From positions 2,112,001 through 2,176,000 of the forward strand of contig OY820591.1 in NCBI GenBank assembly GCA_963555985.3: 64,000 bases of DNA, in the 5' to 3' direction. The notes under the pieces were generated by a model. That model saw nothing but the letters and a program-made list of their open reading frames with translations, searched no databases and had not been told where the DNA came from. Shown here one piece after another: positions 1 to 64,000 of the stretch. Position numbers and translations under genes: made by a program. Positions within the stretch are counted from its first letter, which is position 1, and every line of letters starts with the position of its first letter. This DNA comes from Dehalococcoidia bacterium (GTDB lineage Bacteria > Chloroflexota > Dehalococcoidia > Bin125).

Positions 1-381
1 CCCACGGACGACCTCGGCGTCATCCTGACCCACTGGCAAGAGCGCCCCGACCTCTGGTGCGAGGGCTACTCCCGCGTCGCAGATGTCGACACGGTCATGC
101 CCGTGCTTGCCGACCTCTGGGAGGGACGCCCAGAAGCGGACAAGGTCTTCCCCGTTGATCTCGAAGAAGCCCGCATTGCGCTCGCAACCGCCGAGTGGGC
201 GCTGAAGCTGTTCGACCTCGGCTTCTTCGAACTCCTCGACGAACTCACCCCCGAGGAAGAAGCAGAGGACTTGCGCATCGCCGAAATGCACGCCGAGCGC
301 AAGCGTCTCGGGGTGGAAGAGGAGAGCATCCCTTGGGAGGAAGTAGAAGAGCGCCTGGCCGCCCGCTGGCGTAAGGAATGA
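1..381 (+). CDS. 5'-truncated protein with an antitoxin-like acidic C-terminus
   Basis: Frame is open from base 1 and ends ...EEESIPWEEVEERLAARWRKE. The stop overlaps the ATG of the RelE-like gene (ATGA 378-381). Confidence 0.55.
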   Translation, partial: PTDDLGVILTHWQERPDLWCEGYSRVADVDTVMPVLADLWEGRPEADKVFPVDLEEARIALATAEWALKLFDLGFFELLDELTPEEEAEDLRIAEMHAERKRLGVEEESIPWEEVEERLAARWRKE

Positions 382-648
382 CAGACAAATCGCGGTCACC
401 CTACCGGGTCGTCACAAAACCGAGAGTTGAACGGCAGTTGGCGCGTCTCGGGAAGCGGGACCTTGCTTCAGTCAGGAAGAAGATTCGCCGTCGAGCCTCG
501 CCCGCGGCGAGTACTCAGACTCCGAGACAATGAGCATCGCGTGCGCCAGGGCAACCGGCGCATCTTCTACGAAATCGATGATGATGCGCGGGTGGTGACG
601 GTCACCGATGTCTTGCGACGGAACGAGCGCACCTACAGGGACCTCTAG
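378..648 (+). pseudogene. relE: Frameshifted RelE/ParE-family toxin
   Basis: ATG378 frame reads MTDKSRSPYRVVTKPRVERQLARLGKRDLASVRKKI and stops at 531. The +1 frame continues AVEPRPRRVLRLRDNEHRVRQGNRRIFYEIDDDARVVTV, a RelE-like C-terminal half. Confidence 0.75.
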
Positions 649-915
649 CCGCGCAACAGCGACCGACCAGATGATTGATATGGCTAGGCAAGCGCGAAAG
701 GCGGAACTAGGCCCCTGTCCTTCGCGCTCGGGCGGCGCTTGTGCGAACCCTTAGCAACGGGCGTCGCCTGCCCTTGAGCGCCCGGCTCTAGCCTTGCTTC
801 GCCGAGTGCTCACACCCCAGTCTAACTGGTCAACAGCCGACCTATCAACTCCTCCGTTCGCTAAACCTCCGTCGCAACGAGCGCACGTACCGTGACCTCT
901 AGCCCCGATCTGCAT

Positions 916-1365
916 CTACGAGAGACATTTGGCTACCAGAGCCGCCCAGCCGATGATCAGAGGGTTCAGAACGACGCGCCACACCAACTGACCGATCCGA
1001 ACACGCCCAGCCCCCCGCCTCGTCTGCCCCTCCAAGCACCCGATCCACGCCTCGATCTGCATCTCCCTCTCTCTGTCTCGATTCTCCGCTGAGCCGCACG
1101 GAAACTCAGACAGCACTGCCTCCAGGACTCTTCGCTGCTCGTCTGGTGAAGCACTGTTCAGTGCCGCCGCGAAACGATCGCGTTTCCTCTCGTTGGCTCG
1201 TCGGCGAACGCCGGGGTGATCAGCGGCAAGGCCGCAATCTCCTTCAAGAAACTTGGTCAACCGCTCGTGCGTGAGCGAGCCGAAGCCACGTTTGTCATCT
1301 CCAATCCAATTCTCAACGAGAAAATCGGCCGCTTCGGGCGGCAGCTCACGTGCGTTCCCTAACAT
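916..1365 (-). CDS. Hypothetical protein: N-terminus resembling abortive-infection (AbiJ/Abi_C-associated) N-terminal domains, plus a hydrophobic C-terminal tail
   Basis: FLVENWIG..G.....CGL...RDRFAAALNSASPDEQRRVLEAVLSEFP pattern recognised by eye; tail LVWRVVLNPLIIGWAALVAKCLS. Confidence 0.45.
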   Translation of the reverse strand: MLGNARELPPEAADFLVENWIGDDKRGFGSLTHERLTKFLEGDCGLAADHPGVRRRANERKRDRFAAALNSASPDEQRRVLEAVLSEFPCGSAENRDREREMQIEAWIGCLEGQTRRGAGRVRIGQLVWRVVLNPLIIGWAALVAKCLS

Positions 1366-1538
1366 GGCTCACTGACCTTTTCCGTCGGGATCCCCTGAAG
1401 GGTTTCGGCTCATACATTCCAGTGCTCCATTTTTCCTGCGCCGCCCTGTCTGGCGCGCAGGGTGACTCTACCAGGTCAGCAGAACGTCTCACAAAACCGA
1501 AATGTAAATTCCAGAGTACATAACGCATCAATCTTCCT

Positions 1539-4500
1539 TCACTCCAGCAATTCTCCCACCAACACCTCCACACGTTGACCCTCCTCCGACTCCGACAGCC
1601 ACTTGCGGAGCTCGCGGCGGGCGATGGTGACGGTGAAGGACTTCTTCGCCGCTGCGCGGGCGACTCTGAGGTCCGCCAACACGGACGCTGCGCTCGCCGC
1701 CGCAGAGGCGCCCGCAGCCGCAATCTCCTGATGCAGATCATCGGATTCGTCATAGGCCGGGATGGGCAGCCGCCAGAGGTGCTTGACTAGATCCCGTGCG
1801 CCGAACTGTCCTTTCGACATCAACGGTTCAACTGCATCTTCCAGCGTCCTACTGTTAATGATGGCAACGAGATAGTTTGCTTCATCCAAAGTATGCACTG
1901 GTACCCAGACGAGCCGTACATCAACAATTGCAGCTTCCGTCATGACCGCAGCGGTGGGGCGACCGGCTGCCCCGTAGACGACGCGGTAGGGCGTATCGGG
2001 CGTGGGCGCAAGTTGCGCGCTGAGCTTGTTGCCGTAGTCGAGCTGCGAGACCAAGTCGAGCTTCGTGTTGGGATTCTTGTGCTGGTCCCAAAGTCGGTTC
2101 ATCTCACGCCAGCGACGGCGCATGCGACTGCCGAGTGTGCCCGGATCGATCCCGTGCAGGCCCTCGCTCACCTTCGCCAACTCACGGCTGGCGCGAGAGA
2201 GCGGTAGGACAGCCCGCAACGGCTCCAACAGCACGTATGGAGCCAATGTCTCGCCCAGGTGAATGTCCTCTAAGTGCGTTGTTTCGATTGGCTGATTCGC
2301 GAGTGTGACCAACTCGAGGTCGCGCCACGGCGCGTTTTCCTGCCCGCTGCGACGCGGGGAGGTCATCTCGATCGGTTCTGCCTGAACGACCGCCGTCGGC
2401 TGTTCCAGGTTCACAAAGAAGAGGCTGCGGGGAATGATGATTGCACCCTGCCGCGCCACATCGCCGTAGGGGGACGCGAACCCGCTTGCCGTGCTGCTCA
2501 ATCCGACGCGCTCGCGACGGAATGGGCCGCCCGCCGGTCCGCGCCAGCGCAGGGCGGATGCAGCCAGACCGACCGCGCTGCCGGATGTCTTCCGCGCAAA
2601 CACGACGGAAGCAGGGATGGGGAAAAACGAATTGGGTTCGATCCGCTCAAGGTCCCATGGCAACTGGTGACTCAGGTCCGCAGTCGTATCGCCCCATGTC
2701 CCACGACGCCACTTTGCATACTGACCGCGTTGCAAGGCGCTGTGGGGCAACACCATCCCGGCCAATCCGCCCGGCTTGAGATAGAGGTCAACGCAGCGTG
2801 CGAAGAACATCCCGGAGATATCTTGCGTCGTCGCGAACTGGCGTCCCGCCCAGATGTCGTACTGTCGCCGGCTCTGTCGCTCGAGCTCAGCCCGCAGCAC
2901 GGCGTCGGTACTGCGGTACGAAATCCACGGAGGGTTGCCGACCACCACGTCGACGCCAATCTCGCGCAGCCAGATCGGGCGGACGAGGTTGCGCGTGTAG
3001 TAGGCCCAGATGTGATCGCGCCCTTGATCGTGCAAGCGCTTGAGGATGTCTACCGTCCGTTCGAGCATGGCTCGTTCATGCGGATCGTTGATGTTCGCAT
3101 CGTTTAGCGCCCAAATCGGATCACCGCCGCTTTCGAGCTCGCTCGCGATCCGTGCCATCAGCCGATCGAAGCGCGCCGGATGTTCGATCAGACGGCGCGG
3201 AAATTCGAGCGCCAGATCCTCACCGTTGGCGTCGTAGTCAATGCGGAGCATCACGCTGCTGTTGGCGAACAGGCCGAACGATTCGGTGCGCAGTTGCAGC
3301 GAGTCACCGAGATAGATCGGTACGGAGACTTCGATCTGTGCTCCCCGTGCAGCTGCAATCGCGTCGCGTGCGGCCAGCGTCCACGTTGCCCGCGCCAGAT
3401 GCACCGCGACCGGATGCACGTCGATCCCCACCACAGAATTGAGCAGGCCGTCCAGCGTCTGCGCGGGCGCGCGCCCGGCCTCCGACGCCGCGCTCAGGTA
3501 CTTGCGCACGGCGGCGAAGATGAACGAGCCGGAGCCGCAGGCCGGATCGAGCACGCGCTGATTGAGCGGATCGCTCACGACCGCGTCCACAATCGCCCGC
3601 GCTAGCCAGTCGGGCGTGTAGTACTCCCCCAGCCGCCGCCGGTCGTCCGCCGGGATCACCGCCTCGTACAGAATCCGCGCGATGTCCGATTCCGCCTGCG
3701 ACCACTCGAACCAGCCGATCCGCTGGGCCAGATCGCGCAGCCAGGCTTCGCCCCCGACCTCGACCGGCCAGGTGAAGAAGTCCGACTCGATCACGCCGCT
3801 CACACCGGTCTGGTCGACGAACAGCTGCCCGCCCAGCAGCCGCGCCGGATCGCTCTGCGCCGCCTCCTCAATCGGGATGCCGAACGCCGATTGCACCGCC
3901 AGTCCGACCACGACTGAGAGATACGTGTGCCGCACGAAGAGCCGGTCGAGGTCGGGCTCCTCCGCAATCACCTGTCCCAGCGCCGCCGCCAGCAGCCGCC
4001 GCCAGAGGTCGCGCTTGACCGCAATCGTGGGATCGTCGCGGCTCGCCTGGTAGAGCGCGTCCAGCGCCTCAATATGCCGCTCGAAGCGAGGCCCTTCCCC
4101 CAGCCGCGAGCGAATCTCGTCGTCCGTCGGTGCTACGCCCCGCGCCTCCAGCGCCTGCGACTGATCCCGCAGCCACTCATACAGCGCCAGGCCGTGCTCG
4201 GCGTCGCGCAGGGTGAAAGCGTGCGGCGCCTGCGTCCGTACCGGCCCCATCCCGGGCCAGCGCAAGATCCAGTACTTGCCGTCGGTCAGAATGCCGAAGC
4301 GCTGCGGCTGTCCACCTTTGACCGCCGCCGCGAGATAGTCGTCCAACTGCTGCACGTGCGCGGGATCGGGCTGGATCCGGTTCCCGATCCGCACCTTGAA
4401 CTCGATGATCAGATCGCGCGTGCGCAAATCCGTCCGCCCGCCCGCGCCCGCCGCCGGCGCCTGCTCCATCTCGATCTCGGAAACCCCCGCCAACCCCGTC

Positions 4501-4613
4501 CCAATCAGAAAGTCCCGCACCGCCACGCCGATCTCCGCCTCCGCCACGCCCGCCTTCTCATGCCGCTCCAGCACACCCCGCGCATACTCGTTGCAAAGCT
4601 CAGGACTCGCCAT
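1539..4613 (-). CDS. Single-chain restriction-modification enzyme (Type IIG-like): endonuclease + N6-adenine MTase + target-recognition region
   Basis: PD-(D/E)xK-like RTDLRTRDLIIEFK and ILTDGKYW; GEYYTP; motif I VLDPACGSGSF; motif IV GNPPW; 1024 aa. Confidence 0.88.
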   Translation of the reverse strand: MASPELCNEYARGVLERHEKAGVAEAEIGVAVRDFLIGTGLAGVSEIEMEQAPAAGAGGRTDLRTRDLIIEFKVRIGNRIQPDPAHVQQLDDYLAAAVKGGQPQRFGILTDGKYWILRWPGMGPVRTQAPHAFTLRDAEHGLALYEWLRDQSQALEARGVAPTDDEIRSRLGEGPRFERHIEALDALYQASRDDPTIAVKRDLWRRLLAAALGQVIAEEPDLDRLFVRHTYLSVVVGLAVQSAFGIPIEEAAQSDPARLLGGQLFVDQTGVSGVIESDFFTWPVEVGGEAWLRDLAQRIGWFEWSQAESDIARILYEAVIPADDRRRLGEYYTPDWLARAIVDAVVSDPLNQRVLDPACGSGSFIFAAVRKYLSAASEAGRAPAQTLDGLLNSVVGIDVHPVAVHLARATWTLAARDAIAAARGAQIEVSVPIYLGDSLQLRTESFGLFANSSVMLRIDYDANGEDLALEFPRRLIEHPARFDRLMARIASELESGGDPIWALNDANINDPHERAMLERTVDILKRLHDQGRDHIWAYYTRNLVRPIWLREIGVDVVVGNPPWISYRSTDAVLRAELERQSRRQYDIWAGRQFATTQDISGMFFARCVDLYLKPGGLAGMVLPHSALQRGQYAKWRRGTWGDTTADLSHQLPWDLERIEPNSFFPIPASVVFARKTSGSAVGLAASALRWRGPAGGPFRRERVGLSSTASGFASPYGDVARQGAIIIPRSLFFVNLEQPTAVVQAEPIEMTSPRRSGQENAPWRDLELVTLANQPIETTHLEDIHLGETLAPYVLLEPLRAVLPLSRASRELAKVSEGLHGIDPGTLGSRMRRRWREMNRLWDQHKNPNTKLDLVSQLDYGNKLSAQLAPTPDTPYRVVYGAAGRPTAAVMTEAAIVDVRLVWVPVHTLDEANYLVAIINSRTLEDAVEPLMSKGQFGARDLVKHLWRLPIPAYDESDDLHQEIAAAGASAAASAASVLADLRVARAAAKKSFTVTIARRELRKWLSESEEGQRVEVLVGELLE

Positions 4614-4660
4614 ACCTCCATCCTAATTCCCTTCTCCCCCGCACCGCAGAGGCCAAACCC

Positions 4661-4726
4661 CTCTCCCCCTTGAGAGCCTGTCCCCGCGCAGGCGGGGAGG
4701 GAGATGCCCCGCAGGGGCAGAGGGGG
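4661..4726 (+). repeat. Family-B double-hairpin repeat with a nested palindrome
   Basis: CTCTCCCCCTTGA[GAGCCTGTCCCCGCGCAGGCGGGGA]GGGAGATGCCCCGCAGGGGCAGAGGGGG. Confidence 0.8.
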
Positions 4727-4755
4727 TGAGACGCCCCGCAAAGCGCTCGCCAACA

Positions 4756-4859
4756 CTCCGTCATTGCCGCGCCCCGTCGCGGCAATCTCGATGTGTGTTG
4801 CCCTGACCGTCTGTGCGCGACTCAGCGAGATACCCGCGGCAGGCGCGGGTATGACGGAG
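4756..4859. repeat. Family-A CGTC-tagged REP-like doublet
   Basis: CTCCGTCATTGCCGCG..CGCGGCAATCTC ... GAGATACCCGCG..CGCGGGTATGACGGAG. Confidence 0.85.
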
Positions 4860-4914
4860 GTAGGAGCAGCCTGGCTGAGAACGCTCCAACCCACCCCCTG
4901 CCTACACTGACCCC

Positions 4915-5790
4915 ATGTCCTCAACCGGCGCCTCCTGCTACCGACACGACGAACGCTGGGCCGGCGTGCTCTGCCAGCGCTGTTCCCGTCCGATCTGCCC
5001 CGAGTGCATGATCGAGGCTGCGGTCGGTTTCCAGTGCCCCGAATGCGTCCAGGAGGGCCGCCGCCGCACCCGCCAGTGGTCCACCGCCTCCCCCATTCGC
5101 GTCACCCAGGCGCTGGTCATCATCAACGTCGTGGTCTGGCTCGTCGTCGCCGTCTACACCGGCGACCTCTCGATCTGGAGCGGGCGCGCCACTTCCGTCC
5201 ACCGCGACTTCGCCCTCCACGGATTCCCGGTCCAGGACGGCGAGTACTGGCGGCTCTTCACCTCCGCCTTCCTCCACTACGGACTCTTCCACCTCGCCAT
5301 GAACATGATCATCCTGGTCTGGTTGGGGCGGCTGCTCGAACCCGCCATCGGCGGCCCGCGCCTGCTCCTGCTCTATGCCGTCTCGCTCTGCGGCGGCGCG
5401 CTCGGCGCGCTGCTGGTCGAACCTGACGGCCTCACCGCCGGCGCCTCGGGCGCGGTCTTCGGCCTCGCCGGGGCAGTCGTCATCGCCGAGCGCGCCTCCG
5501 GCCTCCGCTGGCAGGAGTCCGGCATCCTGATTTTCCTTGTGCTCAACATCGTGATCTCACTCTTCGTGCCGCGCATCTCCCTGGGCGGACACCTCGGCGG
5601 CATGATCGTCGGCGCGCTCGCCGCCCTGATCCTCTGGGGCTTCCCTAACTGGTCGGGCTTCATTCGTACCGCGACACAGATCAAGCTGCTGCGGCCCTTG
5701 CCGGAGTTGTTGGTCTTCGCACTGGGCGCCGTCGCGATCTACCTCGCCATCGCCGTCGCCGCCCCCCGCTGGTACGACCCAATCTTCTGA
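4915..5790 (+). CDS. Rhomboid intramembrane serine protease with an N-terminal Cys-rich zinc finger
   Basis: CYRH..CQRC..ICPEC..QCPEC; WRLFTSAFLH, HLAMNM, GASG, GHLGG. Confidence 0.92.
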   Translation: MSSTGASCYRHDERWAGVLCQRCSRPICPECMIEAAVGFQCPECVQEGRRRTRQWSTASPIRVTQALVIINVVVWLVVAVYTGDLSIWSGRATSVHRDFALHGFPVQDGEYWRLFTSAFLHYGLFHLAMNMIILVWLGRLLEPAIGGPRLLLLYAVSLCGGALGALLVEPDGLTAGASGAVFGLAGAVVIAERASGLRWQESGILIFLVLNIVISLFVPRISLGGHLGGMIVGALAALILWGFPNWSGFIRTATQIKLLRPLPELLVFALGAVAIYLAIAVAAPRWYDPIF

Positions 5791-5807
5791 GCAAACCCGA
5801 TCCTGCC

Positions 5808-5832
5808 CGAACAAAATCGAACGCAACCGAAC
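5808..5832 (+). repeat. 10-bp-phased CGAAC array
   Basis: CGAAC at 5808, 5818, 5828. Confidence 0.55.
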
Positions 5833-5894
5833 AAATCACACCGAGCGGGTATCCTCCCCAGCGAACACCGAACGGACACGGGAAGAGGGCCAAG

Positions 5895-6671
5895 ATGAGC
5901 GACCGCTTCGAAGGACAAGTAGCAATCGTGACCGGCGCAGCCGGAGGCATCGGCCGCGCGGCCTGCGCCCGTTTCGCCGCCGACGGCGCAAAAGTCGTCG
6001 CCGTCGACCTGGCCGGCTCCGACCTCGACGAAACGATCGCCGCAGTCGCCAACGCCGGCAGCGAAGCCCTCGCCGTCGAAGCCGACGTCACTCAAGGTGC
6101 TGACGCCGCACGTTATGTGAGTGAAGCAGTCGAGCGCTTCGGCCGCGTGGACGCCTTCTTCAACAACGCCGGGATCGAGGGCATTCGCTCCCCGCTCTGG
6201 GAACTGGACGAAGACAACTTCGACCGCGTGATCGCGGTCAACCTCAAAGGCGTTTGGCTTGGGATGAAATACGTCGCCCCTGCGATGCGAGAGTCCGGCG
6301 GCGGCGCAATCGTCAACACCGCCTCCGTCGCCGGCCTCAGCCCCACGCCGGGCATCATCGCCTACGGCGCGAGCAAGCACGCCGTGGTCGGCATGACCAA
6401 ATCGGCAGCGCTCGAACTCGCACCCGAGATTCGCGTCAACGCCGTCTGCCCCGGTCCCATCCAGACCCGAATGATGCGCAGCCTCGAGCGCCAGTTCGAT
6501 CCCGACAACCCCCAGGGCGTCCACGACGCCTTCGCCGCAGGCATCGCCCTCGGCCGCTACGGAGAGCCCGAAGAAGTCGCCGCCCTGGTCACCTGGCTCT
6601 GCTCGGACGACAGCCGCTACATCAACGGTGCAATGCACACGATCGACGGCGGCGGCGGTCTGCGGGGCTAA
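5895..6671 (+). CDS. SDR family oxidoreductase
   Basis: TGAAGGIG, NNAG, YGASK. Confidence 0.95.
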   Translation: MSDRFEGQVAIVTGAAGGIGRAACARFAADGAKVVAVDLAGSDLDETIAAVANAGSEALAVEADVTQGADAARYVSEAVERFGRVDAFFNNAGIEGIRSPLWELDEDNFDRVIAVNLKGVWLGMKYVAPAMRESGGGAIVNTASVAGLSPTPGIIAYGASKHAVVGMTKSAALELAPEIRVNAVCPGPIQTRMMRSLERQFDPDNPQGVHDAFAAGIALGRYGEPEEVAALVTWLCSDDSRYINGAMHTIDGGGGLRG

Positions 6672-6708
6672 AGGATCGGAACTGCGACGATCGGCAGTCG
6701 CAGCGTCC

Positions 6709-7764
6709 CTACTCCACCTGCCACGTCGACCGACCCCGCAGCAGTTGGGCCACGTCGGACTGGCTCTTGAACTTGGCGACCTCGATCTGGCCGTCGATGT
6801 AGTCGGAGTAGGTGGGCAACTGCACCTGGCGGATCACACCCATCGGCACCGGCATCTCCGGGTACTGGCAGCGCGCCAACAGCTGATGCACGTCGGGGCT
6901 GGGGCGGGTCGCGTCGTGAGTTAGGAGCAGGCCCGCGTCGGGGCCGTCCGAGTCAACTACGCGCAGCCCAGTCGCGCTGACCGCCAAGCCCTTGTTGCGG
7001 TTCTCGCCGAAGAGCATCGGCTGTCCGTGCTCGAGGTAGAGCAGGCGCTCGTTGCGCACGTCGCGGTCGGTGTAGGCGCGGAAGGCGCCGTCGTTGAAGA
7101 TGTTGCAGTTCTGCAAGATTTCGACGAAGGCCGCGCCCTTATGTCGGGCCGCCGCCTCAATCGTCGCGGTCAGGTGCTTGGGATCAGTGTCGAAGGTGCG
7201 AGCAACAAAGGTCGCTTCCGACGCCAACGCCACCGAGAGCGGGTTGAGTGGGCGCTCAGTCGTGCCCATCGGCGAGGACTTGGTCACCTTGGCCAGCTCG
7301 GAGGTGGGCGAGTACTGACCCTTGGTCAGGCCGTAGATGCGGTTGTTGAAGAGGAAGATCTTGACCTCGACATTGCGCCGCAGCACGTGCAGCAGATGGT
7401 TGCCGCCGATCGAGAGCGCGTCGCCGTCGCCGGTGATCACGAACACCATCAGGTCGGGGCGCGCCAGCTTGAGTCCGGTCGCGAGCGTCGGCGCGCGCCC
7501 GTGGATCGAGTGGATGCCGTAGGTGTCCATGTAGTAGGGGAAGCGTGAGGAGCAGCCGATCCCGGAGACGAAGACCATCTTCTCGGGTGCGACGTTGAGA
7601 TTGGACATCGCGCGCTGCATCTGCGCAAGCACCGAATAGTCGCCGCAGCCGGGGCACCAGCGGGTATCGACGTCCGAGGCATAGTCCTTCCGCGTCAGGG
7701 CAATCTCCGACTGCGGAATGACCGTGCCCGCCTGACTCGTGATCGGCGGCGTCTGGAGGACCAT
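6709..7764 (-). CDS. korB: 2-oxoacid:ferredoxin oxidoreductase beta subunit
   Basis: WCPGCGD, SGIGCSS, GDGD TPP motif. Start set at MVLQ after a GGGAG RBS. Confidence 0.93.
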   Translation of the reverse strand: MVLQTPPITSQAGTVIPQSEIALTRKDYASDVDTRWCPGCGDYSVLAQMQRAMSNLNVAPEKMVFVSGIGCSSRFPYYMDTYGIHSIHGRAPTLATGLKLARPDLMVFVITGDGDALSIGGNHLLHVLRRNVEVKIFLFNNRIYGLTKGQYSPTSELAKVTKSSPMGTTERPLNPLSVALASEATFVARTFDTDPKHLTATIEAAARHKGAAFVEILQNCNIFNDGAFRAYTDRDVRNERLLYLEHGQPMLFGENRNKGLAVSATGLRVVDSDGPDAGLLLTHDATRPSPDVHQLLARCQYPEMPVPMGVIRQVQLPTYSDYIDGQIEVAKFKSQSDVAQLLRGRSTWQVE

Positions 7765-7891
7765 CTCGTTCTCCCTTGATCGCTCCGCATTCCGGCGGAG
7801 CGTCTCGCGCGCGCGGCTGATCACGGGCGCGACGCGCAGGTTACAGGTTACTCCCGTAGTTCGATAGACGGCAGGTGTACAGGCGCACCGC

Positions 7892-9766
7892 CTACTCCGC
7901 AGCGATCCGGCGGATTGCGCCTTCCAACATGCGGGCCGAGAGCGGCTGGCCGGTGACCTCGTTGTAGCCCTTCGCATCGACGAGGAACTCGGCGCGAATC
8001 AGCAGGCGTAATTGACCGGTGTTGGCCTCGGGCACTAGGACCTTGCGGTAGCGCGAAAGCACGTCGCCGAGGTTGAGCGGGAACGGGTTGAGGTATTGCA
8101 AGTGCGCGTGCGCGACATCAATCCCGTCGGCGCGCGCGTCGTGCACGGCGGTGAAGACCGAGCCGTAGGTGCTGCCCCAGCTGAGCACGAGCAGATCACC
8201 CGACTCGGGGCCGTCCACCTCGACCGCCGGAATGTCGTTCGCGATCCGGCGGATCTTCTCCGCGCGGAGGTCGGTCATGCGCTGGTGGTTCTCCGGCGAG
8301 TAGGCGACATCACCGGTGATGTCGGCCTTCTCCAGACCGCCGATCCGATGCTCGTAGCCCTTCAAACCCGGCGGCACGAACATGCGCGCACCGGTCTCCG
8401 GATTCCGCGCGTAGGGCTGGAACTCTTCCGGCGGCGGTGGGAGGTGGTGGGTCGAGATGGGCGCGAGTTGCGTCACGTCAGGTACGGGCCAGGGTTCTGC
8501 CGTATTCGCCAGATACGTGTCCGACAACAGCACCACCGGGGTGACGTACTTGAACGCGATCCGCACCGCTTCCAGCACCATGTAGAAGCAGTCACCCGGA
8601 CTCTTGGCGGCGAGCACGCAGAGCGGACTTTCGCCGTTGCGTCCGAACATCACCTGCAACAGGTCGGTCTGTTCCGTCTTGGTCGGCATACCCGTAGACG
8701 GCCCGGAGCGCTGGACATCGAGCACGAGCAGCGGCAGCTCGGTCATCACGGCGAGATTGAGCGCTTCGCTCTTCAGCGCGATCCCGGGACCGCTGGTGCC
8801 GGTCACGCCCAGCCCGCCGCCGTAGGCGGCGCCGATCGCCGAACCGATCGCGGAAATCTCGTCTTCCGCCTGGAAGGTGCGGACGCCGTACTCGCGCAGC
8901 GCGGCCAGTTCGACCAGCACATCGGAGGCGGGCGTAATCGGATAGGAGCCGTAGAACAGCTCCAGGTCGGTCAGGTGCGAGGCCGTGATCAGACCCAGCA
9001 CGAGCGCCTGGTTGCCGGTGATCGTGCGGTACTCGCCGGGCGTGAGCACGGCCGGGGGCACACGAACGTGCGCATCGGCGACCTCGATCGTCTCGCCGTA
9101 AGCGTGGCCGGCGTGCAAGGCGCGGACGTTGGCCTCGGCCACCGCCGGGAGGCGTCCGAAGCGCTGCTGAATCCAGTCCAGCGTCGGCTGGAGGTCGCGG
9201 TCGTAGAGCCAGTAGACCAGGCCCAGCGCGAAGAAGTTCTTGGTGCGCTCCGCGTTCTGCGTAGAGAGCCCCAAGTCTTCGACCGCTGCGACGGCTGAGG
9301 TCGTGATCGGCGCTTTGATGATCCGGTAACCCTCCAGCGAGCCGTCGTTCAGCGGGTTGCTGGGATAACCCGCCTTCTTCAGGTTGCCGGGCGTGAACGC
9401 ATCCTGGTTCACGACCAAGAGGCCACCTTTGGTCAGCGCTGAGAGGTGGGACTTGAGCGCGGCGGGATTCATCGCCACAAGCGTGTCCGGCTCGTCGCCC
9501 GGGGTGAAAATCTGATACTTCGAGAACGAGATCTGGAACGAACTGACGCCGGCCAACGATCCCGCAGGCGCGCGAATCTCGGCGGGGAAGTCCGGCAGGG
9601 TGGAGAAGTCGTTACCGAAGATCGCGGTCGCGTCGGCGAAGCGGTTGCCCGCCAACTGCATCCCGTCGCCGGAGTCGCCCGCAAAGCGGACGGTGACGCG
9701 CTCGCGCTCCTGGATCGGCGTGTTGGTGTTGCCCGATCCGTTCGCCTGCGTTGAAGTGGTGGTCAT
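7892..9766 (-). CDS. korA: 2-oxoacid:ferredoxin oxidoreductase alpha subunit (with fused gamma domain)
   Basis: AGDSGDGMQ, FPAEIRAP, YPITPAS, EDEI, TSGPG. Confidence 0.95.
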   Translation of the reverse strand: MTTTSTQANGSGNTNTPIQERERVTVRFAGDSGDGMQLAGNRFADATAIFGNDFSTLPDFPAEIRAPAGSLAGVSSFQISFSKYQIFTPGDEPDTLVAMNPAALKSHLSALTKGGLLVVNQDAFTPGNLKKAGYPSNPLNDGSLEGYRIIKAPITTSAVAAVEDLGLSTQNAERTKNFFALGLVYWLYDRDLQPTLDWIQQRFGRLPAVAEANVRALHAGHAYGETIEVADAHVRVPPAVLTPGEYRTITGNQALVLGLITASHLTDLELFYGSYPITPASDVLVELAALREYGVRTFQAEDEISAIGSAIGAAYGGGLGVTGTSGPGIALKSEALNLAVMTELPLLVLDVQRSGPSTGMPTKTEQTDLLQVMFGRNGESPLCVLAAKSPGDCFYMVLEAVRIAFKYVTPVVLLSDTYLANTAEPWPVPDVTQLAPISTHHLPPPPEEFQPYARNPETGARMFVPPGLKGYEHRIGGLEKADITGDVAYSPENHQRMTDLRAEKIRRIANDIPAVEVDGPESGDLLVLSWGSTYGSVFTAVHDARADGIDVAHAHLQYLNPFPLNLGDVLSRYRKVLVPEANTGQLRLLIRAEFLVDAKGYNEVTGQPLSARMLEGAIRRIAAE

Positions 9767-10161
9767 CGCTCAACGGCCTCCGCGGACGGCGCGGGCATGG
9801 GCGCGCCGCCCAGACTATCGGGGAAGGAACCTCCGAGCGTGCGCACCCGGAACGAATCCTGCGCACACGATAGACCGGTGCAGCGCAGGATACGCAATAC
9901 CGAAGTGAACACTGTTGGAACGAGGGGAAATCGCGCCACGCGGGCTGAGCATTCGGTTACCCCTGGTACATCCCCGTCAAGTAGAACGCTACGCCCAAAG
10001 GCTCACTCTCCGCAAGTCGTTTCGCAAAGGCGAATGAAAAACGGATGTCGCGTGGCGAACAACGGCGGGCCGCTGCTCGCTTCGCTTCAGAGGGCGGCTG
10101 TGGCAGCCGAGGCACCCGCTGGCAGATGTACGAGAGCGGGCGCCTCAGCTGGCCATCCGGG

Positions 10162-11766
10162 TCAGCCGCCGCCGTCCTCTGTGCCGTCGCCGTCTGCGTC
10201 GTCGGCATTGTCCAGATAGCGGTCCTGGATTTCCTGCGGGATGAGCGCATTCGTCACTTTCCGCATCTGTTCAGCGTCGGCGATCTGGGGGTCGATGAGC
10301 AGGGTCATGCCATTGAAGAGGGTGACGGGGTCCAGCCTCAAGCGATCGATCAGCAACGCGCCCATCACGCCCAGGTAGGTCTGGACGAGTGGGTGGTCGT
10401 AGATGGCGAACATGATTTTTCCTTCTTCGACCCACTTGGCAAAGCCGAGGTTGAAGCCGAACGTGGCGAGCGGGACCTCGGGGTTGGGCCATTGGGCGAA
10501 GAGGATGCTGAGGCCGACGGAATCGGAGAGAGCCATCACAGCCGCAATGTCCCCCTGGGCTGTGCGTTCGAGCAAGGCGTCGGCGGCGTCAGCGCCTTCG
10601 TAGTTCCAGGTTTGGACGCTGCCGTTGGCATAGGTCGCGGCGAGGCCTTCGCAGCGCTCGTGGAGGCCGACATTGTTGGGCTCGTGGATGAGGCAGAGGA
10701 TGTCGCCCTGGGCGCCTTCCTTGTTGAACTGCTCACCGGCGATTTCACCCGCGCGGCGGTCGTTGAGGCCGATGTGGAAGCTGGTCCCGACCTCGGCTGC
10801 GGCCTCCGCACCGGAGTTGAAGGACATGACCGGAATACCGGCGGCTGCGGCTTCGGCAATGGCGGGGGCGAGCTCGTCCGGCGAGACCAGGGTGGTGGCG
10901 ATGGAGACTGCACCGTCTTCGACGCACTGCTGGATGGCTTCGGCCTGGTCCGCCACATCGCCGAACGCCTCCGCGCGCAAGTTGATGCCGAGTGTGGCGG
11001 CAGCGGTGACGGCCGTGTCGGCAGCCACGCCCCAGAAGAGATCTTCGCCGCCGTGGCTGACCACGCAGAACAGGTCGTCGCCAGCGGGCAATTGTGGATC
11101 GAGGACTTCGAACCAGTAGTGCACCCAGGTCCAACCGAGATCGGGGTTGTTGAGCAGGATGTTGTCACGGGCGAAGACCGCCGTCTCGACCACTGCGTTC
11201 GAGGTCGCCATGATCTGCGAGATTTCGCCGGCCAGGAGGCGGCGCTCGACTTCATCGGCGACGGCGTTGTAGTCATCCGTCTCGATCACATCAACACCGG
11301 TGGGGAAGGTCTCGCCGATGCCATCGCACAAGGCGCGCAGCGCGGCCTCATTGGAGTCGACCAGGCAGAGGACGGGCGCGAGCGTCTCGGGGTCGTCCTC
11401 GGCGTGGAAGTGCTCGACAAAGTAGTCGCCCATCTGCCGGCCTGTTTCAGTGAGTTGGGTGCGATACTCGTCGGCGATGCGTTCGGCTCGGGTGGCGAGG
11501 TCGAGCATGATCGACGAGCTGTACCTCACCTCTCCTGAATCGGCGTCGGGGGCGAGGAAGCGCCGCTGCGGTTTCTGCGTCTCGCCCCACTCGCCATCGT
11601 CGCCGCGCTGCTGCAAGCCGATTTCGACGCGGCCGTCATCGAGCCGCTCGACGGAGACGCGGACCTCCAGGGTTTCGTCTTCGCCTCCGTGTCCCGCGGC
11701 CCAAATGCCTCCCAAGGCAGCTGCGCCGATGAGCGCTCCGAGGCCGAGCAAAATCAGTGTGCGCAT
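10162..11766 (-). CDS. Secreted sugar-binding-like (periplasmic binding protein type I) protein, paralog 1
   Basis: Signal/TM segment, N-terminal RLDDGRVEIGLQQ module, C-terminal RbsB-like AAAAGIPVMSFNSG..HIGLNDRRAG..IYDHPLVQTY. Confidence 0.8.
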   Translation of the reverse strand: MRTLILLGLGALIGAAALGGIWAAGHGGEDETLEVRVSVERLDDGRVEIGLQQRGDDGEWGETQKPQRRFLAPDADSGEVRYSSSIMLDLATRAERIADEYRTQLTETGRQMGDYFVEHFHAEDDPETLAPVLCLVDSNEAALRALCDGIGETFPTGVDVIETDDYNAVADEVERRLLAGEISQIMATSNAVVETAVFARDNILLNNPDLGWTWVHYWFEVLDPQLPAGDDLFCVVSHGGEDLFWGVAADTAVTAAATLGINLRAEAFGDVADQAEAIQQCVEDGAVSIATTLVSPDELAPAIAEAAAAGIPVMSFNSGAEAAAEVGTSFHIGLNDRRAGEIAGEQFNKEGAQGDILCLIHEPNNVGLHERCEGLAATYANGSVQTWNYEGADAADALLERTAQGDIAAVMALSDSVGLSILFAQWPNPEVPLATFGFNLGFAKWVEEGKIMFAIYDHPLVQTYLGVMGALLIDRLRLDPVTLFNGMTLLIDPQIADAEQMRKVTNALIPQEIQDRYLDNADDADGDGTEDGGG

Positions 11767-11944
11767 TCCGATCGGTCCTTCCTGTGTGTGGTCGTGACCT
11801 CTGCTGGCTGTGTTGGCGAGTCAGTAGGTGACGCGAACATCGTTGCGAAGCCTCCGCTGGCGGGCGTCGCAGTGAAGATCACTCCTCCGCGTCCAGAAGA
11901 GACCGTCGCCAAAGTGCATAGACCCGGGCTAGAGCGTTCGAGGG

Positions 11945-11978
11945 CACGGGGAAGACGCTCGGAAAGCGCTTCCCCGTG
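11945..11978. terminator. Hairpin after paralog 2
   Basis: CACGGGGAAG(A)CGCT-CGGAA-AGCGCTTCCCCGTG; no U-tract. Confidence 0.45.
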
Positions 11979-11998
11979 CCTTCCCGTGATCACGTCGG

Positions 11999-13552
11999 TT
12001 ACTCGGTGAACATCGTGTCCACCAGTGCCTGCATGTACTCCGCGTCGGCGATTTGAGGTGCGATGAGGAGAGACATGCCGTTGAAATAGGCCACCGGGTC
12101 GAGCCGCCAGCGTTCGGCGATGACCGAGGCGACGGCAGAGAGGTAGGTCTGCATCTCAGGGTGGTCGATGATCGTGAACATCACCGAGCCATCCAAGATG
12201 GAGCGGGCCAGGCCGACGCTGAAGCCGAAGGCTCCGATTTCCAGCTCGGCCTCGCTGTAGTAGCGGGCCACGCGAGCCTCCCAGGTGCTGTCGACGGAGA
12301 GCGTCAGGACGGCGCTGAGATCGCCTTCGGCCATGCGCGCGGTGAGCTCGTCCACGGACGCGGCCGGGTCCTCGGCGGACCAGCGCTCGACGGTGCCGTT
12401 GTAGGTTTCCTCGAGGCCCATGCAGCGGTGGTGCAGACCGACGTTGTTCGGCTCGTGAATGATGCAGAGGACCGTGCCGTCGAGCTCGCGCTGGTTGAAT
12501 TCCTCGCCAGCCATGCGGCCGGCCTCACGGTCGTCCAGCGCGATGTGCAGCGCGGTACCGGTCTCGGCCGCTACGTAGGCGCCGGAGTTGAAGCTGACCA
12601 CCGGGATGTCGGCCTCCAGCGCCTCGCCGATCGCGGGCGAGAGCGCGTCCGGCTCGACCAGGGTAGTGGCGATCACGGCGGCGTCGTTGGCGATGCACTC
12701 GCGGATCGCGGCGGCCTGGTCGGCGGCGTTCGGGTGGGCGCTGAAGTCGATGCTGACGCCGAGCTGTCCGGCGGCGGCAGTACTGACTTCCGAAGCGAGA
12801 CCCCAGAACAGGTCGCCTTCTTCTTCCTCCGCGATCACATGTCCGCTGTGCGAGATCTGGCAGAACGGCGCGTCGCTGGCGGCCGGGTGCTGGTCGACCA
12901 GTTCGATCCAGTAGATCCAGGGCAGCCACTGTCCGGTCGCTTCCTCAACCTCGAGACCGAGCAGCGTGGTCTGGACGCTGGTCGTGAAGACGGCGGCGGG
13001 CGGCGCGTCGGTGAAGCGGGCAGTGAGCTCTTCGCGCAGGGCGTCGTAGTCGGACGCTTCGAGCTGCTCGACCTCGCCAGCGTAAGTGTGCGCAGCGCCC
13101 TCGCAGAGTGCGCCGACGCCGGGGTCGTTGGCGTCGACCACGCAGAGCAGGACGCCGAGTTCGGCTGCGCTCTCCGCGCCTTCCTCAGCTTCTCCGCTTT
13201 CGCTGAGGTAGTCGGTGAAGATCTGGCCGATGTCTTCGCCCTGATCGAATAGGTAGTCGCGGTAGTCGCTCGCCGCTCGCTCCTGCTGCGTCTCAACCGG
13301 AATCACGACCTCAGAACTGTGGTACCGCGTGCCCGTTTCGGCATCGGATGGCAGGAAGCGCGCCTCCGGATGCGCTAGTTCTTGCCACGCGCCGTCTGCG
13401 CCTTGTTGTTGCAAGCTCACCTCAACCCGCCCGTCATCATGACGGGTCAAGGTGGCGCGAACGGTGACGTCACCGTGGTGCGCGGACAGTACCGCGCCCA
13501 GCGCCGCCGCGCCGATCAGGATTCCCGCAACGAGGATCAAGATTGACTTCAC
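11999..13552 (-). CDS. Secreted sugar-binding-like protein, paralog 2
   Basis: Same architecture; GTG start after GGAGG. Confidence 0.8.
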   Translation of the reverse strand: MKSILILVAGILIGAAALGAVLSAHHGDVTVRATLTRHDDGRVEVSLQQQGADGAWQELAHPEARFLPSDAETGTRYHSSEVVIPVETQQERAASDYRDYLFDQGEDIGQIFTDYLSESGEAEEGAESAAELGVLLCVVDANDPGVGALCEGAAHTYAGEVEQLEASDYDALREELTARFTDAPPAAVFTTSVQTTLLGLEVEEATGQWLPWIYWIELVDQHPAASDAPFCQISHSGHVIAEEEEGDLFWGLASEVSTAAAGQLGVSIDFSAHPNAADQAAAIRECIANDAAVIATTLVEPDALSPAIGEALEADIPVVSFNSGAYVAAETGTALHIALDDREAGRMAGEEFNQRELDGTVLCIIHEPNNVGLHHRCMGLEETYNGTVERWSAEDPAASVDELTARMAEGDLSAVLTLSVDSTWEARVARYYSEAELEIGAFGFSVGLARSILDGSVMFTIIDHPEMQTYLSAVASVIAERWRLDPVAYFNGMSLLIAPQIADAEYMQALVDTMFTE

Positions 13553-13574
13553 GGCAAACCTCCAAGTGAAATCC

Positions 13575-13604
13575 AGCCTCGACGCCCGCGCGGGCGTCGA
13601 GGCT
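13575..13604. terminator. Perfect 30-bp palindrome between paralogs 3 and 2
   Basis: AGCCTCGACGCCCGC-GCGGGCGTCGAGGCT. Confidence 0.5.
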
Positions 13605-13630
13605 TAGGGGCGTGTTGGGCAGCGCACATG

Positions 13631-15175
13631 CTACTCCGCGTACATCGAGTCGACGACCCGCTGCATGTACTCCGCGTCCGCGATCTGGGGGCGGATCAGC
13701 AGCGACGCGCCGTCGAAGTAGGTCACCGGGTCCAGCCGCCAGCGCTCGGCCATGACCGCCGCGACGGTCGACATGTAGGCCTGCAGCTCCGGATGGTCGA
13801 GGATCGTGAACATGACCGAACCGTCGAGTACGCCGCGAGCTAGCCCGACGCTGAAGCCGAATCCGGCGACCGGCACAATCTCGCCCCGACGCCAGTTGAC
13901 AACCCGCGCGTCCCACGCGCTGTGCACGGAGAGCGTGAGCATCGCGCTCACGTCTTCCTCGTCCAGTCGCTCCCTCAGCTCAGAGCGCACCCGAGCCGGG
14001 TTCTCTGCCGACCAGCGCTCGACATCGCCCTGATAGGTCTCCTCAAAGCCGTCGCAACGTTCGTGCAGTCCGACGTTGTCCGGTTCGTGCAGAATGCAAA
14101 GCGCCGTGCCCTCGATGTCGCGACGATTGAACTCTTCGCCGGCGATGCGGCCCGCCTCATGATCATCGAGCGCGATGTGCAGCGCCGTGCCGATTTCATC
14201 CGCGGCCACTACGCCGGAGTTGAACGAGACCACCGGGATGTCGGCGGCGAGCGCCTCGTCAATGGCCGGAGCAAGCTCGTCAGGCTCGACCAGCGTGGTC
14301 GCGATCGTGGCCGCGCCACTGTTCACGCACTCGCGGATGGCCGCCGCTTGATCGGCGACGTTGCTGTGCGCGCTGAAATCAACGTTGACTCCGAGTTGCG
14401 CCGCCGCCGCAGTGCTGACCTCGGCCGAGAGACCCCAGAAGAAGTCGTCCTCGTCCTCGATCACCGTGCCGCTGTGGGTGATCTGGCAGAACTGCGCATC
14501 GGCAGACGCCAGGTGCTGATCGAGCAACTCGATCCAGTACGTCAGTCGCGGCCGGTAACGGGCCTTATCCCGGACCTCGAGCGCGAGCATGGTGGTCGGC
14601 ACGCTGGTCGTCAGCATGGCGACCGGCGCCTGCACGGCCATCCGCGCGCGCAGCTCCGCGCGCAAGTCGTCCCAATCGTCATGTTTGACGCGCACGACCG
14701 GTCCGCGATACACGGATTCGACTCCATCGCAGAGCGCCTCGACCCCCTGGTCGTCCGGATCGATCACGCACAGGAAGCGACCTGGTTCGAGTTCGGGATA
14801 GTTGGAGTCGGTGAAGCGATCGTTGTATCGCGCGGCGATGCGGGCGCCGGCGGTGACGAGGTAGTCGTAGTACGCGCTGGTAGTGCGCTCCTCGTGCGTT
14901 TCCACCTCAACGGCGACCTCGATAGTAAGCGCGTCGGTCTCGAGCGTCTCGCCGACATCGGCGCCGGCCGCCAAGAAGCGGTTCTCGGGCCGCTGCGTCT
15001 CGCCCCAGACACCATCGCCGTCGAGTTGCTGCAATCCGACTTCAACACGGCCGTCTTTGAGACGCTCGGCGGTGATCCGCACGTCCGTCGTGCCGATCTG
15101 GGTGGCGGCCCAGATCGCGCCCAGCGTCGCGGCGCCGATCAGGAAACCAAAGCCGATCAGGATCAGGGAACGCAT
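13631..15175 (-). CDS. Secreted sugar-binding-like protein, paralog 3
   Basis: Same architecture; start MRSLILIG after AAGGA. Confidence 0.8.
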   Translation of the reverse strand: MRSLILIGFGFLIGAATLGAIWAATQIGTTDVRITAERLKDGRVEVGLQQLDGDGVWGETQRPENRFLAAGADVGETLETDALTIEVAVEVETHEERTTSAYYDYLVTAGARIAARYNDRFTDSNYPELEPGRFLCVIDPDDQGVEALCDGVESVYRGPVVRVKHDDWDDLRAELRARMAVQAPVAMLTTSVPTTMLALEVRDKARYRPRLTYWIELLDQHLASADAQFCQITHSGTVIEDEDDFFWGLSAEVSTAAAAQLGVNVDFSAHSNVADQAAAIRECVNSGAATIATTLVEPDELAPAIDEALAADIPVVSFNSGVVAADEIGTALHIALDDHEAGRIAGEEFNRRDIEGTALCILHEPDNVGLHERCDGFEETYQGDVERWSAENPARVRSELRERLDEEDVSAMLTLSVHSAWDARVVNWRRGEIVPVAGFGFSVGLARGVLDGSVMFTILDHPELQAYMSTVAAVMAERWRLDPVTYFDGASLLIRPQIADAEYMQRVVDSMYAE

Positions 15176-15250
15176 AATTCCGTCCTTTCGCGTCGAACGA
15201 TATCGCTGTCGTTCTAGCATCCACTCCCGGTAGGGGGAGCCGGGAGCCAG

Positions 15251-16852
15251 TTAGCGGCGACGATGCTCCAGATCGTCGAGGAAGGTCTGAGCGTATTCCG
15301 CATCCCAGACTTCAGGCTGGATGGTGATCCGCAGGTTGTGCAGATACGACGCCGGCAGACGCAGGCCATCCACGTACAACAGCGCCGCGACCGCCAAGCG
15401 CGATTGCAAATCAGGGTAGTCCGGAATCGCGAACAGCATCCGTCCGTCGGCGACTCCGCGATAGATGCGCGCGTCCAGACCGAAGCTGGCCCAGGACATG
15501 TCGATCAGCTCACCGTCCTCTGTCAATTGCCAGATTCGCCGCGAGATGGAACTGTTCAGCGTCAGCAGCGACCCGACGCCTCCCTCGCCAATCCGCTCAA
15601 GGATCGCGGCCTCGATCTCGCCCGGTCCTATCAAATCGTGCACCCGCAGACGCTCGACCGCGCCGCTGTACGTCTCCTCAAGGCCGTCGCAGCGTTCTTC
15701 GAGGCCGATGTTGTTCGCCTCGTGGATGACGCAGAGCACCGTTCCCTCAATCTCGGCGGCGCTGAACGACTCTCCGGCCAGGCGTCCGGCTTCGTGGTCG
15801 TCTATGCCCAGGTGCAGCGACGATCCGCCCTCGGCGGCGGTGTCCGTGCCTGAGTTGAAGCTGATCACGCGCGTCCCGGCTGCCCGCGCCTCGGCCACAG
15901 CCGGGCCGATCGCCTCGGCGTCGCCGAACGTCGTCGCCACCGCCGCCGCGCCGTCCTCCACGCATTCGCGGATCGCGCCCGCCTGTTCCGCGCTGTCGGC
16001 GTAGCTGGCGATCCGCGGCGACAGCCCTAGCTGGGCCGCCGAACGCTCACTGACCTCGTTCGCCAGACCCCAGAAGAAGTCGCCAATCTCGCCCCGGTGC
16101 GTGACGACGCAGAAGAGCTCGTCGGCTTCCGGCAGGAGCGGCGTCACCGGCGTCGCCCAATAGAGCATCGGCGTATCAAGCTCGTTCGCCTTGCGCGCGC
16201 GGCCGGCGACAACAGCGGCGAGATCGCCCGTCGCGATCATCCCGTAGCCGTCGGCGTTCAGCAGCCAGTCGCTAATCTCGCGCTCCGCCGCCGCCAGGTC
16301 TTCGCCAAGCAACAACCGATCCACCTGCCCCGCGTACGAGCCCGCCAGACCCTCGCAGAGCAGATCAATCTCCTCCTCCACCAGTCCGTCCGAGATGCAG
16401 AGAAGCGGACGCAGCGGCTCGCCCGCCTGCTCCTGCACGCCCGTCCACCACCGCGCCGGCAGCGTGCCCGACTCCAGCCAGAACTCATGCACCTGACTCG
16501 CGATCGCTTCGGCGTGAGTCGCCGCCGACACCGCGATCTGCGAGCTGTGATAAGGCTGGCCCGATTCTGCCTCGAGGGACAAGAAGCGCGCCTCCGGACG
16601 GATCGTCGCGCCCCAGCCCCCGTCGGAATCTTGCTGTTGAAGTCCGACTTCGACCCGGCCATCATCGTGGCGTTCGGCCACGAGCCGGAGCTTGATACTC
16701 GATTCGGACGGTTCGCGCGCCTCGGCGCTGACGGATGGGGCCTCTTCGAACATCATCGGTCGCAACGCCGCACCCAGCGCAAACGCCGCCAGCAGGCTGA
16801 AGACCATGATCATCCAAGCTGCACGGGTCGGCAGTGCTCGAAAGTTGCGCAT
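15251..16852 (-). CDS. Secreted sugar-binding-like protein, paralog 4
   Basis: Same architecture; start MRNFR after GGAAGGA. Confidence 0.78.
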   Translation of the reverse strand: MRNFRALPTRAAWMIMVFSLLAAFALGAALRPMMFEEAPSVSAEAREPSESSIKLRLVAERHDDGRVEVGLQQQDSDGGWGATIRPEARFLSLEAESGQPYHSSQIAVSAATHAEAIASQVHEFWLESGTLPARWWTGVQEQAGEPLRPLLCISDGLVEEEIDLLCEGLAGSYAGQVDRLLLGEDLAAAEREISDWLLNADGYGMIATGDLAAVVAGRARKANELDTPMLYWATPVTPLLPEADELFCVVTHRGEIGDFFWGLANEVSERSAAQLGLSPRIASYADSAEQAGAIRECVEDGAAAVATTFGDAEAIGPAVAEARAAGTRVISFNSGTDTAAEGGSSLHLGIDDHEAGRLAGESFSAAEIEGTVLCVIHEANNIGLEERCDGLEETYSGAVERLRVHDLIGPGEIEAAILERIGEGGVGSLLTLNSSISRRIWQLTEDGELIDMSWASFGLDARIYRGVADGRMLFAIPDYPDLQSRLAVAALLYVDGLRLPASYLHNLRITIQPEVWDAEYAQTFLDDLEHRRR

Positions 16853-16988
16853 CGAAATTTCCTTCCCGAACGGAAACGGCAGCCGTATGCAAAGCGATCG
16901 CTCGTCGTGAGGCCTTATCTTATTCGCCGACGCAATCCAATCGCTCCGCGCGGGTATCGTTCGCGCGGCGCCGTAGAGGGAGCCGAAC

Positions 16989-17795
16989 ATGTCAGGAGCA
17001 CTTGACGGACAGGCAGCACTGATCACCGGCGGCGCCAGCGGCATCGGAGCCGCCTGCGCAGTGCGCTTCGCAGAGGAAGGCGCGGATGTCCTCCTCGCCG
17101 ACCTGCTCCCCGACCGCGCCGCCGACACGGTGGCGGCAGTCGAAGCGCTGGGCCGGCGAGCCGTGGTCGTGGCCTGCGACACCTCGACCGAAGCCGACAA
17201 CGATGCCGCAGCGCAGCGTTGTGTGGACGAGTTCGGCCGGCTCGATGTCGTCGTCGCCGCCGCCGGTGTCTCGACAGCCGACTACGTGTCGGGCGAAACC
17301 GCAGAGTTGGATGAGGACCGCACCGCGTCGTTTATCGCCAACCAGAATGTCGAGCACTGGGAGAAAGTGCTCGCGGTCAACCTGACCGGCGTGATGCTCA
17401 CCGACCGCTCCTGCGCGCGCAAGATGATTGAGCTCGGCAACGGCGGCTCGATCATCAACATCGCCTCGATCATGGCCAAGTTCCCCCAACCGGGCGCAGC
17501 CAACTACTGCGTCTCCAAGGCCGGCGTCTGGATGCTGACTAAGGTGCTCTCGCAGGAACTGGTGCCGGAGGGCATTCGCGTCAACGCCATCGGCCCTGGT
17601 TTCATCGAGACGCCGATGACGGCTGCCATCTCCGGTCACGAAGAGCTCAATCAGTGGGTGCTTGGCCTCACCCCCATGCGCCGCTTCGGACAGCCCGAGG
17701 AAGTCGCCAAAGTCGCCCTCTTCCTCGCCTCCGACGAAGCCTCCTACGTCAGCGGCGAAATCATCCACCCCGACGGCGGCTGGTTCACCGACTAA
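16989..17795 (+). CDS. SDR family oxidoreductase
   Basis: TGGASGIG, YCVSK. Confidence 0.95.
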   Translation: MSGALDGQAALITGGASGIGAACAVRFAEEGADVLLADLLPDRAADTVAAVEALGRRAVVVACDTSTEADNDAAAQRCVDEFGRLDVVVAAAGVSTADYVSGETAELDEDRTASFIANQNVEHWEKVLAVNLTGVMLTDRSCARKMIELGNGGSIINIASIMAKFPQPGAANYCVSKAGVWMLTKVLSQELVPEGIRVNAIGPGFIETPMTAAISGHEELNQWVLGLTPMRRFGQPEEVAKVALFLASDEASYVSGEIIHPDGGWFTD

Positions 17796-17824
17796 CCGCT
17801 CCGCGCAATCCACAAGGACGCCTC

Positions 17825-19024
17825 ATGTCCGATTCCGCCGCCTGGTCCGCCGCGATCGACGCCATTGACGCCGCAGCAGCCTCCCTCCAAGCGCTCAGCC
17901 TCGACATCCACGCGCATCCCGAAGAGAACTACCAAGAAGTCCACGCACACGCCGCCCTGACCAGTTGGCTCGCCGAACACGGCTGGGACGTGACTCCGAG
18001 CGCATACGGTATGGAGACCGCCTTTGAGGCGCGCGGCGGTTCGACCGGCGCCGGCGCTCCCACCCTGGCCGTGCTCTGCGAGTACGACGCCCTGCCCGCA
18101 ATCGGACACGCCTGCGGACACAACCTCATCGCCGCCTCCGGCGTCGCCGCCGGCCTCGGCGTCGCCGCCGCCATCCGGCAAAGCGGTCTCGACGCCGCAA
18201 TCCGCATCCTCGGCTCTCCCGCCGAAGAAGGCGGCGGCGGCAAGATCAAGCTGATCGATGCGGGCGCGTTCGAAGACGTCGGCGCAGCGATGATGCTCCA
18301 TCCCGCCCCCGGCGACATGATTCGCCCCAGCGTGCTCGCGATCGACACCTGCATGGTCGAGTTCCAGGGCCGCAACGCGCACGCCGCCGCCGCGCCTTGG
18401 GAAGGCCGCAATGCGCTTGATGCGCTCGTGCTCGCCTACCAAGCGATCGGACTGTTGCGCCAGCAGTCCAAGCCCGACGTCCGCATTCACGGCAAGATTC
18501 ACCACGGCGGCGACAAGCCCAACATCATCCCCGACCGCGCCGCCGCCGAGTTCTACGTGCGCGGCAAAGACGACGCCACCGTCGATGACGTGATCGCGCG
18601 CGTCGAAGCCTGCTTCCGAGGCGCAGCCGAAGCCGCCGGCTGCACCGTCAGCGTCGAATGGCAGCCCGGCGAGCGCTACAGCAATATGGCCAACAACGAC
18701 GCCCTGGCCGAGACGTTCGGCCGGCGCTGGCTCGAGCTCGGCGTCCGCGCCTCCGACCTCGATCGCCCCGGAACCGGCGGCTTCGGCTCAACCGACATGG
18801 GCAACGTCTCCCACGTCGTGCCCTCGATCCACCCGATGTACGCCATCCCCACAGAGGCCGGCAACCACACCCCCGGCTTCACCGCCGCCGCTGCGACCGA
18901 CGACGCTCACACTGCCACCTTCACCGCCGCCAAAGCCCTAGCCCAAACCGCGCTCGACTGGCTCACGAACGCTGAGCTGCGCGAGGCGGCGCAGGCCGAC
19001 TTCGACGACACCCACAGCAGCTAG
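17825..19024 (+). CDS. M20 family amidohydrolase (PM20D2/AbgB-like)
   Basis: CEYDAL, GHACGHN, PAEEGGGGK, GSTDMGNVS. Confidence 0.92.
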   Translation: MSDSAAWSAAIDAIDAAAASLQALSLDIHAHPEENYQEVHAHAALTSWLAEHGWDVTPSAYGMETAFEARGGSTGAGAPTLAVLCEYDALPAIGHACGHNLIAASGVAAGLGVAAAIRQSGLDAAIRILGSPAEEGGGGKIKLIDAGAFEDVGAAMMLHPAPGDMIRPSVLAIDTCMVEFQGRNAHAAAAPWEGRNALDALVLAYQAIGLLRQQSKPDVRIHGKIHHGGDKPNIIPDRAAAEFYVRGKDDATVDDVIARVEACFRGAAEAAGCTVSVEWQPGERYSNMANNDALAETFGRRWLELGVRASDLDRPGTGGFGSTDMGNVSHVVPSIHPMYAIPTEAGNHTPGFTAAAATDDAHTATFTAAKALAQTALDWLTNAELREAAQADFDDTHSS

Positions 19025-19404
19025 GGCCTGTTCACACAACCACGAGCGCGGTCGGCCCGCACGCGCGCTGGTCTCGAGGCTGAGCCTCGGCGCTCCCCTC
19101 CCCGCCCTCCTCCACCGAGGCGAAACCGGGTATGCTCAGAACATATACGCGCACGAATCCAATGGGAGACCGCTGTGTCCCGTGAACGCCTCGCTCCAAA
19201 CCTGAACAGTGCTGGACAAGCCCGGATTCACCTGGAAAAATCCACCCAAATCGGGATCAATCCAGACAAATCTGGACAGATCTGGACAAATCCAGACCCG
19301 CGAACGCATGATCCTCAGCGCTCAACAGGAGATCCGCTCAATCCCTCCGAAATTCTCCCGCCAAACAGCGCCGACACGCTTCGCGTAGTCTGAACATGTC
19401 CTAG
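19021..19404. mobile_element. Putative IS5-like MITE with CTAG at both ends
   Basis: Left CTAGGGCCTGTTCACAC versus reverse complement of right end CTAGGACATGTTCAGAC (14/17); no transposase inside. Confidence 0.6.
19201..19300 (+). repeat. Degenerate 10-bp tandem repeat, about 10 units, consensus TCTGGACAAA
   Basis: cctgaacagt/gctggacaag/.../tccagacaaa/tctggacaga/tctggacaaa/tccagacccg. Confidence 0.8.
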
Positions 19405-19422
19405 TCCCTGAAGGGAATCACG

Positions 19423-20049
19423 ATGCTCGATCACATCGTTCTGGCCACACCCGACGTGCAGGCGACGGTCGACGAGATCGCGGCGGCGACGGGAGTACGG
19501 GCCGCAGTGGGCGGACGTTTCACCGAGATGGGCGTCTACAACCATCTACTCGCCTTGCAGGAAGGCGCGTACCTGGAGATCATCGGTCCCGATCCCGAGC
19601 ATGAGGGCGGCGGCTCCATGCCCTTCGGCATGGATAGGGAGTCTGGACAAGGCGCGCACATTGCCCACTGGTGTTGGAAGGGCAACGAGCGGATCGACGA
19701 ACTCGCCGCTGCGATCAAGGACGCTGGCTATGACCTGGGGCCGGTCGTTCCGCTGGGGCGCGACCTGCCCGACGGCGGCCGACTTGACTGGCGGCTCACG
19801 ATCGGGACCTGGCCGCCACATCTCGGCGGGTTAATCCCATTCCTGATCGACTGGGGCGACGCGCCGCATCCCTCCACCACTGCCGTGCAGGGCGTGACGC
19901 TCGCATCCTGGCACGGCGAGCATCCAGACCTCGACGCCGTGCGCGCCGCCCATCGGGAGATGGGTATCGAGCTCGAACTGCGTGAAGCCAGTGAGTCTGC
20001 CCTGGTCGCCACGTTCCAGGGTCCCGAAGGCTCGATCACATATCGCTAA
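19423..20049 (+). CDS. VOC/glyoxalase-like protein
   Basis: LDHIVL, YLEIIGPDP, PFLIDWG. Confidence 0.88.
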   Translation: MLDHIVLATPDVQATVDEIAAATGVRAAVGGRFTEMGVYNHLLALQEGAYLEIIGPDPEHEGGGSMPFGMDRESGQGAHIAHWCWKGNERIDELAAAIKDAGYDLGPVVPLGRDLPDGGRLDWRLTIGTWPPHLGGLIPFLIDWGDAPHPSTTAVQGVTLASWHGEHPDLDAVRAAHREMGIELELREASESALVATFQGPEGSITYR

Positions 20050-20071
20050 CGAGGAGGCGAGGAGGACTGTC

Positions 20072-20701
20072 ATGCTCGATCACATCGTGCTCGCCACGCC
20101 GGACGTCCAGACTTCGGTCGCCGAGATTGAAGCGGCGATCGGTCTGCGCCCCGAACTCGGCGGGCACTTTCCCGGGCGCGGCGTGTACAACCATCTGCTC
20201 GCGCTCCAGAACGACGCCTACCTGGAGATCATCGGCCCGGATCCGGACCAGGCGGATCACGAAGGTTCGCTGCCGTTCGGGATGCACGAGTTCGGCGACC
20301 GGGGCGCGCACGTGCCGCACTGGTGCTGCAAGGCCGGCGCGGAGATTGAGGAACGCGTCGCGGCTGCGAAGGCGGCCGGCTACGACATCGGCGAGGTGTA
20401 CCCGCTGGGCCGTGTGCTCGCCGACGGGACCCGGCTCGACTGGCGCCTCACCCGTACGATCTGGCCGCCGCTGTTGGGCGGGCTCGTGCCGTTCCTGATC
20501 GACTGGGGAGACGCGCGGCATCCGTCAACGACTGCGGTCAAGGGCGCGCGCCTGGCTTCTTGGCACGGCGAACACCCCGACCTCGCCGAGGTGCGCCGTG
20601 CGCACGAGGCGCTGCGCGTCGAACTCGAACTCCGCGAAGCCACCGAGCCGGCCCTGGTCGCCGTGATCGAGGGACCGAACGGCTCGATCACGCTGCGCTA
20701 G
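20072..20701 (+). CDS. VOC/glyoxalase-like protein, tandem paralog
   Basis: Same motifs as the upstream gene; GGAGG RBS. Confidence 0.88.
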   Translation: MLDHIVLATPDVQTSVAEIEAAIGLRPELGGHFPGRGVYNHLLALQNDAYLEIIGPDPDQADHEGSLPFGMHEFGDRGAHVPHWCCKAGAEIEERVAAAKAAGYDIGEVYPLGRVLADGTRLDWRLTRTIWPPLLGGLVPFLIDWGDARHPSTTAVKGARLASWHGEHPDLAEVRRAHEALRVELELREATEPALVAVIEGPNGSITLR

Positions 20702-20731
20702 ACCGCAGCAGACAACAGGGAGGAATCAACA

Positions 20732-21790
20732 ATGAAACTCGGACTCTCGTTGGGCTACTCGGGCGCATACATGTCGCTGCCCGTCGATCTCGTCCGCCGC
20801 GCGGAGGAGCTGGGCTACGACTCAGTCTGGACGGCTGAGGCCTACGGCTCCGACGCCTTCTCGCCGCTGGCCTACCTGGCCGCTGTGACCGAGAAGATTC
20901 GGCTCGGCACCGGGGTGATCCAGCTTGCGGGGCGGACGGCTGCCAACGCTGCGATGACAGCGGCGACGATCGACGCGCTGGCCGGCGGCGACCGCGTGAT
21001 TCTCGGGATCGGAGTCTCCGGTCCGCAGATCGTCGAAGGCTGGTACGGCGAGCCGTGGGGCAAGCCCAACACCAGGATCCGCGACTACGTCGCGATCATC
21101 CGCAAGATTCTCGCCCGCGAGGAACCGGTCACGCACGACGGCAAAGAAATCTCACTGCCCTACCAGGGTCCCGGCAGCGCCGGACTGGCCAAGCCGCTCA
21201 AGTCGATCCTGCACATGAATCCCAACATCCCGATCTGGCTGGGCACCGGCACCGAGATGAACGTGCGCATGACCGCTGAGGTCGCCGAAGGCTGGCTGCC
21301 GCTCGGCCTGACGCCCTACAACGCCGACCTGTTCGAGCCCTGGGTCGAAGAGGGCTTCAAGCGCGCCGAGGCCAAGTCCGACTCGCCGAAGTGGTGGCCC
21401 GACTTCGAGGTACAGTCCTCCGCCGAGGTCGAAATCACCGACGACCTGCGCGACGCCTTCCGCAAGATGAAGCCGAACGTCGCCCTCTACGTCGGCGGCA
21501 TGGGTCACCGCACGCTCAACTTCCACAAGATGTCGATGATCCGCCGCGGCTACGGCGACGCCGCCGAACGCATCCAGGAGCTCTACCTCGCCGGTCGCAA
21601 GGCTGAAGCGATCGAGGAGGTTCCCGAAGAGTTCCTCGACGAACAAGCGCTGCTCGGGCCGCCGGCCAGAATCCGCGAGCGCTACCAAGCCTGGGCCGAT
21701 AGCTACATCACCGGCCTCACGGTCAGGACAAACCAGCCCGAAGCGGTCGAGCTGATGGCCGATCTAGCCAGAGAGTCGTCGGGCGCGTAG
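20732..21790 (+). CDS. LLM-class, probably F420-dependent, oxidoreductase
   Basis: GYDSVWTAEAYGSDA, LGIGVSGPQIVEGWYG. Confidence 0.92.
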   Translation: MKLGLSLGYSGAYMSLPVDLVRRAEELGYDSVWTAEAYGSDAFSPLAYLAAVTEKIRLGTGVIQLAGRTAANAAMTAATIDALAGGDRVILGIGVSGPQIVEGWYGEPWGKPNTRIRDYVAIIRKILAREEPVTHDGKEISLPYQGPGSAGLAKPLKSILHMNPNIPIWLGTGTEMNVRMTAEVAEGWLPLGLTPYNADLFEPWVEEGFKRAEAKSDSPKWWPDFEVQSSAEVEITDDLRDAFRKMKPNVALYVGGMGHRTLNFHKMSMIRRGYGDAAERIQELYLAGRKAEAIEEVPEEFLDEQALLGPPARIRERYQAWADSYITGLTVRTNQPEAVELMADLARESSGA

Positions 21791-21843
21791 CGCCTCTTAG
21801 ACTCCAGCATGGCTCTTCGCCAACCCTGAAAGGAAAGCCACCC

Positions 21844-22227
21844 ATGTCCGACGCCGAAGCGATTGTCAACGCCTTCATGGCCGAATTCGACGCCGAGCAT
21901 CCCGACCCGGACAAGCTCGCGTCCTACTTCACCGACGATGCGATCTACAACAACATGCCGGTGGATATGCCGGCGGCAGAAGGCATCGAGGCGATTAAGG
22001 CAGCCCTTCAGGGCATCTCGCAGATGACCTCGCGGGGCTGGGAAGTGACCCACTCGGCCTCGGCCGGCGATGTCGTCTTGAACGAGCGCGTCGACCGATT
22101 CACAATCGGCGGAGCCAGCGTCGACGTCGAGGTCTGCGGCGTCTTCGAACTGCGCGACGGCAAGATTCATCGCTGGCGCGACTACTTCGACATGGCCTCG
22201 TTCCAGAAGCAGATGCCCGGCGGCTAG
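21844..22227 (+). CDS. Limonene-1,2-epoxide hydrolase family protein
   Basis: YNNMP, VLNERVD, GVFE..DGKI..WRDYFD. Confidence 0.88.
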   Translation: MSDAEAIVNAFMAEFDAEHPDPDKLASYFTDDAIYNNMPVDMPAAEGIEAIKAALQGISQMTSRGWEVTHSASAGDVVLNERVDRFTIGGASVDVEVCGVFELRDGKIHRWRDYFDMASFQKQMPGG

Positions 22228-22234
22228 CGCTACC

Positions 22235-23167
22235 TCAGTCGCGGCCGAACGCCGCACGCAGTTCGGCCGCAATCTGGTCGAGGGCCTGGTTACCTTCGGG
22301 CACGGCCTGGAACGCACCCACGAAGCCGTGGATCACACCGTCGTAGCGGGTGCAGCTTGACTGGTTGCCGGCGGCGGCGAGGGCAGCGGCATAGGCTTCG
22401 CCTTCGTCGCGGAGCGAGTCGTACTCGGCGGTGATGGTCAGGGCTCTGGGCAGGTTGGAGAGGTCGTCGGCTCGGATCGGCGAGGCATAGGGCTGCGATC
22501 CCTCGGACTCGTCGTTCAGATACAGATCCCAGAACCAACGCATCCCCGCCTCCGAAAGACCGTACTCGCCGCGACCGTTGACCTTGTAGGACTCGGTCTC
22601 GAAGTTGAAGTCCGTGACCGGATAGATCAAGATCTGGGCAGCAATCTGCGGCCCGCCCCGATCGCGCGCCATCTGCGAGACCACGGCGGCCAAGTTGCCC
22701 CCGGCCGAGTCCCCGGCCACTGCGATCTGGTCGCTCGGGCCGCCCTGCTGGGCGTACATGCCGGTGATCCACTCGAGCGCCGCGTAGCAGTCCTCAGCCG
22801 CCGCCGGATAGGTCGCCTCCGGCGCGAGCCGATAGTCAACCGACAGCACGCTGGTCGGAACCCGGTTGCAGAGCGCTCGGCAAACCGCGTCGTGCGAGTC
22901 GAGGTCGCCGATCACCCAGCCGCCGCCGTGGAAGTAGACCACGGTCGGCAAGTCGCGCGGGTCGTCGGTGGGCAGGTAGCCGCGAGCGGGGATATCGCCG
23001 GCCGGTCCGGGGATGACCATCTCGTGGACCTGGGCGACGGGTTCGGGCTCGCCCTGTGGTCGCAGCGCGGCCATGGCCTTACGAGCTTCCTCGGGCGACA
23101 GTTCATTGAATGGCGTCGCGCCGGCTCGCATGTCAAGGATGGCCTGAGTTTCAGCGGTGACGGGCAT
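22235..23167 (-). CDS. HSL-family esterase/lipase
   Basis: HGGGW, GDSAGG, EYDSLRDEG, HGF. Confidence 0.93.
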   Translation of the reverse strand: MPVTAETQAILDMRAGATPFNELSPEEARKAMAALRPQGEPEPVAQVHEMVIPGPAGDIPARGYLPTDDPRDLPTVVYFHGGGWVIGDLDSHDAVCRALCNRVPTSVLSVDYRLAPEATYPAAAEDCYAALEWITGMYAQQGGPSDQIAVAGDSAGGNLAAVVSQMARDRGGPQIAAQILIYPVTDFNFETESYKVNGRGEYGLSEAGMRWFWDLYLNDESEGSQPYASPIRADDLSNLPRALTITAEYDSLRDEGEAYAAALAAAGNQSSCTRYDGVIHGFVGAFQAVPEGNQALDQIAAELRAAFGRD

Positions 23168-23232
23168 GGTGTCTCCTGTCGGTTGACTCTTGCGCTCCCC
23201 TCGCAAGGGGATGTCCACGCATCATCGAGATT

Positions 23233-23351
23233 CCGTCATTGCCGCGCTCCGCCGCGGCAATCTCGCCTTGTTGTGCACCGACGGCCGTGCCGAACACAGC
23301 CAGATACCCGCGGCAAGCGCGGGTATGACGGTGGTATGTGGGCAGGTCTCC
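23233..23351. repeat. Family-A REP doublet with one MITE-like end
   Basis: CCGTCATTGCCGCG...GGGTATGACGG followed by GGCAGGTCTCC. Confidence 0.82.
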
Positions 23352-23354
23352 TGT

Positions 23355-24281
23355 CTAAATCCGCTCGTTGATGAAGGCGGCGGCTTCCTTGAGGCACTCG
23401 ACGCCGGTCGGGATGATCGCGAACATCATGAACGGGTCGTGAATCACGCCGTCGTAGCGGTGCACCGTCACCTCACCGCCCGCTGCCTCAATTGCCGCGC
23501 CGTAGGCCTCGCCCTCGTCGCGCAGGGGATCGAACTCGGCTGTCTGGATCAGCGCAGGGGCGAGACCGGAGAGGTCCCCGGCCTGCAAGGGCGATGCATA
23601 CGCTTCCTGGCCCGATCCGGCATTCGGGAGATAGTGATCCCAGAACCAGACCATCGAAGCGCGGGTCAGCAGATAGCCCTCGGCGTTCTCCGAGTAGGAC
23701 GGGTAGTCGTAGTTGTGATCGGTCACCGGCACGTGCAACACCTGCGCCGCGATCGCGGGGCCGCCCTTGTCGCGCGCCATCTGCGACACGACTGCTGAGA
23801 GATTGCCGCCGGCTGAGTCCCCGCAGACCGCCATCCGCGAACCGTCCACGCCGATCTCGGCGCCGTTCTCTGCCACCCACGCCGCCGCCGCGTAGCAGTC
23901 GTCGGCTGCGGCCGGGTACTTATGCTCTGGAGCGAGCCGATAATCGACCGAAACTACGGCCGCCTCACCAATCTCAGCTAAGAGCTGCTTGCAGGTGCCG
24001 TCGTGCGAGCCGATGTTGCCAATCACCCAACCGCCGCCGTGGAAGTACATCACCACCGGCAGGTTGTCGCCCGCTGAGGCGTAGATGCGCACCGGAATAT
24101 CGCCGCCGGGCCCGGGCACGGTGCGGTCTTCGACCCGCGCCGGCTCGGGCGCGCCGGCCTGCATCATGGCGAAGCCCTCGATCATGGCCCGCGCCTCTTC
24201 CGGCGTCTGCTCGGAGATATCCGGTCCGCCCTGCTGCTCCAGCATCGCCAACAGTCCCTGAGTCTCTGGTGTTGGGGGCAT
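23355..24281 (-). CDS. HSL-family esterase/lipase
   Basis: HGGGW, GDSAGG, EFDPLRDEG. Confidence 0.93.
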   Translation of the reverse strand: MPPTPETQGLLAMLEQQGGPDISEQTPEEARAMIEGFAMMQAGAPEPARVEDRTVPGPGGDIPVRIYASAGDNLPVVMYFHGGGWVIGNIGSHDGTCKQLLAEIGEAAVVSVDYRLAPEHKYPAAADDCYAAAAWVAENGAEIGVDGSRMAVCGDSAGGNLSAVVSQMARDKGGPAIAAQVLHVPVTDHNYDYPSYSENAEGYLLTRASMVWFWDHYLPNAGSGQEAYASPLQAGDLSGLAPALIQTAEFDPLRDEGEAYGAAIEAAGGEVTVHRYDGVIHDPFMMFAIIPTGVECLKEAAAFINERI

Positions 24282-24353
24282 GGATCACGCCTTTCTTCGT
24301 CAGTGTCTACGGATTGCGCCGCTTTGGTGCGCAGCGTGCGGGCAGGATAACCG

Positions 24354-25478
24354 CTATTCGACAATCCCATAAGCGCGCTTGAGCGCCAGAATCCGCTCCG
24401 CCGATTCGTAGATGCGCTCCTCCGAAATCTCCCCCGCTTCCACCGCCGCCAGAATTGCCTCTTTGATCTCCGCGAGCTGCCCCAAGTCATAGCCCGGGCT
24501 CTGATTCGTGGCCAGCAGCACGTCCGCCCCCGCGAGAATCGCGGCCACCGCCGCCCCGCCCAACCCGTACTGCTCCACAATCGCCGCATACATCACGTCG
24601 TCCGACACAATCACTCCCTCGAAGCCCAACTCGTCGCGCAGCACACCGGCGACGATCGCCGGCGACAACGAAGCCGGCCTGCCGCTGGAATCGAGCACGC
24701 GATTGACCACGTGCGAGACGAAGATCGCGTCGTCGTAGCCGTCGGCGATCAACGCCCGATAAGGCGATAACTCGACATCATGCTGATACGTCTCCGACAC
24801 ATCGGGAATCCCTCGATGCCTCACGCCGGCGTCGCTCCCGTGACCGGGAAAGTGCTTCAAGATCGGAATCACGCCGCCGTCCCGCAGCGCGCCGGCAAAG
24901 GCCGCCGCGTGCGCCGCGACCACCTCGGGATCCGCGCTGAATGAGCGCTCCAGCCCGCCAATCGAGGGGCTGTCGGCGACCAAGTTGACATCCACGACCG
25001 GCGCGAAGTTCCAGTTGATGCCCAACTTGGCGAGTTCCGTTGCCAAGTCAGCGGCAATCGATTCGGTCTCCGAGATTGGCCCAGCTCCAAGCGCCTGATG
25101 GCTTGGCACAACGACTCGGAATCCGTAGCGCTCCTTCAATCGATGCACCACCCCGCCCTCGGCGTCGACGGCGATGAAATAGGCGACGTGCGCCTGGTCT
25201 TGCAGCGCGGCGATCAGGTCGCGCAACTGCTCAGGTGAGGCGATGTTGCGCTCGGCTACGCCGTCGGAGGGAAAGTCGCGGTCGTAGAGGATGACGCCGC
25301 CCGGACGCACTTCGTCCAGTATGGCGCGCACGTCCGTATCGAGCGTCTCGCCGCGAAAGCCAACCAGCAGCATCTGCCCCACAGCGTCTTCGAGCGACAA
25401 CGAGTCATCGTCGCCGCAGCCGACGAGAGCTACCGCCGCAATCAGCAGTCCGGCAAGGACAAGGAGCGTCCGCTTCAC
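24354..25478 (-). CDS. nagZ: GH3 beta-N-acetylhexosaminidase-like lipoprotein
   Basis: Lipobox LVGC; DAEGG, NFAPVVD, KHFPGHG, SDD. Confidence 0.82.
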   Translation of the reverse strand: MKRTLLVLAGLLIAAVALVGCGDDDSLSLEDAVGQMLLVGFRGETLDTDVRAILDEVRPGGVILYDRDFPSDGVAERNIASPEQLRDLIAALQDQAHVAYFIAVDAEGGVVHRLKERYGFRVVVPSHQALGAGPISETESIAADLATELAKLGINWNFAPVVDVNLVADSPSIGGLERSFSADPEVVAAHAAAFAGALRDGGVIPILKHFPGHGSDAGVRHRGIPDVSETYQHDVELSPYRALIADGYDDAIFVSHVVNRVLDSSGRPASLSPAIVAGVLRDELGFEGVIVSDDVMYAAIVEQYGLGGAAVAAILAGADVLLATNQSPGYDLGQLAEIKEAILAAVEAGEISEERIYESAERILALKRAYGIVE

Positions 25479-25945
25479 TGCGCGTCAAGCCACTGGCGGG
25501 TCATCTCCGCGTGGCCGACATGCTCGGCGGTGTGCGCCAGCGCCCGATCGACCAGCTCGTACCCGCTCAGATTCCGGTCCATGAACAGGTGATAGTGCGG
25601 GCCGTCCCAAGCCTCATCGGAGAGTCCGACTAGCGCCGACTCAATCGATGCTTTCGCTCCGGCCCAACGTTCGGCGAGCAGACCCTGTGGGTCATCGAAC
25701 GATGCCGCCCGCGAGTCGAACTCGGCCTGGCGGCTGCGGTCGAGCTGCTCACCCGCGAGCACTTCCACGATGTTCCATTCGGTCGCCGAGATCGCATGGG
25801 TGGCGAGGATGAACATCGTTGAAGCGTCGTCCCAGGGCGCGGTGTCGAGCTGTGCGGTCGTGAGCCCGTCGGCGGCGGCGAGGATGCGCTCGACTAGTTC
25901 GCAGGCGGTCTCGAATGCGGGCAGAGCGGGTCCGGTCAGGGGCAT
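25475..25945 (-). CDS. DinB/DUF664-like protein
   Basis: ILATH...E and C-terminal HTAEHVGH. Confidence 0.75.
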   Translation of the reverse strand: MPLTGPALPAFETACELVERILAAADGLTTAQLDTAPWDDASTMFILATHAISATEWNIVEVLAGEQLDRSRQAEFDSRAASFDDPQGLLAERWAGAKASIESALVGLSDEAWDGPHYHLFMDRNLSGYELVDRALAHTAEHVGHAEMTRQWLDAQ

Positions 25946-26052
25946 CAGCGTCTTCCAATCTGCTGCCTATACTCCGACTGGCTGCGTGAGTACCCGCAGT
26001 GTATTCGGCGGCGCTCCCAAAACGTGCACCGCCTCCGGATAAGGACATCCCG

Positions 26053-26982
26053 ATGAAAGCCGATCCCCAGACCATCGCGCTGAACGAAATGATCGAAGCC
26101 GCCTCGGCGCAGGGCAAGCCTTGGCACGAGATGGAGCCGCAGGAGCTGCGCGACGTGCTCGCCGAGGGCGGCCCGTTCGGCCCGCCGCCGCCGCGCCTGG
26201 ACGACATCGCACAGGAACGCAATGTACCGGGCCCGGCCGGCGACATCCCCGTCCGCGTCTTCATTCCGCCCGTCGTGCGCGGCGTCTACCTGCACATCCA
26301 CGGCGGCGGCTGGGTGATCGGCTCCCACGACGGCGCCGACGAGTCCCTCTGGGCGCGCGCCCAGGCCACGCAGCAGGCGGTCGTCTCGGTCGGCTACCGG
26401 CTCTCGCCCGAGCACCCCTATCCCGCGCCCAACGAGGACTGCGAGGCAGCCGCCGTCTGGCTGGTCGAGAACGGTCAGTCGGAGTTCGGCACCGACGTGT
26501 TCACGATCGGCGGCGAGTCGGCGGGCGGCCACCTCTCTGCGACCACCCTGCTGCGAATGCGCGACAACCACGGCTACACCGGTTTCAAAGGCGCAGCCCT
26601 CACCTACGGCGTCTACGACCTCCGCCACTCACCCTCAGCGCGTCTGTGGGGCGACCGCAACCTGATCCTCTCCTCGCCGATCATGGAGTGGTTCATCGAC
26701 CACTACGTCACCCCCGAACAACCCGAACTGCGCGACCTCCCCGACGTCACCCCCCTCCTCGCCGACCTCTCCGACATGCCGCCGGCCATCTTCACCGTCG
26801 GAACCCTCGATCCCCTGCTCGACGACAGCCTCTTCATGGCCGCCCGCTGGCAAGCCGCCGGCCACGAGACCGAGCTCCACGTTTTCCCCGAAGCCCCCCA
26901 CGGCTTCGACGGCTTCCCCACGCCGGCGGGGATGGACGCGACCAATCGGGTCAACAACTTCCTCTCAGGCTGTTTGGGGTAG
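26053..26982 (+). CDS. HSL-family esterase
   Basis: HGGGW, GESAGG, LDPLLDD, HGF. Confidence 0.92.
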   Translation: MKADPQTIALNEMIEAASAQGKPWHEMEPQELRDVLAEGGPFGPPPPRLDDIAQERNVPGPAGDIPVRVFIPPVVRGVYLHIHGGGWVIGSHDGADESLWARAQATQQAVVSVGYRLSPEHPYPAPNEDCEAAAVWLVENGQSEFGTDVFTIGGESAGGHLSATTLLRMRDNHGYTGFKGAALTYGVYDLRHSPSARLWGDRNLILSSPIMEWFIDHYVTPEQPELRDLPDVTPLLADLSDMPPAIFTVGTLDPLLDDSLFMAARWQAAGHETELHVFPEAPHGFDGFPTPAGMDATNRVNNFLSGCLG

Positions 26983-26987
26983 CCAAG

Positions 26988-27029
26988 CTCTCCCCCTTTG
27001 GGGGAGATGTCGCGGAGCGACAGAGGGGG
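26988..27029 (+). repeat. Family-B repeat, left flank of the DUF559 gene
   Basis: CTCTCCCCCTTTGGGGGAGATGTCGCGGAGCGACAGAGGGGG. Confidence 0.85.
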
Positions 27030-27036
27030 CTGCCCG

Positions 27037-27396
27037 CTAAAGCAACTCGGCTCCAATTCGGTCCACCACCGCCTCAAGGTCTCGATGAACCTCGTCGTTC
27101 CAGAATCGGAGCACGCGATCACCCATTGCCTCCAGGTACTGAGTACGTTCGGTGTCGTGTTCCGTCCGCTCTGAATGTTGACCACCGTCCAGTTCAACGA
27201 TCAGTTTCTCAGGGACGCAGGCAAAGTCCGCAACATAGCGACCAATCGGATGTTGCCGCCGGAACCGGTAACCAGCAAGTTGGCGGCGGCGTAGCCGACC
27301 CCAGAGCAGTACTTCTGCGTCGGTAGCGTTCGAGCGCAGTTTTCTGGCAAATCCGATTTGCTCTCGAGGCGCATACTCGTAGTCGCGTTGTGCCAT
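27037..27396 (-). CDS. DUF559 (Vsr-like) endonuclease
   Basis: ARKLR.NATDAE..LW..LR, FRRQHPIG.Y.ADF, ELDGGQH, VLRFWN. Confidence 0.93.
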   Translation of the reverse strand: MAQRDYEYAPREQIGFARKLRSNATDAEVLLWGRLRRRQLAGYRFRRQHPIGRYVADFACVPEKLIVELDGGQHSERTEHDTERTQYLEAMGDRVLRFWNDEVHRDLEAVVDRIGAELL

Positions 27397-27414
27397 TGTC
27401 GACGCCTCGGCCAG

Positions 27415-27455
27415 CTCCCTCCGCCCCTACGGGGCACCTCCCCCAGAGAGGAAGG
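27415..27455 (-). repeat. Family-B repeat, right flank of the DUF559 gene (inverted)
   Basis: Reverse complement CCTTCCTCTCTGGGGGAGGTGCCCCGTAGGGGCGGAGGGAG. Confidence 0.78.
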
Positions 27456-27464
27456 TCTTGAGAG

Positions 27465-29090
27465 CTAATTCACCCGCTTCTCCACACCTTCCCAGTACGC
27501 CTCGCGCAACTCGAACTTCTTCAGCTTGCCCGTCGCCGTGCGCGGCAGCGTCTCCACAAACTCCACCCGACGCGGAATCTTGAAACCCGCCATCGTCGCC
27601 CGACAGTGCGCGACGATATCGTCCCTCGTCACATCATGACCCTCCCGGGGCACAATCAGCGCCAGCGGCGTCTCACCCCACTGCTCTGAGGGAATCCCGA
27701 TCACCGCCGCCTCTAGCACGGCGGGGTGGTCGTACAACACGTCTTCGACCTCGATCGACGAGATGTTCTCGCCGCCGGAGATAATCACGTCTTTCGCCCG
27801 GTCGACGATGTTGATGTAGCCGTCCTGGTTGACCGTGGCCATGTCGCCGGTGTGGAACCAGCCGTCCACGATCACCTTGTCGGTCTCCTCCTGCTGCTCC
27901 CAGTAGCCGCGCAGGACGACGTTGGAGCGGGCGACGACTTCTCCGATCTCGGTGTCGTCCCAGGCGACCTCCTTGCCGGAATCGCGCACGACCTTGACTT
28001 CCACGCCGATCACGTCATGGCCGGCGCGAACCTTGGTGCGGAAGTAGCCGTCCTCATCCACGCCGAGGTACGGCTTGACCTCCGAGACGGTGAGGATCGG
28101 CGAGGTCTCGGTTAGGCCGTAGATCTGGATGAACTCCCAACCCAGTTCCTGCTCCAGGCGCTCGATGAACGCCTGCGGGGGCGGTGCGCCGGCGACCGTG
28201 AAGCGCGGGCGAACGGTGATGTTGTAGTCGTCCTTGGCGCCAAATTCGAGGATGCGCGCAAGCACGGCGGGAGCCATGCACGCAAACGTGCAGCCCTCGT
28301 CCTGGATCAGGCGGTAGATGTCGTGCGCCTCCGGCGCGCGCAGCACTACGTGCTTGCCGCCCATAGCCGTGATCGCGTACACCCCGCCCCAGCCGTTCGC
28401 GTGGAACATCGGCAGCGTCCACAACTCCGCGTCGTCCTGACAGATGCGCAGGTGGGCAATGAAGTTGTAGGCGTTGATGTAGGCGTTGCGATGCGTGATC
28501 ATCACGCCCTTGGGCCGCGCGGTCGTCCCGGAGGTGTAGTTGATCGAGAGCAGGTCGGTTTCGGCCAGCCCCGGATCGGGCGGCTGCGCGGTCGAATGGC
28601 TGCCGATCCAATCCTCGTAGTTCGTCCAGCCCGGATGAATCGGCGCGTCCTCAAAGGGGATGGCGATGAAGTGCTCGACCGTGCTGATTCCCTCTCGAAC
28701 GTCATCGACGAGGTGCAGAAACTCCGCATCGACCAGCACGACCTTCGAGCCGGAATGCTCCAGCATGTACTCGAAGTCGGAGGGCACGAGCCGGTAGTTC
28801 ATCGGTACGATCACTGCGCCGATCGCGGCGGTCGCGTAGAACGTCTCCAGGAACTGGTGCGAGTTGGGCGCGATGATCGCAACCCGATCGCCCTTGCCGA
28901 TCCCGGCCGCGAGCAGAGCATGAGCCTGCTGATTGACGCGAGCGTTGAACTCGGACCAGGTGAGGCGAGCGTCGCGGTCGACGACGGCCTCAGCAGGGCC
29001 GTAGAGCTTCGACGCACGGCGCACAAAATCATTGACCAACAGCGGGACTTCCATCACAAACTCCAATCCGCCGACCTCGTTGACCGCCAT
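27465..29090 (-). CDS. Acyl-CoA synthetase (AMP-forming)
   Basis: YTSGTTARPKG, YGLTE, FHTGD, TATGK. The start may be the second Met (MEVP). Confidence 0.94.
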   Translation of the reverse strand: MAVNEVGGLEFVMEVPLLVNDFVRRASKLYGPAEAVVDRDARLTWSEFNARVNQQAHALLAAGIGKGDRVAIIAPNSHQFLETFYATAAIGAVIVPMNYRLVPSDFEYMLEHSGSKVVLVDAEFLHLVDDVREGISTVEHFIAIPFEDAPIHPGWTNYEDWIGSHSTAQPPDPGLAETDLLSINYTSGTTARPKGVMITHRNAYINAYNFIAHLRICQDDAELWTLPMFHANGWGGVYAITAMGGKHVVLRAPEAHDIYRLIQDEGCTFACMAPAVLARILEFGAKDDYNITVRPRFTVAGAPPPQAFIERLEQELGWEFIQIYGLTETSPILTVSEVKPYLGVDEDGYFRTKVRAGHDVIGVEVKVVRDSGKEVAWDDTEIGEVVARSNVVLRGYWEQQEETDKVIVDGWFHTGDMATVNQDGYINIVDRAKDVIISGGENISSIEVEDVLYDHPAVLEAAVIGIPSEQWGETPLALIVPREGHDVTRDDIVAHCRATMAGFKIPRRVEFVETLPRTATGKLKKFELREAYWEGVEKRVN

Positions 29091-29157
29091 TATCGCACTG
29101 CCTCGTCGGGCATCGGCGGTAGCCTAGAATTGCTAATGCGTTCTGAGGGAGGCTGGC

Positions 29158-30555
29158 ATGGAGATCGTGATCGGGCTAGTGATCGGGTTGGCGGTCGGAG
29201 CGCTGATCGCGTTCATCGTCCACCGCCAGGCATCAGCCCTGCGCACTGAATTGGACGAGGCGAAAGAGTCGGCTCTCCGCACCGAGATTGCGAAGACCGA
29301 GGCGCAGAGCGAGGTGGAGGCTCGCAAGCGCGAGGCGGACAACATGCTCGCCGAACGCAACCAGGCGCGTGAGGCATTGGGTTTGCGGGAGCAGGAGCTG
29401 TCGCGCTCGAAATCGCAGCTGGCTGAAGTCCAGGCTGATCATGCTGCGCGGATCGAGGAACTGGACAAGTACCGCGCCGATCTGGAGGAGCGCTTCAGGG
29501 GCATCGCCTCCAGTGTCACCCAATCAACCCGCGAAGACTTCATCAAGGAATTCCGCGACCTGACCAAGCAACAGTCGGATGCGTCCGCCGAACTGGTCGG
29601 CAACACCGTCAAGCCGCTCCAGGAGTCGCTGCAAAAGCTCGATCGAGGCAACCAGGAGCTGGAGAAGGCGCGCGAAAACGCCTACGCAGACCTACGCCGG
29701 ACATTGTTGTCCTCGAACGAAGCGATCGCCACGTTGCAGAGCGCAACCGGCGATCTCCGTGAAGCTCTGCGCTCACCGCAGGTGCGAGGGCTCTGGGGCG
29801 AACAGCAGCTACAGACCGTAATCGAGGCGGCCGGGTTGAGGGAGCACATCGACTACGCCGCTCAGGAAACGCACGGAGCGGCGCGACCCGATGTGATCGT
29901 GCACATTCCCGGAGATCGAAGCGTCGTGATCGACGCTAAGACGCCCTTCGATTCGTACCTCAATGCGCTCGCGGCGGAGGATGACGCGGCCGAACGCAGC
30001 CTGCTCAATCAGCACGCCGCCTCGCTCTATCAACACGCCGGCGATTTGGGCAAAAAGGACTATTCGCAACAGGTGACAGGAGCATTGGACTTCGTGATCT
30101 TGTTCGTCCCCTCTGACGCCATCCTCGACGCCGCCCTCAAAGTCCGCCCCGCGCTCTGGGAGGACTCGTGGCGACAGCACCGCGTCCTCCTCGCCACGCC
30201 CGGCTCGCTAATCGCCTTTCTGCGCGCCGTCGCGCTCGTTTGGCAGCAACAGAAGGTGCAAGAGAACGCTCAAGACATCGCCGACGCCGCCCGTGAACTC
30301 TACGACCGGCTCGGCGTCTACAGCGGTCACGTGCTCAGGATGGGTAATCAGCTCAGCAGCGTGGTCAACACCTACAACCAGTCCGTCGGCTCGTTCCAGT
30401 CAAGAGTCCTCCCGCAGGCGCGTCGGATCGAAGACCTCAGCGAGATCGAACAGTCACGCCGAATCGGGGAACCTGAACCTGTCCTGACCGAGCCGCGAGA
30501 ACTGCGCGCGCCCGAAGTCCGCGAACTGCCGGACAATCTCGAAGCCGCCGACTAA
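29158..30555 (+). CDS. rmuC: DNA recombination protein RmuC
   Basis: N-terminal TM, coiled coil, RGLWGE, RPD, IDAK, DFVILFVP. Confidence 0.93.
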   Translation: MEIVIGLVIGLAVGALIAFIVHRQASALRTELDEAKESALRTEIAKTEAQSEVEARKREADNMLAERNQAREALGLREQELSRSKSQLAEVQADHAARIEELDKYRADLEERFRGIASSVTQSTREDFIKEFRDLTKQQSDASAELVGNTVKPLQESLQKLDRGNQELEKARENAYADLRRTLLSSNEAIATLQSATGDLREALRSPQVRGLWGEQQLQTVIEAAGLREHIDYAAQETHGAARPDVIVHIPGDRSVVIDAKTPFDSYLNALAAEDDAAERSLLNQHAASLYQHAGDLGKKDYSQQVTGALDFVILFVPSDAILDAALKVRPALWEDSWRQHRVLLATPGSLIAFLRAVALVWQQQKVQENAQDIADAARELYDRLGVYSGHVLRMGNQLSSVVNTYNQSVGSFQSRVLPQARRIEDLSEIEQSRRIGEPEPVLTEPRELRAPEVRELPDNLEAAD

Positions 30556-31325
30556 TCCTCAAACGTCATCCGCGTTCGCGGACGCACCGCTCCGTACTTC
30601 CGCAAATCCGCAATCGTCACGATCCGGCCCGTCCAGTCCGGACCCTGGCCAACCATGTACAGGCACGCATCCGACATGATGATCGGATCCTCGAAATCCA
30701 TCTGCTTGGCCTGCTCGCCCAGCGTGAAAGCGTAGCCCTCGCTCCAGACCGACAGCTCCAGCCGCAGACAGTTGACCGAGACCCCGGTGCCGCGCAGGTC
30801 GCTGGCCAGTGATTCGGTCATCGCCTCCAGCGCCCGCTTGGTCGTGGTGTAGCTCGCCCGCCCGAAGTCTGGGCTGACTGCCGCCCCCGAACCGATGTTG
30901 ATGATCGCGCCGCCGTCCGCTTCCGCCATCTTCGGCGCGATCGCATGAGTCAAGTAGAACGGCGCGTTGACATTGATCTCCACCGCCAGCCCCCAACGGT
31001 GGCGCGGCGACTCCAGCGCCTTGCCTGGAGGGGCGATCGCGGCGTTGTTGATCAACACGTCGATCTGCCCGAAGCGCTCGTAGGTCTGCTCGACAGCGCG
31101 ATCGAGGTCTTCCACATTGGCTAGGTTCGCGCCGATCGGCAGACACTCGCGGCCCGCGTCGGCGACCAGCTGCGCCGTCTCGTCCACGGTCCCCGGCAGC
31201 TTGGTGGGCGAGTCGGAGGTGGAGCGCGCAATGGCGGCAATGTCGTAGCCGGCCAGCGCAAAATCCTGCGCGAGTTGCTTGCCGATCCCCCGGCTGGCTC
31301 CGGTGATGAACGCGACTTTGGCCAT
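30552..31325 (-). CDS. SDR family oxidoreductase
   Basis: TGASRGIG, NNAA, YTTTK. Confidence 0.92.
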   Translation of the reverse strand: MAKVAFITGASRGIGKQLAQDFALAGYDIAAIARSTSDSPTKLPGTVDETAQLVADAGRECLPIGANLANVEDLDRAVEQTYERFGQIDVLINNAAIAPPGKALESPRHRWGLAVEINVNAPFYLTHAIAPKMAEADGGAIINIGSGAAVSPDFGRASYTTTKRALEAMTESLASDLRGTGVSVNCLRLELSVWSEGYAFTLGEQAKQMDFEDPIIMSDACLYMVGQGPDWTGRIVTIADLRKYGAVRPRTRMTFED

Positions 31326-31410
31326 GTCTTTGCTCCTCTGATCGGGCGGGCGAGTCCTGCAACGAGTGTCAGGATACTCCCCGTTTAGACTTGCGCGGAG
31401 GAGGACGACG

Positions 31411-32685
31411 ATGCCCCATCACGTCAAGAGCAAGGCCCTCTCGCATCTGCGCATCTGCGATTTCACCGGACAACTGGCCGGCGCGGGAGCCACCAAATTC
31501 ATGGCCGCCTTCGGAGCCGAAATCATCCGGATCGAAGACCCCTCGAACCACGGCCGCTGGGACATCCTGCGCGGGATGCCGCCCTATGTGGACGACCGCC
31601 GCGGCCCTGAGCTGGGCGGGCCGTTCAACAACCACAACGTGGGCAAGCTGGGCATCACGCTCAACATCAAGACCGAAAAGGGGCGCGAGCTGTTCGAGCG
31701 CCTGGTCGCGATCTCGGACTGCGTGACCGAGAACTTCTCCTCCGGCGTGATGCGCTCCTGGGGCTACGACTACGACGCGCTCAAGCAGATCAAGGAAGAC
31801 ATCATCTACGTCTCCAACTGCGGCTTCGGGCACTCGGGGCCGTACGAGAAGTTCAAGACCTGGGGGCCAATCGTCCAGGCGACCAGCGGCCTCACCATGT
31901 CCTCTGCTATCCCCGATCAGCCGCCCGCCGGTTGGGGCTACTCCTACATGGATCACACCGGCGCCTACTTCATGGCGATGGCGATCATGCTAGCGATCCA
32001 CCATCGCAACCGCACCGGCGAGGGTCAGTACGTCGATGTGGCGGCGACCGAGGCGGCGCTGACGCTGAACGGACCAGTGCTGCTCGATTACACCGTCAAC
32101 GGACGCCCGCTGCGGCGTGAGGGCTATCCCGACGCCAACCACTCGCAATTCCCGGCGATGGCCCCGCACAACATCTACGCCGCCAAGCCGATTCCCGGCT
32201 CGTTCGACGAAGCCTGGATCGCCATCGCCTGCCGCAACGACGAGGACTGGCACGCGATGCGCGACGTGCTGGTCGCCGACGGCTGCGATTGGGCGTCGAA
32301 CGACGACTATGGCCAACTCGCCGGTCGCTTGGCCGCGCAGGATGTGCTGGACGAACGAATCGGCGAGTGGTGCCTGCGCCGCGATCCGTATCAGTCCACT
32401 GAGATGCTGCGCGAGGCCGGGGTGCCGGCCAATCCGGTGCAGACACCTGAGCAGCGGATCGACCAGGACGTCAACTCAGCCGAGGCGCGGCTCTGGCCGA
32501 CGATTCGGCAAGCGGAGATGGGCCGCGTGCGCGTGGACGGGATTCCCGCGCATTTCTCCAAGACCGACTGGTCGATGACGCGCGGCGCAGCCGTGCTGGG
32601 TGAGGACAACGATTACGTCTACGGCGAACTCCTGGGCCTGAGCCAGGACGAGATCGCCGGGCTCTACGAGGAGGGCGTGCTCTGA
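31411..32685 (+). CDS. CaiB/BaiF family III CoA-transferase (Asp-containing subunit)
   Basis: FGAEIIRIE, ENFS.GV, SYMDHTG. Confidence 0.92.
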   Translation: MPHHVKSKALSHLRICDFTGQLAGAGATKFMAAFGAEIIRIEDPSNHGRWDILRGMPPYVDDRRGPELGGPFNNHNVGKLGITLNIKTEKGRELFERLVAISDCVTENFSSGVMRSWGYDYDALKQIKEDIIYVSNCGFGHSGPYEKFKTWGPIVQATSGLTMSSAIPDQPPAGWGYSYMDHTGAYFMAMAIMLAIHHRNRTGEGQYVDVAATEAALTLNGPVLLDYTVNGRPLRREGYPDANHSQFPAMAPHNIYAAKPIPGSFDEAWIAIACRNDEDWHAMRDVLVADGCDWASNDDYGQLAGRLAAQDVLDERIGEWCLRRDPYQSTEMLREAGVPANPVQTPEQRIDQDVNSAEARLWPTIRQAEMGRVRVDGIPAHFSKTDWSMTRGAAVLGEDNDYVYGELLGLSQDEIAGLYEEGVL

Positions 32686-33941
32686 TGACGACCAACTCCA
32701 ATCCGCTGGCGATGATGGCGCTGGACGACCTGCGCGTGCTCGAAATCGGAGACGAGCGCGGCGCCTGGTGCGGCAAGCTGCTGGCCGACATGGGCGCGGA
32801 CGTGATCAAGATCGAGCCGCCCGAGGGCGATCCGTCGCGGCAGTACGAGCCGTTCGTCGACGACCAACCGCATCACGAGCGCTCGCTCTTCTTCTGGTAC
32901 TACAACACGTCCAAGCGCAGCGTCGTGCTGGACTTCAACGACCGCTCGAACGCGGATGCGTTCCTCAAGCTGGTCGAATCCGCCGACATCATCTTCGACA
33001 CGAATACGTACGATCCTGTCGGTCGCCTGGGGTTGGACTACGACCGGATCATGTCGGACAATCCTGGCCTGATCTGGTGCACGATCACCAACTTCGGCTT
33101 CGGCTCGGTGCGGGACGACGAACCGCATACGGACCTGACCCTAGCCGCCAACGGCGGCTTCGCCTGGATGAACGGCTATGACGACCACTCGCTGCCGCCG
33201 GTGCGCGGCGGCGGCCAGCAGGCCTATCACACCGGCTCGAACTACGCCTTCATGTCGATCCTGACGGCGCTGCTGCACCGCGACGCGACCGGTGTGGGAC
33301 AGCACATCAACGTCAATATCAACGCCTCGGTCAACGTGACCACTGAGGCCGGGTCGTACTCGTGGCTGGTCTCGCACTCGACCGTCCAGCGCCAAACCGG
33401 GCGCCACGCCGGCGTCGCCCCATCCATGCCCTCCCAGATACAGTGCGCCGACGGTCGCTACGTCAACACCGGCATCCCGCCGCGGCGCCCGCGCGAGTTC
33501 GGCCTGGTTTACCAGTGGCTGGAGGAGGAAGGTCTGCTGGACGAACTGCCGGAAGCGGCGCTGTTGCAGGTCGGGGCCGAACTGGAGAGTTTCTCGCTGG
33601 CGGATGTCTTCAGCGGCAACAACGAAGAGCTGCTGGCGATCTTCGGGGCTGGTCGTGAGGCGTTCGACCTGCTCGCCTCCAGGCTGACGGCGTACGAGTT
33701 CTTCACCAAGGCGCAGAATTACGGCTTCCAGGTCGGGGTGATCCACAGTCCCGAAGAGGCGCTGGAGGATCCGCATTTCGTCGATCGGGGGATGCAGGTC
33801 AAGGTGGAGCATCCCGAGATCGGGCGCGAGGTGGTCTATCCGGGCGCGCCCTACCAGCTCACGAAGGGGAGTTGGGGGATCACTCGGCGTCCGCCGCTCC
33901 TCGGGGAGCATACGGACGAGGTGCTGTCGGAGCTGGGCTAG
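32685..33941 (+). CDS. CaiB/BaiF family III CoA-transferase (partner subunit)
   Basis: LLADMGADVIKIEPP.GD, NTSKRS, PPLLGEHT; overlaps the upstream stop. Confidence 0.92.
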   Translation: MTTNSNPLAMMALDDLRVLEIGDERGAWCGKLLADMGADVIKIEPPEGDPSRQYEPFVDDQPHHERSLFFWYYNTSKRSVVLDFNDRSNADAFLKLVESADIIFDTNTYDPVGRLGLDYDRIMSDNPGLIWCTITNFGFGSVRDDEPHTDLTLAANGGFAWMNGYDDHSLPPVRGGGQQAYHTGSNYAFMSILTALLHRDATGVGQHINVNINASVNVTTEAGSYSWLVSHSTVQRQTGRHAGVAPSMPSQIQCADGRYVNTGIPPRRPREFGLVYQWLEEEGLLDELPEAALLQVGAELESFSLADVFSGNNEELLAIFGAGREAFDLLASRLTAYEFFTKAQNYGFQVGVIHSPEEALEDPHFVDRGMQVKVEHPEIGREVVYPGAPYQLTKGSWGITRRPPLLGEHTDEVLSELG

Positions 33942-34420
33942 GGCGACCTCAGCCGGGCCAGCCTTTGTCGGTCGCGGGCGTAGTCTTCTTCGATGCTTCG
34001 CAGCGCAGTCAGGACTTCCATGTCGCAGGCTCGTGCGACGCGGGCGGCGTTGCGATCGTCGGTGGCGACAACGAATCCGTCGCTCCGCGATTGCGCGAGC
34101 ATCCAGAGGTCCTCGCGCTCAGCGCCATAGACCAGACCAAGCTGCGCTGAGGTCCGCTTGAGCAAGGCGAAGTGATCAATCGCCGCGAGCGAGGGGGAAT
34201 CTAGAAACGTGACCGACCCCAATAGCGCCCGCAGACTGGCCAAGCGTCTGCCTCGCCATTCCATTGCTCGAATTTCACCCTGTACGAACATGGTGAGCAC
34301 GAGTCGCCGGCCGTTCAGTAGCTCTTGATAGGCGAAACGGTCCGCATGGCCGCTTGTCAGCAAGCTGACCACGTTGGTGTCAACCGACACCACCGGTTCG
34401 TCGCGGTATGGCAGTACCAC
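33938..34420 (-). CDS. PIN-domain (VapC-like) ribonuclease
   Basis: VDTNVVS, GEI, EDLWM, ATDDR. Confidence 0.78.
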   Translation of the reverse strand: MVLPYRDEPVVSVDTNVVSLLTSGHADRFAYQELLNGRRLVLTMFVQGEIRAMEWRGRRLASLRALLGSVTFLDSPSLAAIDHFALLKRTSAQLGLVYGAEREDLWMLAQSRSDGFVVATDDRNAARVARACDMEVLTALRSIEEDYARDRQRLARLRSP

Positions 34421-34426
34421 GCGGCG

Positions 34427-34810
34427 TTATCGATTGTTACGCCAGCGCGGATCGATGGCGTCAGCCAACTCTTCGCGCTCTTCCTGGGTCATGCCTGCCG
34501 TGATTTCATCCAGCCGAGCGACGAATTCCGCACCCGTCATTGGCTCGCCCCGGTTGACGATTGAGACCGTGCGGTCAATCACTTCATCCCTCAGCGAGGT
34601 CTCACGATAGGAGACGCTCGCGTCCTCTCCATCGAACAGGAGGGCTCGCTCCAGCGCGTCGCCGGGAAGGCGGAGTTCCACGGGCTGTTCACCGTCAACG
34701 GTCACGCGCGCTCGGAGGTTGCCGGGGTTGATAATCACTTCCAGGTGACCCCGGATCGTTTTGCGGCAGATTGAGATGCCTTGTTCGGTTGTTGGCTCAG
34801 CGCTGACCAT
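34427..34810 (-). CDS. Hypothetical protein, candidate antitoxin
   Basis: Directly upstream of the PIN gene; acidic tail AGMTQEEREELADAI. Confidence 0.55.
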   Translation of the reverse strand: MVSAEPTTEQGISICRKTIRGHLEVIINPGNLRARVTVDGEQPVELRLPGDALERALLFDGEDASVSYRETSLRDEVIDRTVSIVNRGEPMTGAEFVARLDEITAGMTQEEREELADAIDPRWRNNR

Positions 34811-35702
34811 GCCGCAAGGATACATCGGTGAGCCATCGCTGCGCACGGAGCTGTGCACGCTCGTTTGCGATTAGGCCATGCCCCTCGCCGCGCAGGACTA
34901 AGAACTCTCCATGCGGAATGCGGCTCGCCAAAACCTCACCGAAGGCGACTGGAACGGTCGTGTCGGCGTCTCCGTGGATGATGAGCACGGGACATCCGAT
35001 CCGCTGCAATTCGTCTGACAGATCGGTGGCTCGCTGGGCTTGCATGTTGAGCAAGGCACCGTGCGCGAGTCGAGCGAGTTCGCTATCCGCGAGTCTCTTC
35101 AGCGCCCGGTTTCGATTCTCCCGGAACGCTGTGAGCGCTGGAACAGGTTCGGGCGGTTCGGGTGGCGAGCGCCATTCTTCCTCTGATTCCGCAAGTACAG
35201 CCTCGATGCCCTTTGCGTCCAACAGGTCGAGCAGCGTTAGACGCTTGGCGACTGTGGCCAGCCGGTCGGCGACGAATGGATCGCCCAGATCGATGCCTTG
35301 CGGCGATAACGACATCAACGACGCGCCGGTATTGAGCAGCACCAGCGATTCCACCCGTCCAGGATGATCGAGCGCAAGCCTGATCCCGATCGGCCCACTC
35401 GCCGACGTGGCAATCACGGCCGTTCGCTCAATGCCCAGATAATCGAGCAGATCAACCGCATCCTGAGCCAAGTCCTCAAGCGAGAACGGCTCAGTGTCAT
35501 ACTCCGACAGCCCCGCGCAGCGGCGGTCGTACCAGATCAGCTTGAGGCCGTCGGTCGGGACCTGCCAACGGATCCTGGGGCCATTCCAGAGCGTGGAGGA
35601 CGGCCCGCCCCAAGCCCCGTGGATGATCAGCACAGACTGACCCGACGGATCGCCGCCGACTTCGTAGGCAACCCGCCGGCTATTGATCAGCGCTAGTCGT
35701 AT
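34797..35702 (-). CDS. Alpha/beta hydrolase (start uncertain)
   Basis: IHGAWGG, YDRR..G.S, ATSAS elbow, HGDAD, GH. The frame extends upstream to ATA at 35702. Confidence 0.82.
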   Translation of the reverse strand: MRLALINSRRVAYEVGGDPSGQSVLIIHGAWGGPSSTLWNGPRIRWQVPTDGLKLIWYDRRCAGLSEYDTEPFSLEDLAQDAVDLLDYLGIERTAVIATSASGPIGIRLALDHPGRVESLVLLNTGASLMSLSPQGIDLGDPFVADRLATVAKRLTLLDLLDAKGIEAVLAESEEEWRSPPEPPEPVPALTAFRENRNRALKRLADSELARLAHGALLNMQAQRATDLSDELQRIGCPVLIIHGDADTTVPVAFGEVLASRIPHGEFLVLRGEGHGLIANERAQLRAQRWLTDVSLRHGQR

Positions 35703-36466
35703 TTCGGCTGATCCTCAATGCCGGGCATCACCCAGGTGACGAGCTCGCCAGGCGGCTCTGCGAAGGTCAGGCCCGGCATGTCGGGCTGTACGCCGCTGAG
35801 CACGAGCTTGTACTCCTCGACGTACTCCGGGTCGCCGTCCACCATGCGGAACGGGCGGTCGTGGCCGGGATAAAGCACGTCGGACATGCTCATCACCTTG
35901 GCGATCGACTCGTTCGCCTGCGACTCGCTGTAGAACACGAGCGGGCTGCGTCCGGCCTTGCCGACTGCCGCCGTGTGCATCGCATCGCCAGTCAGTCCGC
36001 AGATGCCGGCTTCGGTCTCAACCAACAAGCCAATGCTGCCGGGCGAGTGTCCGGGCAGGTGGATCACCTTGACGCCCTTGGCCAGTTCGTCGCCGTCGAC
36101 CACTTCCTGCATCGGATGCGTTTCAATCGCCGCGCCCGTCCACTGCGGCGTGGCCCAGTCGTTGACGTGCGGCTCGGAGGCGTACTTGCGCTCATGCGGG
36201 TGAATCGCCATCGGCACATCCGGGAAGGCGTCGAAGTTCTGCACGTGATCCCAGTGCGCGTGAGTCATGAAGACGAGGTCGATATCGGAGACGCCCAGCC
36301 CGCGCGCGGCGAGTTGCTCCTGGAGTTGGACGCGCCGACCGACGTGCGCCGTGTCGACGAGGATGCGCCGCCCGTCCGATTCGACCAGGATCACCGCGCA
36401 GAACGCCGGTGTGCCGGAGTCGGTACCGAATGAGTAGCCGGGGAGGAGGATGTCGAGGGTTGCCAT
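35693..36466 (-). CDS. Metallo-beta-lactamase-fold hydrolase
   Basis: THAHWDH, PGHSPG, TGDA, PGHD. Confidence 0.92.
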   Translation of the reverse strand: MATLDILLPGYSFGTDSGTPAFCAVILVESDGRRILVDTAHVGRRVQLQEQLAARGLGVSDIDLVFMTHAHWDHVQNFDAFPDVPMAIHPHERKYASEPHVNDWATPQWTGAAIETHPMQEVVDGDELAKGVKVIHLPGHSPGSIGLLVETEAGICGLTGDAMHTAAVGKAGRSPLVFYSESQANESIAKVMSMSDVLYPGHDRPFRMVDGDPEYVEEYKLVLSGVQPDMPGLTFAEPPGELVTWVMPGIEDQPKYD

Positions 36467-36641
36467 GTCGGGGTCCTTCCTAGGTGCGTTCGCACTGGTT
36501 GGGTGGATCGTTGCCGGCGGAATTTTTTTCCGGCGCGGCAGATTGCGAGGAAACCTAGTGATTTACGGGAGATCGCGCGATTTGGGTGGAAGGTAGTGGA
36601 AGATTTTGGAACGGTGTTGTCAGTTCGGAGCGTCAGCTCCT

Positions 36642-36751
36642 GTTCGATCTTGTTCGATTCTGTTCGATGGCGTTCGGCCTGTTCGGCTGTGCGGACGGTT
36701 CGGCCTCGTTCGAGTTCGTTCGATTCTGTTCGGCGGCGTTCGGCCTGTTCG
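36642..36751 (-). repeat. 10-bp-phased GTTCG/CGAAC array in two blocks
   Basis: GTTCG at 36642, 36652, 36662, 36672, 36681 and 36698, 36708, 36718, 36728, 36738, 36747. Confidence 0.85.
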
Positions 36752-36801
36752 AGGGAGATGAGGGGCGACGCGAACGGATTGGCGGATGGATTCCCGCCTG
36801 C

Positions 36802-36956
36802 GGAGACGTTTGTGTAAGTCGATCGTTCCGTCATTGCCGCGCTCCGCCGCGGCAATCTCGCGGTGAGGGCGACGACGGTGCAGATAACGGCGAGATACCC
36901 GCGGCAAGCGCGGGTATGACGGAGTCTTGATTGGCTCGAGTTTTGCAAAGGTCTCC
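36802..36956. mobile_element. 155-bp MITE carrying a family-A doublet, inserted into another palindrome
   Basis: TIRs GGAGACGTTTGTGTAAGTC and GGAGACCTTTGCAAAACTC (14/19); CTGC duplicated at 36798-36801 and 36957-36960. Confidence 0.8.
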
Positions 36957-37145
36957 CTGCGCGGGAATGACGGGATTGCCTGTTGACCGGCTCGTTCAGC
37001 CGCTTTTTCGGCGAGGGTCGAGTGGACATCGGCTCCTCGGTTTCCGTCTGCGACACGGAACTCACGTACTCTCACTAGCGGCGGCGATCAAGGCCGGGAG
37101 TTCACCGATACCTCGCAGGGCGACTGAGGGGAGCGCTTACTTCCG

Positions 37146-38399
37146 CTAGTCGCCCGATCCCGCCGCCGCGGCCGCAGCGATGCGGGCCTTCGCGGCCTCG
37201 TCGTAGCTGATGCTGACCGGCGGCTCGGAGTCGAACGGGCCGTCCAGATCGAGTTCGGCACCGATCTCGCGCAGTGCCGGCATGACCTCGGTACCGAGCA
37301 GCTCGATGCAGCGCATCGAGTCCCCGTGCGTGACGCGACCGTCGTTGCCCCAGAGGGCGAGGATGCCCGGCCGGGTCTCTTCGAGGATCGTGCGCAGTTT
37401 GACGATGCACTCGTCCGGCGTGCCCGCGATGATCTGCATGTTGTCGAGCTGTGTCTCGAAGTCGAGTGCGCGCGGCGGCGGGCGGCGACCGTTCATCACC
37501 TCCACCAGCGCCTCGCGGTTGCGCGGCGAGGCGTAGCCGGCCGGGTTCGACCAGACCGGGTGCGCCAGTCCGGTGAACTCGCCCTGCATCCACATGAACT
37601 GGGAGGCGTTCTCCAGCGCCTTCTCAGTCGTGTCCGCGACATGCACGCGGAGCAGGTAACCGCGATTCTCGGGGCCCGGGTCGTAGCCAACCTCGTGCGC
37701 CGCGTCGTCGTAGGTGTTCCAGATGCGCTTGGTCGCCTCGATCGTCGTGTTCAGCGCGATGTACGGGTAGCGATGCTTCGCCGCCCAGATCACGGTCTCG
37801 CGCGAGAGCACGCCCGGAATCCAGATGCGCGGATGCGGCTGTTGCAGCGGCAGCGCCCACGGGTTCACGACCCGGTGCTGGTAGTGCTTGCCCTCCCAGC
37901 GGAACGGGCCAGGCCGCGTCCAGGCCTCCACGATCAGGTCGTGAGCCTCCTCGAAGCGCTCGCGGTTGTAGGCCGGGTTCACGCCCGTCGCGAGCTGTTC
38001 GGTGCCGCCTCCGCGCACGAAACCGGAAACTAACCGACCCTGCGAGATCATGTCGATCATCGCCAGCTCTTCGGCCAGCCGGATCGGATTGTCGGCCAGC
38101 GGCAGCGGATTGCCGAGCAGGACGATCTTCACCCGCTCGGTCGCGCCGGCAAGCACCGAGGCCCAGATGTTGCACTTGGCCTGCATACAGAAGGGCGCGT
38201 TGTGGTGCTCGTTGAGCATGATCCCGTCAACGCCCACCTCCTCCGCCAGCTTGTACTCGGTCAGGCGGTGGTTGTAGAGCTCCGCGCCCGCCTCCGAGTC
38301 GAAGTTGGAGTTGGAGAAGAGCAGCGCGGTCACCCCCTCCTCGGCGGCGTGCTCGTCGTAGGCCGACATCGGCTGTTCGGTGAAGTACATCAGGTGCAT
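37146..38399 (-). CDS. LLM-class flavin-dependent oxidoreductase
   Basis: DGIMLNEHH, RLAEELAMIDMIS.GRL, QQPHPRIW. Confidence 0.92.
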   Translation of the reverse strand: MHLMYFTEQPMSAYDEHAAEEGVTALLFSNSNFDSEAGAELYNHRLTEYKLAEEVGVDGIMLNEHHNAPFCMQAKCNIWASVLAGATERVKIVLLGNPLPLADNPIRLAEELAMIDMISQGRLVSGFVRGGGTEQLATGVNPAYNRERFEEAHDLIVEAWTRPGPFRWEGKHYQHRVVNPWALPLQQPHPRIWIPGVLSRETVIWAAKHRYPYIALNTTIEATKRIWNTYDDAAHEVGYDPGPENRGYLLRVHVADTTEKALENASQFMWMQGEFTGLAHPVWSNPAGYASPRNREALVEVMNGRRPPPRALDFETQLDNMQIIAGTPDECIVKLRTILEETRPGILALWGNDGRVTHGDSMRCIELLGTEVMPALREIGAELDLDGPFDSEPPVSISYDEAAKARIAAAAAAGSGD

Positions 38400-38471
38400 G
38401 GGAGGCTCCAGTCACGATCAGATCGAGTCGCGCGCAGTCTAGCGCTCCCGCCGCGTTGCTAGGCTGAGGCG

Positions 38472-38750
38472 GTGATCACACACTTCGCTGATCGGCGGCT
38501 TCGAGATTTCCATATGCGGGGAGACCGTCGCAGGTTGCCGCCGCCGATGATCGAAACCATTGAGGAGATTCTGGACGACCTGGATTCGGCCTCGTCGCCA
38601 GAAGACATGAACCAGCCCGGCTATCGACTGCACCAATTGTCGGGAGACATGGCGGGATTCTGGTCTGTTCGCGTCACCCGCAACTGGAGAATCGTGTTTC
38701 GCTTCGACGGACCAGACGTCCGCGATGTACGCTTAATCGACTACCACTAG
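38472..38750 (+). CDS. higB: HigB toxin
   Basis: PGYRLHQLSGD..GFWSVRVTRNWRIVFRF, DYH. Confidence 0.92.
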   Translation: MITHFADRRLRDFHMRGDRRRLPPPMIETIEEILDDLDSASSPEDMNQPGYRLHQLSGDMAGFWSVRVTRNWRIVFRFDGPDVRDVRLIDYH

Positions 38751-38764
38751 GGGGATCAGTCGCT

Positions 38765-39049
38765 GTGACTCGAGCCAATCCAACCCATCCTGGTCGCTCT
38801 CTCTTCCATAGCTGCATTGAGGCGCTCAACCTCACGATGTCCGAGGCAGCGGCGCATCTCAAGGTGGAGGAGGCCGCCCTACAGGCCATCTGCGACGGTC
38901 AGGCGCCGATCACCGCCGACATGGCCGTCCGCTTCGAGCAGGCTTTCGGCAGCACCGCCGAGTTCTGGCTGCGGCGCCAGGCCAGCTACGACCTCGCGCG
39001 AGTGAGGAAGACCTGCGACAAGATCGAGCGTCTCGAAGTCGCGGCCTAA
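38765..39049 (+). CDS. higA: HigA antitoxin
   Basis: HPG, HTH, ITADMAVR, FWLRRQASYDL. Confidence 0.92.
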   Translation: MTRANPTHPGRSLFHSCIEALNLTMSEAAAHLKVEEAALQAICDGQAPITADMAVRFEQAFGSTAEFWLRRQASYDLARVRKTCDKIERLEVAA

Positions 39050-40956
39050 CGCCCGCAGCGAGCAAGATTCGGCTGCACCGGCGTCTCGAACAGGCCGTCG
39101 AGGTCGAAAGTGGAGGTATAGCGGCGGTCGGGATTGTCGCGCTCGTGAGCCTCAACAGTGAACACGCCATCGGCCCGGGCTGCCCACGCCAGTTGTGAGA
39201 TCAAGTCACGGGCGTCTTCTCGCCCTGTCCATTTGTATTCGGTATCGCCCCAGCTTCCCCAACCCGAGCGCCACTCTTCGCTCTGCACCTCGCCACCGTC
39301 GATACGGTACAGAATCGTCCAGTCCAAGTCGGCCTCAACCTGCCAATAGATATCCACTTCCAGCCGATCACTCCCGCACTGAACAGACAGTCGCGCTTCA
39401 CGACCGGTCTGGCCGATCGCAGTGTCCATCGCGACAAAAGAACGAAAATCGCCGCTCTCCTCATCGGCGTATGCGCCCCACCACATCTCATCATCACCGC
39501 CCCAACCGATGTACAACCCTGACATCTCTTCGTCGAGTCCTCCTAACATCGCGCCCGATGCTGCGTCGCACAAATCAGGCCAACTGCCCTCCAATCGTGG
39601 ACTACAGAACAGTTCGCCAATTGCGCCGCTCGCCTCACTATGCCTGGCTCGTACTGGTGGACGCGACGCAATCTCAATGCCGTAGCGCTTCGCCTCATCT
39701 CGGGCAGCATCGACATCAGCGATCGGGAAGTAACGTTCCCACAGACTGAGCAACATGGCGGTGAACGCACCGCCGTGCCCGGCATCCCTCACGCTTGCCT
39801 GATCGACGATCGAATGGGCTAACTCGTGGACGACTGCGCCCAGGTTACGAACCTCCGTACCGAGTGTAATCTCGTCCCGACTGGCGTGACCGTGAGATTG
39901 TTCGCTGCTGAATCGGACCGTCGGCGGAGTGCTGCGAGGAAAGTAGTCGGCGAAGATCGCGTTCACGACTCCTTGCGCCTCCGAGCGAGTTACATCGATC
40001 TGATCCAACGATGTACCGATCTGTCGCGACTCCCAAGCGTAGGCGGCATTCTGTTGCACATCACAATCGGACGTCGGACAGATTGTGACCAGCGGAGCGC
40101 TCCCGTGACATCCCTCAGATGCAGTGTCCACAAGGATGTGCTCAGTCAGAATGTCAAGATCCAGCACTCCGCAACGAGTGCGATAAGTCCGCCCGTCAAC
40201 CTCAAGGTCAAACTCGCCGTCGCGCGTCGTGATCGATGCCCCGCGCCGCAATTCGCCGAAGGCGTGCCCAGACAACGGAGGCAACTGGAAAGCAGAAGTG
40301 AATCGCCAGGTATTGCGGGAGAGTCCGGTCAGCACCGGGCGTGTCGGCTGGCGCAACGCCTCCCATTGACCGTCACCCAGACGCTGTACGCCCAACTCGA
40401 TCCCGCCTGTTGAGAGGCGCCGCGCCGAGATCCGGAGCACTTGTGTGCCGACATCGGTTGGATTGGCCAACTCAGGCGGTTCCACAGTGACGACGTCTTC
40501 GCAGTTCCGCGTGCCGGTCTGCATCTCCAGCCCATCGTCGTTAAGCGACAGGATCAGTCGCCCGCAGCGAGCGTGGTAGCGAGTATCGCCGAGCGTAACC
40601 GTGAATTGCTCCGGTCCCGCCTCGTTGGACCATCCTCGATTGAGCACACTGATCTCGGCTCTAGCTTGGACAACCTCGATTTCAACGCCTGAAGTGGTGT
40701 GCCAACGATCGGCGACGGCCGCGGCCGACAATATGTTTCGCGTCGGCGTTGCGAATCGCCAGCGACCGTCCACGCGGTATTGCAGCCCCACCGACACAGA
40801 GCCGTCGGCATTGGCGCGAGCCGCGAGCCTGATCTCCGCGCCGACCGGAGCCGACTCCGCTCCACTACGGATCGGAACGAACAGCAGCCCCCCGCCGATC
40901 AGGACGACAATCGCCACGATCCAGACGAAGCGAGGCTGGCACGGAACGGAACGCAT
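39046..40956 (-). CDS. Secreted multidomain protein with two copies of the shared module and an HExxH metallopeptidase-like domain
   Basis: TM/signal WIVAIVVLIGGGLLF; VHELAH..GHGGAF; start overlaps the upstream stop (TGATG). Confidence 0.7.
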   Translation of the reverse strand: MRSVPCQPRFVWIVAIVVLIGGGLLFVPIRSGAESAPVGAEIRLAARANADGSVSVGLQYRVDGRWRFATPTRNILSAAAVADRWHTTSGVEIEVVQARAEISVLNRGWSNEAGPEQFTVTLGDTRYHARCGRLILSLNDDGLEMQTGTRNCEDVVTVEPPELANPTDVGTQVLRISARRLSTGGIELGVQRLGDGQWEALRQPTRPVLTGLSRNTWRFTSAFQLPPLSGHAFGELRRGASITTRDGEFDLEVDGRTYRTRCGVLDLDILTEHILVDTASEGCHGSAPLVTICPTSDCDVQQNAAYAWESRQIGTSLDQIDVTRSEAQGVVNAIFADYFPRSTPPTVRFSSEQSHGHASRDEITLGTEVRNLGAVVHELAHSIVDQASVRDAGHGGAFTAMLLSLWERYFPIADVDAARDEAKRYGIEIASRPPVRARHSEASGAIGELFCSPRLEGSWPDLCDAASGAMLGGLDEEMSGLYIGWGGDDEMWWGAYADEESGDFRSFVAMDTAIGQTGREARLSVQCGSDRLEVDIYWQVEADLDWTILYRIDGGEVQSEEWRSGWGSWGDTEYKWTGREDARDLISQLAWAARADGVFTVEAHERDNPDRRYTSTFDLDGLFETPVQPNLARCGR

Positions 40957-41723
40957 CAATCGCCCGCAATCACCCCCGCCAACGCCGACGCCGCGTCCGA
41001 CTCCAAATGATGACCACCCGCGATCTCCACCAACTCCGCATCTCCCAACAACTCCACGTACTGCTGCGCGCACGCCGACGGCACCACCGTGTCCTCCGAC
41101 CCTCGCACGACCAGCGTCTTCACTCGCACGTTCGGCAGCAGATGCGGCAGCGTCTGCGAGTACAGGAAGGGCCGCCACGCCGTCCGCGCCGTCATCTCAC
41201 GATTCGCGTCCCACGCGATCAGCTGCTCCGTACTCGGATCCTCCCCATACAGTTCGTCGAAGTTCGCGGGATCGGCAAAGCAGGACTTCACGTAGTCCGC
41301 GTGCGCCTCGAGGAATTGATCCCGAATCTCCCCCTCATTCGGCTGCAAACCCATTGGATTCACCAGCACCAGACCATCCAGCCGCGCCTGATTGAACGTA
41401 GCCATCTCTACGGCGAGGTACGCGCCGAAACCAAGACCCACCAGGGTCGCCCGATCAACCTCAAGCGCGTCCAGCAGCAGCGACGTCACCGCCGCCAGAT
41501 CACGCACCGAGCGCATCCAGTCCCCCCGCTGCGTCCCGTCCCAGCCGGGCAGCGTGGGCAGGATCACGTCGTGCGTCTGCGACAGCTGCTGATGAAACGC
41601 GAGCCAGCCGGGATTCCCGGTCTCATGGTGGATCACCAGCGCGACCGGTCCCGCTCCGGCCCGCAGCACGCTGATCGGCAAGCCCGCGACTTCAACGGTG
41701 GTTTCGGCTGGAGCGTCTGACAT
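40956..41723 (-). CDS. Alpha/beta hydrolase-fold protein lacking the nucleophile Ser
   Basis: LPGWDGT, GLGFG in place of GxSxG, GSEDTVVP, GH. Confidence 0.82.
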   Translation of the reverse strand: MSDAPAETTVEVAGLPISVLRAGAGPVALVIHHETGNPGWLAFHQQLSQTHDVILPTLPGWDGTQRGDWMRSVRDLAAVTSLLLDALEVDRATLVGLGFGAYLAVEMATFNQARLDGLVLVNPMGLQPNEGEIRDQFLEAHADYVKSCFADPANFDELYGEDPSTEQLIAWDANREMTARTAWRPFLYSQTLPHLLPNVRVKTLVVRGSEDTVVPSACAQQYVELLGDAELVEIAGGHHLESDAASALAGVIAGD

Positions 41724-41857
41724 CTGCCACTCTCGTCTCTGTTCGATCTGACCACGATCTGCGTTCGGTTCCGACGGCATGGTAAGGCAGAAGCCCGGCT
41801 CCCCCGCGCTGATACCCTCGCGGGCAGCGGATCGGCAAGCTGAGGAAGGGCAAGGCC

Positions 41858-44422
41858 ATGGCAGCGACGGCAACCCCGGAGACCCTGAACGTATTGACGG
41901 AAGCGGAAGCGCAGGCGCGAGCGGCGCAGATTTCGGACGTGTCCTACGAGCTCGCCCTGAGCATCCAGGCCGGCTCAGAGACCTACGACGGCGAACTCAC
42001 CGCGCGTTTCAGCCACGCCGCTCCGGCGGACGGCACCTTCCTCGAATGCACCTCCAAGACAATTCACTCGCTCAGCGTGAACGGCGCAGCCGCTGACGTC
42101 CGCCACGAGCGCAACCGCCTCTACCTGGATGGCGCGTCGCTCGCGGCTGAGAACGAGGTCGTGATCTCCTACACCAACGACTACGACCACATCGGCGCCG
42201 GGCTGCACCAGTTCGTCGATCCCGAAGACGACCGCGAGTACCTCTACACCCACTTCGAGCCGTATGACGCTCACCGCCTCCTCCCCTGCTTCGACCAGCC
42301 CGACATCAAGGCGACCCTCGATCTCACCGTGACCGCGCCCTCCGAATGGCAGGTCGTCGCCAACTATCCGCCGACAGAATCGAACCCAGCCGAACAAGGC
42401 CGAACACGGCACGCCTTCACCACCACGCCGCGCATCTCTACCTATCTGTTCGCGCTGGTGGCCGGGCCGTACGTCCGCTTCGAGGATGCCTGGGAAGACG
42501 TCTCGCTCGGAGTCCTCTGCCGCGAGTCGATCGCGCCACACTTCGACGCGGACGAGTTCTTCGAGGTCACCCGCCAGGGTCTGACCTTCTTCTCCGACTT
42601 CTTCGACTTCCGCTACCCCTTCGACAAGTACGACCAGGTATTCGTGCCCGAATTCAACATGGGCGCGATGGAGAACGTCGGCTGTATCACCTTCTCTGAG
42701 CGCATGATCTTCCGCGACCCTCCGACCGAGTTGCAGCGTCTCAACCGGGCTGAGGTCGTGCTCCACGAGATGGCCCATATGTGGTTCGGCGATCTCGTCA
42801 CGATGCGTTGGTGGAACGACCTCTGGCTGAACGAGTCGTTCGCCACCTACATGGCCTACCTCTCGATGGAACACGCCACCCGCTGGTCGAATTCCGCCTG
42901 GTCCGCCTTCCACGCGCGGATGAAGGCCTGGGCTTACGAGCAGGATCAGCTCCCGACCACCCACCCGATCGCGGGCGAAGTGCCCGACACCGACGCCACC
43001 TTCCTCAACTTCGACGGGATCACCTACGGCAAGGGCGCAGCCGTGCTCAAGCAACTCGTCGCCTTCCTCGGCGCGGACGGCTTCCGCGAGGGGATGCGCG
43101 ACTACTTCCGCACCCACGCCTGGGGCAATACGACCCTCGCCGACTTCCTCGCCGCGCTCGAACGCGGCTCCGGCCGCGAACTCGGGCGCTGGTCGGAGGC
43201 CTGGCTCGAAACCGCCGGCGTCAACACGATCGCGCCCCAGTGGGATGTGGCCGAAGGCGCGGTCAACTCCTTCACGATCCAGCAGACCGCTCCGGCCGAT
43301 CACCCAACCCTGCGCCCTCATCGCACCGAAATCGCCGTCTACGACCGCGCGGACGACGGCCCGCAATTGCGCGACGCCCAGCCCGTCGACATCGACGGTG
43401 CAGCCACCATCATCGAGGAGCTCTCCGGCGCGCCCGCGCCCGCAGCCGTCTTCCCCAATCACGACGACCACGCCTTCGCCAAGATCGCCCTCGACCAACG
43501 CTCGCTCGAATTCGTCCAAGCCGAACTCGATCGCTTCCCCGACAGCTTCCAGCGCCTCCTGCTCTGGCACACGCTCTGGGACATGGTCCGCGACCAACAA
43601 TTCTCCGCAGCCGACTACGCCTCCCTCTGCACCGAGAAGCTGGCCGCCGAAGACACCCTGGAGATCGCCCAAACCGTCGCCTACAACGCGCTCCACGCCG
43701 TCGGCTCGTATCTGCCCGAGGCGATGCGGCTCGACAGCGCCGCCCAGCTCTACCAGTTCGCCCGCGCTCAGCTCTTCGCCGCGACCGAGCCGGACTTCCG
43801 CATCATGTGGTCGCGCGTGATGATTGGCGCGGCGCAGAACGTCGAGCACATCAACGAGGCGCTGCAACTGGTCGACGAAGGCACCGGCATTGACGGCTAC
43901 GAACTCGATCAGGACATGCGCTGGTCGCTGATCACCAAGGCCACCGCCTACGGAATTCCAGGAGGCTTCGAGCGCCTGGAGGCCGAATTGGAGCGCGACG
44001 GCTCCGACCGCGGCCGCCGCGCCGCCGAACAAATCCGAACCTCGCGCCCCGACCCCGAAGTCAAAGCCGCCGCCTGGACTCGCTACCAGGAAGACGCCGA
44101 GACCTCCCTGCAAATGCTCACCGCCTCCATGCACGGCTTCTGGTGGCGTCCCCAGGCGGAGCTCCTGGAGAGCTACACCGATCGCTTCTTCAATGAAATC
44201 CGCAGCGTCTTCGACAAGCGCGACAAGGAGTACGCCTCCCGCTTCTTCGGCGCTCTCTACCCGGGCCAGATGTCCCCCTCGGACATCGTGATTGACCGCT
44301 CCGAAGCCCTCCTCGCCGAGCTCGGAGGCGACCTCGTGATCCTCTCCCGCCCCCTCCGAGAAGCCCTCGACGAAGCCCGCCGCGCCCGAGCCTGCCAAGA
44401 GTTCGCCGCCGCCAATGCCTAG
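41858..44422 (+). CDS. pepN: Aminopeptidase N (M1)
   Basis: GAMEN, HEMAHMWFG..WLNESFA, ITYGKG. Confidence 0.96.
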   Translation: MAATATPETLNVLTEAEAQARAAQISDVSYELALSIQAGSETYDGELTARFSHAAPADGTFLECTSKTIHSLSVNGAAADVRHERNRLYLDGASLAAENEVVISYTNDYDHIGAGLHQFVDPEDDREYLYTHFEPYDAHRLLPCFDQPDIKATLDLTVTAPSEWQVVANYPPTESNPAEQGRTRHAFTTTPRISTYLFALVAGPYVRFEDAWEDVSLGVLCRESIAPHFDADEFFEVTRQGLTFFSDFFDFRYPFDKYDQVFVPEFNMGAMENVGCITFSERMIFRDPPTELQRLNRAEVVLHEMAHMWFGDLVTMRWWNDLWLNESFATYMAYLSMEHATRWSNSAWSAFHARMKAWAYEQDQLPTTHPIAGEVPDTDATFLNFDGITYGKGAAVLKQLVAFLGADGFREGMRDYFRTHAWGNTTLADFLAALERGSGRELGRWSEAWLETAGVNTIAPQWDVAEGAVNSFTIQQTAPADHPTLRPHRTEIAVYDRADDGPQLRDAQPVDIDGAATIIEELSGAPAPAAVFPNHDDHAFAKIALDQRSLEFVQAELDRFPDSFQRLLLWHTLWDMVRDQQFSAADYASLCTEKLAAEDTLEIAQTVAYNALHAVGSYLPEAMRLDSAAQLYQFARAQLFAATEPDFRIMWSRVMIGAAQNVEHINEALQLVDEGTGIDGYELDQDMRWSLITKATAYGIPGGFERLEAELERDGSDRGRRAAEQIRTSRPDPEVKAAAWTRYQEDAETSLQMLTASMHGFWWRPQAELLESYTDRFFNEIRSVFDKRDKEYASRFFGALYPGQMSPSDIVIDRSEALLAELGGDLVILSRPLREALDEARRARACQEFAAANA

Positions 44423-44430
44423 CAGCGCGT

Positions 44431-44590
44431 CTCTCCCTCCTCCCCCTTGAGGAGACCTGCGCGTAATCCCAAATTCCGTCATTCCCGCGCAGGCGGGAAT
44501 CCATGCAGCGCGTCTAGCGGCATCTGGATTCCCGCTTGCGCAGACCGTCGCAACCCCCACTTCCGTCATTCCTGCGTAGGCAGGAATCTC
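44431..44590. repeat. Composite repeat: truncated family-B, MITE end and family-A arms
   Basis: CTCCCCCTTGA|GGAGACCTGCGCGTAATC..CGTCATTCCCGCGCAGGCGGGAATCCA..CGTCATTCCTGCGTAGGCAGGAATCTC. Confidence 0.75.
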
Positions 44591-44771
44591 GAACCTCCCA
44601 AGTATGAAGCCACTCCCAATCTGGTCGTACCACCAACCCTCACATCACGCGATCCGATCCTCCAAGCTCCAACGCACCCACAAGATCCTGCCCCCGCGAA
44701 GACGGGAGTCAGAGAGGACGAAAACACCCCACCAAGAACCACCCACCACGATCGCATACCCTAGCCACGTT

Positions 44772-45644
44772 ATGCAAAGCTTCGTCGCCCTCGACGTAGA
44801 GACCGCAAACCCCAACTTCGCCTCGATCTGCGCGGTCGGCGCAGCTCGATTCGACGACGGTGCAGTGGTCGATCAGCTCTACCAGCTGGTCGATCCGCGC
44901 GACGTGTTCGGCGCGCAACACGTCCGCATTCACGGAATTCAAGCCACCGACGTGATCGGACAGCCAGTGTTCCGCGAAATCGCCCCGGAACTGGAAACGT
45001 TCGTCAACGGCAGCGTCGTAGTCCACCACGGACACTTCGACCGCAACGCGATTACGCAAGCGTCGCAGCGCTGGAAGCTGCCGCCGCCGCGTTGGGACTG
45101 GCTCGATTCGGCCCAGACCGCACGGCGAGCCTGGCCCCAGTTCGCGCAACGAGATTACAACCTGGTCAACGTGTGCCGAACAATCGGCTACGAGTTCCAG
45201 CATCACAATGCGCTTGAGGACGCGAAAGCGGCGGGCGAGGTGGTGTTGGCCGCCTCGCGGCGCTTGGGCGTGGAGAGCTTGGCTGCGCTGGCGCAGGCCT
45301 GCGATCATACGCCGGTGCTGACTCGTCCGCCCGAGTGGCAGCGCGGACTCTGGCCGGAGCATGATCAACGCCTGCGCGGGCAGGTCGTCGTCTTCGCCTC
45401 CGACGTGGAGCCGGCCCGCCGCGAGCGGATGATCGAGTCGATTCGGCTGCATGGCGCTGAAGTCTTGGGCAAGCTCTCGAAGCGTGTGACGCTCCTGGTC
45501 GTGAGCGATCAAGCCTTGCGCACGAATCGCGCCTCCGCACGGAGCAGCCAGCACCGCCGCGCCGAGCAGTGGATCCGGGACGGGCATCAGATTCGGATCG
45601 TGGCCGAAACCACGCTGGCGCTCGAACTGAAAGGACGGCGCTGA
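44772..45644 (+). CDS. DEDDh 3'-5' exonuclease (DnaQ-like) with a C-terminal BRCT-like domain
   Basis: ALDVETAN, FDR, HHNALEDA; GQVVVF...SKRVTLLVV. Confidence 0.88.
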   Translation: MQSFVALDVETANPNFASICAVGAARFDDGAVVDQLYQLVDPRDVFGAQHVRIHGIQATDVIGQPVFREIAPELETFVNGSVVVHHGHFDRNAITQASQRWKLPPPRWDWLDSAQTARRAWPQFAQRDYNLVNVCRTIGYEFQHHNALEDAKAAGEVVLAASRRLGVESLAALAQACDHTPVLTRPPEWQRGLWPEHDQRLRGQVVVFASDVEPARRERMIESIRLHGAEVLGKLSKRVTLLVVSDQALRTNRASARSSQHRRAEQWIRDGHQIRIVAETTLALELKGRR

Positions 45645-45645
45645 G

Positions 45646-46434
45646 ATGACACAGCCGATCCGCATCTCCGCCTGCTACACCTACCCCGTCAAAGGCATGA
45701 CCGCCCACTCCGTGGACTCCCTCCAACTCCAACCCGGACAGTCCGTGCTGGGCGACCGCGCCTTCGTCTTCGCTTTCGGCAACGCCGAGGTCATCGGCGC
45801 ACACGGCTGGGTCTCCAAGCGTCAGTCGGTCACGATGCTCAACACGCCCTACTTGGCGCTGGTCGAAGCCGGTTGGGACCCCGGCGAGCGCGTGCTCTCG
45901 ATCAGCCTGCGCGGACAATCCAAGTCCGCCCAGGTCGACGATCCCGCCGCCCGCGTCGAGATCGCCGAATGGTTCACCAACGTAGTACTCGGACTACCAG
46001 AAAATCCCCTCCGCGGCCGCCCCGAACGCGAACCCCTGCGCCTGCTCGGAGACGGCGAAAGCCGCTTCACCGACCGCGGCCCCACCCAAATCTCACTCGG
46101 AGCCTCCTCGTCCCTGGCCGATCTGTCCCGGCACGCCGGCGTAGACGTCGACTTCCGCCGCTTCCGCCTCAACTTTGAGGTGGACGATATCGACGCCTGG
46201 GGCGAAATGGACTGGGTCGGCAAACAAGCCCAAATCGGAGCCGACGTAGTCATCGACGTCACCGCCCCGATCCAGCGCTGCAACGCCATCAACGCCTCCC
46301 CCGTCGGAGCCGGCCGCGATGTAGAGCTGATGCAAGTCCTCCAACGCGCGTACGGACACCTCAACTTCGGCATCGAAGCCAACGTCCTCAAAGGCGGCGC
46401 CATCTCCGTCGGCGACGAAATCGTGCTCGCCTAA
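45646..46434 (+). CDS. MOSC-domain protein
   Basis: YPVKG, GDRAF, RRFRLN, RCNA, VGD. Confidence 0.88.
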   Translation: MTQPIRISACYTYPVKGMTAHSVDSLQLQPGQSVLGDRAFVFAFGNAEVIGAHGWVSKRQSVTMLNTPYLALVEAGWDPGERVLSISLRGQSKSAQVDDPAARVEIAEWFTNVVLGLPENPLRGRPEREPLRLLGDGESRFTDRGPTQISLGASSSLADLSRHAGVDVDFRRFRLNFEVDDIDAWGEMDWVGKQAQIGADVVIDVTAPIQRCNAINASPVGAGRDVELMQVLQRAYGHLNFGIEANVLKGGAISVGDEIVLA

Positions 46435-46466
46435 CACGCCCTCATTCACTTCCCAACAACTCCTTG

Positions 46467-46507
46467 ATCTCCCCCTTGAGGGGGAGATGCCGGAGGCAGA
46501 GGGGGTG
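46467..46507 (+). repeat. Family-B repeat
   Basis: ATCTCCCCCTTGAGGGGGAGATGCCGGAGGCAGAGGGGG. Confidence 0.85.
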
Positions 46508-46666
46508 AAACGCCGCACTCCGCTCTACGAAGCCGCTAACCCAAACTGTCACCCTTGCAACACCCCGACCAACCCGGTCCCGCCACAGAACACCAGTACA
46601 TATAAGATCGACCGCAGCCAACGCCGCACCCACAACCAACGGAACCCGCCATGACCGCAGCAACAG

Positions 46667-46757
46667 ACCTGGACAAACCTGGACTCGCATCTCAATTCCG
46701 CTCAAAACACCCTCGAAATCTAGCCGGATCTGGACGGATCTGGACTTTTCCGGACTA
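46667..46757 (+). repeat. 10-bp-phased CTGGAC array
   Basis: acctggacaa/acctggactc ... atctggacgg/atctggactt/ttccggacta. Confidence 0.7.
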
Positions 46758-46873
46758 CCTGCCGCCGAATTCCCCGCCCACGACGGCAAATTCGCCCCGT
46801 CCAACCACAAATCCCGCGACCGGCCCTACCTGACCAACCCTTGCCCGACCCGAGCAGGCTCTAGGCTGTCGGC

Positions 46874-47629
46874 ATGGAGCGGTTTCCGGAGCAGTCCTGG
46901 GACCCGTGCGACCCGCGCACGGAGGAGCGGCTGCTGACTGCAACCGTCACCGACGGCGCCCGCATCCCCTACGCCTCCAACTACGTCTTCCTGCTCGAAC
47001 TCTCCCACCCCGGCGCCGACGCGCTCGGCTACGCCGTCTACAAACCCGCCAAAGGCGAAAACCCGCTCTGGGATTTCCCCGCCAACCTCTACCGCCGCGA
47101 AGTCGCCGCCTACCGCCTCTCCGAAGCGCTCGGCTGGGCCCTCATTCCCCCAACGGTCGAACGCGCCGACGGTCTCGAATACGGCGTCGGCTCGCTCCAG
47201 GCCTACGTCCCCACCGACTATCGCCGCACCTTCTTCGAACTCCGCGACGACTACGCCGAGGTGATGCGCCGCTTCGCCCTCTTCGACTGGCTCGCCAACA
47301 ACGCCGACCGCAAGGGCGGACACGTTCTCCTCGGAGCAGGCGACCACCTCTGGGGCATCGACAACGGCCTCTGCTTCCACGTCGACGAGAAGCTCCGAAC
47401 CGTGATCTGGGACTACGCCGGAGAGCCGATCCCACCCGAGCAGTTGGCCGACGTCGAGCGTCTCCTCACCGAGCTCGCAACCAGCGGCTCCGCCCACACG
47501 CGGCTCTCCGGCCTGCTCAGCGACGATGAGCTCGGTCTCCTCGCCGCCCGCGCCAAGCGCGCCTTGGAGCATGGTTGCTTGCCGGAACCGCCTGCCGGCC
47601 GCCGCTCCTACCCCTGGCCGCTGGTCTGA
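46874..47629 (+). CDS. SCO1664-family PI3/PI4-kinase-like protein
   Basis: VYKP..GE.PLWDFP, REVAAY, NNADRKGGH, IDNGLCF. Confidence 0.9.
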   Translation: MERFPEQSWDPCDPRTEERLLTATVTDGARIPYASNYVFLLELSHPGADALGYAVYKPAKGENPLWDFPANLYRREVAAYRLSEALGWALIPPTVERADGLEYGVGSLQAYVPTDYRRTFFELRDDYAEVMRRFALFDWLANNADRKGGHVLLGAGDHLWGIDNGLCFHVDEKLRTVIWDYAGEPIPPEQLADVERLLTELATSGSAHTRLSGLLSDDELGLLAARAKRALEHGCLPEPPAGRRSYPWPLV

Positions 47630-48174
47630 CCCACACGCCGTCGCACCCACGAGAGCGCAACGCTCGCTCCCACCGCAAACGCGCCTGCGAGCGCATTGAA
47701 GAGCATGTCGGTCGGATCGAAAACGCGGCTCGGAATAACCGCCTGCACGCCCTCGTCGAGCAGGCCGAGCGCGGCTGTCGCCAGGATCGCGAGGAGCGGC
47801 GGAGCGACAACGCGACCGCCTTGCGACTTGCGCTCGGACAGCGCCTCGTAGACCAACACTCCCAGCACCCCGAACTCGATCAGGTGCGAGCGCTCCGCGA
47901 GCGTCAGGCGCAGGAGCACCAGCAGGTAAACCGCTGCCAGTCCCAGCCAGAGGGCGACCTCCACGCCTCTCGGCCGCGCCCGTACGCCCTGGGCCAAGAC
48001 CGTCGCGCCAACGAGCGCGATCATGCCCGCGAACAACGCCGCCTCCAGCAGCCTCCGCTCTCCCAACACATCCACCAACACGCCGGCCAGACCAAGCGTC
48101 GAGAAGATCGCCGCCACGACCGCCAGCACCCACAGCCACAAGCGCCGCTCGCGGCGGCTGCGAAAGATCGGCAC
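47608..48174 (-). CDS. VanZ-family membrane protein
   Basis: ERSHLIEFG, DEGVQ..IPSR.FD..D...N. Confidence 0.82.
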   Translation of the reverse strand: MPIFRSRRERRLWLWVLAVVAAIFSTLGLAGVLVDVLGERRLLEAALFAGMIALVGATVLAQGVRARPRGVEVALWLGLAAVYLLVLLRLTLAERSHLIEFGVLGVLVYEALSERKSQGGRVVAPPLLAILATAALGLLDEGVQAVIPSRVFDPTDMLFNALAGAFAVGASVALSWVRRRVGQTSGQG

Positions 48175-48181
48175 CCGAGCC

Positions 48182-50584
48182 CTAATCGTTGCTGGACCCG
48201 AACGCGCCGCGAGCGATCAGCACCGGCGCCGTCGGAACATCCGATGTAACCCCGGACTCATACAACTCCGCAATCCGCGCTTCGGAGTAGCCCAACTCCC
48301 GCAAGACCTCGCGGTTGTGCTCCGCAAAGCGCGGAGCCGCCCGCCGAATCGAGGCGGGAGTGCGGCTGAACCGCCAGGGCCAGCTCGGGAACGGGTAGAC
48401 GCCGATGACCGAGTGGTCGATCCAGCGATAGAACCCGCTTGCGTGGATGTGCGGATCGTGCAGCACCTGCCAGTTCGCCAAAATCGGCGCAGCCGAGATG
48501 TTCGCTCCTTGCAGCGCTCGCACTGCCTCATATTGCTCCCGCTCGCTCGTCCAGGCGGCAATCGCCGCATCAAGCTCGTCATGGCGAGCGCGGCGTCCCT
48601 CGAGGCTGGCGAGGGACGAGTCCTCCGCCAGATCGGGACGCTCAATCAACTCACACAGCGAAACCCAATCGGCGTCGGTCTGAACGCTGAGCGCGATCCA
48701 GACATCCTCACCCATCGCCCGGTACGCCCCCTGCGGCGCAAAGCGAGCGTCGCGATTGGCGTTGGGCTGCCGAACTGCGCCGCTCACCTGGTACTCCATC
48801 AGCGCCTCGAAAAAGTAGGCCGCCCCCGCCTCGTTGAGGGCAATGTCGATGTACTGACCCTCGCCCGACCGTTCGCGCTGCTCCAGCGCGGCCAGAATCG
48901 CCGCCGTAGCGTGATTGCCCGAGACTGGATCCGCGTAGAACAGCGGCGTCCGCCGCACCTGATCCGGCTGATATCCCGTCACCGACGCCAAGCCCGAGGA
49001 CGCCTCGATATTCGACCCGTACGCAGACCAGTCGCGCCACGGCCCCGTCGCGCCGAAACCCGACATCGAGACGTAGATCAGACGCGGGTTGTGCGCACGC
49101 ACGATCTCCTGATCGAGACGAAGATTGGGCATCACCCGCGCCGAGTTGTTCTCAACGAAGACATCGGCCTCGCTGATCAAGTCCAGGAAGACGGCTTTCC
49201 CGTCCTCGGTCGAGAGGTCGACAATCAGGTCGCGCTTGTTCCGGTTGAGCAGGTTGAAATACATCGCTCGGTCATACGGATAGCGCTGCGGATCCTGCGT
49301 CGGGCCGGGCATGAACAGCGCCCGCGTCGCCGGACGCGCGGCCCATTCCAGCTTGATCACGTCCGCGCCTAAGTCGCCCAGGTGCCGCCCCACGATCGGA
49401 CCGGCCCAGTTGCTGGTCAGTTCGACCACGCGCAGCCCCTGCAAGGGCAATTCCGTGGTCGCCATCGCGGGCGGCGGAGCCGGCCGCGGCGTGTCCGCGA
49501 ATTCCTGTCGAATCGCCGCCGTGTGCTCCCCCAGCGCGGGGGCCGGCCCCTGTCGGCAGGCCGGAGTGTCCGAAAGCAGGTAAGCGGGGCCGGGAAAACG
49601 CAGCTCGCCCAGCGCTTGATCCTCCCCCGCCTCCCACCAGTCTCGCGCGCCCAACTGGATGTTCTCGTCCAACCCCTTTGCATCCAACACCGGGGTGCAC
49701 GCGATTCGCAGCTCCTGCGCCAGCGTCGCCACTTCCTCCGCGCCATAATCCCGCGCCCAAACCTCCACATCTCGATACAGTTCGCCGAGCTGAGCTTGCC
49801 AGGCGTCAATGCTGGTCAGTTCGACTTGCTCCATTCGCTCCGGCTGATCGATCAACAGGAATACGTTCGGATTCGGTACCGCCCGCATGAACAGCGCCCA
49901 CCCGTCCCGCGTCTTGGTGAAATCGTGCGGCGAGCGATTGAGCGCAATCCCGCTCGCGATCCAGGACGAGATCAACCACGCATGAGCCGACAGGTTCGCC
50001 TCCAGCGCATTCAGCGCCACTCGCTGGCCGTGACCGGATCGCCTGCGTTCGCGCACCGCCGTCAGCGCCGCGATCGCCGCATGAACTCCAAGGTGCAGCT
50101 GACTCTGACCGCCGGGCAACATCAGCGGCTCCCGCCCGGGATCGCCGGTGAAGAACATGTACCCGCCCATCGCCCAAGTCGCGATCTCCGAACCGCGCCA
50201 CTTGGCGTACGGCCCCTCCTCTCCCCAATCGGAGAGCGACACCTCGATCACGCGCTCCGGCAAGCGAGCGGGCAGATCGTTCCGCCAGGGCGAGCCATCG
50301 TCGGCAATCAGCACATCGGCTCGCCGCAGCAGCAGATCGAGCAGCTGCCGCGCGTCGGCATGATCGGTGGGAACCACCGATTCTTTGCCCGCTCCCAGAT
50401 GTGCAAACGGCCCGCCCCAGGCAGCGTCATCCGGCGCATTCCAACGGCGAAGCGAAGAAGGTTCGCTCGCTTCCAGCATGATCACGCGCGCGCCCAGGTC
50501 GGCGAGCAGTTTCGATGCGTACGCACCGGCGAGTTCGGTAGAAAGATCGAGCACAACCAGAGCGTCAAGAGCTGTGACAGACAT
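48182..50584 (-). CDS. Fused two-domain CaiB/BaiF CoA-transferase
   Basis: Two LxDLGAxVI repeats; the second domain has YADPVSG. Confidence 0.92.
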   Translation of the reverse strand: MSVTALDALVVLDLSTELAGAYASKLLADLGARVIMLEASEPSSLRRWNAPDDAAWGGPFAHLGAGKESVVPTDHADARQLLDLLLRRADVLIADDGSPWRNDLPARLPERVIEVSLSDWGEEGPYAKWRGSEIATWAMGGYMFFTGDPGREPLMLPGGQSQLHLGVHAAIAALTAVRERRRSGHGQRVALNALEANLSAHAWLISSWIASGIALNRSPHDFTKTRDGWALFMRAVPNPNVFLLIDQPERMEQVELTSIDAWQAQLGELYRDVEVWARDYGAEEVATLAQELRIACTPVLDAKGLDENIQLGARDWWEAGEDQALGELRFPGPAYLLSDTPACRQGPAPALGEHTAAIRQEFADTPRPAPPPAMATTELPLQGLRVVELTSNWAGPIVGRHLGDLGADVIKLEWAARPATRALFMPGPTQDPQRYPYDRAMYFNLLNRNKRDLIVDLSTEDGKAVFLDLISEADVFVENNSARVMPNLRLDQEIVRAHNPRLIYVSMSGFGATGPWRDWSAYGSNIEASSGLASVTGYQPDQVRRTPLFYADPVSGNHATAAILAALEQRERSGEGQYIDIALNEAGAAYFFEALMEYQVSGAVRQPNANRDARFAPQGAYRAMGEDVWIALSVQTDADWVSLCELIERPDLAEDSSLASLEGRRARHDELDAAIAAWTSEREQYEAVRALQGANISAAPILANWQVLHDPHIHASGFYRWIDHSVIGVYPFPSWPWRFSRTPASIRRAAPRFAEHNREVLRELGYSEARIAELYESGVTSDVPTAPVLIARGAFGSSND

Positions 50585-50648
50585 GGCAATACCCCCAAAT
50601 GCGCAGGGAGTGTAACTGGCTAAGATGGAGTCGGAGGAGGGCGCTCCG

Positions 50649-50855
50649 ATGACCACGGAAGCGAGCGATCAACAGAACCGGCAAGTAGGCGGCCGGAATG
50701 GGCAATCGGAACTCTCGCCTATAGACGAGGTGAACCGAATCGTTGACGAGGCGTTCGCCAACGTGCCCAGGGAAGTGATGGCGCGGATGAGGCCGGAGAT
50801 GGTTCGGTATCTCAATGAGAAAGCTGGGTTCAATTCCGACGGTAACCCGAAGTGA
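50649..50855 (+). CDS. Small putative antitoxin
   Basis: GGAGG RBS; GTGA overlap with the PIN gene. Confidence 0.6.
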   Translation: MTTEASDQQNRQVGGRNGQSELSPIDEVNRIVDEAFANVPREVMARMRPEMVRYLNEKAGFNSDGNPK

Positions 50856-51277
50856 TCGCACAGGCACCGATCTTCATCGACACGACCTACCTGATTGCGC
50901 GCATGGACGAAGGCGACCAATGGCACGCTGCGTCGACCCGCGCCCGCGCGGTACTTGAGAATCGCCGCATCGTGACCACCGATGGCGTCCTCATCGAATT
51001 CATGGCTGGCGTAGCTCGGCATGGACCGCAGGCTCGAAGCGCAGCGGCGAGGGTAGCCGAAGAACTCAAACGCTCCCCAAACGTCGAAGTGGTCGAACAA
51101 ACCACCGCGCTCATGGCCGCCGGAATCGACGCCTACCGCAATGAATTCCTTTACACCCGCCTCAGCCTCCAGGACTGCATCGCCATCCTCGTCATGCGGG
51201 AACGCGGAATCACCGAAGCGCTGACCGCCGATCAAGAGTTCCTGCGCGCCGGAATCACCCCCTTGATGACCGTCTGA
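50852..51277 (+). CDS. vapC: VapC PIN toxin
   Basis: FIDT, DQWH, VLIE, SLQDC, LTADQEF. Confidence 0.9.
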   Translation: MIAQAPIFIDTTYLIARMDEGDQWHAASTRARAVLENRRIVTTDGVLIEFMAGVARHGPQARSAAARVAEELKRSPNVEVVEQTTALMAAGIDAYRNEFLYTRLSLQDCIAILVMRERGITEALTADQEFLRAGITPLMTV

Positions 51278-51286
51278 TCATCCCTG

Positions 51287-52030
51287 CTAGGCAGACCCAC
51301 GCAACACAATCCGGGAACTGCCCACGTCAATCTGCTTCACCGCCAACGAGATCCGGTTGTCCTCATTCAGCGCCTGCCAGTAATCGTCTGCCGCCTCTTC
51401 AGCGGTTTCGGGCAGCGGCAGCCACAACGGATCCCCCGCATACGGCGGCAGCGGATTCCCGTCCGTGCGATACGTGGTAATCCCATAGCCAAACCCAGGC
51501 GGAGGCGGCGCTGGACGCCAAAATGTGCGATCTGTCTGAACCGCATCCGCCGCATTCGCGCGAAGAATCGCCAACTCCAGTCCTGCCGCGCCCTCCAGCT
51601 CGAGCAACCCCGCAATGCGCGGCGTGTAGTTCGGAGCATCATCCTCGCGTTCACGCAGCGCCAGCGCAGCGTCGAAACGCTCACCCCGCGCGAGCGCGTC
51701 AACAATCGTCCGCGTATGGTCGCCGTTGCTCACGACGTACCGGTTCGGTAACTCCAGCATCGCTTCGTAGATGATGTTGGTCGGATCCTCGACCTGCGCC
51801 GGATCCCGAGCCTCGGTACGCAGCGACGCCCCCTCCGCCACAAACCGCCGATTGCGGCTGTTCGCGCTGCGACCCATGATCCAATAGACCTGCACCCAAT
51901 CGCCCGACAGCAGCCGCCCAATCACGATCCCCCGCCCCGGATACGGATTCGCCGCCAGGTGACGCCCAAAATTCTGCTGCGCGCGGACACGCAACTCATC
52001 GAGCTGGGACACGGCCTGGGATTCGGGCAT
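51287..52030 (-). CDS. IMP cyclohydrolase-like protein (PurO type)
   Basis: YPGRGI, YWIMGRSANSRNR, VSNGDHT, DAPNYTPRI. Confidence 0.85.
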   Translation of the reverse strand: MPESQAVSQLDELRVRAQQNFGRHLAANPYPGRGIVIGRLLSGDWVQVYWIMGRSANSRNRRFVAEGASLRTEARDPAQVEDPTNIIYEAMLELPNRYVVSNGDHTRTIVDALARGERFDAALALREREDDAPNYTPRIAGLLELEGAAGLELAILRANAADAVQTDRTFWRPAPPPPGFGYGITTYRTDGNPLPPYAGDPLWLPLPETAEEAADDYWQALNEDNRISLAVKQIDVGSSRIVLRGSA

Positions 52031-52092
52031 GGAGCCAGAATACCGGCGGCTGGATCCTCAGTGATCAGCCGGTGTAGGGATAGACTTTGCCT

Positions 52093-54012
52093 ATGCCCGC
52101 ACCCACGACGCAGACCGTCGATCCACTCCTGATCGCCAACCGAGGCGAGATCGCCGGCCGAATCCTGCGCACCTGCCGACGCATGGGAATCAGCGCAGTC
52201 GCGGTCTACTCGGACGCCGATCAAGGGGCATCCCACGTCGCCGCAGCGGACGCAGCAGTGCGAATCGGCCCCGCGCCGGCGACCGCGAGCTACCTCAACG
52301 CAGACGCGGTGATCGACGCCGCCCAAAACTCAGGCGCAGCCGCCATTCACCCCGGCTACGGCTTCCTCTCCGAGCGCGCCGACTTCGCCCGCGCCGTCAC
52401 CGACGCCGGTCTGGTCTGGATCGGCCCGCCCGCCTCCGCGATCGAGGCGCTCGGAGATAAGGTCTCGGCGCGCAAACTTGCAATCGCTGCGGGAGTCGCC
52501 GTCGCCGACGGAATCGACCAAGACGGCGGCGACCAAGCGCTCGCCGATCAGATCGAGACCTTGGGCTATCCGGTGATGATCAAAGCCGCGGCCGGAGGCG
52601 GCGGGCGCGGGATGCGCCTGCTTCGCTCCGGCGCAGATGCCCCCGACGGACTCGCCACCGCCATCGCAGGCGCGCGCCGTGAAGCCCAGGCCGCCTTCGG
52701 CGACGGACGCCTGCTCGTAGAGCGCGCACTCATGTCGGGCCGACACGTCGAAGTCCAAGTCCTCTTCGATCAGCACGGACACGGTATCCACCTCGGCGAG
52801 CGCGACTGCTCCGTCCAGCGCCGCCGCCAGAAAGTGATCGAGGAAGCTCCCTCACCCGCCGTCGACTCCGATCTGCGTGAGCGCTTGGGCAACGCAGCGC
52901 TGGCCGTTTGCCGCGCCGCCGGTTATGTGAACGCCGGCACGGTCGAATTCCTCCTCCAACCCAATCGCGACTTCGTCTTCCTCGAAGTCAACACCCGCCT
53001 CCAGGTCGAGCATCCCGTCACCGAAATGCTGACCGGTCTCGATCTGGTCGAATGGCAGTTGCGGATCGCCGCCGGCGAACAACTCTCATTGACTCAAGAA
53101 GAGCTCGACTGGAACGGCCACGCGCTCGAATTGCGGCTCTACGCAGAAGACCCGGCCCGCGGCTATGTTCCCTCCACCGGCCGCTTGCGCTGGTTCGGCG
53201 CGTTCGACGCACGCGCGCGGCACGACATCGGGCCGGTTGAAGGCGACGCTGTCACGCCCCACTACGACTCCATGCTCGCAAAGACCATCGTCCACGCGCC
53301 CACCCGCGCGGATGCGCTCGAACGCGCCTCGGAGGCGCTTGACGCCTGGGCTGTAGACGGGGTGACCACCAACGCCGCTCAGTTGGCCGCGATCGTGCGC
53401 TCCGAGGACTTTCGCTTCGGCGCGGTGGATGTCGGCTGGCTCGATCGAGCAGAGCTCGAGCCGCTCGAAGCGCCCCGCGACGCTCTAGTCGCAGCCGCCC
53501 TCGGCGACATCGCCAATGGAGGAGCCTGGCGCTCGTCCGGAGACTTCATTCGGCGCTACGGCTGCTACGGAACGCCGCACACCGTCCGCCTCACGCGAGT
53601 ACCCGGCTCCGCCAATCGTTGGACTGCGGTTGTGGACGAGGACGAAGCGGTTGAGGTCGATGGATCGCTGCGCGGCTGGGAAGTGAATGCTTCAGCCAAG
53701 GGCGTCGTCGTCAGCCGGGGAGAGCGACACTGGGTGTTCACACGCGACCAGAGGCGCCGGACAGCCGGCAGCGGACGGCGCAGCAGCGGCGCCAACATCC
53801 TGCGCGCGCCGATGCCCGGCACGGTGATCGCGGTGCTGGTCGCAGAGGGCGAGGAAGTCGAGGCGGGGCAAACCTTGGCGATCATGGAGGCGATGAAGAT
53901 GGAACACCTACTCACCGCGCCCAACGCGGGTGTGGTCAGCGCAGTTCATGTCGCGGCAGGCGCGACCGTGGACGAAGCGCAAACACTGATCGAACTGGGA
54001 CCGTCCGACTGA
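52093..54012 (+). CDS. Acyl-CoA carboxylase alpha subunit (biotin carboxylase + biotin carrier)
   Basis: IANRGEIA, GGGGRGM, ERDCSVQRR, EVNTRLQVEH, EAMKM. Confidence 0.94.
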   Translation: MPAPTTQTVDPLLIANRGEIAGRILRTCRRMGISAVAVYSDADQGASHVAAADAAVRIGPAPATASYLNADAVIDAAQNSGAAAIHPGYGFLSERADFARAVTDAGLVWIGPPASAIEALGDKVSARKLAIAAGVAVADGIDQDGGDQALADQIETLGYPVMIKAAAGGGGRGMRLLRSGADAPDGLATAIAGARREAQAAFGDGRLLVERALMSGRHVEVQVLFDQHGHGIHLGERDCSVQRRRQKVIEEAPSPAVDSDLRERLGNAALAVCRAAGYVNAGTVEFLLQPNRDFVFLEVNTRLQVEHPVTEMLTGLDLVEWQLRIAAGEQLSLTQEELDWNGHALELRLYAEDPARGYVPSTGRLRWFGAFDARARHDIGPVEGDAVTPHYDSMLAKTIVHAPTRADALERASEALDAWAVDGVTTNAAQLAAIVRSEDFRFGAVDVGWLDRAELEPLEAPRDALVAAALGDIANGGAWRSSGDFIRRYGCYGTPHTVRLTRVPGSANRWTAVVDEDEAVEVDGSLRGWEVNASAKGVVVSRGERHWVFTRDQRRRTAGSGRRSSGANILRAPMPGTVIAVLVAEGEEVEAGQTLAIMEAMKMEHLLTAPNAGVVSAVHVAAGATVDEAQTLIELGPSD

Positions 54013-54035
54013 GCGCGGCTAGAGATGAGTGGTCG

Positions 54036-55436
54036 ATGAACGAGGCGCAAGAGGGGCTGCGAGCACGCCGCGCACGGGTCGCCGACAGCTGGTCGTTTCA
54101 CGACGGCCCCGTCCTGATCTCCGCAGGAGTCCCAATCCCCATCGAAGGCACCGATCAGTTTCACGACTTCCACGCCCACCCCGAGTTTCAATACCTCAGC
54201 GGCATCGCCGAACCTGGCGCAACTCTCGCTTGGGAGCCGGAGCAGGGCTGGACTCTGTTCACTCCCTCCCTGAGCATCGAAGACCTCGTCTGGATGTCCC
54301 CCCCGCCCTCAGCGGAAGTCCAGGCCGAACGAACCGCAATCGCCCAAACCCGTGACTTCTCCAACCTCGCCGCTTGGCTCGCCGAGCGCCGCGGCCGGCC
54401 AATCGCCCTGCTCGGCAACCGCGACATCGAGCGGCGCGGAGCCGAGTACGGCGTCCACAACTGGTCCGCGCTCGAACCAACCGTTGACGAAGACGCCACC
54501 GAGCGCCTCGGACGCGCCCTGGCCGAACGCCGCCGCGCCAAAGACGCGCTCGAACTCGATCGAATGCAGCGAGCCGTGGACGCCGCCTTAGCCGGACACA
54601 TTCGCGCCCAACAGGTCGCCCGAGCCGGTCTCACCGAGCGAGCCGTCCAAATCGAAATGGAAGCCGAATTCTTCCGCCTTGGCGGACAACGCACCGCCTA
54701 CGGCTCCATCGTCGGCTCCGGACCCAACAGCGCCATCCTTCACGGAACACCCGGCAGCCGCGTGCTCTCAGAAGGAGAACTCGTCCTGATCGACGCCGGC
54801 GCAGAAGTCGAGGGCTACGCCTCAGACGTCACCAGAACCTTCCCCGTCGCCGCACAGTTCAGCGGCCTCCAGCGCGACCTCTACAACGTCGTTCTCGCCG
54901 CCCAGAGCGAAGCAATTGAGGCGGCAGCGCCGGGCGTTGAGTACAAACACCTCCACCTCCAAGCCTCAGCCACGATCGCCCAGGGCCTCGCGGACGCCGG
55001 CATCCTGCGCGGAGCGCCGAACGACCTGGTCGACACCGACGCCCATGCGCTGTTCTTCCCCCACGGACTCGGACACATGCTCGGCCTCGCCACTCACGAC
55101 TGCGGCGGCTACCTCGAGGGCCGCGTCCCCGAAGATCGCTTCGGCCTCGCCTATCTCCGCGCCGACTTGCCCCTCGAACCCGGCTACGTTCTTACCATCG
55201 AGCCAGGCATCTACTTCGTTCCCGCCCTCCTCACCGATCCGGCCCGCCGCGAGCGCTACCGCGAGCTGGTCAACTGGGAGATGGTGGACGGCTTGCTCGA
55301 CTTCGGCGGAATCCGGATCGAAGACGACATCCTGATTACGCCTGGAGGCTGCGAAGTGCTGAGCAGGGCGCTGCCCTCCGCAGCCAGCGAGATCGAGGCA
55401 ATCCGGCGCGACGCACTCGGAGCGGGTGATGACTGA
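54036..55436 (+). CDS. Xaa-Pro aminopeptidase (M24B)
   Basis: IDAG, ASDVTRT, HGLGHMLGL..HD, IEPG, RIEDD. Confidence 0.92.
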   Translation: MNEAQEGLRARRARVADSWSFHDGPVLISAGVPIPIEGTDQFHDFHAHPEFQYLSGIAEPGATLAWEPEQGWTLFTPSLSIEDLVWMSPPPSAEVQAERTAIAQTRDFSNLAAWLAERRGRPIALLGNRDIERRGAEYGVHNWSALEPTVDEDATERLGRALAERRRAKDALELDRMQRAVDAALAGHIRAQQVARAGLTERAVQIEMEAEFFRLGGQRTAYGSIVGSGPNSAILHGTPGSRVLSEGELVLIDAGAEVEGYASDVTRTFPVAAQFSGLQRDLYNVVLAAQSEAIEAAAPGVEYKHLHLQASATIAQGLADAGILRGAPNDLVDTDAHALFFPHGLGHMLGLATHDCGGYLEGRVPEDRFGLAYLRADLPLEPGYVLTIEPGIYFVPALLTDPARRERYRELVNWEMVDGLLDFGGIRIEDDILITPGGCEVLSRALPSAASEIEAIRRDALGAGDD

Positions 55437-57576
55437 CCAGCCCGCTCGCCTCACCATCTCCGATGTCGCCCGCTACCCCCGCCCGGGTATGTCCGTCCCC
55501 GGCATGGTCGGATTCACCCCCGACAGCCGCCAGCTCAACTGGCTTCACGCCGAAGGCGGCGGTCTGGTTCGTTCGCTCTGGCAGATCGAGCTCGAAACCG
55601 GAGCACGATCTGTGCTCGCCGGTCCCGAACGCGCCGGCGAACCGATCTCGCGCGAAGAAGAACTCCGCCGCGAACGCACCCGCACCCGCGAACTCGGTGT
55701 CCCCGCCTACTACTGGGCGCGAGACGCCTCACCGCCCGTCCTCATGATCTCCGGCCCCATCGTCCGCATCGCCATTGGGGACGAACCGCTGCGCGAACTG
55801 CCCGGGACGGAGGGCGCAGTGGATCCGACGCTGAGCACCGACGGTTCGCGGCTGTCATTCATCCGCGCAGGCAACCTGTTCGTCGTGCCCACAGACGGCT
55901 CAGCCCAGCCAACCCAACTCACCGACGCCGCCGAAGACGGTCTCACCTTCGGACTCGCCGACTACATTGCCCAAGAGGAATTCGGACAACTGCACGGTCA
56001 CTGGTGGAGCCGAGATGGAGGCTGGATCGCCCTCGTTCGCGTCGACAGCCGCGCCATCGCGCCCTACCCCATCGTCCATCAAGGCGCAGCGGATGTGGAC
56101 GTCGAAACTCACCGCTACCCCTTTGCCGGAGACCCCAACGCCGAGGTCGCGCTCGGAGTCATCCCCGCCGAAGGCGGCGACATCCGCTGGCTTCCGCTCC
56201 CGGATGAAGACGGCTATCTCGTCCGAGTCGCCTGGTGGTCAACGCCGGACAACGAGGCCGGTCGCCTGGTCATCCAGTGGCTCGACCGCGAGCAGCGCCG
56301 CCTGCGCCTGCTCGCATTCGACAACTGGGATGACCCAACCCTCCTGATCGACGAACGTCAGCAACCCTGGATCAACATCGCCGACGATGCCCGCGGACTC
56401 TCCGACGGCCGCTTCCTCTGGAGTTCGGAGCGATCCGGCTTCCGCCATCTCTCCATACACGCCGCCGATGGATCACTGGAGCATGAACTGACGTCGGGCA
56501 CCTGGATCGTAGACGGCGTGATCGGCCTGGACGAGACCAACAACCACGTCTACTTCACCAGCACCCGAGACTCGGCGCTCGGCCGTCAAGTCGAGCGCGT
56601 TGCCCTCAACGGCGGCGAGCCGGAACGCCTCAGCCGCACCGGCGGCGTCAGCGGAGGAGCACTGTCCCGCGACGGCCGCTGGCTCGCCCTGCTCGAAAGT
56701 TCGCTCGAATCGCCGCCTTCGATCAGTCTGGTCGATACCCGCGACGGATCACGGCGCACGCTCTACGAATCCAGCCTGACTGCCGAAGCGCTGGGTCTGC
56801 GCCCGCCCGAATTCCGCCGCTTCGCCGCCAACGACGGCACGGCCCTCTACGGAGCGCTCTACCGCCCCGATCCGGCAGTCGAACGACCGCCCCTGCTGGC
56901 CGCAGTCTACGGCGGACCTCACGCCCAAACCGTGCTGGACGCCTGGGCGCTGACCGTCGATCTCCGCGCCCAATATCTTGCTCAGCAGGGCTATCTCGTG
57001 CTCAAACTGGACAACCGCGGCATGGCCGGTCGGGGACTCGCCTTCGAGGGGCATTTGGATCGGCGCATGGGCACTGTAGAGGTCGACGACCAAGCAGCCG
57101 CCGTAGAAGCGCTCGCCGCAACCGGTGAGATCGCCCCCGACCGCGTCGGCGTCTACGGCTGGTCCTACGGCGGCTACATGACCGTCATGTCTATGCTCCG
57201 ACGCCCCGACCTCTTCAAGGTCGGCGTCTCCGGCGCGCCCGTCTCCGATTGGGACGGCTACGACACCGGCTACACCGAGCGCTACATGGGCACCCCCCAG
57301 AACAACGCCGAGGGCTACCGCGAGGGCTCGCTGCTCACTCACGCCGAAAACCTTCGCGGCAAGCTCCTGATCGTTCATGGCGGAGTCGATGAAAACGTCC
57401 ACTTCCGCCACACCGCCCGCCTCATCACTGCCCTCACCCAAACCGACCGCGACTACGATCTCCTCCTCTTCCCCTCCGAACGCCACATGCCCAGAGACCA
57501 AGCCGGCCTCGAATACCAAGAGCGCCGCGTCGCCCGCTACTTCGACCAACACCTCAAACCGGAACCGCCCAGCTAA
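55429..57576 (+). CDS. Dipeptidyl peptidase IV (S9B)
   Basis: IAQEE, GWSYGG, DENVH, RH. Confidence 0.93.
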
Positions 57577-57588
57577 ACCAACCAACTC

Positions 57589-57637
57589 CTCTCCCCCCGC
57601 ACTGCGGGGGGAGATGTCACGAAGTGACAGAGGGGGG
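57589..57637 (+). repeat. Family-B repeat
   Basis: CTCTCCCCCCGCACTGCGGGGGGAGATGTCACGAAGTGACAGAGGGGGG. Confidence 0.85.
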
Positions 57638-57682
57638 TCCGACCACTCGCCTACTCCCCAACCACAACTGGAGGCCGCGACC

Positions 57683-58456
57683 ATGCCGATCCCCACCACC
57701 GCCTCCGACGCCGCCCAAATCCTCGGCGTCGGCATCGACGCCGATCACAAGACTATCCGCGACCGCTACCGCCGCCTGGCACGCATCTACCACCCCGACC
57801 AGAACCCCGACGACGATGCCGCCGGCGTGCGAATGCTCGAACTCAACGCCGCCGTCGATCTCCTCCTCGGCGCAGAGACCCCAACCGTCGAACCAATCCT
57901 CGAAGAAGTCCCCACTCGAACCCTCACCCGCCTCGAACAGCGCCGCGAAGCGCGCATCCGCTCCGCGCTGCATCACCTCCCCTACGGCGTCTACGTGATC
58001 GGCACCGCCACTCCCGACGGCGAACCCAACGCAATGGTCGCCGACTGGGTGATGCAGGTCTCCTTCTCTCCCCGCATCATCTGCATCTCGTTCGAGCGCG
58101 ACGCCACCTCCCTCCGCAATCTCCGCGAGACCCGCGAACTCACGGTCAACCTCCTCCCCGAATCCGGCATGGACCTGGCCGCCCGCTTCCTCCAACCCTC
58201 CGACCCCTCCAAAATCCAGGGACGCCGAGCAGACATGGCCGCCCCGGACAAAATGCGCGGCGTCGCCTATCAGCAGTTGGAGAGCGGCGCGCCCGTCCTC
58301 GAAGACTCCCTCATGTGGATCGCCGCCGAAGCCCAGCAGTTCGTCCCCGTCGGAGAACACATCATGGCCCTCTGCCGAGTCTTCGACGGAGACGCGCTAC
58401 CGATCGACGAAGGCCCCCTCACCACCCTCTACACCGGCTGGCACTATGGCGGCTAG
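57683..58456 (+). CDS. J-domain fused to a flavin-reductase-like domain
   Basis: ILGV..IRDRYRRLARIYHPDQN..LNAA; PYGVYVI, WVMQVSFSP, GAPVL, GEH; GGAGG RBS. Confidence 0.85.
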   Translation: MPIPTTASDAAQILGVGIDADHKTIRDRYRRLARIYHPDQNPDDDAAGVRMLELNAAVDLLLGAETPTVEPILEEVPTRTLTRLEQRREARIRSALHHLPYGVYVIGTATPDGEPNAMVADWVMQVSFSPRIICISFERDATSLRNLRETRELTVNLLPESGMDLAARFLQPSDPSKIQGRRADMAAPDKMRGVAYQQLESGAPVLEDSLMWIAAEAQQFVPVGEHIMALCRVFDGDALPIDEGPLTTLYTGWHYGG

Positions 58457-59879
58457 GGACGCCCCCAAAAACTCTCCCCCTGCATCGCGGGGGGAGATGT
58501 CACGAAGTGACAGAGGGAGGTCCGCCCGCACACTGATCGCGCGACCGGCACGCCAACACAAGCACAAAGCCGGATGGGCCGCAAACGGCCTTTCTCCCCA
58601 ACCAGCACCTTCGGCAGCATCGCAGCCGCCCCGAGCCGACAGCCGCGAAACGCGCCTCTTCGGCTACCACCTGCGAACGTTCGACTCCTTCCGCGAACCC
58701 GCCTTCACCTGGTTCTTCGTCTCCACGCTGGGGCAGATGTACTCCGCCATCGGCCAGATGTTTGTCCGCTCCTTCCTCGTCTACGAACTCACCGGCTCCT
58801 ACGCCGCGATGGGACTAGTCGCCGTCGCCGGAGCCGTCCCCCAATTCTTGCTCGGACCCTACGGCGGCGTCCTCGCCGACCGCTACGCCAAGAAATCCGT
58901 CACCCTCGTCTTCCAGATCGTCGGTTTCGGCAACACCTTCCTCATCGGCACCCTTGCGCTGCTGGGACTGCTGGAATTCTGGCACCTGCTCGTCTCCGGC
59001 GTCTTCCAGGGCGTCCTCGTCGCCCTCATGGTGCCCGCGCGCCAGGCAATGGTCTCCGAGATCGTCAGCCGCGAACGGATCATGAACGGCGTCGCCCTCA
59101 ACACTGCCGCCATGAACCTGATGCAGTTCACCGCGCCCCTAATCGGCGGAATCCTGCTCGCCACTGCCGGCGCCGGCGTCACCTTCTACGTCATGGCCGG
59201 CTGCTACGCCTTCGCCACACTCACCCTCCTGCCCGTCCCCCGCGTACCCGCCCAAGCCGCCGGCGGTCGCGGCGGACTCGGCGAAGCCCTGCGCGACATC
59301 GCCGACGGCTTCCGCTACATGGCCCGTCAACGCGAACTGCGCCTGATCCTGCTGCTCTCCTTTGGAGTCTCAGCGCTCGGTATGCCCTTCCAGGGGCTCC
59401 TGCCCGGATTCGTTCAAGACGCCTTCAACGCCGACTCCGCTCTGGCCAGCCTCTTCATGTCGTTCTCAGCGATCGGAGCGTTTCTGGCGGCGATGCTGAT
59501 CGCATCCTTGCGCCGCGCCGGACGCGGCAAGCTGCTCTTGGCAATGGGAGCGGTCGTCGGTGCAGCCACAATGGCCATCGCCCTCTCCCCCTGGCTCTGG
59601 CTGAGCCTGCCAATCATGATCTTCATGGGCGTCGGCCAGGCCGGACGCATGACCATGGCCTCAGCCCTAATTCAGGAACTCGCCCAACCCGCCTATCGCG
59701 GCCGCGCCATGTCCGTTCTGATGATGCAGTTCAGTCTCATGCAAGCCGGCGTCTTCATCCTCGGCATCGCCGCCGAACTGGTCGGCATCCGCGCCGCCGT
59801 CAGCGTCGTCTCACTCGTCTTGCTTGCCCTCGTCGCCCTCTTCGCGCTCGGCTCACCCACCATGCGCCGCCTACAGTGA
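58446..59879 (+). CDS. MFS transporter (start uncertain)
   Basis: GGVLADRYAKK motif A, PARQAMVSEIV, about 12 hydrophobic segments. Confidence 0.88.
   Translation: MAARDAPKNSPPASRGEMSRSDRGRSARTLIARPARQHKHKAGWAANGLSPQPAPSAASQPPRADSRETRLFGYHLRTFDSFREPAFTWFFVSTLGQMYSAIGQMFVRSFLVYELTGSYAAMGLVAVAGAVPQFLLGPYGGVLADRYAKKSVTLVFQIVGFGNTFLIGTLALLGLLEFWHLLVSGVFQGVLVALMVPARQAMVSEIVSRERIMNGVALNTAAMNLMQFTAPLIGGILLATAGAGVTFYVMAGCYAFATLTLLPVPRVPAQAAGGRGGLGEALRDIADGFRYMARQRELRLILLLSFGVSALGMPFQGLLPGFVQDAFNADSALASLFMSFSAIGAFLAAMLIASLRRAGRGKLLLAMGAVVGAATMAIALSPWLWLSLPIMIFMGVGQAGRMTMASALIQELAQPAYRGRAMSVLMMQFSLMQAGVFILGIAAELVGIRAAVSVVSLVLLALVALFALGSPTMRRLQ
58472..58520 (+). repeat. Family-B repeat
   Basis: CTCTCCCCCTGCATCGCGGGGGGAGATGTCACGAAGTGACAGAGGGAGG. 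Confidence 0.85.
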
Positions 59880-59943
59880 TCCAGCTACCCTCTGTGAGCG
59901 CTCACCCGTCGAACCGGAAGCGATAGCCGAAAGAGAGCGACCG

Positions 59944-60378
59944 ATGATTACCTATCTCGACCACGTCGGCATTGTCGCCCACTCGCTGGAGCAGGCGGGC
60001 GAAGTCTTGGTCGACCAATTGGGACTCCAGTACGACGAAGAGCGCACTCCCTTCCCAGACGGCGGCTACTTCGCCCCCGAACGCACGCAGATCTTCTTCG
60101 TCAAGGTCAATCTCGGTGAAACCAGGATCGAAATCCTCCTCCCCGAAGACGAAATCAGCGGCATCGGCAAGTTTCTCGCCCGCCGCGGCCCCGGCCTGCA
60201 CCACCTCGGCTACGGTTCCACCGACGTCGTCGGCGACACCAAGCTCTTCATGGAACGAGGCCTCCAATACATCGACTTCGGCGGCCCCATCGAAGAGATC
60301 ACCGCCTCCTTCTTCCACCCCAAGACCGCGGGCGGCATCCTCACCGAGATCGTCCCCGATCGGCGTCCCAACCGCTAG
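59944..60378 (+). CDS. VOC protein, methylmalonyl-CoA epimerase-like
   Basis: DHVGI, IEIL.P, KFL..RGPGLHH, FFHPK..GGILTE. Confidence 0.85.
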   Translation: MITYLDHVGIVAHSLEQAGEVLVDQLGLQYDEERTPFPDGGYFAPERTQIFFVKVNLGETRIEILLPEDEISGIGKFLARRGPGLHHLGYGSTDVVGDTKLFMERGLQYIDFGGPIEEITASFFHPKTAGGILTEIVPDRRPNR

Positions 60379-60405
60379 CGCGCCGGACTGATTGGCTGCG
60401 CAGCG

Positions 60406-61299
60406 ATGGCGCAGGAACGAACGCCGACCTTGCCCCGTCTCGATCAAGAGCGGCTCGCCCTCGTCCTCAGCGGCGGCGGCAACCTCGGCGTCGTCCAAGC
60501 CCCCTTCCTCGAGTATCTGATCGCGATCGGCGTCACCCCCGACCTGATCGTGGGCACCTCGGTCGGAGCCCTAAACGGCGCCTACCTTGCTTTCCACCCG
60601 CACAACATCGACGGCCTCGGCGATATCTGGCGCGCGCTCCGCGACCGGCGCTTGTGGCACCGCAACATCCTCCGCATCGGCCGCAACCTGATCGGCCAAA
60701 GAATGAGCCTCTACTCCAATCGATTCCTCCATGAACTGATCGCGCCTCACGTCACCGTTGATGAAATCTCGGCCTCGGAAATCCCGCTCTTCATCACCGC
60801 CACCAGCCTCAGCCAAGGACGAAAACACGTCTTCACCCGCGGTCCCGTCGTCGATGCCATCCTCGCTTCCTCCGCGGTCCCAGGCCTCTTCCCACCCGTC
60901 GAGATCGGCGGCGAGTGGTTCGTCGATGCCGGCGTCGCCACCGGCCTCGACCTCGAAACCGCCATCCTCCAGGGCGCTACGCAAATTCTGGCCGTCGATC
61001 TCGGCGCCGACCCTTCTCCCCATCACCCCAGCGGCCTGGTCGATCTGCTCGCCCGCTCCATGGAGATCGCCACCCAACAGCGAACCCAAGCCGAGGTCGA
61101 TCAGTTCGGCAGAGAAGCCCCCACCGTGATCTGGAGACCCGGCCTCAAAGCATCGTCAGGCACGAACTTCGCCGACGTCGATCACCTCTACGAAGCCGCC
61201 AGAGAACTCGCTCCGGCCCTGATCGAACAGTCTCGCAACCCCGACGGCAGCTGGAAAACCGGCATCTACGAAGGCGCCGTCTCCATCCGCCGCGCCTAA
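60406..61299 (+). CDS. Patatin-like phospholipase
   Basis: SGGGNLG, GTSVG, DAG (variant of DGG). Confidence 0.9.
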   Translation: MAQERTPTLPRLDQERLALVLSGGGNLGVVQAPFLEYLIAIGVTPDLIVGTSVGALNGAYLAFHPHNIDGLGDIWRALRDRRLWHRNILRIGRNLIGQRMSLYSNRFLHELIAPHVTVDEISASEIPLFITATSLSQGRKHVFTRGPVVDAILASSAVPGLFPPVEIGGEWFVDAGVATGLDLETAILQGATQILAVDLGADPSPHHPSGLVDLLARSMEIATQQRTQAEVDQFGREAPTVIWRPGLKASSGTNFADVDHLYEAARELAPALIEQSRNPDGSWKTGIYEGAVSIRRA

Positions 61300-61346
61300 A
61301 CCAAATCCCCTCTCCCCCCCGCACCGCGAAGTCCGTCCCCGCGTAA

Positions 61347-61513
61347 GGAGACCTGTGCGTAAATCAAAGATCGTCATACCTGCGCTTGCCGCGGAGCCTG
61401 TCTCCGTCCTGTGGGATATCTCGCTGTGATCTGCACCGTCGTCGCGAACACGGCGAGATTGCCGCGACGGAGCGCGGCAATGACGGAGAACATCGACTTT
61501 CGCAAAGCTCCCC
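61347..61513. mobile_element. Second copy of the REP-carrying MITE
   Basis: GGAGACCTGTGCGTAAATC ... GACTTTCGCAAAGCTCCCC around a family-A doublet; sits between CCCGCGTA and TACGCGGG. Confidence 0.7.
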
Positions 61514-61592
61514 CTACGCGGGCATGGCAGAGGCGTAACGGCCAGACCCTGCTCCTAGACTGACTCTCGCCACTTTGCAGCGGATGTCTGTC

Positions 61593-62783
61593 ATGCGCGA
61601 CCTCCGAGTCCTCGACCTCAGCCAAACCGTCGCCGGCGCATACTGCGCTCGCCTCTTCGCCGCCGCCGGCGCGCACGTCACCCTCGTCGAGCCAACCGGT
61701 GGCTCGCGCCTCCGCACCGCCCCGCCCCTCCTCAGCACTACGAAACCACCGCGCAGCGCCGCCTTCGAGTACCTCTCCGCCTGGAAGCGAGGGATCGCCC
61801 TCAGCACCAACACCCCTGAAGGCGAAACCGTGCTCGACAGCCTCCTCGATCACGCAGATCTCGTCGTCTCCTCGCTAACTGACACACCCCAGAAAATCCT
61901 CGACTTCGACCGCCGGATCCGCTCCGACCGCCCTGCCCTGATTCACGTCGTCGCCTCCTCCTACGGACTCTCCGGCCCCTGGTCGGGCTGGCGTTCGAGC
62001 GACCTCACCGATTGGGCCGTCAGCGGCTACCTCTACATCACCGGCGATCCCCAGCGCGAACCCTTGCAAGGCGCGGGGCCCTGGGCCTCATACGTCGCCG
62101 GAACCACCGCCGCCGTCGGAGCCATGGCCGCCCTCCACCACCGCCGCCAAACCGGACGCGGACAGCTCGTGGACGTCGGCGCGATGGAATCGATGGCCGC
62201 CGCCCATCAATGGAGCCTCGTCATGTGGTCCCATCAAGGCGTCGTCAAACACCGCGCCAACAACCGCCACGCCGAAGCCCACCATCCCGTCTCCCTCATG
62301 CCCTGCGCCGACGGTTGGGTCTGCATCGGCGCGCCCTCCCAGGCCCAGTGGATCAATCTCTGCATCGCCCTCGATCTACCCGAAATGGCCCACAACCCCC
62401 GCTACAGCACCTCCGGCCGACGCTACGACCTGGCCGAAGAGATCGACGCCAGCTTCGCCCCCTTCCTCATGGCCCGCACACGCAGCGAAGTCGTCAACCA
62501 CTTGCAAGCCCATCACGTCCCCGCCAGCGCCGTACTTGCCCTCGATGAGACCCTGCGCGACGAACAGCTCGAAGCGCGGGCCTATTGGGTCTACCCCGAA
62601 GACCTGGGCAGCGGCGCGCAAATGCCCGGCCTGCCCTTCCTGATGCCGTCGTCACCCCTCGAATTCAAGCCCGCGCCCAAGCTCGGCGCGGACACCGCAG
62701 CCGTCTTGACTGAGTGCGGCTTCTCCGAACAAGAGCTCATCGCCCTCGAACAGGCCGGCCTGATCGGAGTGGGACGTGCTTAG
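61593..62783 (+). CDS. CaiB/BaiF CoA-transferase (partner subunit)
   Basis: LRVLDLS, TGDPQREP, APKLGADT. The start could be 61584. Confidence 0.9.
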   Translation: MRDLRVLDLSQTVAGAYCARLFAAAGAHVTLVEPTGGSRLRTAPPLLSTTKPPRSAAFEYLSAWKRGIALSTNTPEGETVLDSLLDHADLVVSSLTDTPQKILDFDRRIRSDRPALIHVVASSYGLSGPWSGWRSSDLTDWAVSGYLYITGDPQREPLQGAGPWASYVAGTTAAVGAMAALHHRRQTGRGQLVDVGAMESMAAAHQWSLVMWSHQGVVKHRANNRHAEAHHPVSLMPCADGWVCIGAPSQAQWINLCIALDLPEMAHNPRYSTSGRRYDLAEEIDASFAPFLMARTRSEVVNHLQAHHVPASAVLALDETLRDEQLEARAYWVYPEDLGSGAQMPGLPFLMPSSPLEFKPAPKLGADTAAVLTECGFSEQELIALEQAGLIGVGRA

Positions 62784-64000
62784 CGGCGTCCGCGTGATCG
62801 AATTCGGCTACGCCTGGGCTGGGCCGCTCGTGGGACGAACCCTGGGCGATCTCGGTGCAGACGTGATCAAAATCGAGCAAAACACCGCTCGCGGCGGACC
62901 CGTCCCCGACGATCCCGAACTCCACGCCGCGCTTGCCAACTGGCAGCGCGGGACACTGCCCGAACCCACCCTGCGAGCATCTGTCTTCCCGGAGTCCGAC
63001 CCGGGCGACGATCCCTGGAACCGCGCCGGCATCTTCAACAAGCTCAATCGCAACAAGCGCAGTCTCTGCGCCGATCTCAAGTCCGAAGACGGCAAGCGCA
63101 TCTGGCGCCGCCTGGTCGAGACCGCCGATGTCGTGGTCGACAACTTCAGCCCGCGCGGTTCCCACAGCCTCGGCATCGACTACGACACCATCCGCCAGTG
63201 GAACCCGCGTATCATCTCCGTCTCTCTCACCGGCTACGGCCACACCGGACCCTTCCGGCAGCGAGTCTCCTACGGACCAATCCTCGAAGCCCACTCCGGC
63301 GCGGTCGCCGCCACCGGCTACCTCGGCGGCGGCCCCATGAAGCTGGGCCACGCCTTCCCCGACCCGGTCGGCGGACTCCACGGCGCCTTCGCCGTCCTCG
63401 CCGCCCTCTGGGAGCGCGAGCGCACCGGCGAGGGCATGTTCATCGATCTCTCCCAACTCCAGACCTACGCGGGCATAATCGGCGACCTACTCCTCCAGAC
63501 CTCGATCGAGGGCGCTCCCCAACGCCGGGGCAATCGCGGACGAGGCGTCGCCCCGCAAGGCGTCTATCCCTGTCTCTCAGAAACGCATGACGCCCGCGAC
63601 CAACTCGATATGTGGCTCGCCATCACCATCGACAGCGACGACGCCTGGCAGGGACTGAAATCCGTCCTCAAAGACGCGCGCCTAGACGATCCAACCTACG
63701 AGTCCGTGAGCGGCCGCGAGGCCGCCCACGCTCAGATCGATGCAGTCATCGCCGACTGGACATCCACGCAGAACCGCTTCGACGCCGCCGCCGCACTACA
63801 AGCCGCAGGCGTCCCCGCCGCCCCAGCCATGACCAACGCCGACCTGATCCAATCCAAACACCTCCAAGACCGAGCCTTCATCGTCGAATGGACCCAACCC
63901 GGCCTCGGCCCCTACCAATACGGCGGCTTCCCTATCCACTTCTCCAACCAACCATCCCCCGAAATGAACCCAACCCCCGCACTCGGAGCCGACAATCACC
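62776..64000 (+). CDS. CaiB/BaiF CoA-transferase, running off the window end
   Basis: GTG start, VLSGVRVIEFGYAWAGP..LGDLGADVIKIE, LNRNKRS, FPDPVGG. Absent from the ORF track because there is no stop in the window. Confidence 0.9.
   Translation, partial: MLSGVRVIEFGYAWAGPLVGRTLGDLGADVIKIEQNTARGGPVPDDPELHAALANWQRGTLPEPTLRASVFPESDPGDDPWNRAGIFNKLNRNKRSLCADLKSEDGKRIWRRLVETADVVVDNFSPRGSHSLGIDYDTIRQWNPRIISVSLTGYGHTGPFRQRVSYGPILEAHSGAVAATGYLGGGPMKLGHAFPDPVGGLHGAFAVLAALWERERTGEGMFIDLSQLQTYAGIIGDLLLQTSIEGAPQRRGNRGRGVAPQGVYPCLSETHDARDQLDMWLAITIDSDDAWQGLKSVLKDARLDDPTYESVSGREAAHAQIDAVIADWTSTQNRFDAAAALQAAGVPAAPAMTNADLIQSKHLQDRAFIVEWTQPGLGPYQYGGFPIHFSNQPSPEMNPTPALGADNH

Follow-up and report, generated by a model that had tools for sequence, protein, structure and literature searches.

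A previously uncatalogued module of exported proteins, predicted to pair and exclusive of the lipobox, in one Dehalococcoidia lineage

A module of about 55 residues, present six times in five exported proteins of a Dehalococcoidia genome, is, as judged from sequence, a previously uncatalogued and portable extracytoplasmic domain. It is nearly confined to one family-level lineage and never occurs on a protein with a lipobox, and structure predictions suggest that it works in pairs. Tentatively, and with slightly less than even confidence, the module is interpreted here as a pair-forming, non-lipid unit of surface retention, or an "address." The lineage restriction and the predicted working in pairs are new relative to the original prediction, which was made from the window, i.e., the whole 64,000-nucleotide stretch of DNA that was analyzed.

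All six copies were found at the positions claimed, on the minus strand (Table 1; module coordinates are those of the HMM-aligned cores). Four of the carriers are paralogous binding proteins of the Peripla_BP_4 family (PF13407), with scores of 54.5 to 90.2 bits against a cut-off of 35.1 (E values from 2e-25 to 1.7e-14), and the match is confined to the last ~240 residues, outside the module. Paralog A consists of an export signal, the module, a region of ~130 aa without assignment, and the Peripla_BP_4 core. The likely start of paralog C is the ATG at 15175 in an ORF open from 15220, and that of paralog D is an internal ATG at 16852, the longer ORF (to 17200) overlapping a plus-strand SDR gene (16977-17792). 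The fifth carrier, the HEXXH protein, has a signal, two units each composed of the module and a two-Cys segment of ~75 aa, a VHELAH motif, and a C-terminal region without assignment. No Pfam or NCBIfam family matched it above the cut-off, and weak matches to SprT-like (E 0.09) and TIGR04338 (E 0.04) fell below it. In an alignment of the six copies, the four from binding proteins share 42 to 50% identity with each other and 27 to 29% with the two from the HEXXH protein, and R7, G16, Q23, D28, G29, W31, P37, and L42 are identical in all six. The module had been described as lying right behind the signal segment in the four binding proteins, and in all five window carriers an N-terminal hydrophobic segment precedes each copy by 5 to 25 residues.

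Table 1. Module copies, carrier proteins, and hydrophobic segments in the window
Feature	Position	Strand	Evidence
Paralog A (534 aa)	10162..11766	-	Translation; PF13407 E 2e-25 at aa 236-468
Paralog A, N-terminal hydrophobic export segment (22 aa)	11695..11760	-	
Module copy 1 (paralog A)	11503..11667	-	HMM i-E 4e-21, aa 52-106 of stop-to-stop ORF; alignment
Paralog B (517 aa, GTG start)	11999..13552	-	PF13407 E 7e-22
Paralog B, hydrophobic segment	13481-13546	-	
Module copy 2 (paralog B)	13301..13465	-	HMM i-E 2e-20; alignment
Paralog C	13631..15175	-	PF13407 E 2.9e-23
Paralog C, hydrophobic segment	15104-15169	-	
Module copy 3 (paralog C)	14918..15085	-	HMM i-E 7e-20; alignment
Paralog D	15251..16852	-	PF13407 E 1.7e-14
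Paralog D, hydrophobic segment	16763-16822	-	
Module copy 4 (paralog D)	16529..16693	-	HMM i-E 7e-21; alignment
Exported HEXXH protein (~636 aa from internal start ATG 40956)	39046..40956	-	
HEXXH protein, hydrophobic segment	40876-40929	-	
Module copy 5, diverged (HEXXH protein)	40675..40836	-	HMM i-E 2e-16; alignment
Module copy 6, diverged (HEXXH protein)	40282..40437	-	HMM i-E 2e-12; alignment

An HMM built from the six window copies alone retrieved 26 further ORFs from the same genome at E <= 1e-5, which indicates that the likeness of the modules is not due to chance. A profile search of the 3.3-Mb genome yielded 45 module copies in 36 ORFs, and 1,744 clusters among 1.84 billion protein representatives matched at E <= 1e-3 (1,419 at <= 1e-10); the module is thus not a peculiarity of the window's paralog set. 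Nor does it match a characterized Pfam domain, since 42 copies scanned singly at E <= 10 had no curated Pfam or NCBIfam match and nothing was found on the module region of 122 carrier proteins scanned against family HMMs. Hits of one copy each fell on four different Pfam families (best E 0.065) and two different NCBIfam families (best E 0.057). PDB sequences contained no match to the module, and its fold had no convincing match and none to known wall-, membrane-, or S-layer-binding domains. About 1% of the genes of the carrier Dehalococcoidia, which are uncultured and probably sponge associated, bear a domain that the libraries do not name, so that annotations miss a common trait of their products. 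Of 24 genomes in the same family, 18 contain the module (at most 66 matches in one genome); it was found in none of the 16 other Dehalococcoidia families searched, and in 5 of 300 genomes of other Chloroflexota. In a pattern scan, 72 of 74 loci were titled as Dehalococcoidia, Chloroflexota, or Chloroflexi MAGs.

The cargo of the module is varied yet always extracytoplasmic. Family HMMs assigned the carriers in its own genome to Peripla_BP_4 (16 unique proteins), Peripla_BP_6, SBP_bac_6/11/8/1, Sod_Cu, Trypsin_2 (HtrA), Peptidase_M23, Cache, RCC1_2, and AhpC-TSA, and the cargo in 88 representatives includes LRR, RCC1, cadherin, Calx-beta, Ank, Big_2/5/9, PPC, CAP, M10, Trypsin_2, and SLH domains; Spondin_N and fn3 are also fused to the module in relatives. 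Each complete carrier inspected has an export signal, and the predicted portability is borne out. True SLH domains stand beside the module, at separate positions, in 2 of the 88 representatives (P0029 and P0085). One carrier is a Cache sensor, which would be membrane bound anyway. In the Cache sensor and the SLH proteins a pure anchoring role would be redundant. The fusions to eukaryote-like LRR, Ank, cadherin, CAP, Spondin_N, and fn3 domains, together with the conserved Trp and Arg positions of the module, might be taken to indicate an outward-facing, adhesin- or lectin-like domain with which symbionts bind ligands, host matrix, or host glycans. This is improbable, since the module is no less frequent on envelope proteins with housekeeping roles (binding proteins, SOD, HtrA, AhpC, M23, and a Cache sensor) and adjoins the signal rather than the distal tip, and the faint Foldseek rows that the tandem shares with galectins (E 8e-3, TM 0.13) have an rmsd of 14 to 15 A and carry no weight.

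The absence of a lipobox Cys, originally noticed in the window, extends to all 36 carriers of the genome and to the 150 best of the 1,744 representatives, with the pattern [LVI][ASTVI][GAS]C sought at the end of the signal. The same pattern occurs in at least 18 other ORFs of the genome, none with the module, which include Peripla_BP_6 (three), SBP_bac_5 (three), OpuAC, ZnuA, NMT1, and Peripla_BP_2; in the window, the GH3 protein (24354-25478, minus strand) starts with ...ALVGC/GDDD, as had been stated. Lgt is encoded in the genome. In a genome of a sister genus (G005), where the module was not found, all three Peripla_BP_4 ORFs have a lipobox and a Pro/Ala-rich linker. Module and lipobox are thus mutually exclusive.

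In 118 of the 150 best representatives the first module begins no more than 45 residues (typically 7 to 19) after the N-terminal hydrophobic 17-mer, in 16 the last module lies no more than 12 residues from the C terminus, and another 17 are arranged otherwise or truncated. In a positional profile of 156 carriers, an Arg-rich stretch is followed by ~17 hydrophobic residues, a stretch rich in Ala, Gln, and Ser, and acidic residues just before the module; this family-wide profile resembles the layout of a signal peptide. A plain A-x-A/Q-type site lies just before the module in four of seven representatives inspected at full length. In the four proteins of the genome whose module pairs are C-terminal, the signals are canonical and cleavable, and inspection by eye revealed no other hydrophobic anchor. 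The hydrophobic segments of the five window proteins are 18 to 22 residues long and almost abut the module, so that a cleaved signal and a retained anchor are alike possible; if they are kept as membrane anchors, the module would not be needed for retention. These segments are of transmembrane length and have a common small-residue motif, LIGAAxLG, which recurs in the SOD fusion. The type IV pilin-like (class III) motif G/(F/M)xxxE was seen by eye in none of 34 N termini from the genome.

Terminal placement, many cargo types, and restriction to one lineage would also be expected of a sorting signal recognized by its own machinery for secretion or attachment, as are T9SS C-terminal domains and sortase or exosortase signals. 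However, the module can stand at one end of a protein or the other and can be repeated, unlike known sorting signals, no conserved machinery was seen beside it in the window or at two other loci (L010 and L097), and none of the NCBIfam/TIGRFAM models for LPXTG, PEP-CTERM, or T9SS CTD signals matched the five window proteins (E <= 1) or the 42 copies, which makes such a signal highly improbable. If the module were a rigid, passive stalk or spacer holding the cargo away from the membrane, as the G5/E repeats of SasG and Aap do in staphylococci with their elongated single-layer beta sheets, its position near the membrane in most carriers would be accounted for, and the matching lipoproteins of G005 have long linkers rich in Pro and Ala at this very position. 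The single module also shows a weak fold likeness to beta domains of elongated shape (RpfB, Z 3.6, rmsd 6.3, 46 aligned; SasG, Z 3.0; Aap, Z 2.8), although Z values of 3 to 3.6 are in the noise range. A C-terminal module has nothing to space, one or two units of 55 residues give a small reach, and the tandem model appears compact rather than rod-like, judging by the sandwich and barrel folds that it matched in structure searches; a stalk is improbable.

The module seems, on the evidence of copy numbers and structure prediction, to work in pairs. Among the 150 best representatives, which were ranked by summed score so that multi-copy proteins are favored, 130 have two copies, 15 have four, 4 have three, and 1 has one, and the copies are separated by a median of 8 residues; about two-thirds of the carriers in the own genome are single copy. 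AlphaFold predicts a confident all-beta fold, and the tandem model has a pLDDT of 95 to 98 across both modules (pTM 0.69). The homodimer prediction scored 0.67, compared with 0.06 for the best control, with at least 97% of contacts common to the runs and a partner pLDDT of at least 80. Among proteins of solved structure, 20 of the 30 that form pairs and 1 of the 23 that are single chains attained that mark; since the prediction was run on a custom alignment, this calibration is only rough, and a pass supports binding and does not prove it. The predicted interface includes the conserved R7, G16, P37, R40, L42, and S54-S55.

These predictions would also suit a pure juxtamembrane dimerization role, in which the hydrophobic segment stays as the anchor and the module only pairs chains or half-chains and binds no envelope component. 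The even copy numbers and the transmembrane length and common motif of the window segments are in line with it, and the single-copy carriers include Cu/Zn SOD, Cache sensors, and HtrA, families that are usually dimeric. Such a role nevertheless seems unlikely, because it leaves unexplained the C-terminal tandem pairs on proteins with canonical cleavable signals, the signal-peptide-like profile and A-x-A/Q sites of many relatives, and the strict lipobox exclusion, given that a lipoprotein could dimerize too.

From placement, distribution, and lipobox exclusion, we infer retention at the envelope. A Sec-exported protein would carry the all-beta module at one end, behind the signal in most cases and at the extreme C terminus in some. 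The working unit would be a pair, formed by two copies in one chain or by two associating single-copy chains, such as the window binding proteins, and it would keep the protein at the envelope of the single-membrane cell through a putative bound envelope component. For its carriers the module would thereby take over the task that falls to the lipobox on the genome's other exported proteins. A retention tag of this kind would supply a simple sequence rule for cell-surface proteins, including eukaryote-like repeat proteins, the presumed mediators of contact with the host in sponge symbionts.

The original prediction of a surface-anchoring or sorting domain replacing the lipid anchor, possibly part of an undescribed display system, thus survives in part: the module is portable, extracytoplasmic, and lipobox excluding, whereas S-layer binding and dedicated machinery find no backing, no sorting or display machinery having been found in the window or in the L010 and L097 neighborhoods. 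An S-layer protein gave the closest structural match (Z 6.2, rmsd 5.8 A), but this is within the noise range stated by the tool, and none of the 42 copies matches the SLH HMM (PF00395). It is conceivable, if somewhat doubtful, that the paired beta-module binds a lineage-specific envelope component and represents an undescribed, lineage-specific mode of display in place of lipid, sortase, or SLH anchoring, for housekeeping envelope enzymes as well as for eukaryote-like LRR, ankyrin, cadherin, and RCC1 proteins. If so, the solute-binding proteins of single-membrane bacteria would have a new, protein-based alternative to the lipid anchor, and one HMM would read out the "surfaceome" of the symbionts.

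The module resembles SLH domains in its length of ~55 residues, its small tandem sets, its N- or C-terminal position, and its occurrence on Sec-exported proteins of many functions. SLH domains, characterized by binding to pyruvylated secondary cell-wall polymer, hold proteins noncovalently on the envelopes of cells without an outer-membrane anchor, which is the role proposed for the module; however, they are helical and come in threes, whereas the module is predicted to be all beta and comes in twos. Lipoprotein anchoring through the lipobox and Lgt acts within this genome on the same kinds of cargo (Peripla_BP_6 and other binding proteins) from the same position directly behind the signal, by a covalent lipid, whereas the module is a folded domain without Cys or lipid that would anchor by other means. 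The G5/E stalks of SasG and Aap and the G5 domain of RpfB are likewise small, beta-only units of surface proteins and gave the best, though weak, single-module fold rows, but no copy among the 42 matched Pfam G5, and the module is predicted to pair side by side and not to form long head-to-tail rods. LysM, SH3b, CWB2, and choline-binding repeats are similarly promiscuous, terminal, repeated, and specific to an envelope type; no Pfam, PDB sequence, or fold match links them to the module, which is taxonomically far narrower.

As a small, confidently predicted fold without a solved relative and with predicted self-pairing, the module should suit structural work and biophysics. Its net charge varies: of 333 copies in the representatives 265 are positive, but 27 of the 45 copies of the own genome are negative, among them the four on the window's binding proteins (-3 to -7). 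This lack of conservation speaks against a single, simple electrostatic ligand.

The module, an extracytoplasmic domain of about 55 residues, represents a genuine, lineage-restricted family that is uncatalogued and follows a clear rule in its placement. It occurs six times in five exported proteins of the window, once in each of four tandem, paralogous binding proteins (paralogs A to D) and twice in a fifth, otherwise unrelated protein. The N termini of all five carriers consist of a basic tip and a hydrophobic segment of 18 to 22 residues, and the module lies approximately 5 to 25 residues further on. In an alignment of the six copies, the four binding-protein copies share identities of 42% to 50%, the two diverged copies are 27% to 29% identical to the first copy, and eight positions are invariant. 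The translations and this alignment bear out in every detail the original prediction of a motif of about 55 residues present six times in five secreted proteins. At the same place in each of paralogs A to D, an insert of about 130 residues with two conserved cysteines (LCxxD...ALCxG) separates the module from the Peripla_BP_4 core. No Pfam family matches this insert, and the shorter paralogs with a module at other loci of the genome lack it. The repeat unit of the fifth protein exceeds the module, comprising the module and a two-cysteine segment of about 75 residues, present twice, and the second repeat is followed by a zinc-protease-like motif and a Trp-rich C-terminal region without a family assignment.

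Coordinates of features in the window and elsewhere in its source genome (G000; C1, C3, and C5 are contigs and L097 a locus of that genome)
Feature	Position	Strand	Remarks
Paralog A	10162-11766	minus	Peripla_BP_4; array gene 1
Paralog B	11999-13552	minus	Peripla_BP_4; array gene 2
Paralog C	13631-15175	minus	Peripla_BP_4; array gene 3; ORF open to 15220
Paralog D	15251-16852	minus	Peripla_BP_4; array gene 4
Fifth carrier	39046-40956	minus	VHELAH motif; weak HEXXH-family matches only
Insert of paralog A	~11065-11485		aa ~95-235
GH3 N-terminal-domain protein	24354-25478	minus	Lipobox near the start (...ALVGC-GDDD)
Paralog families (monooxygenases, CoA-transferases, esterases), listed jointly	20702-21787, 37149-38411, 31342-33938, 22238-24284, 25990-26979
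Restriction-modification protein	1542-4622	minus	Eco57I/N6_Mtase type; 1,027 aa
Rhomboid protease gene	4879-5787	plus
Truncated carrier (L018)	G000:C1:2348652-2349293	plus
AhpC/TSA carrier (L022)	G000:C1:3127966-3129057	plus
Duplicated module-bearing gene	C1:2546052-2547293		Duplicate at C3:3905-5146
Duplicated module-bearing gene	C1:1359578-1361059		Duplicate at C5:4222-5703, with a few differences
BPD_transp_2 permease and two module-less Peripla_BP_4 genes	L097:5103-9170
Mur_ligase_M matches	C1:1767958-1774848, 1058781-1059440, others		Six, including a cluster

No match of the module to a characterized Pfam domain was found in the window proteins, in the other carriers scanned, or, apart from stray matches, in single copies. 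Pfam and NCBIfam searches gave no match on the module at an E value of ≤1 in the five window proteins, none in 29 further carriers of the same genome, and none in the 88 proteins scanned among the 150 best cluster representatives. When 42 copies were scanned singly at an E value of ≤10, only stray single matches to unrelated families appeared (best E values, 0.065 for Pfam and 0.057 for NCBIfam). The sole PDB sequence match of the module profile, a PLL lectin (E value, 0.005), contained no stretch passing alone and was set aside as a hairpin-level resemblance. A full-text literature search on SAR202 and sponge Chloroflexi, monoderm surface anchoring, and binding-protein signal peptides revealed nothing on such a module.

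Structure searches were made with AlphaFold2 models. The single-module model, built on the profile of 42 copies from the source genome (pLDDT, 91; pTM, 0.72), combines a long beta-hairpin with a C-terminal half that is conserved and for the most part irregular. A model of a signal plus tandem modules from a protein of the same genome, with 41 relatives in the alignment, reached a pLDDT of 95 to 98 over both modules (pTM, 0.69). For the single module, the best Foldseek E value was 0.65, and the best VIA-align Z score was 3.6, with no chain at a Z score of ≥5. For the tandem, the best Foldseek hit had an E value of 8e-3 and a TM score of 0.13, and VIA-align returned three chains at a Z score of ≥5 and none at ≥8, the best being Sulfolobus SlaA (Z score, 6.2; rmsd, 5.8 Å over 114 residues). 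Since all fold scores lie within the range that the tool calls common, no fold is assigned, and the SlaA match is not taken as evidence of an S-layer relationship. The best ESM Atlas score (0.76) was to an unnamed cluster, below the useful level.

The family extends well beyond the paralog set of the window. An HMM of the six window copies alone recovered 26 further open reading frames (ORFs) elsewhere in the source genome (E value, ≤1e-5), and two HMM rounds yielded 45 domains in 36 stop-to-stop ORFs. Two of these lie on small contigs whose sequence repeats parts of the chromosome, which leaves 34 carriers, or about 1% of the genes in a 3.33-Mb genome. The duplicated contigs represent assembly redundancy or strain mixture (contamination estimate, 7.5%). 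The profile of 42 copies matched 1,744 of 1.84 billion representative proteins at an E value of ≤1e-3, 1,419 at ≤1e-10, and 386 at ≤1e-30. Whole-genome searches detected the module in 18 of the 24 further genomes searched from its own family, the highest count in a single genome being 66 matches, and in none of 16 genomes that each represent a different other family of the class. Among 300 sampled genomes of the phylum outside this set, five from two genera had the module when only 20 candidates per genome were scored. Of the 74 loci recovered by a pattern scan limited to one genome per species, 72 are titled as Dehalococcoidia, Chloroflexota, or Chloroflexi metagenome-assembled genomes (MAGs), the other two being one Acidimicrobiia and one "bacterium"; this taxon list is biased because the pattern, from a 10-copy alignment, is specific to one subtype. 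The isolate names in these titles resemble those of what we take to be marine-sponge MAG sets.

All cargo proteins of the source genome and the representatives are extracytoplasmic. In the source genome, the cargo includes Peripla_BP_4 (16 unique proteins), Peripla_BP_6, an SBP_bac_6/11/8/1 protein, a Cu/Zn superoxide dismutase, a Trypsin_2 (HtrA-like) protease, a Peptidase_M23 protein just under the cutoff, a Cache sensor, two RCC1-repeat proteins, AhpC/TSA, a lactonase-type propeller, and six proteins without a family assignment. The 88 scanned representatives contain LRR, RCC1, cadherin, Calx-beta, ankyrin, Big_2/5/9, PPC, CAP, matrixin, Trypsin_2, thioredoxin, fn3, and Spondin_N domains, and SLH twice. 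An export signal is missing only from L018, a carrier located just after a DUF3179 lipoprotein gene; its module copy lacks the first strand, its ORF is N-terminally truncated, and the gene is probably truncated or frameshifted. Upstream of its clear module copy, the AhpC/TSA carrier has a second, degenerate one (i-E value, 0.059), and its signal (ASA-Q) is of the plain cleavable kind. A small N-terminal domain of a selenocysteine DsbA paralog (L098:1964-2599, minus strand), likewise unnamed, gives no match to the module HMM and is a different domain.

Among the 150 best representatives, the first module begins no more than 45 residues (typically 7 to 19) after a strongly hydrophobic N-terminal 17-mer in 118, the last module ends within 12 residues of the C terminus in 16, and the module is internal or the protein apparently truncated in 17. 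Counted back from the module start, a positional profile of 156 carriers (34 ORFs of the source genome and 122 representatives) runs from an Arg-rich segment through a hydrophobic core of about 17 residues to a segment rich in Ala, Gln, and Ser, with acidic residues at positions -3 and -1, an arrangement that by sequence matches a cleavable Sec signal. Plain A-x-A-Q-type sites lie a few residues before the module in four of seven fully read representatives, and the four proteins of the source genome that bear a module pair at the C terminus begin with a canonical signal whose c-region is polar (ARA-D, AHA-D, AKA-Q, and LSA-Q). A pilin-like signal was rejected, as inspection by eye of 34 N termini from the source genome revealed no G-FxxxE motif. 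In the window proteins, the hydrophobic segment is long and almost abuts the module; it may be either a cleaved signal or an uncleaved anchor.

The original prediction that module proteins lack a lipobox cysteine holds for all 36 carrier ORFs of the source genome and for 150 representatives, none of which has a lipobox-like motif. The lipobox of the GH3 protein was likewise confirmed, and lipoprotein anchoring is used in the same region as the module carriers. The genome encodes Lgt, and a crude scan found 18 ORFs with a classic lipobox (Peripla_BP_6 and SBP_bac_5, three each, OpuAC, NMT1, ZnuA, Peripla_BP_2, fasciclin, NfeD, and others), none overlapping with the module carriers. Of 19 Peripla_BP_4 matches, 17 carry the module (16 of 18 with the duplicate contig counted once); the two that lack it, unlike all the others, lie beside a permease and an ATPase. 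One of these two has the sequence VSAGC, which is of the lipobox type, and in the other a plain hydrophobic anchor is present. Because no orthologue of the paralog A binding core was found at an E value of ≤1e-10 in five genomes without a module match, module-less genomes were compared by Pfam family search. In G005, a genome of the same family without a module match, all three Peripla_BP_4 ORFs contain a lipobox and, directly behind it, a linker rich in Pro and Ala. In G007, a module-rich genome of a different genus, the module is absent from the three Peripla_BP_4 genes next to an ORF that by eye, rather than by Pfam, resembles a permease, and it is present in six others. The same cargo class therefore carries either a lipobox or a signal plus module, never both.

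Two copies of the module occur in 130 of the 150 representatives, four in 15, three in 4, and one in 1 (median gap, 8 residues), in a list that favors multicopy proteins. Prediction of a single-module homodimer scored 0.67, compared with 0.06 for the best control; 20 of 30 proteins with structures solved as pairs attain that level, as does 1 of 23 with single-chain structures, a calibration that is only approximate for a custom alignment. The runs shared at least 97% of contacts, with a partner pLDDT of at least 80, and the predicted symmetric interface comprises the first strand and the C-terminal segment, including the best-conserved positions. The model lends support, short of proof, to a pair as the functional unit, which would form in cis within tandem proteins and in trans between single-copy chains, such as the window binding proteins. 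The main competing explanation of the family, a pure juxtamembrane dimerizer on an uncleaved anchor, accounts for this pairing, but it leaves the C-terminal cases and the lipobox exclusion unexplained, and we regard it as unlikely.

We infer that the module serves in surface retention or pairing, and noncovalent retention of exported proteins at the surface is our tentative reading, to which we give somewhat less than an even chance. Like SLH, the module is lineage-specific, abundant, joined to many cargo types, terminal, repeated, and never combined with a lipid anchor. Solute-binding proteins of single-membrane cells must be tethered. The family profile suggests cleavage of the signal, in which case only the module is left as a candidate tether. 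Module pairs at the C terminus of proteins whose signals are cleavable likewise point to retention. Against retention stand the lack of a ligand and of any fold relative in the PDB searches, the presence of the module beside SLH in two representatives, and its presence in a membrane sensor in one protein of the source genome. The charge of the module is not conserved, which is a further point against retention and led us to reject a simple electrostatic ligand. Readings of the module as a stalk, a host-ligand domain, or a sorting signal are weaker. The suggested surface-display system gained no support beyond the module itself, because no dedicated machinery was found.

No transporter genes adjoin the four-paralog array, whose neighbors encode a 2-oxoacid:ferredoxin oxidoreductase, a short-chain dehydrogenase, and an M20 peptidase. 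The arrangement (6712 to 17281 in the window) recurs in G007 (loci L122 to L126), where the oxidoreductase shows 86% identity, whereas a full-length comparison of a binding paralog with paralog A, module included, gives only 35%, and the array is therefore conserved yet fast evolving. A second array (L010) contains five module-bearing paralogs among penicillin amidase, aminotransferase, and copper amine oxidase genes. The 17 "orphans" among the 19 Peripla_BP_4 matches adjoin no transporter genes in the two arrays read (10162 to 17281 in the window, and L010). The genome has one sugar-type BPD_transp_2 permease, adjoining the two module-less Peripla_BP_4 copies, and its six other permease matches are near Peripla_BP_6 lipoproteins. 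A single transporter may serve many of the binding proteins, or they may have no part in transport.

The gene content of the window, with luciferase-type monooxygenases, CaiB-type CoA-transferases, and short-chain dehydrogenases, fits the SAR202-type list as given in excerpts of Bayer et al. 2018 (PMC6306507). Both the luciferase-type monooxygenases and the CaiB-type CoA-transferases are present as two paralogs and the Abhydrolase_3 esterases as three, in keeping with published descriptions of SAR202-type Dehalococcoidia. Peptidoglycan synthesis is apparently present in the source genome, given the Mur_ligase_M matches; in the same excerpts, the sponge SAR202 genomes are reported to be without peptidoglycan genes. 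The restriction-modification protein gene of the window adjoins that of the rhomboid protease.

Follow-up and report, generated by a model that had tools for sequence, protein, structure and literature searches.

A DUF559 nuclease gene lies between inverted copies of a BoxC/PIT/TM-type repeat, an arrangement that recurs across bacterial phyla

The window, i.e., the whole 64-kb stretch of DNA that was analysed, contains one DUF559 gene. Its direct neighbours are an alpha/beta-hydrolase gene and an AMP-ligase gene, and a copy of a double-hairpin repeat stands at each of its ends. The gene, the repeat copies, and two fragments are located as follows.

4661..4727, plus strand: solo repeat copy, with an additional small hairpin (TCCCCGC-GCAG-GCGGGGA) inside loop 1; covariance-model match at 4696-4727, 46.6 bits.
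26988..27029, plus strand: A-type repeat copy, downstream of the nuclease gene in the sense of the gene; covariance-model match, 50.1 bits; double hairpin -13.8 kcal/mol, z -3.79.
27037..27396, minus strand: DUF559 (YcjD-like, Vsr/EDxHD-fold) nuclease gene, 119 aa; Pfam PF04480, E=1.5e-41.
27414..27457, minus strand: G-type repeat copy (..GAG-G-TG..CG-GAG..), upstream of the nuclease gene in the sense of the gene; covariance-model match at 27414-27445, 45.8 bits.
44431..44454, plus strand: pyrimidine arm and part of the loop, followed by another repeat (GGAGACCTG..CCGTCATTCCCGCGCAGGCGGGAATCC); without covariance-model match.
46468..46506, plus strand: solo repeat copy whose second hairpin is short (GCC-GGA-GGC), 33 nt past the stop of a plus-strand ORF; covariance-model match, 39.1 bits.
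57589..57637, plus strand: solo repeat copy, 12 nt past the stop of a plus-strand ORF; covariance-model match, 50.8 bits; fold z -4.99.
58473..58520, plus strand: solo repeat copy, 16 nt past the stop of a plus-strand ORF; covariance-model match, 48.1 bits; 90% identical to the copy at 57589.
61309..61330, plus strand: pyrimidine arm alone, running into the other repeat family seen at 44431; no covariance-model match above 7 bits.

The window repeat consists of a pyrimidine arm, a loop, a purine arm, a second hairpin, and a G-rich end segment. The copy at 26988-27029 (plus strand) reads CTCTCCCCC-TTT-GGGGGAGATG-TCGC-GGA-GCGA-CAGAGGGGG. It starts 5 nt past the stop codon of the hydrolase gene, and its end segment (the mirror segment) points towards the nuclease gene. 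In the copy at 27414-27457 (minus strand), 9 nt beyond the stop of the AMP-ligase gene, purine arm, second hairpin (CCCC-GTA-GGGG), and end segment are preserved. The first hairpin has decayed (CTTCCTC versus CCTCCCCC in the relative L001, where the orthologous copy is intact), and the ssDNA fold of the copy was on par with shuffled sequences (z -0.59).

A covariance model, which the preliminary description had proposed as a check, was built from the purine arm, the second hairpin, and the end segment and run with filters off. Exactly six matches were obtained in the 64-kb window, at 39-51 bits, all six being training members; the next match scored 13.6 bits. The motif GGGGGAGRTG occurred five times in the window versus 0.43 expected. 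By these measures the solo copies at 4661, 46468, 57589, and 58473, which had been noticed by eye, are real, and the DUF559 gene does lie between inward-facing copies, with a covariance-model match on either side. At 44431 and 61309, where truncated copies had been reported, a pyrimidine arm was indeed present, but a different repeat followed it, without a covariance-model match; the fragment at 44431..44454 may be either an interrupted copy or an unrelated sequence. The first hairpin was intact in four of the six copies by the finder rule, the copy at 27414-27457 being decayed and that at 4661 interrupted in loop 1. A clean double-hairpin fold was obtained for four of the six (z -2.2 to -5.0). 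The second hairpin had been said to vary in sequence and still pair. Across 15 copies, taken from the window and from two relatives, this was borne out: pairing was kept in 69 of 69 cells, and two of the five pairs were altered on both sides (13 cells). No match was found in the whole window with Rfam at gathering thresholds, and a scan of 26800-27600 returned zero promoter and zero terminator sites.

The 119-aa protein scored 141.1 bits against the PF04480 profile (curated cut-off 20.6), which places it in the family. Its sole Pfam matches, DUF559 and MTES_1575, are families with the restriction-endonuclease fold, and this search of the ORF at 27037-27396 found no HUH (Y1) transposase encoded between the repeats. 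The NCBIfam model PRK09767 (YcjD) gave 104 bits where 218 are required for an equivalog, and the protein is therefore no equivalog of E. coli YcjD. The NCBIfam Vsr match was weak (E 0.083), and Vsr models fell short of their cut-off. At the sequence level the protein matched PDB 3HRL (E=3.7e-39) and the catalytic domain of I-Bth0305I (E=3e-5). The best structural matches of its AlphaFold model (pLDDT 83.4) were 3HRL and 3R3P, with Foldseek E values of 1.5e-7 (TM 0.83 on target) and 1.6e-4, respectively; the Vsr structures 1CW0/1VSR ranked 8-9. The predicted fold is restriction-endonuclease-like and close to those of 3HRL, I-Bth0305I, and Vsr. Residues D57, E68, G71, H74, and D81 were invariant, and D70 nearly so, in 24 relatives. 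By analogy with the EDxHD motif (so named in the available text of PMC3239194 and PMC3384342), the conserved acidic and histidine residues of the D57/E68/H74/D81 type (E..D..H..D pattern) probably form the active site. The family is large: 4904 relatives passed one length-limited search. Biochemistry for the stand-alone YcjD-like form was not found in the literature, although the structure 3HRL is solved. Apart from a short helical N-terminus, the protein consists of the bare catalytic domain.

Read backwards, without complementing, the purine arm GGGGGAG gives the end segment GAGGGGG; the two form a mirror repeat. The arrangement GGGGGAG(A)...(A)GAGGGGG was found in all six window copies. As read from the alignment of 15 copies (window, L001, and L025), the pyrimidine arm, the purine arm, and the mirror segment covaried three ways, one position being T/A/A, C/G/G, or G/C/T in five copies each. 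Other DUF559 loci were sampled as the best-scoring 80 of at least 593 pattern matches, all of the YcjD-like subfamily and carrying 14 phylum names. In these 80 loci a mirror segment stood at 295 of 339 hairpins, versus 30 expected from shuffled flanks.

Mirror architecture of this kind is known from the BoxC/PIT/TM motifs. According to the available text of Holder et al. 2015 (PMC4666352), they were first described in the 1990s, in E. coli; they abound in hundreds of genomes and are linked to local genome instability, without known function or mobilising agent. They share with the window repeat the order of homopyrimidine arm, loop, and homopurine arm, with a further purine segment in mirror symmetry to the homopurine arm; either kind is intergenic, is present in multiple copies as solos and inverted pairs, and has raised variability nearby. 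The window copies follow the mirror rule of these motifs (G.G-C, A.A-T, and T.A-T triads allowed). The pattern given for TM(ECO) in that source, CCCTCNCCC-N3-6-GGGNGAGGG-N3-GGGNGAGGG, occurred exactly in many of the best 80 of at least 593 DUF559 loci. The window repeat does not follow it: TMECO has 9-nt stems (CCCTCNCCC) and a 3-nt second loop, whereas the window arms are CTCCCCC/GGGGGAG and the second loop, 10-16 nt long, folds into a hairpin of its own with compensatory changes. It is thus a variant and not TMECO proper. Because of the mirror-image end segment, the window repeat is a lineage-specific variant of the BoxC/PIT/TM intrastrand-triplex motif; a new kind of element was considered and rejected, since the mirror architecture matches this known class. 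In the available text of Holder et al. (PMC4666352), E. coli oligonucleotides formed an intrastrand triplex in vitro by CD and NMR, no stable triplex was seen in vivo, the motifs showed no promoter or terminator activity and no mobility activity nearby, and Salmonella had no TMECO. The terms DUF559, ycjD, and endonuclease had 0 occurrences in that text.

Flanking of DUF559 genes was compared with that of 734 control ORFs from the same loci, a pyrimidine/purine hairpin within 150 nt of the gene being counted. In the best 80 of at least 593 loci, such a hairpin was present upstream of the gene in 59, downstream of it in 55, and in both places in 41, whereas the control ORFs had 32, 42, and 8, respectively (both sides, Fisher p 1e-38). 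DUF559 genes are thus flanked more often than other genes, as had been anticipated. Hairpin density in these 80 loci was 5.49 per kb near the gene versus 0.135 per kb elsewhere. When the nearest full motif on each side was taken, 52 of the 80 loci were two-sided, and 40 of the 52 pairs faced inward versus 25% expected (p 6e-15). The gap between the inward pairs around the gene was 316-438 nt (median 355), and the repeats directly adjoined the stop codons and the probable ribosome-binding regions of the nuclease genes. The 12 two-sided loci that were not inward included the relative L025 and a Deinococcus plasmid, and 9 of the 80 loci had no full motif on either side under the strict rule. Each 20-kb locus in this best 80 of at least 593 held one gene copy. 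Repeat bracketing of the DUF559 gene is general and not a local accident.

The repeats might instead be gene-end elements of the two convergent neighbours, with the nuclease gene merely between them. Two convergent genes with gene-end copies would yield an inverted pair automatically, and five of the six window copies trailed the stop of a co-oriented ORF by 5-33 nt (mechanical ORF calls), in agreement with the preliminary description, which had placed most copies just after stop codons. The arrangement was nevertheless found in most of the best 80 of at least 593 unrelated loci, compared with 8/734 control ORFs. In the same 80 loci, repeats that were far from the nuclease gene and followed a stop were co-oriented in 11 cases and anti-oriented in 23 (crude ORF calls, with 36 repeats inside called ORFs), and a fixed gene-end orientation was rejected as a general explanation on this count. 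Orientation relative to the nuclease gene was consistent nonetheless, and the neighbours in L025 carry their repeats in the opposite orientation. We regard such a coincidence as highly improbable.

The nuclease tree had 81 rows and 105 columns, with just 8 of 78 inner branches well supported. One well-supported clade comprised loci from Binatia, Nitrospirota, Acidobacteriota, and Chloroflexota, and all four of its loci had GGGGGAG arms and 35-36 nt linkers. The long-linker label required 10 changes on the tree versus 15.4 in shuffles (0/300 as low). Arm-sequence class clustered weakly (36 changes versus 44.9 in shuffles), which kinship can yield. Only 32 of 72,556 plasmid records held a relative of the gene at E<=1e-15, mostly on very large replicons; the nuclease cassette is not typical plasmid cargo.

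The nuclease locus is syntenic in two relatives, L001 and L025. The preliminary description had listed synteny among three observations that jointly would speak against it, and this one was made in both relatives. The gene was present in the window, L001, and L025, and for the gene itself no filled/empty allele pair was found among these three; empty inward repeat pairs do exist. In L025 the gene lies between outward-facing repeats, with the same two neighbour genes. Within a 20-kb syntenic stretch the covariance model matched 13 times in L001, 4 times in L025, and twice in the window. One junction of convergent genes measures 7 nt in the window, whereas in L001 an inward repeat pair occupies it. 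Syntenic relatives differ by gain or loss of repeat copies. The flanking proteins of the window were 84-95% identical to those of the relatives (ligase pS 0.46-0.51), whereas the nuclease alleles were 67% and 51% identical with saturated pS (0.75-0.80). Over the final 60 codons of each flanking gene pS rose to 0.66-0.79, whereas it averaged 0.55 at 21 other gene ends (p 0.01). The nuclease alleles are far older than the flanking genes.

A unit of about 470 bp had been proposed to move as a whole. We saw no sign of this: the window has a single copy of the gene, the locus keeps its synteny in the two relatives, and the upstream repeat has decayed. Also against mobility, the window copies are dissimilar (56-71% alike, except one 90% pair), and neither target-site duplications nor direct repeats were seen next to five window copies. 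An insertion sequence or MITE with terminal inverted repeats was rejected on these last two grounds. The earlier interpretation is partly supported overall.

The part of it that drew an analogy with RAYT and REP is apt, because the bracketing recurs, repeat architecture clusters on the nuclease tree, and copies turn over. As in REPIN/RAYT systems, the nuclease gene is chromosomal, usually present once, and has at its two ends inverted copies of a short palindromic repeat of the same genome. Further features in common are that this repeat is found singly, in inverted pairs, and in alternating arrays (L039) and that its type follows the enzyme lineage. A gene flanked by inverted dispersed repeats was found in the window and in 40 of 52 two-sided loci (best 80 of at least 593). 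RAYTs (TnpA-REP) are HUH tyrosine transposases that cut single strands, with covalent intermediates, whereas the window enzyme has a hydrolytic Vsr/EDxHD fold. No GTAG/CGTC tag was seen in the window repeats, and their mirror (triplex-type) symmetry is missing from REPs.

We favor a partnership, REPIN/RAYT-like and with a Vsr-fold nuclease, in which a BoxC/PIT/TM-variant repeat family has the YcjD-like DUF559 protein as its cognate enzyme; the case for it seems evenly balanced. The nuclease gene would be placed in one inward repeat pair, like a RAYT gene between REPs. The nuclease, probably a dimer like its homing-endonuclease relative, would recognise the folded or paired repeat and nick or cut there. 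Repair of the break could then lead to repeat copies being spread, deleted, or exchanged, and occasional repair by recombination across the flanking repeats could replace the nuclease cassette. The copying step is without precedent, because to our knowledge no strand-transfer chemistry is known for a hydrolytic 119-aa nuclease.

No earlier report linking a DUF559 nuclease to these repeats was found in the literature; the repeats themselves were already known. Since the arrangement recurs across many phyla, DUF559 may be the missing partner enzyme of BoxC/PIT/TM repeats. More tentatively, YcjD-like DUF559 proteins could be partners of these repeats throughout bacteria, minimal nucleases that would recognise a folded DNA structure of hairpin plus mirror segment (triplex-type) and whose cuts would drive spread, loss, and exchange. 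If true, nuclease and repeat would form a second symbiosis of this kind next to REPIN-RAYT, with a different mechanism, and a function would be given to a Pfam family that has thousands of members and none assigned, as well as to the E. coli repeats of the 1990s. A functional link would also suggest a protein that reads non-B DNA structure.

The same loci could be explained by a homing-type selfish gene. A free-standing DUF559 endonuclease would cut the spacer of empty inward pairs, the repeats spreading otherwise, which we consider unlikely; equally doubtful is the step by which the gene would be copied in by double-strand-break repair with the two repeats as homology arms. The sampled loci contained empty inward pairs whose spacers measured 10-60 nt (19 inward pairs <100 nt apart; best 80 of at least 593). 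Such pairs were also found in E. coli K-12, and their geometry equals that of filled pairs. The nearest characterised relative, I-Bth0305I, shares its catalytic domain with the window protein; in the available text of PMC3239194 and PMC3384342 it is a homing endonuclease that dimerises via the EDxHD domain, cuts a pseudopalindromic site, and is part of a mobile element. In addition, divergent alleles occupy one syntenic site, and synonymous divergence climbs towards it as in co-conversion tracts. I-Bth0305I differs in residing in a phage group I intron and having an added N-terminal DNA-binding region (available text of PMC3239194 and PMC3384342), whereas the window protein is a bare domain encoded in an intergenic, chromosomal position. 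Pairs <100 nt apart were about equally common in all orientations (19 inward, 19 outward, and 28 tandem; best 80 of at least 593), the homology arms are merely about 35-45 nt long, and the L025 gene sits between outward-facing repeats. With one gene per 20-kb locus and at most two places for the nuclease gene per E. coli genome, there was no sign of spread within genomes.

A host function is the other reading that we weighed. The enzyme would act in repair or processing, either in Vsr-like mismatch repair or in removing hairpin/triplex blocks at forks, which appears improbable to us. That the flanking repeats insulate or throttle a potentially toxic gene, or gather as a by-product, seems no less so. 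E. coli Vsr and Caulobacter VsrA belong to the same fold superfamily as the window protein, and the DUF559-containing VsrA causes an SOS response when a solitary cytosine methyltransferase is absent (available text of PMC12907096). The nuclease gene is chromosomal, is present once, and evolves under purifying selection (pN 0.20 vs pS 0.75), and its stop codon and likely ribosome-binding region adjoin the repeats. Unlike Vsr, it has no adjacent partner cytosine methyltransferase, its two direct neighbours in the window being the hydrolase and AMP-ligase genes. Promoter or terminator activity was absent in the available text of earlier work (PMC4666352), and no such site was found at 26800-27600. 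A host function also leaves unexplained the mirror-image orientation of the same repeat at both ends (40/52 two-sided loci) and the tracking of the nuclease tree by repeat architecture across phyla.

Repeat number had been expected to track gene presence. In 60 sampled E. coli rows, the median number of matched places was 18 in ycjD+ strains (n=37) and 5 in ycjD- strains (n=23). The difference was clear but follows phylogroups; the contrast therefore reflects few independent events and was not treated as independent evidence. Among the sampled E. coli, O157:H7 rows and one ETEC row, all lacking ycjD, still had 12-18 matched places. The roles of DUF559 and of BoxC/PIT/TM are both made directly testable in E. 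coli K-12. This strain has ycjD, 23 motifs, and an empty inward pair with a 17-nt spacer; five empty inward pairs of K-12 are found in Table 1 of Holder et al., in the available text (PMC4666352).

The 119-aa ORF at 27037-27396 (-) encodes a DUF559 protein (PF04480, E = 1.5e-41). Its residues D57, E68, G71, H74 and D81 were invariant across 24 relatives, and the window's nearest protein relatives among the matches listed came from Chloroflexota/Dehalococcoidia assemblies. A profile of the relatives matched PDB 3HRL, an "endonuclease-like protein" (NGO0050), with E = 3.7e-39, and the homing endonuclease I-Bth0305I, in its catalytic domain, with 3e-5. The window protein was modeled using AlphaFold (pLDDT 83.4). 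In a search with this model, the 3HRL and I-Bth0305I structures ranked first and E. coli Vsr ranked 8-9. The gene is located between a convergent hydrolase and ligase in a window of ~65% G+C. The inverted repeat copies that the preliminary description placed around it are real; gene and copies together are called the cassette here.

Features at the DUF559 gene
25999-26982, + strand, alpha/beta hydrolase, neighbour of the DUF559 gene
26988-27029, + strand, left repeat copy (A-type), CTCTCCCCC-TTT-GGGGGAGATG-TCGC-GGA-GCGA-CAGAGGGGG
27414-27457, - strand, right repeat copy (G-type), same plan as the left copy, first hairpin decayed
29090-27465, - strand, AMP-dependent ligase, neighbour of the DUF559 gene

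A covariance model was built on 15 repeat copies from the window and from two syntenic relatives, L001 and L025. Run on the window with filters off, it gave six copies scoring 39-51 bits, with no further hit exceeding 13.6 bits; as all six were training members, the informative part is the score gap. The second hairpin had been said to keep its pairing despite sequence change, and this was borne out, with 69/69 cells paired and 2/5 pairs altered on both sides in the 15 copies. The terminal GAGGGGG, overlooked earlier, is the reverse, not the complement, of the purine arm GGGGGAG. One flanking position covaried three ways (pyrimidine arm/purine arm/mirror segment) in 15/15 copies, as T/A/A, C/G/G and G/C/T, five each.

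Species-representative genomes were scanned with the DUF559 protein alignment, and the best 80 of 582 confirmed matches, bearing 14 phylum names, were used as loci. The motif finder required a pyrimidine arm of 6-10 nt, a loop of 2-8 nt and a complementary purine arm, with an optional mirror segment within 1-39 nt. Control ORFs (at least 100 aa) were taken from the same loci, more than 400 nt away from the nuclease gene; size-matched controls were 100-200 aa.

Hairpins within 150 nt of the gene (best 80 of 582 loci; denominators include all 80, with three incomplete ones and those cut at contig ends)
Upstream: DUF559 59/80; control 32/734; size-matched 8/208
Downstream: DUF559 55/80; control 42/734; size-matched 4/208
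Both sides: DUF559 41/80; control 8/734; size-matched 2/208

Flanking of DUF559 genes across genomes had been put forward as a check, and the nuclease-repeat association is strong and general. When the mirror segment was required, 50/80 loci retained the motif upstream, 49/80 downstream and 33/80 on both sides. Hairpin density in these best 80 of 582 loci was 5.49 per kb adjoining the DUF559 gene versus 0.135 per kb elsewhere. Taking the nearest full motif per side, 40 of the 52 two-sided loci were inward-facing, with mirror segments toward the gene (25% expected, p = 6e-15); the others were 7 (-,-), 3 outward and 2 (+,+), while 19/80 loci were one-sided and 9/80 had no full motif. The inward gap was 316-438 nt, indicating that the gene fills the space between the repeats. 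Three loci that were hairpin-free per the finder (L012, L017 and L023) contained longer-loop motifs by eye. Long ORF calls in relatives ran through the repeats, giving "HPxPLPxGEREG"-like peptides at both ends. Outside the scan, the pattern was also found near the N. gonorrhoeae gene with a crystallised product, a Deinococcus plasmid carried a DUF559 gene with outward-facing repeats, and a Picosynechococcus PCC 7002 plasmid carried CCCCC-N5-GGGGG-N3-GGGGG types. For E. coli K-12 ycjD, a degenerate hairpin spans the stop codon and a full TMECO, a known intrastrand-triplex motif, lies ~170 nt downstream. Between the gene and this TMECO is a duplicated ycjD 3'-end fragment (L081 5200-5420), pointing either to rearrangement or to a second, older cassette.

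Two convergent genes, each with its own gene-end repeat, would give an inverted pair with no role for the nuclease. The window agrees with this: as first described, repeats mostly follow stop codons, 5/6 copies lying 5-33 nt past a co-oriented one, so convergent genes would yield the pair unaided. This explanation does not generalise, however. In the best 80 of 582 loci, by crude ORF calls, repeats far from the nuclease gene were co-oriented with the upstream gene in 11 cases and anti-oriented in 23, and in L025 the same neighbour genes bear repeats in the reverse direction.

The window repeat is a variant of the known BoxC/PIT/TM class. The available part of Holder et al. 2015 (PMC4666352) gives the TMECO pattern, with BoxC and PIT as older names, as CCCTCNCCC-N3-6-GGGNGAGGG-N3-GGGNGAGGG. 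It reports a purine-motif intrastrand triplex in vitro, no stable triplex formation in an in vivo footprint, and 23 occurrences in E. coli K-12, five as inverted pairs. The window repeat shares the hairpin and the mirror segment. By contrast, its arms have another sequence, and a 10-16 nt linker containing a hairpin forms the second loop. Linkers of 10-36 nt were also present in Binatia, Alphaproteobacteria, Nitrospirota and Acidobacteriota loci among the best 80 of 582 matches. The terms DUF559, ycjD and endonuclease have zero occurrences in the text of PMC4666352; the accessible part of a G-quadruplex/hairpin switch preprint contains the same 21-mer and gives 0 matches for ycjD and DUF559. 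A DUF559/YcjD link to these repeats was not found in the literature searched, mostly non-subscription journals with the original BoxC and PIT papers outside it, and the link appears undescribed so far. In a variant, CCCTCGCCCC / GGGGAGAGGG, the hairpin would contain a G-A mismatch. This variant is the commonest E. coli type in Table 1 of PMC4666352 and also flanks Desulfobacteria and Betaproteobacteria loci (L006, L008, L021 and L061). A conserved mismatch next to a Vsr-fold nuclease is a lead of interest.

No sign was seen of the suggested movement of the ~470-bp unit as a selfish element. In the best 80 of 582 loci the DUF559 gene was present in one copy per locus, as in the window, and it was rare on plasmids. 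L001 and L025 were syntenic with the window across 20 kb, with the gene at the same place in both. The window repeat copies were dissimilar save one pair, and no target duplications were seen at them.

The repeats themselves turn over. In the syntenic 20 kb, covariance-model matches numbered 13 in L001, 4 in L025 and 2 in the window. One convergent-gene junction measures 7 nt in the window, whereas in L001 it contains two inward-facing repeats and in L025 at most a possible remnant. A further spacer differs in repeat content among all three genomes. L001 9560-9990 contains three tandem ~170-190 nt copies, each combining a fragment that resembles the ligase 3' end with a full repeat and the first few nuclease codons, and the whole nuclease gene follows the last copy only. 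Compared with L001 and L025, flanking proteins were 84-95% identical (ligase pS 0.46-0.51); nuclease alleles were 67% and 51% identical, with saturated pS (0.75-0.80). Their pN was 0.20-0.33, indicating that selection still operates on the gene. Beside the repeats, the final 60 codons of the two flanking genes had a pS of 0.66-0.79 versus a mean of 0.55 at 21 other gene ends (p = 0.01). Either the cassette was replaced by recombination dragging flanking sequence, or mutation is locally raised; for the latter, compare the raised local variability linked to TMECO in the available part of Holder et al. (PMC4666352). Synonymous divergence of the neighbour genes climbed toward the cassette (window 26800-26982 and 27465-27650 against L001 and L025), the far halves having pS 0.39-0.47.

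In E. coli, ycjD was present in 3378/5426 complete genomes; the available part of PMC12817139 places eefRABCD at the site in genomes without it. A natural stretch with ycjD and the downstream motif was used as query, and 60 rows were sampled evenly along the ranking. Rows with ycjD (n = 37) had 11-27 matched places (median 18), and those without (n = 23) had 1-18 (median 5). This contrast in repeat number, a check proposed earlier, is only suggestive, because the ycjD split tracks phylogroups and O157:H7 rows without ycjD still show 12 places.

The analogy with RAYT transposases and their REP repeats is the best working model for the nuclease and its repeats, with about even confidence; the partnership would then work in a RAYT/REP-like manner. 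The protein tree was weak (8/78 branches well supported). One well-supported clade joined Binatia, Nitrospirota, Acidobacteriota and Chloroflexota loci, all with GGGGGAG arms and 35-36 nt linkers. The long-linker label (17/72 scored rows) required 10 changes on the tree versus 15.4 in shuffles, with 0/300 shuffles as low; tests of this kind are inflated by kinship, but the well-supported clade spans phyla. Empty inward pairs were present in L003, L020, L055 and others, and in E. coli K-12 (164547-164631; L085 248-332). Paired copies, partly from the available part of PMC4666352, were usually of two different subtypes, with differing arms or a TTA versus CCG loop; the window pairs G-type with A-type and L001 G-type with C-type. 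Alternating repeat arrays that resemble the BIME arrays of REPs were observed at L039 4641-5370 and 10329-10943; their spacers of 105-108 nt are conserved.

The copies near 44431 and 61309, previously called truncated, do have the pyrimidine arm, but the remainder belongs to another repeat family. This second, unrelated repeat is ~100 nt with hairpin ends and terminal TCCGTCAT...ATGACGGA (GTCATTGCCGCGC..GCGGCAATC and GATACCCGCGGCAAGCGCGGGTATGAC).

Copies of the second repeat
4757-4857, 23232-23331 and 36827-36922, ~100-nt repeat
~44476 and ~61473, partial

At 44431 and 61309 the pyrimidine arm is followed by pieces related to it, and loop 1 of the repeat copy at 4661 contains a small hairpin; one family may insert into the other. 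The window also contains three alpha/beta-hydrolase paralogues (22235-23218, 23355-24281 and 25999-26982) and, at 10232-16694, four tandem paralogous units of ~1.6-1.8 kb each with 60-78% identity.
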